From Jimgerdemannia flammicorona (taxonomy: Eukaryota), in contig RBNJ01000069.1 of NCBI GenBank assembly GCA_003990765.1, positions 1-44,293 on the forward strand: DNA of 44,293 bases. The letters are read 5' to 3'. A model generated the notes under the pieces. That model was not told the origin of the DNA. It worked only from the letters and a program-made list of their open reading frames with translations, and searched no databases. The translations under genes were made by a program, and so were the position numbers. Below, in pieces: positions 1 to 44,293 of this stretch (the first letter of the stretch is position 1; every line of letters starts with the position of its first letter).

Positions 1-1247
1 TAGATTAAAAAGGAGTAGCAAAAAGATTGAATATAAGTATAGTACACTATACTGAATCTTATTGTTCAGGACTATCTTATATTTATAGACAAAACATCTG
101 AGAGAAAAAGGGTCTAGAGTATAGTTTTCAAGCTATATGTATAAACTGATTATATTGGTTTGATCATTCTGACAATAATAAGACAAATTCCCTGTGCAGT
201 ATAGAACAATTAGTTTAGCTCTGAAGAAGCTGATATTAGCTATCTGTATATATTGGAACTTGATATTTGCAATAATCCAGTATATGCTAGAGTTTGTTGT
301 AGTATGTTCTTTTTTTCAGTTAGCTGAAGTAACTTGTTTCAGATATGTAATTGAAGTTTTTTTTTTTTTTTTTTTTATAAAAAAAAAAAAAAAACAAAAC
401 AAGCCAATAGATTCAATGGTTGCTGCTGACAAGGAAATGCAGAGTGAGGTATGGCTGTTGCCCCTTCTAAAATAGAGAAACCCATACAAAAACTCACTCT
501 CTTCTCTCTGAATAATGCTGGACCCATACTTAAAGCTATAATACCAGAGCTGGTAGCAATACTTCATTGAGAGAATCAAGCAGACCATAATCAAAACATA
601 CCTGAAAAACTATATACTACAATAATGTTTCTGCTAAAGTCTGAACAAATATGCTGAGGAATTCCTCCTATCCCACATTTATTTTAGTAGAAAGAGGAAG
701 AGGGAGCCATTAGTAGAAGAGCTGTAATTAATAGATGAACTCACTATTTATCTCAGCAGCAATGATGTAATCCTGCTGGAGAGTACAAAGATGTTCAACT
801 GGTAGAAGTCAGATTGTCAGGCAGGTGGTTGACAATATTGGGCCAATTTAATCATTCAACCTAACTACCAATCTAACCACCACTCTATCCACCAGGGCAT
901 GCAGTCACAGCTACATCAAACATACTTCCCCAGTCTATGTGGTATGGCTTAGGACTAACTGGCAATTCCTGCACCAGTGCTCCCATCAAGCAGGTGTTCT
1001 CAGGTAGGATAGATCTCATTGCCCTTAAGAGATATATACTGAATACTGAGATAATCAGGATATGTATGTATATGTCTGAAATCTTGGTGGGGCTCAGACT
1101 ATTAAAATTTAGTAAGTTCTGGGGTTTATAGATAGGTTACTTAGACTTGTGAATTATTTAATACTATTTTAAAAATAAAAAAAAAGAAAAAAACCTAGAC
1201 TTTAGCTAAGAGTTTGCAGTTCAAGTGGGAGTAGAATTGGTAGTAGC

Positions 1248-1620
1248 AGAGTGAGTATATAAAATTTGTGGCCCTCCACCAGCAGCAAGGAGTAGCTCCA
1301 TGCTGTCAGTGCTGGGTTGGTAGATGGGGTCAGTGGGTATAAAATTAGTAGAGAGAGTATACAAAATTTACAGCTCTTAACCAGCAGTAAGAAGTATTCC
1401 CAAGCTGTAAAGTATCTATAACAAGAGGGTTGTTGGAGGGGGCAGAGTAGGTGGAGGGGACAGGGTAGATAGAGGGAGTATATAAAATTTATAGTTCTTT
1501 ATCAGTAGTATAGAGCACCCTCAAGCAGCCTATGCCTGGACTGGGGGTCAGCAGAGTTGGTAAAGGGAGCATACAAATTTGCAACCCTCTAACAGTATTA
1601 AAGATGCAACCCCAAGCTGC
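1248..1620. repeat. Four degenerate dispersed ~55-bp direct repeats
   Basis: Motif like AGAGRGAGTATAYAAAATTTRYAGYYCTYYAYCAGYAG recurs at ~1248, ~1350, ~1471 and ~1562. Confidence 0.6.
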
Positions 1621-1644
1621 CTAGGAGTTCAAGTTCAGATTGAT

Positions 1645-1724
1645 GAGTGCTTCTGGCAGTTAGAGGGTACTTCTGATAGTCAGAGGGCATTTCTGGCAGT
1701 TGGAGGATACTTCTAACAGTTAAA
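1645..1724. repeat. Degenerate 20-bp tandem repeat x4
   Basis: gagtgcttctggcagttaga / gggtacttctgatagtcaga / gggcatttctggcagttgga / ggatacttctaacagttaaa. Confidence 0.75.
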
Positions 1725-2000
1725 GTCCATCACAGATTTGGGCTATGTCCACAGTTTGGGTCTTACAACCACTCTGGCCCTATACTATAGTACCATACTA
1801 ATGGTACTACAGAGCAGAGCCAAGGGACTGGTAGGGTCTGATATAATGGCTAAACTAGTACTATAGAAGAGGTGCCTGGCTGCCAGACCAACCTTCTACA
1901 AAAGACTGCCCAACCTGTACAAAATGACTACAACAGTTCATGTTATACACACTTTTCTAACATACTTTCAAATCATTTATTGGAGAAAGATATTAAGGCA

Positions 2001-4031
2001 ATATCAACCAGCAAGCAAGCTGATGCACATACTAGATCAGGTGGACCTGGGGCCTTTAACTGGCAGCATGTTGAGAGAGGATATGGATTGGAGAGGGGGT
2101 CTTTCGGTGGCTCCAGTGGGCAGAATGGCTCAGACAGTAGAGGCAGCACTGGTGGGGGGGCTGGAGGGCAGCAGAGAAGGAGTTTTGCAGATATGCTGAG
2201 GACTGGGGGTTGGCCAATGGGGGCCAGTGGTGGACAGGCAGGAGGGAAGGGGAAACAGAAGGTTGGGAATGCTGGGGGTCCTGGGCCTTTGCCAGTGGAA
2301 GGTGGAGGAAGTGGAGTACCTGGGGGCAGTGGTGGGACTACTGATGGAGGTGTGACAGCAAATCAGGAAAAAAAAAGAGATGTGACAGCTGATGGCCAGA
2401 GAGGGCAGGGGTTCCTGATGCAGAAGGTGGACCTGGTGAATAGTGTAACAGGACTGGTGGTGGCTCCATTGCTCAAGAAGTTGATCTCAGAGTTCATGGC
2501 TACCTTGTGCTTCCAGGGCTTGGCAGTAACAGTGAGGATGGTCCTGGGGCTTATCTTGAAGCAGGTGGCTGGAGCAGCATCGGTGAAGTTCTTGAAGGGT
2601 CTGGAGGGGGTTGAGGTGGGCTTTGAGAAGGCAGGCCCACTGAATGAGGCTCTGAAGACTGGAGTAGTGGTCAGGGAGATGGTGGTCCCTATGGTGTGGT
2701 GCTTGAGGTTGGACCCTAGAGTGGTACAGCTTTTGGTAAGTAGGGTGCCCACAGTGACTAAGGAGGAGACTAGGAAGAGGGTGGAGGAGGTGATGGTGGA
2801 GTATGGTGATATGGTAGATATTGGCTTTCAGGTGTGGGAGGGGATGACAATCTGGACAGGCAATGTCAATGTCAGAATCTGGCTGGCAGGTAGGGAGGCC
2901 ACAGGGAAGACAAGTGACTGGCCCTTGGTGCTGATGTGTGGGGTTTTTGTCTGCAAGGTATCGAGGGTGAAAGGGAGGGATGAGGAGGAGGAGGATTTGT
3001 TGAAGGCTCTGGAGGAGTTGAGTGGAGTTGTGGAGAGGAGGGCAAAGGCCTGGAAGAAGTATGAGAAGTCGATACATCTGGAGGTTATAGATGGAAGGTA
3101 CATCCATACTGATAGGAAACAGTGAGAGAGGGCCCAGGGACATAGGAGGCAGAGAGAGTTGTTGGCAAGTATGATAGGGGGGGTGAAGACAAAGTTGGCT
3201 GGAGCTGAGGTGTCTAGAGGCATTGAGGCCAGTGTCTGGGCTAGCAAGAGAGGTGAGGAGGTGGAGGTGAATAAGGGTAGAGCTGGGAAGATGCTGGACA
3301 AGGATCCATATGCTGATGGTATCTTTGAAGTATAGGAGCAGGATTTGGATGACACCTCCCCCCCACTTATTAGGAGGGGCCTGGTTGGGAAGCAAGGAGC
3401 TGTAGAGGATGTGCAGATGTAGGGGGCCCAGTATGTTCACTTTGGGGTCCTATATGCAGTGAAAGGGGGCCAGGTGGTGGTGGTTGGTGAGGATGAGCTG
3501 GTGGATGTCCCAGAGGAGGAGTGGGATGAGGCTGCCAGTGTAGGTGCTGATACTATGATACTTGATGCAGGGTGGCCTGGGACTCCTGGGGGGAAGGAGG
3601 TGGGGAGCCTTCTGTGGATAAGCAAGATGATGGATAACCTGGTAGCTGAGGAGTTGGGAGAGGTGGACCTATGAGTAATGCCTGAGGAGCATTGGGCAAG
3701 GATTCTGCAAGGTGATAGAGTGGCAGAGGCACTGAAGGGAGAGATTCTTGTGATCTTCCTAGAAGAGGAGGGATATGAGATTAATGAGGTGAGGAAGGCA
3801 GAGCTGGCTATTGTTACTGGGGAACAGGCTACCTATTGTTGGGCTGAGTGTCATGGTTTGCAGCTCTGGCAGGAGGTCTGTCTAGAGTATCATAAGGACT
3901 TTGAGGAGAAAGAGGATGGGGCAATGGTTGAACTTCTGGGGGGATTGGAGGCACAGGATGCTGAGCAGAGGGAACTGGCTGTGGAACATATCTTAGACTT
4001 GGCACAGGAAGACTTGGGTGCAGATTTGTAG
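2001..4031 (+). pseudogene. LINE-A ORF1 (Gly-rich N-terminus, acidic C-terminus), interrupted by stops
   Basis: ORF-track pieces 1872-3125, 3459-3674 and 3678-4031 are in one frame. ATA at 2001 aligns with the ATG of LINE-C ORF1 (ISTSKQ vs MSSSKS). Confidence 0.8.
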
Positions 4032-4062
4032 AAGATGAGTTTGACATATAATATTATTCCTT

Positions 4063-6700
4063 ATAAACAGTACAACTAACATTTATTCACTAAATGTGAA
4101 TGGGCTATGGGGTGCTGGGTAGCATAAGAACATCTTTACTTGGCTCAAGGGATTGGAGGCTGATCTCTTTTTACTGTAGGATGTATAGTGTGAAGATGAG
4201 AATGATTGAATAGAGTGGACTAGAGAATGGAGTGGGGCTACTGCTTGATTTGGAAAAGTAGCAATTCTGATAAAGATGGGTAGAGGGAATTTGGGGGGAA
4301 TCAGGAACTGGGGGAATTGCTTGGTCTGGGGAGAATGGCACAGACCGGGGTGGGAATCGGTGAGGGTGGGCTCTTGCTACTGCCCAGTGGTTAGAGGCGA
4401 GTGGATTGCATGGATTAGGGAGCTGTTAGAGGAGGGTACTCTATTGGAGGAAGGTGTTGATGTTCTTGGTAGTGATTTTAATATGGTTTGGGATTCGCAA
4501 CTAGATAGAACTAATGAAGGAAAGAATGCTGGTGGGAGGAGTGGTGGTCTGGGTACATAGGAGGAGGTGGAAAACCTTAGCTCCTTAGGGGATATGGGCC
4601 GAACATGGTGGGGTGACACCAGGGTCTACACCCATTGGGTGAATGGGTTGGGCACAAGGATTGACTGGATTTTGACAGCTGAATGCTGAGGTACTGATGT
4701 CTGGGGATCCCTGGAGGTTATGTGGTGCCCATGGTCTGATCACTGGGGACTATTAGGACAGGGACAGTTTGGGGGGAGTGGAGATGGACCCAGACATTGG
4801 TACCTTAACTCCTCCCTGCTGGCTGAGGAGGGGTTGTGGGACTCATGGGCAGAGGACATTCAGGAGAAGGTTTCTTTCTGGAAACAAGAGGGTCTGTCTG
4901 TAGATGTCCATTGGATGAGATTAAAAGAGACTGTAAAGGCCTATTGGGGAGGAGCTGGTAGAGAGGCTGGGAGGCAGAGGAGGAAGTGCATTCAGTATGC
5001 TTCTAATTGGTTAATAAGATTGCAGACAGAATGGGCTGATTTACTTGACTCTGATAGAGTGGAGAATTGGAGGTTTGAGTGAGCCAGATTGGAGATAGTA
5101 GAACTACAGCAGGTATTGCATAAGGAGGAGGAGATGCATATGTAAGAGATGGCTGCCAGACTATAGTGGCAGGGGTTGGAGGAGGGAGAGAGGCCCACTC
5201 AGTACTTCTCTAGGTTTCTTAAAGCTAGGAGGGTATGACATCAGTAGAATGGAGTACTTGATGCTGAGGGGGAGCTGGTGCATGGTATGCAACAGATCTT
5301 GGGGGTACTGAAGGAGTTATGGCAGGGTCTGCAGAGTGAAGAGGAAGGGAGTGCTGATACAGAGGCGATTGGAGATACATTGGAGGAGTGGGACCTGCCA
5401 CAGATAGAGGGCTTAGGTGAATTGATCTTACCAGTCCAAGAGGAGGAGATCCAGAGAGTTCTGGTAGCTACTAAGCTTGGGACTGCACCTGGGGAGCATC
5501 GGTTACCTTAGGACTTCTGGAAGAAGATGGTAAAAATCCCAGAAATGCTGGGAGAGATAGCTGCCCTCTATGACCATATTCTGCTATATGGCGAGTAGAT
5601 TGGAGAGCAGAACTTGGGGTTGGTGGCCTTATTACACAAAGATAAGAGCAGGTGAAGGATTAAGCCTTGTTGATTTTCCTAAGAGGCTGCACTGCCTGTG
5701 AGCTTGGTGGTTAAAAAGGACTATTGAACTACAGGGTGGGGGTTGGGTACCACTGATGAAGAAGGTATAGAAGATGAGATTCTCTCCTCAGGGGTTATTA
5801 GGAGATTTGCTATCTCTGGTGAGTCTGAATAGAAGCCAATAGCTGTAGTATAAGAGCTTCTGATGGGGGATGGTAGATAGAGTATACCACATTGGCCTGT
5901 ACTGGAGGAGGTGGAGATGCTGTAGAGACCAGCTATGTGGAGATGAGACAGACAGCTTCTGGGGGGTGTTCTGCTTGCTAAGTTTGATATTAGTGATAGT
6001 GTGGAGTGTCAGTGGGGACTTGGTCAGGATATTTGGCCTAGTAGTTGGTAGGCAGTGAGGATTGGTGAGGAGTGGAACTGGGCAGAATGGTCTTAGAGTG
6101 CTGAGATGTAGAGATGGCTTTCTCCCAAGTTCTGGGTTATATGGTAGAGGATGCTGTTTCATAATATTATGTTGAATTTTCATGCTGGTCATCTGGTAGA
6201 TAGTGGCTAATTAGATAGTGAGGAGTGTTACAATATAGGATAAGTGGGGGGATTTGTGCAGATACCAGAATATTGGCTGAGAGTGTATGAGGTTCTGGAG
6301 GACTTTTGGATACCAGTGGGAGATCAGTTGAGTGTGAAGAGGAGGCCAGATAGAGAGTGAGAGCACTGGGAGGATTTGCAAACTAGGTTAGTGGATAGTC
6401 TGAAAAATGGATGACTCACTGTAGGGTGGGTTTTAGCAGTATAAGTAGGGCTGGCTGAATATTGGCTCTTTGTATTTGAGGAGAGACAGAGGATAGGTAT
6501 ATAAGACAAGCTATTAAGATGAGAGGGGTTGGTGGGAAATTTGCTGACAGAGTGGTGGGTTGGTTGGGGTCCCTAGGGTGGGTGACATCATCATCTAGTA
6601 GAAGAGATCTGTGAATAGAGTTGGGGGCAGATAGTGATAATGAAGAGCATAGTGGTCTTTAATCAAGAGAGAGTGGGGCGGGGACCCCCTAGGGGGATCA
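4063..6700 (+). pseudogene. LINE-A ORF2: APE endonuclease, truncated RT and C-terminal Cys/His region
   Basis: Motifs SLNVNGL, DLFLL*D, GSDFNMV, TRIDWI, WSDH, GTAPGEHRLP. RT core is missing; end approximate. Confidence 0.85.
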
Positions 6701-6771
6701 GATAGGAGTTTGCACAGTGTATTACATAGAGGGTAGACAGGTGTATTAATAAAGGAAGGAGTTTAAGTAAC

Positions 6772-6804
<33 letters not shown>

Positions 6805-6807
<3 letters not shown>

Positions 6808-7017
6808 ATAGGCTGGGCTTAGTAGACTTTACTAAGTGCCTTTATTGTCTAAGAGCATAGTGGCTGAAGAGATCAAGTGAGTTGAGGGGCTAAGAGTAGT
6901 TGCCACTCATACAGAGGATATGAAAAGTCTGATATTCCCCTCATAGAGCTACTGGTGACTTGCTTGCAATATTGGTCCTAGATGAGAGTAGGAGAATATA
7001 TTATAAAGACTTTTGGT
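6805..7017 (+). mobile_element. Left part of an older LINE 3' fragment (target of LINE-B)
   Basis: Aligns to LINE-B ~11589-11801; ends in TSD copy tataaagacttttggt (7002-7017). Confidence 0.85.
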
Positions 7018-7110
7018 CATCATGACCCTTTCACTGATACCATTCAGGTGAAACAAGACTTAGACAATACTTTTCACAATGTTTTTGATAATAAATGACT
7101 ATCAACATAG

Positions 7111-8969
7111 ATGGCAATAATTGCACTGGTGAGTATACTGACTAGGAGAGTAGTAGTGCCTTTGGCTGGCAATAAGTGTGGAGGAGAGAGGTTGACCTTT
7201 GCTAACAAGGTCAAGATGGGGAGCATGGCCTCTAGACTGGATGATTGGCTGGGCCTAGGGAAAGCATTGATGGCTGCTGCTAGGGGGGGGAGTAGGGGCT
7301 GGAGATATGGGGCTGTGACTGGGGATCTGGAAAAAAATCCAAATATAATAGTGGTTGAGGGTTCAGGACAGGGGGTGGGCATGAGGCCTGGGGATCTGGC
7401 AGATGGGGTGACAGGTATGGTGTCAGCACTATTACTCCAGAAATCAAGGTCAGAATTCACTATCACATTATGTTTCAGATACTTGGTAGTGACTGTAAGA
7501 ATAATCTTGGGGTTAGTAGTACAGAAGGTGAAAGGGACATTGTCAGTGAAGTTCTTAAAGGAAAGAAGGAGTTGAGGTGGGGTTTGAGAAAGAGGAAGTA
7601 TTGCTGGCTGCCATAGAGAAGGGGGTAACAGTGGGTGGAGTTGTGGTCTCTATAGCTAAGTATATATACTGGGACCCCCATGTGGTGCAGTTGACAGTAC
7701 TGAATATTCCCATGGTGTCAAGAGAAAGGGCCAGAGAGTTGATTGTAGAGGTGGTCAAGGAGTTTGGAGAGATTGTAGACATCAGGTTCAAGGTCTGGAA
7801 GGGTACAGAACTCTGGACTAGTGATATTGATATTAGGGTGAGGCTGGCTGAAAAGGAGAACACAGAGAAGATGAGGGATTAGCTGGTGACTCTGAAGTGG
7901 GGACCAGTAGAGTGTAAGATCACATGGGTAAAGGGGACTCAGGAAGAGGAGGAAGATTTGCTTGAGGCTCTGGAAGATCTGGTGGGTATGGTTGAGAGGC
8001 AGAGATTGGCTTGGAAAGAGTATGAAGCCAAGATGATAGTGGAAGTGGTAGATGGAAAGAGGATCAGGATAGACTAGGTGATCTGGGAGAAGATACAAGA
8101 GAGGAGAATCCCAAAGGAGCTGCTGGAGAAGTTGGGTGGTGGTGGGGCTGGCAGCAGTACAGGAGATGGGAGTGTAGGATTGCATGAGAGTACCTGGGCA
8201 GGGGATTATGGGATGGCCCAAGGTGGGGCCCAGGATGGACTGAGAGAGGAGAGGCAGGGTGGTGTAGAGGTGGATATGGAAATGAGTGAAGGAGTACACC
8301 CTCAGTATAGTGTCTCAAGTGGGGCAGGGGGTGAGGAGGAGTTACTGAATATACTAGAGGAGGAGTGGGATGAGTCAGTAAGGAGGAGTTACTGAATATA
8401 CCAGAGGAGGAGTAGGATGAGTCAGTGAGGAGGAGTTACTGAATATACCAGAGGAGAAGTAGGATGAGTCAGTGAGGAGGAGTGCTTTGGTGGACCCAGG
8501 GGTAGAGGTTGATTGGATCACCCAGAGTATGGCAGAGGTAGTGGAGGAGGAGAAGTGGCTGTAGAAGACTCTTGAAGGGGTGGCAGCAGAGGAGCTGGGG
8601 GGAGAGAACTTCTGGATTATAGAAGAGAGGCATTGGGAGGAAATTCTTCATAGTGAAGAGGTACCAAGGAAGGTTAGGAATGAGATCCTGGTAGTCCTCT
8701 TAGAATCAGTTGAATATCAAGTTGATGATCAGAGAGAGGAGGAATTTCAAGAGATTGCAAATGACTGGACAGCATTCTTGTAGAGCTTGAGAAAGTGATT
8801 GGAGAAGTGGTGAGTAGTCTATATGGACTATTGGTTGGAGATAGAGGTGGTGGATGGGGTGAAATATCAAGAAATCTTGGAGGCATTAGATGCTCAGGCT
8901 ATAGCAGAGGTTGACTTGGAAGCAGAGTGGTGCTTAGATCTAGCTGGGGATGAGATGAGCATAGAATAA
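7111..8969 (+). pseudogene. LINE-B ORF1, frameshifted and interrupted by stops
   Basis: Clear similarity to LINE-A ORF1 (VTGMVSALLLQKS, WDPHVVQL, EEEEDLLEALEDL, EVVDGKRI). Confidence 0.8.
8331..8482. repeat. 47-bp tandem repeat x3.2 inside LINE-B ORF1
   Basis: Unit gtgaggaggagttactgaatatacyagaggagragtrggatgagtca starts at 8331, 8378, 8425, partial at 8472. Confidence 0.9.
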
Positions 8970-9003
8970 TAGACTGAAGTCTCAAACTCAAACATTATTC
9001 AAT

Positions 9004-12000
9004 ATGAACAGTACAACTAGAATATTCTCTTTGAAAATGAATGGGTTGTAGGGGGCAGCTAGGTGGAAGTACATATTTGGATGGCTAAAGAGACTGGATG
9101 CAGATCACTTCTTACTACAGGATATCTGTTATGAGGTGGATGTGGACTTACAGGATTGGACTAAGGAATGGAGGAGGGCAGCAGTGTAGATGGGGAGAAT
9201 GGGTATTCTAGTTCATAAGGGGATGGGGGACATTGGGGACATTGGACATTGGGGGAATTAGTTGGTATGGAGAGTATGGAAGAGGCCTGGATGGAGCCCA
9301 TTGACAGTTGGGTCGTGTTACTGCCCAGTAGAGTAGGGGGAATGGGTGGATTGGATCTGAAGTTTAAAAGAGGCTGGGGTCCTAGGTGAGATTGAATTTG
9401 ACTGCCTGGGGGGTGACTTTAACATGGTATCAGACAAGGGGATAAACAGGACGGATGGTGGGAGAGGAATGAGGAGCAGGAGTGTGGGGTTGGATAATTG
9501 GTTAGAGATGGAGAGGTTGAGTTCATTATTTGATTCAGAGAGACAATTTTGGGATGATCATCGAATTTATACTCACTGAGTGATGGGGCTGGGCTCAAGA
9601 ATCAACTGGATAATGATGGCAGAATGCTGGAGAGTGGATGTCTGGATAATGCTGGAGATGGTTTGATATCTATGGTCAGATCACTGGGGTCTGTTAGGAG
9701 GGGGGAGGTTTGGGGGAAGTGGGAATGGGCCTGGACATTGATAACTAAATTCTTCTTTGTTGGAGGATCAGGCTTTATGGGCAGACTGGGAGAAGGAGGT
9801 TATTGGGAAAATTTGGAGGTGACAGGAACAGGGCCTAGTGATTGTGGACTGCTGGAGGAGGCTGAAAGTGAGTATTCAGGGTTACTGGAGGGAAGCAGGG
9901 AAAGGAAGGAGTGCTCAGTGGTGGCAGAGGGTGCTATGGGTCTTGCAGTGATTGGTGGTACTCCTGGAGAGATGGGCAGGAGTGCTAGAAGGTTGGGAGG
10001 CATCAGACTGGCATATTGTGAGGATCTAGAGAGAAGTTGAGGAGCTTAAGGAAGTATTATGAAGGGAGGAAGAGGTTAGGCTGAAGGGGATGGTGGTACA
10101 GCTGAGGTGGCAGGGCTTGAGGAGATTGAGAGACCTACTAGGTTTTTATTACAGATGTTACAAGTGTGGGGAACTAAGCAGTAGTGGGATGGGCTCTTGG
10201 ATGTGGATAGAGAGATAGTGGTGGGGACTCTGGCAATTCTGAGATTACTGAGGGCCCATTGAGAGAATTTGTGGATTGAGAAGAAAGGGGGGGGGGATGC
10301 CTCAAACATTGAGAGGTAGCTGGAGAATTGGCATCCAGATTCTGTAATGGGCCTGGAGACTCTAGGGGATCCAGTGAGGGGAGAGGAAAATTATAAGGTC
10401 TTGGCTATGACAAGCAAGGGGATGGCTCCAGGTGATGATGAACTTCTCTGGGATTTTTGGAAGAAGATGACTAGGGTGGCAGTGGTGTTGGAGGAAATAA
10501 TGGAAATGTATAGTGAGGTTCTTCAGTCTGGCACTTGGATTGGGGGCCAGTACCTAGGGCTGGTCTCCTGCTCTACAAAGATAAAGGAAGACAGGAGGAT
10601 TGAAAGAACTGGAGAACAATTATGCTGCTCAATATGGACTGCAAACTGGTGACAAAGATATTAATGATAAGGCTGCAGGGAGTTGCTCAACAAGTACTTG
10701 GTGTAGAGCAAAGAGGATTTGTTGGTGGTCAGCTGATCTGAGATGGGATGGCTTGGGTATATAGTGTAATTGAAGGGGTCTAGGCTGCAGGAGTAGATGG
10801 AAGATTGGTTTTTTTAGATCAGAAGAAGGCATATGACAGAGGGAGGAGGATTTAGCTAGAGAAAGTACTGAAATAGATTTGTATTCCCCAAGAGTTCAGA
10901 AGGTCATTGATCAGTCTTTTGGAAAACAGTTAGGCTGTATTAGTCATCAATGGCTATAGAGGTATAACCTTTCTTCTTAGGCATAGGGTGCCACAAGGTG
11001 ATCCTTTGTTGTCCATCCTATATGCCATTTCCCTGGAGTCCCTACTGAATAGGATCTAGCATCGAATTCGGGGTTTGGACATTCTAGGGATAAATTGGAA
11101 GGTGGGGGCCTTTGCAGATGATCTGGTAGTTGGAATGGGCTTATTGGTAGATGTGAGGGAATTGAGGAGGTCTGTAGAATAGTATAAGAGGGGCTTCAGT
11201 ACTAAACTCAATTGGCACAAATGTGAGACTCTGGTGCTAGATGGTGGAATTGTGGATGGTGATATGATTGGGATGGTTGTGCCAGCCAGTGTGCCATTTC
11301 ATTATCTAGAGATCTACTTTTCAGTATATGGGTCCCATCTGCCCCATACTTGGTGGGAACAACCTCCTGGCATAGGGAGATGTGCTTTTTTGGTGAGGTG
11401 GTTGGTATATATCCTTGGCAGAAGGGTGATGGTGTTGAATGTATATTGCTACTGAAGCTGTGGTATGTGGGGTATCATCTGAACTTCCTACTTGGGTGGT
11501 CAGGAGACTGTTGAAGATGGTGAGAGTGTGGATCTGGGCAGAGTGGCAAAGTTAGATAGAATGGGTGGTTCTGACCCTACCAGTGGAAAGAGGTGGGCTG
11601 GGTATAGTGGACTTCACCAAATATCTACACTACTTGAGAGCATGGTGGCTGAGGAGGGCAAGTGAGCTGAGGGGCCAGGAGTGAGTACTGCTTATGCAGT
11701 AGGTGTGGGAGGCCCAGTATTCCCCCTGTGGAGCTTCTAGCGACCTGCTTGTGATGGTGGCCATGGATGGGAGCAAGAGGATGTAGTATAAGGGCTTTTG
11801 GTAGGGGGTGGTAAATAGTGTAAGGAGAATTGGACTTTGGTGGCAGAGTGATGAGAGAGGGGAGGAGTGGGGACTACAGATGTGGTAATGAGACAGATTA
11901 CTGCTGGGTGCTGGTAGAGGATTTTTGGCATAGTGATGGAATGGAGTGCTTACAGGGCTTAAAGGGAGACCTTTGGCCTGAAGCCTGGCAGAGGGTTGGA

Positions 12001-12660
12001 ATTGGCAAGGAGTAGGACTGGAATGGTCTCTAGCTTTAGAGTGAGCAGGTGTTGCAGTAGTTACTCCCCAAGTTCTGAGTGGTATGGTGATGGATTCTAT
12101 AGTAGAATGTGATATTGAACTATCTGTCTAGACACTTGGTGGCTAGTGGCACATTTGAGTGTGAGGAATGTTTTAATGTTAGACAGGAATAGGAAGTGGT
12201 ACAAATACCTGAACATTGGCTTAGAAAGTATGATGTCTTAGGGATATTTTGGGAACATATTGTAGACTGGTTAGAGATGTGAGCCCTGGTGAGACGAGAA
12301 GGGGAGAGATGGGGAGAGCTCTGTCAGAGGCTTGTAGGAGGGGTTGGGAATAAATAACTAATCCTCAGTTGGGCTCTGGCTATATGGGTTGGGTTGGCCA
12401 GATATTGGTTACATATATTTGAAGAGGGCCAGTAGTTTGGGGTTGGGGATTGAGTGATACATTAGAAATAGCTAGTACTGGATATTTTGAATGGCTGGTG
12501 GAGCGGGTGGGGGTATGGTGGGGAGAGCCACTAGGGTTTGGTATATATATTATATTTCCCAGAAAAGTGGCAGGAGGGTTTAAGTGATGGGTGACTGGGT
12601 TATCCTCTGGCAGGGGAGAGTGGAGGGTAGAGGAGGGGACCCAAGGGGCATCAGTTAAGA
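9004..12660 (+). pseudogene. LINE-B ORF2: APE endonuclease, reverse transcriptase and C-terminal Cys/His region
   Basis: ATG 9004 (MNSTTRIFSLKMNG), GGDFNMV, WSDH, MAPGDDELL, QGDPL at ~10994, FADD at 11111; many stops; end approximate. Confidence 0.9.
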
Positions 12661-12720
12661 GGATAGGATGATATTGTACTATTATTATTATAGATCACAG
12701 TAATAAAGAAAAGTCCAAGT

Positions 12721-12778
<58 letters not shown>

Positions 12779-12784
<6 letters not shown>

Positions 12785-13719
12785 GGCTTTTGGTAGAGAG
12801 TGGTCAATAGTGTAAGGAGAGACTTTGGTGATTAGGTAATGAGTGGGAGAAGGACTGGGAGCTATAGATGTAGAGATGAGACTGACTACTACTAGAAGAT
12901 ATATTGGTGGAGAATTTTTAGCTTGGTGATGAAATGGAATATATGCAGAGACTTGGGGGGGACTTACTGTTTGAAGTATGGCAAAGAATAGGGATTGGTG
13001 AGTAGTGAGACTGGAATGGTATTTGACCTTGGAGCAAGTGAGTAATATAGTAGCTTCCCCTCAAGTTCTAGGTGGTATGGTGGAGGTTCCTAAGGCAGAA
13101 TGTGATGCTGAACTATTAGTCAGAACACTTGGTAGTAGATGGCATATTTTAGCATAAGAAATATATAGATATTAGTCAGGAGGACAGAGTGATACAAATG
13201 CCTGAACATTGGTTAGAAGAGTGTGAAGTTTTGAGAGAGTTTTGGTACAGTATTACAAACTTGTTAGAACTTAGGCCCCTGTTGGGGGGGGAAGGGGAGA
13301 GATGGGGGGACCTTCACCAAAGGCTAGTAGATGGGGTTGAAGATGAATAGTTAATCTTGGGATAGGCTCTGGCAAATTGGGTAGGGCTGGTTAGATATTG
13401 GCTATATATCTTTGAGAAGAGCCAGCAGGTTATAGTTGAGGCTAAGGTAGCACATTGAGAATTACATTTTGAATGGTTGGTGGAGAGGGTGGGAACTGGG
13501 TGTAGAGTGCTATCAGAGTTTGGTAGATTATATTTGTAAAAAGAGTAAAGAGCGAGTTGAAATTATAAGTGGCTTAGTTATTCTCTAGTCAAGAGAGATA
13601 AAGTGTTGAGAGAGGGATCCAAGGGACATCAGTTGAGGGATTGTGACTACAAATGTATTATTATTTATAGATTATATAGTAATAAAAGATAGTTTAAGTG
13701 ATTTTTAAAAAAAAAAAAA
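12779..13719 (+). mobile_element. Right part of the older LINE fragment with its own poly(A)
   Basis: Continues the alignment to LINE-B from ~11787 to the 3' end; AATAAA at 13681; poly(A) 13707-13719. Confidence 0.88.
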
Positions 13720-13815
13720 CCAAATTTTTTTTTTAATTACTTTGCTTTTCTCATCTTTTATTGTACATATCTTATCTATTTTACAATAAATAAATTATAA
13801 TTTGAAATGTATACA

Positions 13816-13860
13816 TAACTCTAATCCTAACCCTAACCCTAACCCGAAACCCTAACCCTA
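13816..13860. repeat. Short interstitial telomere-like (CCCTAA)n tract, ~7 degenerate units
   Basis: taactctaatcctaaccctaaccctaacccgaaaccctaacccta. Confidence 0.75.
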
Positions 13861-14122
13861 CATCTACTCACCCTACTTATCTTCTCTACTCCAAACACTA
13901 CCTCTACTCTCTAAACCAACTGATCTCTATTTTTTAATATATAATAACTTGATAAATATATATTAAAATTTAATCGTCTTTAACTTACTAAATTCCTCAT
14001 TATAAGATAAATTAATAACCTAAAGATTAATAAAAAAGTCTAAAAGACTATAATAGAAAAAAACAAAAAACAAAATACAAAAAACAATCAAAAAATTCTT
14101 AAAATATATATATATATATATA

Positions 14123-14497
14123 TTTTTTTTTATATTTATTTGGACTTTCCTTTATTACTACTGTCTATAATAATAATGATACAATATCGCCCCATCCCCT
14201 CAACCAATACTCTTAGGATCTACTCCTCTCCTCTTCATGCTCTTCTGCTAGAAGATAACTCAGTTGCCTACTATCCAAATCTGTCCACCACTTTTCCAAG
14301 AGATACACTGTTCTAAACCTCAGTAACTCCTCCCACTTGGCCCCTATCCATGCCACCAGCTATTCAAAATATCCAGTAACAACCATTCTCAATACACTAC
14401 TCTATTCCCAACCTCAATCCACTGGCCCTCCTCAAATACATATACCCAATATCTAGTAATCCTAATATATATAGCCAGAAAACAATCAAGGATCAGT
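14123..14497 (-). mobile_element. 5'-truncated LINE 3'-end fragment (LINE-B-like)
   Basis: Reverse complement ends ...taataaaggaaagtccaaataaatat(A)n and aligns to LINE-B ~12360-12730; flanked by a (TA)n tract. Confidence 0.8.
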
Positions 14498-15196
14498 ATA
14501 AAATTTATATATATTATATTGAGTTATTTTATTTCTAAACATTGAGTTTAATTTAGATCTTTAATTCAATTTAAGAGTACTATATTAATCTTTATATACT
14601 CTATATACTTAATTCTACTATCAGCTATTATATCTGGATTATTTTTCAAATTTACCATTACTTTACTATCAGTAATATTTCTTTGCCACTGGTATTAGCC
14701 TCTCTTGCCTCTAAATCTATTTTACCAGATATTATCCCCCTAGCTCTTTAGTATTTGCTTCTTCTTCTCTCTCTACTAGATACTCCAAATATCTCTAGGC
14801 TAACTGTCTGCTTTTACTTTATTAATAAAATTATTCATACCAACTCCTTAATATCCAGACTAGGCTATTTACTCTTAGCTCTCTCCTACCTACTAGTACT
14901 ACTGAAGAAGTCTATATATATACTATATTTTATCCTTATATACTATTAGTTAAATACTACAAACCACCAGACTGAGAATACTTATAATAACACTTTTTTT
15001 GACATATTACTAGTACTTTTCTAAAATAATCTACTGAAAAGTATATTGTAAATTTGTATAATATAAATAGTAATAGTGGAAGATAAGTATAAAAGGTAAT
15101 ATTTTGGGCTAATATTGTAAGTGCTCAACCTCCAAGCCACTGAAATCACCTGCAACCTCCAAACAAATCTGGAAATCACCTGCTTGATCATGTAGC

Positions 15197-15302
15197 TGAG
15201 TCAAACTGAAGTCACAGTGCAGAAAGCTGAGTCAATATAAAGTCACAGAACACAAGATCCATACAAATGGAATCTTACCAATTAGGACCAAATGTATATA
15301 TA
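15197..15302 (+). promoter_or_regulatory. Candidate promoter of the U3 ORF (two TGAGTCA, CCAAT, TATATATA)
   Basis: TGAGTCA at 15197 and 15228, CCAAT at ~15278, TATATATA at 15295-15302, ~78 bp before ATG 15373; all retained in the 3' LTR. Confidence 0.5.
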
Positions 15303-15372
15303 CTAAGTACCAAGATGCGTCGGAACAGAGAACCAAAACAAAATAACAACCACAACTTCCAAATACACAAAC

Positions 15373-16470
15373 ATGACCACCAAGATCTATACCTACATCT
15401 GTGCTGACATTTGGAATGCCATTGTCAACCGAGCCATGCCCCCTCTGCCCCTCATGAATATCCATAGCCTGGCACCCCTCTACTTCGTGGAAGCCCGGTG
15501 GAATGCTCTGAACATGCTTAGTGAGGCCCACTGAATTGGACAAATCTCAAGCTACTACCAGATTGGCTGCCTCCTGGAAGACATGGTTGAACACCACCAT
15601 GATATAGACATTACCGAGATGTCTCAACACCAGAAGCTCATCGCCTGCAAACATCGAGAACTCTTCTACGAGTACAGTACCATTATTCCCTGCCTCCGAG
15701 TTATCACCAGTGAAATGATTGCTACCCTGTCCTATGGCCAAATCGATGACATGATACAAGAACTCAACCACAAGTACCTCGAGTATGTCAAAACCACAGA
15801 CAGAACCTTCCCACACCCCAACGATCATATCCTACAAATGCCCCAAGTTGGATATGCCATGAAGGACATCTATGATATAATCCACTTCGATGAAGACAAA
15901 GCAGAAGACAATGATCCCTCTGATGCTGATATGACCTCAAGCCAAGGATCTCTACCAATCCTGATCATACCACCAACCCTGCCAATGAACCTACAACAGT
16001 TCATAACCACCTATAAGACTTATTGGGACAATGACCACTGGCATGAATACCAATCCACATTTACCCCCAATTACTTCAACTACAATGAAGAGACTGGAGA
16101 ACACAACCTGTACCTTCAGACAACCCTCAAGATCGAACCAACCACTCCACCACCCAAGTATGAGTGACACAAACCACAGCTGCCAGCTTACTACAAACCC
16201 GTGACTCATAGTGCTGTAACCTATAGAAGGTACACAGACAGCAAATCCGATGAAAGTGAAAACAATGCACCCCTCCTTCACCTGCCAACACCTTATCCAG
16301 CATATGAGACAGATGATGCCATCCTGTGGGACAGAGACGAAGTTCCAATGTATTATTACCTCAGTGAATAAGGAGAAGTAATCTGCGAACCACTCTTCCT
16401 AGATGACTACTTCATCAGAGATGACGCAATTGATGGTAATGTTATCAAAGACTACCCAGACAGTGCCTAA
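15373..16470 (+). pseudogene. LTR(U3)-encoded ORF of Gypsy-1, ~365 aa, unknown function (5' LTR copy)
   Basis: One frame from ATG (MTTKIY) to TAA (YPDSA*), 1098 nt; internal stops are mostly sense codons in the other LTR. Confidence 0.85.
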
Positions 16471-16659
16471 ACTCATAAATAGCCAAGCAGTCATAGTATA
16501 GTTATATTAGCCTTGTACGACATAACTGTGAACTGGCTCAGCAGTCAGATGATCTCTTGATATGTCAGATCACACTTGTACTATGTGACTGCATTCCAAC
16601 TCAGTAAGGTACTTAGTGCTACATCCATATTTAGCATAGTCCAGATAGCCCCTTACTAG

Positions 16660-16788
16660 TATAAATACCCCCTCCCCCAGACCTCAGAATCTCAGACTCA
16701 AATTCACAAGAACATTCCTGAATACTTCCCCACAATACCCCTTCACACAACCACTCCTAGTATAGCAATATCATGAATAGCAAATAAA
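16660..16788 (+). promoter_or_regulatory. Candidate LTR TATA box and downstream poly(A) signal (U3/R)
   Basis: TATAAATA 16660-16667 and AATAAA 16783-16788, both present in the 3' LTR. Confidence 0.55.
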
Positions 16789-16893
16789 CCTATTCCATAA
16801 CCCACAAACCACTCTTAAGTAAATCCGCTCTCTGTTAGGTCCTACTCCTAACTCCTTCACGAAATTTCCTAATTGGGTATTGTCTGCAGCAAT

Positions 16894-18180
16894 ATGCCAA
16901 TTCAACTAAGCTGGTCTTAGTTTCTTGAACTTCCTGAAATACGGAAAATCCTGAACATCCAGAACTAGTCCAAAAAAGGACTTTGGTTGAGATGTCAACC
17001 CGATCTTGAAATCAATAAGTGTAGAGGACATACTCCATATGAAATTGATCTTGACCATAAGAAAATGGTCTTCCAGAATATCCAGAACTTCGAGAAAACC
17101 CTTCCAGAACTACATAATGGTTACCCTAAAAAGCAACCCTCTTACAACTTGGTAGCAGCAGTTTACAATCCAATTCTGCTTCAAGATGCTTCCTCACCCC
17201 ACTACAAATCCCTCTGTGAATTCCTACAAGTTGGTATAAAGCCCAACCTCTGAACTGGAATTTATCCTGAACCATCTGACAATCTGGAGAGAATTGAACC
17301 TGATGTACAAGGACAATTTGACCTCCACACCTGCAACAAGTGGGACAAACTTCACTCAAAGAAAGAAGTACTCCGATTAAATCAGCAAATAGGCGAAACC
17401 CTATTCACCGAACTCCTTGCACTACACCCAGCAAGTCAAGATGAAGAAGGTCTTATTGAAGCCTTCTTTACTCTTCTCAACAAGAGTTTTGTCAGCTCTA
17501 CAAATCTGAGCGACCTAGGACAACCAGCAGCAGTCTTTCTAGCCTTAGTTCCTCATGAAGCCCAAGCCTTTGTAGCCAAGTGGCTCAACTCTACTGACTT
17601 TCACCGTACCAGGACCAAGACTGCATTATACTACTGATTCCAGAACAGCAAGGCCTGCCATATTCTTAAAGAAGAAGCAAGAGAAACCCTTCATCAACTA
17701 TCTGATCCTGAACCTGAAGCAGGCCCTGCTACAGCCCTATCTGAACCTGAAATCAATACCGAACCTGAACTTGATCTTGAATTAAGTCCCTCTGAAATCA
17801 GATATACAACTGATTCTGTCTACTTTGACACCAAGTAAACCCAACTACATGGGGACCAAACCGAAGAGGAGGAGGAGTATCTCACTGAATTTGATCCCGG
17901 ATACACCACAGAAGAAGACGCACTCCCATCAGGACAGAATACACCTACACAACAACAAACAGCTATCTATCAAGCCCTTACTCCAGATCCACAACTACTA
18001 CTCCAGCAACTTACACAGACCCAAAGAACCCCATCACTCTGCACCAGTACCTCAAGTAGTACCAGTAACACCACTACCAGCCATCCAACTACCTCCAGTA
18101 AACAACATGGCGAACCAACAGATTCTCAATCTCACAGCCCAAGTGGCTATAATAGCAGCAACCATTACTACCTTAGCTGA
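16894..18180 (+). pseudogene. Gypsy-1 ORF0 upstream of gag, ~428 codons, begins inside the LTR and crosses the PBS
   Basis: One frame with only 5 internal stops (16918, 16966, 17251, 17635, 17836); protein-like composition; overlaps the gag start in another frame. Confidence 0.65.
17150..17161 (+). other. Primer-binding site, probably tRNA-iMet
   Basis: TGGTAGCAGCAG 3 nt after the LTR end; TGGTAGC is typical of initiator-Met PBSs. Confidence 0.75.
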
Positions 18181-19159
18181 ACAGACCTGACCTACCAAAA
18201 ATCTGAGCCTACCTATCTTCAATGGTACTGCACAAGAAGTCCAAAGCTTCATTAGTGTAGTTGAGACCAACTTTGAAGCCAATCAATGGACCAATGAGTG
18301 AGTTGCTGACCGTGTTCTGACAAACAATCAAGACCACACACTGGAACAACTCTTTGCTACCACTACAGCCTATGTCCGCCGAGTTGTTACATTCTTCCAA
18401 GGACCTGCTGAAGAATGGTGGTGAACTCTTCCTGAAAAGCCCCTCACATGGGATACCCAACCTATAGTAGTTGCTCAGAATGCAGCAAACAATGCCCCAG
18501 GATATGGAGCCCATCCTGCAGCCCCAGGACTCAAACAACTCATGATTGCTCAATACCACAGTGAAACCATGATTACTGAATCTCGAGTAAAACTCCGCAA
18601 CCTCAAATTTGATGTACATGACAAAGAAGAATTTGAAACCTTCTGTATAAAACTTGAGTCACTCCTGAACACCATTGGCCTAGGATACATTGCCAATGAT
18701 GAAGCAGGAAATTGTACAAGAGCAGACCATTTATTCGATGCCCTGCCTGAATGGCTTACTAGAAAAATCCGAGAACAAGGCCGCCCAGTTGGTTGTGATA
18801 ACCAATAATGGTGCCTGGCAAGAATCAAGACTATGGTTAAGTGAATCCTAACAGCTGGACCCATTCTGCCCTGAAGACAATTCAACAATAAGGAAAGAAC
18901 TTAGACTAAGAAAGAAGAACCCAAGCATGAAGCATCCCGAGCTCCCTCTACATCCACCTCTTGGACATCCAGAAATCATGAACCCACCCAACCGAGTGCC
19001 TTCAAGAAACTCACTGAAGGCGAAAGAAATGAACTTAGAAGAAGTGGAGCATGCTTCTATTGCCGAAAGACAGGACACATGGCCAGTACCTGCCCTACCT
19101 GAACAGCAACACGAGCTACTGTTACCACTCTGTACCACCTCAACAATCTGACCACCAAA

Positions 19160-19570
19160 ACACTAGATTTTGTTAAGTTAAGACAAACTGCGAAGGCCCC
19201 AATCAAAGGAAGTTAAAAAGCCGCTGGATATGACCTGTATGCAGCCGAGGAAGCTACAGTTTCCAACCGAGAAGTCAAATAAGTTTACACAGGAATCAGC
19301 ATCCAAATCCCTGAAGGACATGTTGGAAGAATATGCTGTCACAGCAGCCTAGCATTGAAAGGACTCTCAGTAGAAGGAGGAGTCATTGACAAGGATTACA
19401 CAGGAGAAATCATTGCCCTCATCTGAAACCACAGTTGGACATCCTTCAAGATCCCTATAGGGTTCTGCATTGCCCAAATCCTATTTGAAAAAATCGAGTC
19501 AACCCTGACAGTCAAGGAAGTCCCTGAACTACTGCCCACCAACTGAGGATCTAAAGGATTTGGTTTATCA
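19160..19570 (+). other. dut: dUTPase domain between nucleocapsid and protease (Gypsy-1)
   Basis: Trimeric dUTPase motifs AAGYDLY, HSSL (=RSS), GGVIDKDYTGEI, IAQILF, *GSKGFGLS. Confidence 0.92.
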
Positions 19571-22500
19571 ACAAAGGCCCCAGCCCAATCTACCACAAAC
19601 AAAGAAGAACAATTCTATAAGAAAATCGAAAATAGATATGTACCAAGTGGCTGATGCCCCCATGGCATTAGAATGTACTCTTCCCGAATGATTGACAATT
19701 GCTTCTCTTGTGTTAATGAACTGGCTCAAAGAAGAACCAACAGAAGTAAAGCTCCTATAACTGAAATTACCACCATTGGATCAGACAAACTGCTCACCCT
19801 CAAGGCTTTTGTCAACCGAGCACCTGTCAAGATTATGATAGACAGTGGTGCCTCTGGTAACTTCATCAATGAAGAAACAGCCAACAGACTCAAGGTCTTC
19901 ACCTCTCCAGTACAACAAACTCAAGCAGTTGCTACAGCTGATGGAAACTCACATATTATTAGCAAAGAAGTCTGCAATCTACCCCTCCAAATTGGTGACT
20001 ACCAAGTACATGTTACCCTCGAAATCGTACCACTCCCTGACAATGAAATCATCCTTGGGACCCCATGGTTAAAACAAGAAAACCCCATGATCAATTGGGT
20101 AAACCATTCTCTGACCATCAAGAAAGGATGCCACAACTTCAAACTGCAAGGCAAGAAGGACCCACTCATTTCTAGTGACCCTGGACCAAAGATCACCCAC
20201 ATTAATAAGTTATAACTCAAGAAATTGGCCAAGAAAAGCCCTCTCTTCGCGATCTCCATTCACCCATCCAAAGGAGAACCCGAGAATTCTGAAGAAGACT
20301 TTTCCAAAGTTAACAGCCATGTCAGACCACTACTTCAGAAATTTCGAGATATATTCCCAAAGAAGCTTCCGAAAGGCCTACCTCCTAAACAAGCAGTAGA
20401 CCATGCCATCAAGACCATTCCAGATGCCAAGCCAGCCTTCAAGTCAATCTACCATATGTCTCCAAGAGAAATTGATGCACTCAAGAAGGAAATCGATGAA
20501 CTCCTAGAACAAGGATTCATCAGACCTAGTGTATCACCCTATGGTGCACCAGTCCTCTTTGTTGTAAAGAAAGGAGGAGACCTGCGAATGTGTATTGATT
20601 ACCGAGACCTCAACAAACAGACCATTAAGAACTATTGCCCACTCCCCAGAATCGATGAAATATTTGACAGGCTTACCAACCCACAATTCATGAGCTCTTT
20701 TGACCTATGAAATGGTTACTGGCAAATTGCCATGAAAGAAGAAGAAATCTACAAGACAGCCTTCCAAACTCGCTATAGACACTTTGAGTTCTTGGTTATG
20801 CCCTTTGGCTTAAATAATGCCCCAGCAACCTTCTAGATACTGATGAACACCATTCTACATCCATACCTGGACAAATTTGTCATTGTCTACATTGATGACA
20901 TCCTAGTCTTCAGCAAAACCTTGAAGGAACATCTTGAACACCTTGAACTAGTACTACTGAAACTCCAAGAAAACCATCTCTTTGCAAAACTCAGCAAGAG
21001 TGAATTTCTTCTGAAAGAAATTCAATTCCTTGGACATATTGTCACCCCAAATGGAATCAAAGTGGACCCCAGCAAAATCTCCACAATCAAGGATTGGCCC
21101 AGACCCAAGAAGCTGAAAGAACTCCAGTCATTCCTGGGATTAGCAAACTATTACAGGCGATTTGTTGCCAACTTCGCTAAAATCACCTCTGCCCTTACTC
21201 AAATGACCAAGTACAACAAGAAACAAGAACAACCCTGGACCATGAAACAAGAAAAAGACTTCAACAACCTTGTAACTTGGGGACCCGAATAAGATACAGC
21301 CTTTCAAGCACTGAAAGATGCCTTGATAACTACTCCAGTACTTCAAGTGACAAATCCTGCCCTACCATATGAAGTTACCACTAATGCTTCTGACCTGGCC
21401 CTTGGAGCCGTCCTCATGCAAGAAGGACATCCTGTGGCCTATCACTCCCACAAGTTCAATGATGCCAAAATCAACTATGCAACTTATGAGAAGGAGATAC
21501 TAGCCATCATGGACACTCTGATCAAATGGCGACCCTATCTAGAAGGAGCACACTTTACTGTATTGACTGACTACAAGTCATTAATCAACATCAAGACACA
21601 GGCTACCCTTTCTCGAAAGCAAGCCAGATGGATGAAAGTCCTCACCAACTTTGACTATAAAATCCAGTACTGCCCTGGCAAAGAAAATATTGTTGCTGAT
21701 GCAATCTCCAGACCACCAATCGAAGAAGTTATCCAAACTCTCACCTTGGTTACAAACTCCATCATGGAACAAATTATCACAGCATGTACTGATGATAAAG
21801 AAGCTCAAGCACTCCGTGAAATCCTAAACAGTGACGATGCTGACAAACATAACTGGTACAACCAATACCAACTCAAGGACAATGCTATCTACTACTAAGA
21901 CAGACTGTATATCCCAAACAACTGAGACCTCCGAAGGACTATCCTATTTGAATGTCATGATGCCCCTATAGCTGGACATTTAGGATTTGATAAATGTTAT
22001 GAAGTTATCTCTTGGAACTTCTATTGGCCCTGCATGGCAGATCAGCTCAAAACCTATATCACTTCCTGTGATGCCTGCCAATGAAACAAGTCCTCAATAC
22101 TAGCAAAACCTGGCTTACTACACCCTATCCCAGTACCATTTGCAAATTGGGAACAAATCTCTATAGACTTCATTGTACAACTACCCCAAACCAAGAACAG
22201 AAAAGATGCAATTGTTGTCTTCATGGACTATCTCAGCAAACAAGCCCACTTTATGCCAACTACCACTACCGCAACAGCACCAGACATAGCCACACTCTTG
22301 TTTGATAATATCTTCTGCTATCATGGTCTTCCCAAGATCATTGTTAGTGACTGAGACCCGAAATTCACCAGCTATTTTTGGAAAGCCCTCCATATACACC
22401 TTGGAACAAAGCTTGCACTATCCACAGCCTTTTACCCAGAAACTGATGACCAAACTGAAAGAATGAACTGAACTCTAGAATAAATGCTAAGAACCTATGT

Positions 22501-23062
22501 TTCCTACAGACAAGATGACTGGCATGAACATCTCACCACAGTGGAATTTGCTTATAACAATAGCAAGCAAGCCTCTCTTGGAATGACCCCATTCTTCGCC
22601 AACACCGGACAAAACCCGAACAATCCTTTGACACTCATCCGAACTACTGAAGAACCCTCTACAGTCGAAGCTGTTGAAGAATTCTTACTCCGAATGCGCA
22701 ATCTATGCCAGATTGCAATTGAGAATTTATCACGAGCCCAAGAACAACAGTCACAGTATGTTAACCAACACCGCTGAGAAGAAATCTTTGATATTGGAGA
22801 AAAGGTTCTACTAGACATCTGAGGATACCGAGTTGACAACCTCAAGCATAGACTATTCACAAAGCTGAACAGTAAGTTTATTGGACCATTTGAAGTCATT
22901 GTACAAGTTTCTCCAACCTCTTACAAATTGGCGCTACCAGACACTATTAAGATTCACCCAGTCTTTAATGTTCAATGTCTCAAGCAATACAATGAGAATG
23001 ATGATGAGCTATTTCCAAACTAGACCACCAAACCACCTACACCTGTCATTATTAATGACCAA

Positions 23063-23215
23063 GAAGAATACAAAGTTGAAAAAATCTTCAACAAACGTGG
23101 CAACAAGAGCCACCCTGAGTACCTTGTTAAATGGAAAGGTTACCCAATCCACGATGCAACCTGGGAACCCAAGACCAATCTCCAGAATACTACCGACCTA
23201 GTTCAGGAATATGAT
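23063..23215 (+). other. Chromodomain at the integrase C-terminus
   Basis: EEYKVEKIFNKRGNKSHPEYLVKWKGYPIHDATWEPKTNLQNTTDLVQEY. Confidence 0.93.
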
Positions 23216-23360
23216 TCCTTGAACAACTGAAACCAAAATACTCCAATACCTACTAGTATATACTATATATTACCCTCCTGAACATTATAATTATCATGAA
23301 CCTAATCAAGAACTCAGTAAGACAGAACAATTAGAAGACCTGACGAGGACATCAAAAGCT

Positions 23361-23373
23361 AAGAAGGGGAGAG
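23361..23373 (+). other. Polypurine tract of Gypsy-1
   Basis: AAGAAGGGGAGAG just before the 3' LTR. Confidence 0.9.
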
Positions 23374-23374
23374 T

Positions 23375-25400
23375 TGTAAGCGCACAACCTCCAAGTCACT
23401 GAAATCACATGCAACCTCCGAACAAATCTGGAAATCACCTGCTTGATCATGAAGCTGAGTCAAACTGAAGTCACAGTGCACAAAGCTGAGTCAATATGAA
23501 GTCATAGAACACAAGATCCATACAAATGGAATCTTACCAATCAGGACCAAATGTATATATACCAAGTACCAAGATGCATCGGAACAGAGAACCAAAACAA
23601 AACAACAACCACAACTTCCAAATATACAAACATGACCACCAAGATCTATACCCACATCCGCACTGACATTTGGAATGCCATTGTCAACCGGGCCATGCCC
23701 CCTCTGCCCCTCATGAATATCCATAGCCTGGCACCCCTCTACTTCGTGGAAGCCCAGTGGAATGCTCTGAACATGCTTAGTAAGGCCCACCGAATCAGAC
23801 AAATCTTAAGCTACTACCAGATCGGCCGCCTCCTGGAAGACATGGTCGAACACCACCATGATATAGACATTACCGAGATGTCTCAACACCAGAAGCTCAT
23901 CACCCGCAAACCTCAAGAACTCTTCTATGAGTACAGTACCATTATTCCCTGCCTCTGAGTTACCACCAGTGAAATGGTTGCTACCCTGTCCTATGGCCAA
24001 ATCGATGACATGATACAAGAACTCAACCACAAGTATCTCAAGTATGTCGAAACCACAGACAGAACCTTCCCACACCCCAATGATCATATCCTACAAATGC
24101 CCCAAGTTGGATACACCATGAAGGACATCTACGATATAATCCACTTTGATGAAGACGAAGCAGAAGACAATAATCCCTCTGATACTGATATGACCTCAAG
24201 CCAAGGATCCCTACCAACCCTGATCATACCACCAACTCTGCCAATGAACCTACAACAGTTCATAACCACCTACGAGACTTATTAGGACAATGACCACTGG
24301 CATGAATACCAACCCACATTCATCCCCGATTACTTCAACTATAATGAAGAGACTGGAGAACATAACCTGTACCTTCAGATAACCCTTGAGATCGAACCAA
24401 CCACTCCACCACCCAAGTATGAGTGACATGAACCACAGCCACCAGCTTACTACAACCCTGTGACTCATGGTGCTGTAACTTATAGAAGGTATGCAGACAG
24501 CAAATCTGATGAAAGTGAAAACAATGTACCCCTCCTTTGCCTGCCAATACCTTATCCAGCATACGAGATAGATGATGCCATCCTGTGGGATGGAGATGAA
24601 GTTCCAATGTATTATTACCTCAGTGAACAAGGAGAAGTAATCCGTGAACCACTCTTCCTAGATGACTACTTCATCAGAGATGATGCAATCGATGATGATA
24701 TTATTGAAGACTACCCAGACAGTGCCTAAACTCATAAATAGCCGAGCAGTCATAGTATAGTTAGATTAGCCTTATATGATGTGACTGTGAACTAACTCAG
24801 CAGTCAGATGATCTCTTGACATGTCAGATCACACTTGTACTACGTGACTGCATTCCAACTCAGCAAGGCACTTAGTGCTACATCCATATTTAGCATAGTC
24901 CAGATAGCCCCTCACTAGTATAAATATCCCCTCTCCCAGATCTCAGAATCTCAGACTCAAATACACAACATTCCTGAATACTTCCTCACAATACCTCTTT
25001 ACACAACCACTCCTAGTATAGCAATATCATGAATAGCAAATAAACCTATTCCATAACCCACAAACCACTCTTAAGTAAATCCGCTCTCTATTAGGTCCTA
25101 CTCCTAACTCCTTCACGAAATTCTAATTGGGTATTGTCTGCAGTGATATGCCAATTCAACTAAGCTGGTCTTAGTTTCTTGAACTTTCTGAAATATGGAA
25201 AATCCTGAACATCCAGAACTAGTCCAAAAAAGGACTTTGGTTGAGACGTCAACTCAATCTTAAAATCAATAAGTGTAGAGGACATACTCCATACAAAATT
25301 GATCTTGACTATAAGAAAACGGTCTTCCAGAATATCCAGAACTTTGAGAAAACCCTTTCAGAACTACGTAACGGTTACCCTAAAAAGCAACCCTCTTACA
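23375..25400 (+). repeat. Gypsy-1 3' LTR (2026 bp)
   Basis: Direct repeat of 15116-17146, followed by TSD AATAT. Confidence 0.97.
23632..24729 (+). pseudogene. LTR(U3)-encoded ORF of Gypsy-1 (3' LTR copy)
   Basis: ORF-track pieces 23551-23958, 23974-24285 and 24460-24729 are in one frame; 1098 nt, as in the 5' copy. Confidence 0.85.
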
Positions 25401-25405
25401 AATAT

Positions 25406-28400
25406 AATATTATAGAAATTAGAATAATATTATTTCTATAGCAGAAGCTTCTTTATATTATATTTTTAGTTTCTAATATTAATTGTAGTTTTAGTGAGTT
25501 TACTGCTTTAACTTTTATACTTCTCTCTAATCTTATTCTTTGTTTATCTCTTTATTTAATAATATGTTACTCATTTTATTACTATCTTTGCTAGAATAAC
25601 CTTGATCTCTATCTTAATAATATTGAGAATATCTTTTTTATTAATGTATAGACTCTTGATCTATAGTTTTAATTTGATCAATCTATAATTATAGAGCTAA
25701 CTAAAGCTATTCTCTTATAAAGACCTATAGAGCTAGCTCCTTATATATTCAGATTTTTTAGATGATAGTAGATGAGAAGGATACTCTCTGCTATTTGTCA
25801 AAACCCTTATTCTTCTTCTTTTAGCTATATATGGTTTGAGAGTCACTATTTATCTCTAGAATATTACTATTATTACTCTAATTCTGAAGAAGGAGAAGAT
25901 CAGAACTGTTGATGGTTTTTACCCTAATATTTATACTGAAATATTTTATCAACTTTTCAAGTACTATTTAGAAAGATATATCAAAAGCTAAAGCAGTCTG
26001 ACAAAAATATCATACTGTTAAGGGGTTTCTGAAGTTACTTTTTACTTCATTCTTATATTTTGCTCTTATATAAAATATAGTCAAAAGGTATGGCTACTAT
26101 GTCTTTTTAGATCTCTAGTAGATATATAATCAAATCTCTCTCAGGCTTATCCTTTGATATCTTGAGAAATAAGATATTAATATAATTCTTCTTAGTATTA
26201 TCAATTACTATACTTTTAAATAGTTGTTAATAGTCTTATCTCCCTCAAGTATAGCCTATTTTTGGGGCTCTCTTCTTTTCTCTTAGCTGTTCAATATCTC
26301 TATTGACCCTCTTACTAATTTTTTTAAGAAATATAACTTTCTCTTAGACTTTTCTTTGCTAATATATCACTTTTGCTCTTAAAAGTAAAAAGTAGTAGAC
26401 TTCTATAAGAATTGACTTCATATCAACCAATATAAAGCTCAATTTTAAGAAATACAATTATATTAATTCTACTAACTATACTATACTCATTAGAGACAAG
26501 AATTAGAAGATTATCTTATTAATCTTATATTGCAAGATATGATAAAGAAGGATTAGACTTTTTACTTCTATTATAATTATATCTATAGTCTCTTCTAGTT
26601 ATTATTAGTCAAGCTAGCTATTATATAAATATTCATCAGATCTCTCTTTTCTTCAGACTTCTTGTCTAACTATTATTATAGAACTTCAGATGTTAAAGTA
26701 TTCTAAAGTAGTCTTTGATGAGGCTATGGCTTTTGATATTAAGTTCTTGACAGATTCTTAATTAATAGTTTGATTCTCAGTCTTTTTTTTTTTCTTATTA
26801 CACATTAGACCTCTGCTATATATTCTAAGTTATCTGGACCAGTATGATAGTCTGGTAATAATCCTAATAGTTTCCTTAGTAAATATGACATCATATTCCC
26901 CTAAGTTCTATTATTAATAAAGTTCTGTTATTAGACATCCTAACTTAATTTTCTCAACTAATCTAGAATCTCTATCTTCATATATATAAGATATATTTGC
27001 TCTACTTCTTTCTTTAGATATTTCTTCAGAATTAACTATTATAGAAATAAGCTTTCTTTTCCTTATAGCTACTTATAGTTATAGAGGATCAACTATGACC
27101 TCTTCTTTTCTCTCTAGCTAGTATACTCTATACTTACCTAGTACAATAGATATTTTGGCCAACCCTATCTCTGCCCTTATAGTAATTAGTTCAATTGTAG
27201 CTATCTTTAAAATATAATCTTCTCAATGATTTATATTCTATATTCTGAGATAATTCTGGATGTAAATAATTAGACTAGTTTACTATAAATAAAACTTTAT
27301 ATTTACTTTCTTTATACTCTTTATAAGATAGCCTACTATATTATTGATATTATATATAATTTTAATAACTATCTCACAATTAAGTTCTGTCTGGCCAAAA
27401 TTATAAAGATATTTAAATAATTGAGTAATTATATATATTATAGATTTTTTTTTTTCTTTTCATTTATTTTGATTAGTTTCATTTATATTGAGTGTATATT
27501 AAATTATTTGATTTATATTAGTTATTTAGGTTTATTTAATAATATGTTCTCTAATAGTTAATACTAGATATATTATTATTTACTTTACTGGTCTTCTTTT
27601 GTTTAGTAGTCAAACCTACTCTAGGATATTTATAACTACTTTTCTTTTATCATCATTAGTAGTTATAGTATTTTTTATACTAATATATCTTATCTTTTCT
27701 ATAATGAATAACTATAACTTGAAGTCTAATTCTATCTTTACTCTACCTCTACCCTACCTTTACTCCTACTTCTTTATTCTATATTTAATCTTATCTAGAA
27801 AAATAGTATTACTAATATCTTATTATATATGACCTCTCTGGTATCTATTATCTTACTCCTAATATCCAAATATACTTAATACTGAATTATATGTATAATC
27901 TTCATACTTATCATTATTTTTTCTCTATAATTCAGTCTTATAAATTGAATAAACTGAGTATATTCTAATTCTGTAGTCTCTATAGTATGATCAACTTCTT
28001 CAGAACTCTCTTATCTATATATATCAAAACTAGTACTAATGTGTTAGACCAATTATCTAGTGTCTAAAAGACTTTAGCTTTTATTATCAAATAATATTTC
28101 TCTGCTGTCTGCTCTTATTATATTAATGCTAGCTTTAATGATCTCTTTACTAGTCTATAATAACTTATCTATATCCTGTATAATATTAAGAAGTAGCTAG
28201 ATATTTAGTTAGTTTGATCCTATCTTCTCATTAATCTTAATACTCTTTAATGTCTTATTAGCCTTTTCTATTTAACTAACCCATATTATTTCAATCAGAA
28301 TTTACAATATTATTAATATATATTAGCTTTTTTAGCCAGTGTATTTATATAAAATAGTTTCTTCTATATCTCTTCTTAGGTTTTATATAATATAATGATT

Positions 28401-29250
28401 ATTTATCTCAATATCATTAACTCTACTCACATTATTCTCACTATTTCTATTTTGAAAACAGATCTCTTATATTATAATATAGTCTTATTAATTGTAAAAT
28501 TAACCTTAGTACTTTCTATATAATCTCTCTCTTATGTCTTCTTTTTCTTATCTATCTGGCTTTAGTCAGTATATTTCTTTTTATTCTTATAGCTAACTGT
28601 CTAATATCTCATCATTATCTTATTAACTATCTATAGTCATCATTATCTTATATAAGATCAAACTTATATCTCTATATTAGACTGCTACTAATATATCTAT
28701 TATGAAAGAGGTGATTTTATTAAAGTTGCATAAGTTATATATTTCTCTATATTACTGATAAATGGTATCAAATTGATAGAATAGTATAAGATCATATACT
28801 GACTTATTAAGTTGCTCTTCTAATACTTCTACTCAAAAAAAAAAAGAATACAAACTAGAATAGAAGTAAACTAGAGTAAATTAAGCATGACCAATAGGGT
28901 TCTATCTAGATAACTATAGAGAGTCAAAATTTCCTACTTATAAGCATAAAAATGAATAAAAAATATAGTAAAAGATTGGTAATATTGGAAAATTCATAGG
29001 TTGAAAAATGTTCTGAAATATATAAAATATCTCAAATATCTACTCATTAGTAAGAGATATGTATAATCAATATAAAAGTAAGATACCTAAACAGTATAAG
29101 AGGCTTTTAATAGCTTGAAAATTATTCTATAGTTAACTGAATACTATATTTAGTATATTGCTCAAATTTTGACTTTAAAAGGGCTTTAGTCAATGAGTCT
29201 GCAATAATATATACTATGGGAGTATATTTTAGATATATTATACCAGTTTC
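25406..29250. other. Very AT/TpA-rich eroded relic, probably an ancient transposable element; identity unresolved
   Basis: Almost no CpG, dense TA dinucleotides, no credible ORFs; contiguous with 14500-15115 once Gypsy-1 is removed. Confidence 0.4.
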
Positions 29251-29376
29251 TATATATTGTAACAGTGACTCCAGAAAGATGACATTAGTACATGAGACTG
29301 TCTTTCCCTACAAAGCCACCAGATTGGAGCACAAGAAGATTATATGGCATATGAGATGAGCAATGATGACCAACTG

Positions 29377-29421
29377 TGAGTCATTGTAACCACAGTATGG
29401 GTATCTTGAGGAATATAAAAG
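29377..29421 (+). promoter_or_regulatory. Candidate promoter of the Gypsy-2 U3 ORF
   Basis: TGAGTCA at 29377; TATAAAAG at 29414-29421 (also 42572-42579), 86 bp before ATG 29500. Confidence 0.5.
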
Positions 29422-29782
29422 AAGGATTAAAGAACTATAGTAACAGCAACCAATAAGACCTACTAATTCCAAAATAGCTCAAAACTCACTATAAATAAAA
29501 TGTCTACTGCCTGCCAAACCTCAAGGTCAAGGAACTACCAAGGCATCTCAGTTAAAGAAAGGATGTTCCAAGACATCAGAAGAGCCATGAGGACCCACTT
29601 AAGAAGGACTCCTAGTATCAACCTGAGTACTGCAGATCTCTACCATTATATCCTCTATCACTATGAAATAGAAATAAGGATTACTATTACTACCAAATGC
29701 CTCCAAATGTGGCTGGAGTATGAAATAGGAAACCTCCTCTGCTGGGAGTTCCTACAGGCCAGCACTCAAAAGCTATAAGAAG

Positions 29783-29854
<72 letters not shown>

Positions 29855-29929
29855 GTCACTAGGACTTCCTTCCTTTATTATACCCATCTATCCCATATAA
29901 AATTACAGTGAACCCACCCTCTATCCAAT

Positions 29930-32900
29930 CCCCATAGTTGGGTCCTCCCACTCTATCTCTACTCATCGAAATACCACTTTATCTATTACTATCTCTATCC
30001 TCCCACTACTCTGTTCATAAATCCTTTCCACCAGACAGTGATGTTGCCTCCCCTGAGGACCCCAACCCACCCACCATCCAGTCAGCAGATCCCCCAGCAT
30101 CTCCTCCCATTGTAATATCTTCTCCCATAGCCTAATCTGCTACTCCTTCTTGAATACAAAAAGCCAATGACCAGTAAGTCCCACCAACACCGCTAATATC
30201 CACCCTATAGTGAGCCAACTATCACTTACACCACCCACTAGCCAAGATCTCAAATCCTCCTAATGGCCTCCTGCACCTGCTGACCTTCTCTCCACACTCA
30301 GTCTATTTCCTACTTCTGCCCAAAAGTCCTCCAAAATCTCACACTCTCCCAGACAATATTCTGGCATCTGTACAAATCCCCCAGCTTGCCCCACATTGTA
30401 ACACTTCTCACAATCAAAACAGCCACCCTCCACCAGATGTCCAGTGTGGAAGTTCAGCATAACATTTTGCCACAGCATCCTCCACCATACCACCCGGAAC
30501 TTGGGAGGAAGCCACCCCTACACCTCAACACTCTATAACCAGACACCTGCCCAGTCCTACTCCTCACCAATCCCTGCCACCTGCCAGCCACTTGGCCAAA
30601 GATTCTGGCCAAGACCCTGCTGACACTCCACTCTATCCTCAATATCAAACTCAGTAAGTAAAGTACCCCACAGGAGCAGTCTATCCCATCACCATATATC
30701 TAGACCCCACATAACCTCTCCCTCATTACCTTATCAGTATAGGCCAATTTGGTATACTCTATCTACCACCCCCCACCAAAAGCCCTTAAACTGCAATCAT
30801 TGAATTCCATTCAGTCCCACCAAAGAGAGCAGATCTCCCAAGGTCTCTCAAGTAGAGGTTCTCATCTCTCACACCTTCTGTAGTAGTAGCACCCAATCCC
30901 CTCTCTGTAGTCCAGCAGCTCTCTTCAACCACCAGGCTTGTGGGCAGTATAACCTTTTAGGGAAATACACAAGGCCAAGACCTCCCCTAACCACTGGTAT
31001 TGTAAGAGTATTCCAACTGATCTGGGACCTCCTCCCTGCACAAATCCAATCTCTAGCCACGTTCGTCAGCCTCTTCACCACTCAAGCTGAGAAGTCTAGG
31101 TGATAGGCTATATCCCGCAGCTTGGGGAACCAGTAGACATTCAGAATCAACATCTGTCCTGCCAGAGAGATATGGCAGCCCCCCCAACTTCTAAGGATCT
31201 CTCCCAAAATGGTCACCCTGCTCTCCCACCATACTCATGACAAGACAGATCTATATACAGAAAGGAAGATGCCCAGATACTACACCATCTCACCAGTAGG
31301 GACAATTGTTCCAATGATGTCCCCACCTACTAGCTCATTTTCTAGTACTATTGTCTCACACTTATGCCAGTTGAGCTTCACCCAAGAGTGTGCCTCATAC
31401 CATTCCTCTGTCTTCTTAAGTACCTCAACATCTACTACTGACCCAAGTCCAACCACCATATCATCAGCAAAGACCCCCACCTTCCACACTATGCTATATA
31501 TAGAGAGCCCTATCATTCTAGTGAATCCTATCTATCAATAGTTCTAATGAAAGAGCATAGTGAATAGGAGACTGAGGGTCCCCCTGAGGAAATCCTCTTC
31601 TCAAGGGGAATGCCAGCCCTTAGTGATCATTACACACCAGTGGCCTGACTGCTCTTGAACAGATTCAATATAGAAGTCTGAAATCATAGCAGAACACCAA
31701 CTTGATTCAACATCTTGCTCAGCCAAACCTGCCATACCTGGTCATAGGTCTTCTCCTGGTCCAAAATAACCAACCTTCCATTTAGTCCACAAGCCTGGAC
31801 CCCTTCAATGATACTATATACCTATGCAGTTCCATCTCTTATAAGTCTGCCTCTAACAAAGCCCTGCTGCTCCTCCCCCAGCACCTATTGGACAACTTTC
31901 TGCAGCCTCACCACAATCACCTTAGTCACCATCTTCCTGTCCTTATTCAGAAGCATGTTTGGTCTCCAATTCTTCCAGTCTTTCCTCCTCCCCTTGTCTT
32001 TGTACAATAAGGCCACCAGCCCAAGGTCCTGCCCTCCAACCCACTCACCATTCAGAAGAACATGGTCACAAAGAGCAGCCATTTCATCCAAAACTCCAGG
32101 GATCTTCACCATCTTCTTCCAGAAGTCCCATGGTAACCCATCCTCCCCTGGTGCCATCCAAAGCTTAGTTGCTGCAAGGATACTCTGAATCTCCTCCCCT
32201 TGAACTAGTAAGGTCAAGTCACCCAGTCCCACTACTTGTGGCAGCTCTCACTCCTCTAGTGAATCTTCAATTGCTGCCTCATCAGCACCCCCTTCTTCCT
32301 CACTCTACAGACTCTGCCATCTCTCCTTCAAGACTACTAAGATTTATTGTATGCCATACACTATATCTCCCTCTGTATCTAAGACCCCTCTCACCAATGC
32401 CACACCCTCCTAGCTTTGAGAAGTCTTGACAAGTACCTAGTAGGCTGCTCACCCTCCTCAAGCCCCTGCCACTACAGCCTGGCAGCTATTCCTCACATAT
32501 GAGTCTTCTCCTCATCTCTTAACACCTGTTGCAGTTCTACTACTTCTAATTTCACCCTCTCTAACCTCCAATCCTCCACCCCATCAGAAGTAAGCAAATC
32601 TGCCCAATCCATCTGCAGTCTCCTCAGCCTATTGGAAGCATACCTTGTGCACTTCCTCCTCTGTCTCCCATCTTCTCTACCAGCTCCTCCCCAATAGGCC
32701 CTCACAGCCTCTTTCAATCTCATCCAATGAACACCCACAGACAAACCCTCTTGCCTCCAGATAGGAACCTTCACCTGAATGTCCTCCACCCATGAGTCCC
32801 ACAACTCCTTCTCAGCCAGCAGAGAGGAGTTAAGGCACCAATGTCCAGGTCTATCTCCACTCTCCCCAAACTGCCACTGTCCTAATTATCCCTAGTGATT

Positions 32901-33577
32901 ATATCACAGGCACTACTCTATCTCAAATGTCTTTCAAACATCTACACCCCAACACTCAGCTGTCAGAATCCAGTCAATTCTTGTATCCAAGCCATTCCCC
33001 CAATGTGTGTAGACCCTAGTGTTGCCCTGCTGTATTCTGCCCATATCCCCTAAGGAGCTCAGATTCTCTACCTCCTCCTATGTATCCAGAACACCACTTC
33101 TCCTTTCTGTATTTCTCCCTCTATCAGATCTATCTAGATGCTGATCAAATCATATTAAAGTCTCCTGTAAGTACATCAACCCCTTCCTCCAAGAGAATAT
33201 CCTCCTCCAGCAGCTCCTTAATTCATACAGTCCTCTTGCCCCTAACTGCTGGGCAGTAGCAAGAGCCAACCCTCACCAACTTCCACCCTAGTTGATGCCA
33301 ATCTTCCCACACCAAGCAATCACCCCAGCTCCTTATTCCCCCCAAGTCTCCTCTAACCTTCCTCACCAGAATCACTACTTTGTCAAATCAAGCAGTAGCC
33401 CCACCCCATTCCCAAGTCCACTCTACTCGATTGTCCTCATCCTCACACTATACATCCTGTAGTAAAAGAAGATCAGCCTCCAATCCCTTGAGCTACATAA
33501 GTAAAAATGTTCTTACATCACCCAGATCCCCTTAACCCATTCACATTCAAAGAGAAAATATTGGTTGTACTGTTTAT
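29930..33577 (-). pseudogene. LINE-C ORF2: APE endonuclease, RT and C-terminal Cys/His region
   Basis: SLNVNG, APGEDGLPWDFW, KNWRP, FADD, CEKCYN..PEY..GEC; end approximate. Confidence 0.9.
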
Positions 33578-33608
33578 AAGAAATATTGTTATATATTGAT
33601 CCCATCCT

Positions 33609-35552
33609 CTATAAGTCTACATTCAACTCCTCCTGTGCTAAATCTAAGTCATGTTCAGCAGCAAGTTCCTTTGCTCCAGCTTCCTGTGCCTCCAACCCTC
33701 TCAGAAGTTCTACCATCACTCTATCTTCTTTCTCCTCAAAGTCCTCATGATACTCCAGACAGGTATCCTGCCAGAGCTGCAAACCATGATGCTCTGTCTA
33801 ACAGTAAACAGCCCACTCACCAGCAACAACCACCAGCTCCACCTCTCACACCTTATCAACCTCATACCCCTCCTCCTCTATGAAGATTATAAGAATCTCC
33901 ACCTTCAGCACCTCTACTACTTCATCTCTATGCAGAATCTGTACTCAATTTTCCTCAGGCATTACAAGTAGGTCCACTTCTCCCAACTCCTCAGTCATGA
34001 GGTTATCCATCACCTTGCTCATCCACAGCTAGTTCCCCACCTCCTTCTCTCTTATTGTCTCTGGCTGCCCAGCATCTAACATTATGGTATCAGCTCCTAC
34101 ACTAGCAGCCTCATCCCACTCCTCCTCTGGGACATCCTCGCCAACTGCCACTACTTGGCCCCCTTTTGCCACATCAGGGACCCCAAAGTGTACTTGCTAG
34201 GCCCCCTGCATCAGCACATCTTCCACCACTCCTTGCTTCCCCACTGGGCCCCTCCTGATAAGAGGGGGGGAGTGGGATCCAACTCCTGCTCCCAGACTTC
34301 AAACATACCATCTGTATAGGGGCCTTCCTTATTCACCTCTATCTCCCCTTCTTCTTTACTAGCCCAGACACTGACTTCAATACCCCCAGACTCTTCAGCT
34401 CTATCTACCTTCTTTACAGCCCCTTCTCTCATATTTGCCAACAGCTCTCTCTGCCTTATACATCTCTGGGTCTGCTCCCACTACACCTTATCAGTTTGAA
34501 TCTGCTTCCTATCAATAATTTCCAGATGCATCGACTCCTCATTCAATTTCCAGACCTTTGCCCTCCTCTCAATAGCACTATACAACTCCTCCAGAGTCTC
34601 TAACAAGTCCTCTTCCTCCTCATCATTCCCTCTCACCCTCAATACCTTACAGATAAATGTCCCCCACATCAATACTAAGGGCCAGTCACTTGTCTTCCCT
34701 ATGGCCTCTCTTCCCACCAGTTTAATCCTCACATCCACATCACTAGTCCTAATAGCAGTCCTCTCCCACACCTGGAAACCTATATCAACTACATCACTAT
34801 ACTCTGCCATCACCCCCTCCACCCTCCTCCTAGTCTTCTCCTTCATCACTGTAGGCACCCCCTTCACCAATAGCTGCACTACTCTGGGGTCCCACCTCAG
34901 GCAGCACATCATGGGGACCACCACCTCCCCCACTGTCACTCCAGTTTTCAGAGCCTCTTCCAGTGGGCCCACCTTCTCAAAGCCCACCTCGACCCCCTCC
35001 AGACTCTTCAGGAACTTTATCAAGGTAGCCCCAGCCACTTGCTTCAAGACAAGCCCCAAGACCATCCTCACTATTACCACCAAGCCTTGTAAGCACAGTG
35101 TCACTGCAAACTCCAAGATCGATTTCCTGAGTAACTGTGCCACCATTAGCCCCATTACACCATCAGTCAGATCTCCCTTCCACATTGAGAACCCCTGTCC
35201 CATACCTCCATCAACTGTTACATCTCTTTTTTTTTCCTGATTGCCTGTACACTTCTATCAGCAGTCCCACCCCTAGCCACAGCACCTCCAGCACCTATGC
35301 TCACATCTCCCACCTGAGTACCTCCCCCCCTCCCTAGGCTCACCTTGCCCTTTCCCACAGCAGTACCAGCCCTAGATCGCTGGGCCTCCTCCCATTGCTA
35401 CCAGACACTGGTCTCCCTTCAGAGTCCTTGCCATCCTTTGACCCTCCAAAGGCCCCCATCCCCAGACCATAACCCCTCCCAACATTCTGCCAGCCAAAAG
35501 CCTCAGGTCTATCTGACCCGGCACATTCATCAGAACTCTTGCTTGATGACAT
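33609..35552 (-). pseudogene. LINE-C ORF1
   Basis: MSSSKS start; 240-aa piece 34481-35203 is highly similar to LINE-A ORF1. Confidence 0.85.
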
Positions 35553-36228
35553 TTCTATAATACCTTTTCTCCAAGTTATGTTGAAAACTGTTGCTTGAGA
35601 TTGGTGTAATATGAATTGTACAGGAGAAAGGTCATCAAGCTACAAGATACCACTTCCATGGATACATGCAAAACAAGGACAGCTAAGAAGATCTATCAGA
35701 TCTTCAGGCATGCACTATAGTCAATCCCCAACTTGGAGTATATTAGAGTCTCAAGACCTGTCATCCCACTATATCAATGCACTAGAAGCCAGGGTGGCTA
35801 GAGAAGCCCAGTCTACTATTACTCTCAATAGTAATGAAGTAAAAGACTTCTGGCACCCCATTCTCCAGGACAACCCAGACCAATTTCTGCAAGGATTGAT
35901 CTCAGAATTCCAAGGCCCAAGCATCTAGGTTAGACCTCTCCAAGACCCCACATTTGTTTCCTATTTTGTGGAAGAGAACCTCATAGACTGGAGAGCTCCA
36001 GATCTCCTTATTCCCGATTTTCCTATCACCAAACGTAATGATGTCATTGGCAATAATATCATCCCATGGGATATATGTGAGATATGTGATGAAGTATGCA
36101 AAATATGTGAAATACATGACCTATATGATGAATTCACAGACCTCATCTCCTTCAAAGATATCCTGATCTCTGATGATGAGGATGAAGCCTCCATAGTTCT
36201 GAACATTCTGCTCTAAGTTCCTTATCAC

Positions 36229-36350
36229 ACTGAATAATGCCAGCACCAGTATTCTGAGGTAATACTGAATAATGTCAGCACTAGTATTCTGAGATAATAC
36301 TGAATAATATCAGCACTGGCATTCTGAGGTAATACTGAATTATACCAGCA
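36229..36350. repeat. 35-bp tandem repeat x3.5 with an internal dyad, in Gypsy-2 U3
   Basis: Unit actgaataatRYcagcacYRgYattctgagRtaaY at 36229, 36264, 36299, partial at 36334. Confidence 0.9.
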
Positions 36351-36478
36351 TCCTAAACCTGTACAACTATCAGTACCAACTCTGAAACTTAGCAGTTTTT
36401 CCTGTCCTGGTATATTATTTTAGTTATTGGATTTTTATATTTAGCTTTATATCTTAGTAACCATTGAATTATATTTTG

Positions 36479-36511
36479 TATAAATACTTCTCTTATTTTC
36501 TCTAAAATAAA
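36479..36511 (+). promoter_or_regulatory. Candidate LTR TATA box and poly(A) signal of Gypsy-2
   Basis: TATAAATA 36479-36486 and AATAAA 36506-36511; same in the 3' LTR at 43775 and 43802. Confidence 0.55.
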
Positions 36512-36717
36512 GTCAGTTCTAGTTCACTTATAAACACTTCCTTGCAAGCAATCTAAGAGATAACAAGACAGTTAAAGATAAGAAGTTTGAGGACTATAAA
36601 ACCTTAGGAAGGCACTCTAATAAGAACTTACTTTAACAAACTTGAGTTAGTCTAAGAGATATACCTTGAAGGGAATCTGATATATTTGAAGGACTCAGTG
36701 ACTACTATGTGACAACT

Positions 36718-36734
36718 TGGTATCCATTGGCTGG
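36718..36734 (+). other. Candidate primer-binding site of Gypsy-2 (tRNA not assigned)
   Basis: TGGTATCCATTGGCTGG 3 nt after the LTR end, with the same ACT spacer as Gypsy-1. Confidence 0.65.
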
Positions 36735-36834
36735 TGATTCAAGATGAATCCCTCACTTTCAAACTGAAAAATGAACAACCCCCACAATAACTACCCTGAC
36801 TATAAGAGTTACCCCTGCAAGAATCTAAGATAAG

Positions 36835-39800
36835 ATGGAAATATATCTCTGTATATTCTATTGATATACTACTGAAGAGTCAATCCTAATCTTTATTGAA
36901 GACTTTGAACAATTTGCCACCATATGAGCCCTTGGTGTAGATGTATAATTAGTCCTTCTACTAGTCAGTCTCAGAGGACCTGCTAGAGATAAGTTCAATA
37001 TAGCCACTATTGCTAATACTGGTATAGCTAAACTTACCAACATGAAGGCCTTCCTCAGAACAACATATTTACTGAAGAGATCAAGCAAGCTCACAAGGAT
37101 CAACTCAATACTATCTATCAGAGACTTAGTGAAGATCCCAACTCATTCTATATCTGAATCTGTCACCAGATTATCTTGGCTGGCTATGATGATGCCCTCA
37201 AGGAACAAATAGTGGATTCAACCTTTCTCAAAGAAGTTCACTCTGAAATTGCTCTAGCAATCTGGTCTACCCCAGCTGCACTGACTCTTGATCAGAAAGT
37301 GATCTTTGCATAGAGATATTGGACTGCCAGACACCCTGCCGAACACTCAATAGAGAAAATAACTGGCATCAAGATGGAGCCATTAAGGCTAACTAGTATC
37401 ATATATACCTACCATAGTTATAAACAGACAACCAACCCCACCTACCCCCAAGGTAGCCAAAGCTGACCCAGTGGAAGAACTCATCAAGCAGTTTGCCAAG
37501 ATGACTATACACCTTAGTGATGTTGTTAGAGAAGTCTGAAGTGCTAACAGGAGACCAGGTTAGAGATTTGCAGCTGCTATAAAAGAATGCAATATCACAT
37601 GTTTCAGATATTGAGAAGAAGGCCACTATGCAAAGAATTGTATAACCAAAATGAGATGCAAGGCCCAATCAAGTAATACTAGCAGAACTAGAGAACAAAC
37701 CAATACAGTAGTCATTGAGGAGATTGGTGACACTGATGATGAAGAATACTATGAGGAGCTCAAATTCTACCCTGCTACTGAAGATACCAGAACCCAGTCC
37801 AAGCCCTATGACAAGAAGAGCAACAGCAAGCCAGTTGGAAGACCAAAGAAGACCCCAGCTGTCACTATTCAAAACAAGACCTAATCTGAGGAGATTGATC
37901 AAGATATGGAGTTAGATGAAGCTACCTGCCAAATTATTGAAGGCACTACTCCAGTCTCAGAAGAAAGTGAAAGCAAGAAGGAACAGAAGCCATGTAAGAC
38001 CAAGATTCACTAATATGATATCTACAAGGACCTCAAGGAACAGAAGGTCAATGCTACTTTTGGACAACTAGTTGAAGTCTCTGCCTTCAGACAACAGTTG
38101 AGAGTAGGACTTGCAACTACTGCCAAGAATCTAGAGTACAAGATTGTAGAAGCTCACAATGTACAGAAAGAATCTGAAAACTCAGGTGAAGAATCTGAAG
38201 ACCAGCACAAGACATCAGCCTATACCCCATGTCAGATTGAAGACTGTATCTTTGATGCCATCATTGATACCAATGCTGGAGGATGCCTTATAAGTAAGAA
38301 GACAATTGACTGCCTAGGTTGGGATATTGAAGAGTCTACCAAGATAGTCTATGTTATAGCAAATGATATATGAGCTACCCCTATTGACAAAATCCCAGAA
38401 GTCCCCATCAAGATATGAGGAGCTACCATCTCAGTAGATGTGATTGTTATAAGTGCCACCAACTATGATATCCTCATTGGCAACCAATGGCTTTACAAGG
38501 CCAAGGCCATCATTGACCTCAATGCCCAGAAGATACCAATCAACTATAGAGGAAGAAAGATACAAGTCTCTATCAATATCTACAAAGAAGTCATACCAGA
38601 TATGGAGGAAGGAGATGAAGAGGACACAGAGGTCTTCATGCACTCAGTGAACAAGAACAAGAACAAGACACCCAAGCTCACAGATGAGCAGTAGTACAAC
38701 AAGATCATCAATGGCTATGCTCCTCAAGAAAGATGCCTCCATGGTATTAGAATGTACTACTCTGAACACCTGAATGACTGCTGGTCCTATATCAGTGAAG
38801 TTAGGAAAATCTGCCAATAGAAATATGAGCAAGAAGCCACTGAAGCAAAAAGGAAAGCAGAAGAAGATGACCAGCCCCCAGAGCTTCAGGCTGACAGTGA
38901 TAATAAGGAGGAACAAGAATCAGACATCACTCTCAAGGTTAAGAAGTTTTATCCTGAAGCTAAGATCCCTGAATATAAGACTGAAGGAGCCATAGGAATA
39001 GACCTTGCCAGCATTCAAGATGCTACTCTTGAACCACAGACCACTACTCTACTTGGTACTGGAATTGGAGTCAAGTTGCTAGAAAACTATACTGGAATTA
39101 TCAAGACCAGGAGCAGTCTGGCCAAAAGCAAAATCTCAGTTGAAGGAGGAATAATTGACCCTGATTACATGGGCAAGATCTTCCTTATAGTCAGGAATTA
39201 CAACTTCACCACCCCATTCGAAGTCAAGAAGCATGACAGGATTGGCCAGCTGCTGATCTACAAAATCAAGAAGTCCAAGATCATAGAAGCCATTGAACTT
39301 ATCAAGACTAAGAAAGAAGAACAATGCTTTGGATCTACTAGAAGAGGAGCCTATACTGCCACCAAGATTACTGAACTTGAGCACAAGAAAGACAAGGACC
39401 AGAACAAGCACACATACACTATTGGAGAAAACTTTCTCCTGAAAGAATAACTTCTCAAGATTCTGTACCAGAATGAAGGAGTACTTGCTATAGACTTCAG
39501 GGATATCTACAATAAAGAACCCAAGTACTACTATGAAGTTGACTCTGGTGATACCAAGTCCATCTATCAGAAAGCCAGACCCATACCATCTGCCTACAGA
39601 GAATGGCTGAAAGCAGAACTCAAGGAAATGGAAGAAGGCAGAATCATCAAGCGACCTATCAGCCCCTGGGCCTCACCCATTGTTCTTGCCCTGAAGAAAG
39701 GAAGTAAGCTTAGAGAGTTTATATCTAGACTCTATATTGACTATAGGAAGCTCAATGCCATCACTAAGAAGAATAGGCAGCCCTTGCCAAATATTCAAGA

Positions 39801-42051
39801 AATCCTTACCACTCTTAGAAGCAAAGCCAAATACTATACCACTCTGGATCTGTTCTCAGACTTCTATCAGATTGGTCTCACTCAAGATGCCAGTGAGAAA
39901 TCAGCCTTCATCATACTGATACCACCTATATCTACCTGCAAATGCTATTTGGAATATGCAATGCCCCAGCAAGTTTTCAGTAAATAATAAATAGAGTCTA
40001 TAGCAATGAGATTGGAAAATAGCTCTTTGTCTATATTGATGATGTGATCATCTTCAGCAATACTGTACGAGAACATATCAATCACATACAGCTAGCCCTC
40101 AAGAAGCTCAAGAAGTATGGTCTTTATATCAAGCCCAAGAAATACAAGTTTGTAGCTCAGAAAATTACCTACCTAGGACACCTCATCAACCAGACCAGAA
40201 TCCACACAGACCCTATGAAGATTGAGACTGTTGTAGCCTACTTAAGACCCAGGACAACTACAGAATTCCATGTCTTCCTTGGACTGGCCAGCTACTACAG
40301 AAGATTCATCAAAGGATACTCTAATATTGTAACATCTATCTACAAGCTACTGAAGGAAACCAAATTCAAATGGACCAAGGAGTACTAAGAAACCTTCAAT
40401 GAACTCAAGACCAGATTGACCCAAGCACCTATCCTTAGAAGACTAGATTGGAACCTAGAATTCATCCTGCAGACAGATGTATATACTATAGGACTTGGAG
40501 AAGTCCTAGCTCAGAAGAAAGATAGACATGAATATGTCATCTCCTATGCAAGCCAAGGTACCCACAGAGCAGAATAGAACTATGAGTCATGCAAGCTTGA
40601 ATACTTAGCAGTAGTCTGAGCAGTAGACAAGTTTCACTACTATCTAGCTGGGAAACACTTCACTATTCAAACAGATCATTCTGCTCTTGCCTGACTATTC
40701 CACACTCTAAACCCCAAAGGAATATATGCCAGATGGATCTACAGACTGCAAGAGTACATATAACTGTACTGTCAAGCACCCCTCAGGAAGAACCAACACC
40801 AATGCTGATACACTCTCAAGAACACCCTGAAACACCCCTATCAAGACTATTCAATATGAATAAGGAGCTATACTATGGATTAATCAGCTATCTTGGGCAG
40901 TAGAAGATGCCCAACCACCTCGAACCCTAGACAATCACTATCATCAACCAGACTTGGAAACAGTTTGAACTAGAAAACACTACACTCAGAAAAGGAGGAA
41001 AGCTAGTAATACCTGAACATAAGAAGTATCAAGTAATGAAGGAAGTACATGAGCAAGGACACCTTGGAGGAATCAACAATATGACAAAGCAAGAAGAACT
41101 ATGTAGTGGCCCAAGATGAAAGAAGACCTGCACCAATTTGTCAAAGGGTGTGACAAGTGCCAAAAACAGAAACAAGATCAGCAAGACCAGGCACCCAGAT
41201 CATCTAGAATTGAGCCTATCCCCTTCTACTACATTGCAATGGATATCATTAGACCACTACCAGTAACACTATCAGGAAACTACTATATTATAGTTATTGT
41301 AGACCTCTTCACCAAATGGATAGAGGCAGGAGCATTACAAGAAGCCAATGCCCTCTTTATAGCCAACTTCCTGTACTGAGAAATCATCTGCTGCAATAAG
41401 ACACCAAAGCAAATTACAACAGCCCACAGCACAGAATTTGTCAATGGATTTCACAGGTTAATGTATCAGCAATATAAGATCCAGAACATCAAGACCACTG
41501 CATACCATCCTCAAGAAAATGGACAGACAGAGAGAACTAACAAGACCCTCAAGAACATTCTGGCAAAGATCTTAGAGACATATGAGAATTGGGATAACTA
41601 CCTCCCAACTACCCTCTCTGTTCTATGAGATATATGATCACAGAGTACACACTTTACCCCAAGGAAACTGCTCTTTGGAGAAGAAGATTCTGATAGAACC
41701 TCAGCCACAAATCTAGACCTAACTTGGAGATGGGTTGATGTAGAAATCAGGAGAATACACCAAATCAGGAAGAAGGCTAAAGATTACATCAACAAGTTAC
41801 AAGTGCTGATAAGAAAGAATGTGAAAAAGAATCACAAGACCCTAGAACCTATTCAAATCAGAGAAAAGGTCCTACTGTATTGAAATATAGTAGAAGCCTC
41901 ATGGTCACAAAAACTGGAGCCCAAATGAAAAGGACCCTTTTATATGCAAGATATCAAGAGAACTACCTTCTGGCTTAGAAAAATCTCAGAGACCATACTG
42001 CCTACTACAGTATATAGGAATAGACTCAAGAAGTACCATGAACCTATATAA
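36835..42051 (+). pseudogene. Gypsy-2 gag-pol: Gag, degenerate CCHC knuckle, protease, small Cys/His module, dUTPase, RT, RNase H, integrase (no chromodomain seen)
   Basis: CFRY*EEGHYAKNC at 37600; IIDTNAG at ~38266; SPWASPIV; YIDYRKLN; YIDD at 40032; FLGLASYYRRFI; H..GH...CDKCQ; KGPF..NRLKKY. Stops and frameshifts. Confidence 0.92.
38932..39342 (+). other. dut: dUTPase domain between protease and RT (Gypsy-2)
   Basis: AIGIDLA, TRSSLA, GGIIDPDYMGKI, DRIGQLL, CFGST. Confidence 0.92.
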
Positions 42052-42405
42052 GAGAAGCAAATCATAATGGCCACCCACAAGGTTCTAGTCTGTGAATCAT
42101 AACAGTATGTCCCATGACCAGCAGGCTATCTATCTAGACCATTCTCTAAGGAATACAACACCAGTAACTACTTATCTGTGAGACTTTTGAAGCCAGAGGA
42201 GTTCAAACCATCAACTGTTTGATCAAGATCAGAATCAGGCCTTTGCTTTATATGAAGGGAGCAACCCTTCACCATCATGCCAAAATACAAAGGGAAGACA
42301 CCAGCTCATAAATACCACTTTTTGACTCCTTCCCAGAGGTTATGGGATCAGTAAATTTTTCAGGACTGGACTAATGAATAAGAATGCTCAAGAAGATCCT
42401 TATTC

Positions 42406-42415
42406 AGAAGGAAGA
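42406..42415 (+). other. Polypurine tract of Gypsy-2
   Basis: AGAAGGAAGA abutting the 3' LTR. Confidence 0.8.
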
Positions 42416-42657
42416 TGTAATGGTGACCCCAGAAAGATGACATTAGTACAGGAGACATTCTTTTCTTACAAAGCCACCAGATCAGAGCACAAGATGATTA
42501 TATGGCATATGAGATTAGCAATGGTGACCAACTGTGAATCATTGTGACCACAGTATGGATATCTTGAGGAATATAAAAGAAGGATCAAGGAATCACAGTA
42601 ACAGTAATCAATAAGACCCACTAATCTCAAATAGCTCAAAGACTCACTACAAATGAA

Positions 42658-43513
42658 ATGTCTACTGCTTGCCAAACCTCAAGGTCAAGGAATCACTAAG
42701 GCTTCTCAGTTGAAGAAAGGATGTTCTAAGACATCAGAAGAGCCATGAGGATCTGCTCAAGAAGAACTCCTAGTGTCAACCTAGATACTGCAGATCTCTA
42801 TCATTATATTCTCTACTACTATGAAATGGAAACAAGGATCACCATTGCTACTGAATGCCTCCAAATGTGGCAGGAGTATGAAATAGGAAACCTCCTCTGC
42901 TGGGAGTTCCCACAGACCAGTACTCAAGAGCTACAAGATGCCACTCCTATGGATATATGAAATAAGGACAGCCAAGAAGATCTATCAGATCTTCAGACAT
43001 GCATTATGGTCAATACCCAACTTGGAGTATGTTAGAGTCTCAGATTTCCGAGACCTGTCATCCTGCCTTATCAATGTACTAGAAGCCAGGGTGGCTACAG
43101 AAGCCCAGTCCACTATCACCCTCAATAATGATGAAGTAGAAGACTTCTGGCACCCTATCCTCCAGGACAACCCAGCCCAATTCCTGCAAGGATTGATCTC
43201 AGTATTCCAAGGCCCAAGCATCCAGGTTAGACCTCTCCAAGACCCCACATTTGTTCCCTATTTTGTAGAAGAGAACCTCATAGATTAGAGAGCTCCAGAT
43301 CACCTTATTCCCAATTTCCCCACCACCAAATGTGATGATATTATCAGCAATGATATCATCCCATATGACATACATGAGATGCATGATGAAGCATGTGAAA
43401 TATGTGAAACATATGACCTAAATGATGAATTCGCAGACCTTATCTCCTTCGAAGATATCCTGACCTCTGATGAAGAGAATGAAGCCCACATGGTCCTGAA
43501 CATTCTACTTTAA
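42658..43513 (+). pseudogene. LTR(U3)-encoded ORF of Gypsy-2, ~285 aa, unknown function (3' LTR copy)
   Basis: ATG 42658 to TAA 43513; one 2-bp deletion near 42959 and a few stops, each repaired by the 5' copy. Confidence 0.82.
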
Positions 43514-43525
43514 GTTCCTTGTTAC

Positions 43526-43647
43526 ACTGAATAATACCAGCACTGGCATTCTGAGGTAACACTGAATAATACCAGCACCAGCATTCTGAGATAACACTGA
43601 ATAATACCAGCACCAGTATTCTGAGGTAATACTGAATTATATCAGCA
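43526..43647. repeat. 35-bp tandem repeat x3.5 in the Gypsy-2 3' LTR
   Basis: Units at 43526, 43561, 43596, partial at 43631. Confidence 0.9.
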
Positions 43648-44293
43648 TCCTGAACCTATACAACTATCAGTACTGATTCTGGAACTTATCAGTTTTTCCT
43701 GTCCTGGCATTTTATTTTAGTTATTGGAATTTATATTTAGCTTCATATCTTAGCAATCATTGAATTATATTTTGTATAAATACTACTCTTATTTCCTCTA
43801 GAATAAAGTCAGTTCTGGTTCACTTATACACAATCCCTTATAAGTAATCTAAGAGATAACAAGACAGTTAAAGATAAGTAGTTTGAGAACTATAAGACCT
43901 TGGGAAGGCACTCCAATAAGAACTTGCTTATATCAAACTTGAGTTAGTCTAAAAGATACACCTTGAAGAGAATCTGGCATATTTGAAAGACTCAGCGACC
44001 ACTATGTGATAATATTTTCATAAAAATGATACTATATATCAATATGTTTCATTCTGCTGTGATGTATCAGATTCTTGGTAAATATAATCATAGACTAGTT
44101 ATCTTGGTATAGAATAGTACTTTATTGCATAAAGCTGAGCTTCTTTAATATTTCTTAAAGCCATATGGCTTCCTTTGTTATCAATGATAAAGTCTGGTAT
44201 TTAGCTTATATAGATGATATTACAATAGAGAATTGCTTATGTGTTTGCTATGGAAGGATGGATTCTTAGTTCTCAATGTAGAAGAGATACCTT

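Follow-up and report, generated by a model that had tools for sequence, protein, structure and literature searches.

The accessory genes known in LTR retrotransposons lie in the internal region, and to our knowledge only retroviruses such as MMTV have a complete gene inside an LTR: the superantigen ORF of MMTV (sag) lies in U3 of the LTR and encodes a type II membrane glycoprotein of a vertebrate betaretrovirus. Foamy-virus Tas/Bel1 and Bet and HIV/SIV Nef are products of genes that begin internally and only overlap U3, and Tas is a transactivator whose C-terminal activation domain is acidic. Here we analyse 44,293 nucleotides of Jimgerdemannia flammicorona (contig RBNJ01000069.1 of assembly GCA_003990765.1; hereafter the window), in which two Ty3/Gypsy elements, Gypsy-1 and Gypsy-2, each appear to have carried an accessory gene located entirely within the LTR, where genes are seldom found. 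Like sag, each would be a complete gene of ~300 codons within a long LTR (here most likely in U3) and so present in both LTRs; unlike sag, the two genes encode acidic proteins without a Pfam match, belong to Ty3/Gypsy elements without env, and are immediately preceded, within the LTR, by a promoter-like TATA. The acidic C terminus of foamy-virus Tas/Bel1 resembles the basic-N, acidic-C make-up of the two proteins, and Tas/Bel1, Bet and Nef are likewise encoded by accessory or regulatory genes at or in the 3′ LTR (a role that we presume for the proteins described here). However, in Gypsy-1 and Gypsy-2 the whole ORF and its putative promoter are inside the LTR, and Pfam and PDB searches gave no sequence similarity to Tas/Bel1, Bet or Nef.

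The accessory ORFs (aORFs) of other LTR retrotransposons (that is, in plants, ORF0 of Ogre/Retrosat2, gene23 of Grande, those of RIRE2 and Retand and the env-like gene of Athila, and elsewhere bdelloid ORF3 and CERV of C. elegans Cer1) resemble the two genes in being family-specific and fast-evolving, with an unknown or regulatory function, and differ in being internal (either 5′ of gag or in the stretch from pol to the 3′ LTR), whereas the genes in the window are located in the LTR and duplicated with it. In the available portions of the respective papers, Retrosat2 ORF0 shows ~10% similarity between relatives in which pol remains similar, and ORF1 above 60% (PMC3485330), the ORF3s of bdelloid rotifers are internal and spliced (PMC5408684), and the dUTPase of Ty3/Gypsy elements is found at the Pol N terminus or between PR and RT (PMC2864245). 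The dUTPase-bearing fungal chromoviruses (Postia placenta PosPlaTy3, Phanerochaete and Tuber Tmt1) are similar in being Ty3/Gypsy elements with dUTPase at varying sites, and Gypsy-1 has a chromodomain as they do; they differ in that no LTR-borne ORF is reported for them in the available text, in which an ‘add. ORF’ is named in a figure (PMC2864245). The accessible parts of the full-text literature (including PMC7264820, PMC3485330, PMC5408684, PMC2864245, PMC6431247 and PMC12037069, with subscription journals, Repbase entries and supplements outside this scope) describe no ORF wholly inside a Ty3/Gypsy LTR, and the aORF review among them makes no mention, in its accessible text, of ORFs in, within or inside the LTR (PMC7264820).

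Gypsy-1 (15115–25401; plus strand, as are all features below unless stated) has a 5′ LTR at 15115–17147 (2033 bp) and a 3′ LTR at 23374–25401 that are 93.4% identical, with termini TGTAAG..CTTACA and the TSD AATAT. Its internal region (17148–23373), in which every domain is broken by stops, comprises the PBS TGGTAGCAGCAG at 17150, a gag CCHC motif (~19049–19096), dUTPase (~19190–19570), PR (19655–20212), RT (20216–21289), RNase H (21293–21895), integrase (21923–22990), a chromodomain (23069–23215; Pfam PF00385, E 4.4e-16) at the integrase C terminus that identifies the element as a chromovirus, and the polypurine tract AAGAAGGGGAGAG. Gypsy-2 (29258–44012) has 1.6-kb LTRs that are 87–88% identical, termini TGTAAC..GTGACA, the TSD ATAT(T), the PBS TGGTATCC and the polypurine tract AGAAGGAAGA. 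Its 5′ LTR is split by a LINE into a first part (29258 to about 29775–29780) and a second part (about 35638/35643 to 36715), and its 3′ LTR is at 42416–44012; 35-bp repeats are present in the 5′ LTR (three copies, 36229–36340) and in the 3′ LTR (43524–43647). The decayed internal region of Gypsy-2 (36716–42415) contains the PBS-like TGGTATCCATTGG, gag with CCHC, PR (~38218–38541), dUTPase (~38956–39339), RT (39451–40385), RNase H (~40446–40757) and integrase (~41077–41511), and because no chromodomain was detected (Pfam, E up to 0.05) we leave it out of the chromoviruses. Both elements have the TG..CA LTRs, TSD, PBS beside the 5′ LTR and polypurine tract before the 3′ LTR of Ty3/Gypsy elements (Metaviridae), and Pfam matches in both follow the order PR–RT–RNase H–integrase, the dUTPase lying between NC and PR in Gypsy-1 and between PR and RT in Gypsy-2. 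As both are canonical elements of the type gag(CCHC)–PR–RT–RNH–INT, the LTR ORFs are extra genes; an identity as gag is ruled out by the gag with CCHC knuckle that each element possesses. The pol regions of the two elements share only 27–38% identity and their LTRs show no DNA similarity, the latter as stated in the initial annotation. Scans for tRNA and Rfam families over the whole window found nothing.

The initial annotation had placed frames in both LTRs of each element, and their coordinates were borne out. In Gypsy-1 the ORF (365 codons plus stop) occupies 15373–16470 in the 5′ LTR, with in-frame stops at codons 54, 255 and 329, and 23632–24729 in the 3′ LTR, with in-frame stops at codons 109, 219 and 255. 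Two of the three stops in each copy are private, the other LTR of the element having sense codons at these places, whereas the stop that both share (codon 255) is Q in the related protein P0001. In Gypsy-2 the first 92 codons of the 5′ copy (29500–29775) are open, followed by the LINE (a non-LTR retrotransposon with an RT domain; 29776–35636, minus strand, 5.86 kb), an 8-bp deletion near 35753, one in-frame stop and the remainder of the ORF up to the stop codon at 36214–36216. The LINE has a 67-nt poly(A) tail (read as poly-T, 29785–29851), and AAGCTA is duplicated at its borders (29770–29775 and 35637–35642). The 3′ copy of Gypsy-2 (42658–43513, ~285 codons, stop codon 43511–43513) consists of an N-terminal part (42658–42957, two stops) and a C-terminal part (42965–43510, one stop), between which a 2-bp deletion near 42958–42964 breaks the frame. 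None of the four copies is intact; each has stops or small indels, which fall mostly at CpG/CpA sites. The differences between the two Gypsy-1 copies (31, 15 and 32 at the three codon positions; 28 synonymous and 46 non-synonymous codon differences) represent post-insertion decay and are uninformative on selection in the active element. The peptides quoted in the initial annotation are present, some of them only as a mixture of both copies.

We propose, with moderate confidence, that each of these Ty3/Gypsy families has its own accessory gene contained entirely in the LTR, with U3 as its most likely location, and that the four copies in the window are dead relics. In each LTR, the gene would lie between an upstream TATA-type promoter (~160–180 nt into the LTR) and the main TATA and AATAAA. 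The LTR may form a self-contained cassette, with a promoter, an ORF and a terminator of its own, from which a monocistronic mRNA could be produced by every LTR, solo LTRs included. The copies in the window would be relics of two old insertions that decayed through CpG/CpA transitions, small deletions and the LINE insertion, and the genes would have been functional in the active elements; related open copies are present in soil metagenomes. The product might be a regulatory accessory factor (for example, an acidic-tail transactivator or an RNA-handling factor), and a regulatory accessory protein is the function towards which we lean. A gene in the LTR has two copies per element and persists in solo LTRs after the element is lost; its product might for that reason still work in trans when gag–pol has long gone, possibly on the transcription or silencing of the whole family. 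We offer only tentatively, and as something that may well prove wrong, the wider view that, in this lineage, at least two deeply divergent lines of Ty3/Gypsy elements have LTRs that are self-contained U3 genes for a fast-evolving basic-N, acidic-C regulator (a transactivator, RNA-export or anti-silencing factor). Every LTR, solo LTRs among them, would express this regulator independently of gag–pol, and the gene would either be old and common to both lines or have been acquired more than once at one and the same place in the LTR. Should the cassette reading hold, thousands of LTRs in such genomes would be small protein genes masked as repeats by annotation pipelines, and they would provide a tractable example of a selfish element whose protein evolves very fast.

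Both proteins have a basic N-terminal half and an acidic C-terminal half (+4 to +8 in the first 60 residues, net −21 to −42 overall), a charge profile that agrees with the acidic tails described previously for both. The helical N-terminal part that had been suggested is also predicted for both in AlphaFold2 models, although assignments of helix or disorder are weak because both models are unreliable (pLDDT 38.6 and 31.5). Pfam searches with the window copies and five relatives (E up to 1) yielded only sub-threshold noise and no family, and neither protein is a member of the retroviral families covered (Sag, Nef and foamy Bel); a PDB sequence search returned nothing better than E 0.43, and the ESM Atlas gave noise-level scores for the Gypsy-2-type protein P0006 (best 0.83, TM up to 0.33) and no usable feature match for P0001 (TM at most 0.30). 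The lack of Pfam and PDB matches accords with the earlier statement that no characterised family of this kind is known in fungal Ty3/Gypsy elements. A resemblance to proteins common in Glomeromycotina proteomes, which had been mentioned there, was not recovered: only two relatives for Gypsy-1 and six to eight for Gypsy-2 were found, all of them metagenomic. We regard both proteins as lineage-specific orphans, in which the N-terminal half is mildly basic and predicted to be helical and the C-terminal half is strongly acidic and probably disordered.

The initial annotation had also aligned the two consensus proteins with each other; such an alignment can be drawn and is not above chance. Smith–Waterman comparison gives z 0.8–1.5, with the score reached by 37–100 of 500 shuffles, and hhalign gives a probability of 0.3–0.6% (P 0.098–0.2), with 19 of 150 column-shuffle controls reaching the observed score. 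The gap-free 35-residue block, credited with 9 identities, has 8 in the actual 3′-LTR copies, and 9 is the shuffle mean (9.1–9.2) and is reached by 248 of 300 shuffles. A tblastn search of the Gypsy-2 LTR with the Gypsy-1 ORF gave no match at E up to 10, and phmmer with the Gypsy-1 protein against 1.84 billion representatives returned no Gypsy-2-family protein. The two proteins are alike in position and general make-up, and their kinship fails every test run. These results make it doubtful, although still conceivable, that the two are true homologues descended from one ancient LTR-borne accessory gene that was inherited by both lineages and diverged past recognition. Such descent would fit the placement of the ATG (LTR position 259 in Gypsy-1 and 243 in Gypsy-2, in both 75–85 nt downstream of a TATA-like box), the common charge profile and predicted helical N-terminal halves, and the independent choice by hhalign of the same colinear alignment as in the initial annotation (Gypsy-1 8–108 to Gypsy-2 21–123). 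A second colinear motif towards the C-terminal part (P.F..YF.....ID, 11 identities in 35 residues) is equalled in 12 of 300 shuffles when P0005 is the partner but in 103 of 300 with P0006, and the structure models are unusable for a fold comparison. Given that pol is only 27–38% identical, an unrelated look is expected of a fast-evolving accessory protein, and rice Retrosat2 ORF0 proteins fall to the ~10% similarity given above (PMC3485330, available portion).

In the Gypsy-1 5′ LTR, a promoter-like region (15197–15303) contains TGAGTCA at 15197 and 15228, inside a twofold 31-bp repeat, together with a TATATATAC box at 15295; after this box, an A/C-rich leader devoid of ATG extends to the ATG at 15373. 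Downstream of the ORF, a second TATA box (GTATAAATA, 16659) and AATAAA (16783; together 16659–16788) are the probable genomic-RNA promoter and poly(A) signal, which would put the ORF in U3. The Gypsy-2 5′ LTR has TGAGTCA at 29377, a TATA-like box at 29412, the ORF start at 29500, a second TATA at 36478 and AATAAA at 36506, and in its 3′ LTR the two TATA boxes are at 42570 and 43774 and AATAAA at 43802. Both LTR types therefore have the order TGAGTCA, TATA, ATG-free leader, ORF, GTATAAATA and AATAAA, with the ORF ending 190–260 nt upstream of GTATAAATA and AATAAA 20–120 nt beyond it, the U3/R/U5 limits and both promoters being read from consensus motifs. That TGAGTCA precedes both ORFs was noticed post hoc, and over the whole window the motif shows no enrichment (13 occurrences versus 10.3 expected). 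Because the ORF is upstream of the strong TATA/AATAAA pair of the LTR, it is probably in U3, and the shared layout suggests a self-contained gene cassette there.

Sequencing depth bears on this layout. In run X8, whose label as RNA is a guess, Gypsy-2-type LTRs reach a depth of 511–1936, ORF included, versus 0–68 in the interior, whereas the DNA-like runs X1 and X2 have an LTR/interior ratio of about 1–2; we take this excess as a lead on expression and nothing further. The Gypsy-1 ORF region has a depth of 5.5–7.5 in X8 versus 1795 in the LTR downstream of the ORF, so that, if X8 is RNA, the Gypsy-1 cassette is without visible expression in it. The raw reads of run X21 hardly match the stretch at all (65 partial reads, of which 59 are less than 90% alike), and as the unique flank 25914–29088 is covered by none of the sequencing runs, none is shown to be from the organism of the window itself.

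An unlikely alternative to placement in U3 is that the ORF occupies a very long R/U5 leader, with the upstream TATA as the genomic promoter and the protein as the first cistron of the genomic RNA, comparable to the ORF0/ORF1 that precede gag in plant elements of the Ogre/Retrosat2 type. The TATA-like box and ATG-free leader directly upstream of each ORF, the X8 depth across the whole Gypsy-2 LTR and the R of 2023 bp proposed for Retrosat2 (PMC3485330, available portion) would be compatible with such a leader. However, the better TATA (GTATAAATA) followed by AATAAA downstream of each ORF is the classical U3–R arrangement, an R of ~1.2–1.5 kb would need transcription to run past the 5′-LTR poly(A) signal, the Gypsy-1 depth in X8 climbs only past the second TATA, and the Gypsy-2 interior is at least 10-fold below the LTR in that run (with its guessed RNA label), which argues against a single genomic RNA.

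That the frames in the LTRs were genes is supported by their relatives. For Gypsy-1, phmmer against the 1.84 billion representative proteins gave two real relatives (P0001, 247 amino acids, 62–64% identity; P0002, 128 amino acids, 84% identity), both open and colinear with the same C terminus; two further matches (P0003 and P0004) were dropped as internal-repeat artefacts (6–9 matched stretches in repetitive proteins). For Gypsy-2, six relatives (eight with cluster members, from 5.8 billion clusters) include the intact 271-residue P0006, which spans the frameshift of the window copy, and five others at 57–72% identity. Relatives of both, at 57–84% identity, keep the frame open across the breaks in the window with the same start and stop; all are from short metagenome contigs and were predicted by gene calling, a source biased towards open frames. 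Scans of metagenome and viral contigs for the encoding DNA gave pattern matches only, none encoding a relative. In neutral simulations to the observed amino-acid divergence, the frame stayed open in 6 of 400 runs for Gypsy-1 and 19 of 400 for Gypsy-2, and at half that divergence, a conservative setting that makes the simulation only moderately decisive, in 49 and 85 of 400 (12–21%). The invariant columns of the Gypsy-2 family are clustered in blocks to a degree matched by 0 of 2000 shuffles. Along the Gypsy-1 ORF stretch, the ORF frame has 3 stops versus 16–35 in the other plus-strand frames and 6–25 in the minus-strand frames, and the LTR outside the ORF has 6–21 per 677 nt per frame. The stop deficit in one frame of Gypsy-1 and the open relatives support the initial reading of the LTR frames as protein genes, and both LTR pairs appear to hold the remains of a genuine protein-coding gene in elements that are now dead. 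It is very unlikely that the frames are chance open frames in A/C-rich LTRs or captured fragments of host genes, as the missing family, domain or fold, the breakage of every window copy and one stop-poor antisense frame of the Gypsy-1 ORF (6 stops) might suggest, against which stand the relatives with conserved start and stop, the blockwise conservation in the Gypsy-2 family, the confinement of the stop deficit to one frame, the lack of any host-gene-like, longer or differently built match among the 1.84 billion representatives, and an ORF base composition equal to that of the remainder of each element. A contig from run X8 has the Gypsy-2 LTR in a form without the LINE insertion.

Two Ty3/Gypsy elements were delimited on the forward strand by self-comparison of the window, Gypsy-1 (G1; 15115-25401) and Gypsy-2 (G2; 29258-44012), both of which hold protein frames inside their LTRs. 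The LTRs of G1 (15115-17147 and 23374-25401; 2033 bp, 93.4% identical) have TG..CA ends, and the element is flanked by a 5-bp target duplication (AATAT) and contains a PBS (TGGTAGCAGCAG) as well as a polypurine tract; the G2 pair (87-88% identity) comprises a 3′ LTR at 42416-44012 and a 5′ LTR in two parts (29258-29775 and 35643-36715) separated by a 5.86-kb insertion. A Pfam scan gave the domain order gag CCHC, dUTPase, PR, RT, RNase H, integrase and chromodomain for G1, and gag CCHC, PR, dUTPase, RT, RNase H and integrase for G2, with stops throughout all reading frames of both. Each element thus has a gag of its own, to which the LTR frames are additional. The two elements are indeed distant, as first described, with a pol identity of just 27-38% (RT 36-38%, RNase H 30%, integrase 27% and dUTPase 33%). 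The dUTPase domain lies between nucleocapsid and protease in G1 (19190-19570, forward strand) and between protease and RT in G2 (38956-39339, forward strand), which, together with the 33% identity, agrees with separate or mobile gains of the domain as discussed for fungal elements; a variable dUTPase position in fungal Gypsy elements is already described (PMC2864245). Eleven bases spanning the 5′ LTR end and the PBS start (ACAACTTGGTA; 17143-17156 and 36711-36724) are the same in both elements; outside them the PBS sequences diverge and the elements are otherwise unalignable.

In both G1 LTRs the frame is 365 codons long (ATG at LTR position 259, stop at 1356) and is interrupted by three in-frame stops per copy. 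Two of the three in each copy read as sense in the sister LTR, and the common stop (codon 255) is Q in the metagenome relative P0001. The G2 frame begins at LTR position 243; its 3′ copy carries a 2-bp deletion about 100 codons in and three stops, and its 5′ copy is broken by a LINE, an 8-bp deletion and one stop. In contigs of sequencing run X8, the 8 bases lost from the 5′ copy are present and the LINE site is bridged. Sister LTRs differ almost exclusively by transitions at CpG and CpA/TpG, and CpG is depleted across the window (observed/expected 0.0-0.36). The four copies are old relics with decay of the methylation or RIP type.

The LTR frames are nevertheless more open than chance. Over its 365 codons the G1 frame contains 3 stops, against 16-35 in the other two forward frames and 6-25 in the reverse frames, and the remainder of the LTR outside the ORF has 6-21 stops per frame over 677 nt. 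Searches for G1 relatives with phmmer against 1.84 billion representative proteins, and with word-indexed searches of 5.8 billion clusters, returned two real ones: P0001 (247 amino acids, 62-64% identity), which spans G1 residues 115-365, has the same C-terminus and aligns with two in-frame gaps of 2 residues each, and P0002 (128 amino acids, 84% identity), which begins at the identical M. Two further phmmer matches were dropped as internally repetitive proteins. For the C-terminal part of the G2 protein there are six relatives with 57-72% identity (eight sequences counting cluster members), among them P0006, an intact 271-residue protein that reads through the frameshift present in the window and shares both the start and the end (...LN(I/F)LL) with G2. 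The source of every relative is a short metagenome contig (720-2375 nt).

In a simple neutral simulation (400 runs), in which window codons were evolved to the observed amino-acid divergence, the frame stayed open in 6 runs for G1-P0001 and 19 for G2-P0006 at full divergence, and in 49 and 85 runs, respectively, with half of the divergence on one lineage; as the metagenome relatives are gene calls, they have been selected for open frames. The invariant columns of the G2 family are strongly clustered (none of 2000 shuffles matched the observed clustering), forming a conserved core and an acidic linker that is rich in indels and almost without invariant columns. We consider it very probable that the frames are genuine genes of the active elements, and the existence of intact relatives strengthens the original observation of protein frames inside the LTRs.

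The initial annotation had further proposed, from sequence alone, that the G1 and G2 LTR proteins are homologous. This is not supported. Smith-Waterman scores of 42-43 compare with shuffle means of 35-37 (z 0.8-1.5), and 37-100 of 500 shuffles scored as high; the best BLASTP E value was 0.47, tblastn of the G1 ORF against the G2 LTR gave no match, and no G2-family protein was among the phmmer matches of G1 in the 1.84 billion representative proteins. Profile-profile comparison with hhalign recovered the proposed colinear alignment (G1 8-108 to G2 21-123, 20% identity) at P 0.098-0.2 and a probability of 0.3-0.6%, a score matched by 19 of 150 column-shuffled controls. The 35-residue block on which the proposal drew holds 8 identities in the real copies, and the best ungapped block of this length in shuffled pairs averages 9.1-9.2. 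The strongest real block is instead a C-terminal motif, P.F..YF.....ID, with 11 identities when P0005 (a G2-type relative) is used (12 of 300 shuffles as good) and 10 with P0006 (103 of 300). At such low pol identity, homology of an accessory protein that evolves fast could have become unrecognisable, for which Retrosat2 ORF0, in the part of the article available, is a published parallel (PMC3485330). We regard common descent of the two proteins as rather unlikely.

The order of signals is alike in the LTRs of both elements. TGAGTCA occurs at two sites in both G1 LTR copies and at one in the G2 5′ LTR, the corresponding 3′ LTR site being mutated, followed by an upstream TATA-like box (G1 15295 and 23554; G2 29412 and 42570), an ATG-free, A/C-rich leader of 45-55 nt with A at -3, the ORF, a second TATA (GTATAAATA; G1 16659 and 24918; G2 36478 and 43774) and AATAAA (G1 16783 and 25039; G2 36506 and 43802). 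Together, the second TATA and AATAAA form a classical U3-R layout, from which we infer that the ORF lies in U3. Three 35-bp repeats follow the G2 ORF (3.2-3.5 units; 36229-36340 and 43524-43647), directly 3′ of it and 5′ of the second TATA, an enhancer-like placement; none were noted there in G1, in which a 31-bp unit present twice (23452-23514) bears TGAGTCA 5′ of the first TATA. With its upstream TATA, each LTR may be able to make its own mRNA, which would end at the LTR poly(A) signal. In X8, a small run labelled RNA by guess, depth over G2-type LTRs including the ORF is 511-1936 against 0-68 in the G2 interior, compared with 543-855 and 375-527 in the soil metagenome X1 and 30-40 and 8-31 in run X2; G1 is deep in X8 (1795) only 3′ of the second TATA, with 5.5-7.5 over the ORF region. 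The unique flank of the window has no coverage in any run. The X8 pattern would fit one mRNA per LTR and is a lead, short of evidence for expression, as contigs have no power to show transcript ends.

Both LTR proteins have a mildly basic N-terminus, arginine-rich in the G2 type, and are then strongly acidic (net charge -21 to -42), with a tail dotted with hydrophobic residues (for example, ...DLISFEDIL..DEEDEA). AlphaFold2 models of the G1 protein (pLDDT 31.5 from 4 sequences) and P0006 (pLDDT 38.6 from 9 sequences) are unreliable; both are helical for the first 140-185 residues and show little structure thereafter. A basic helical N-terminal half with an acidic tail is the look of regulators with acidic activation domains, such as foamy-virus Tas. 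By this analogy, a regulatory accessory protein of the element is a tentative reading, within which we slightly prefer putative transactivation; the arginine-rich N-terminus and leucine-rich end of the G2 protein would also suit an RNA-export adaptor. The window copies and five relatives match no Pfam family; PDB gave no sequence match and the ESM Atlas nothing usable.

Nearest in architecture is MMTV sag, which sits complete within U3 of a long LTR, and next come nef and the foamy bel genes, both reaching into U3; by Pfam, the window proteins belong to none of these families by sequence. Additional ORFs are well documented in LTR retrotransposons and, in the portions of the articles available, are placed in the internal region (PMC7264820, PMC3485330, PMC5408684, PMC6431247), and searches of openly accessible full texts turned up no gene lying entirely within the LTR of a Ty3/Gypsy element. 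There remain two orphan accessory genes, each embedded in the LTR of its element at an equivalent position, in two Gypsy lines that have diverged deeply.

The LINE in the G2 LTR (29776-35636, reverse strand) is one of three decayed copies, the others lying at 1850-6804 and 7000-12778 (forward strand), all with RT and APE hits and poly(A) tails (30, 51 and 67 nt). On their sense strand G far outnumbers C (0.356 versus 0.133; GC skew +0.4 to +0.56), an extreme bias for which simple C-to-T decay is insufficient because the AT skew is too small. CpG observed/expected is 0.02-0.08 in G2 and the LINE, 0.25-0.36 in the younger G1 and 0.0 in the AT-rich 3.9 kb between the two elements (25402-29257; 24% G+C); with the transition pattern, this near-absence suggests a host with heavy methylation of cytosine or a RIP-like mutation process. 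Between LINE debris and G1 (13816-13860) lies an interstitial array of telomere type, 7.3 units of TAACCC (TTAGGG on the complementary strand), and all three repeat families are present in soil metagenomes. A soil-fungus host would fit the chromovirus and dUTPase Gypsy elements, the TTAGGG-type repeat, the AT-rich CpG-free unique DNA and the soil-metagenome presence. The LINE copy at 7000-12778 also contains a 47-bp tandem repeat (8331-8483; 3.3 units, 95% matches) with TGAGTCA in each unit.
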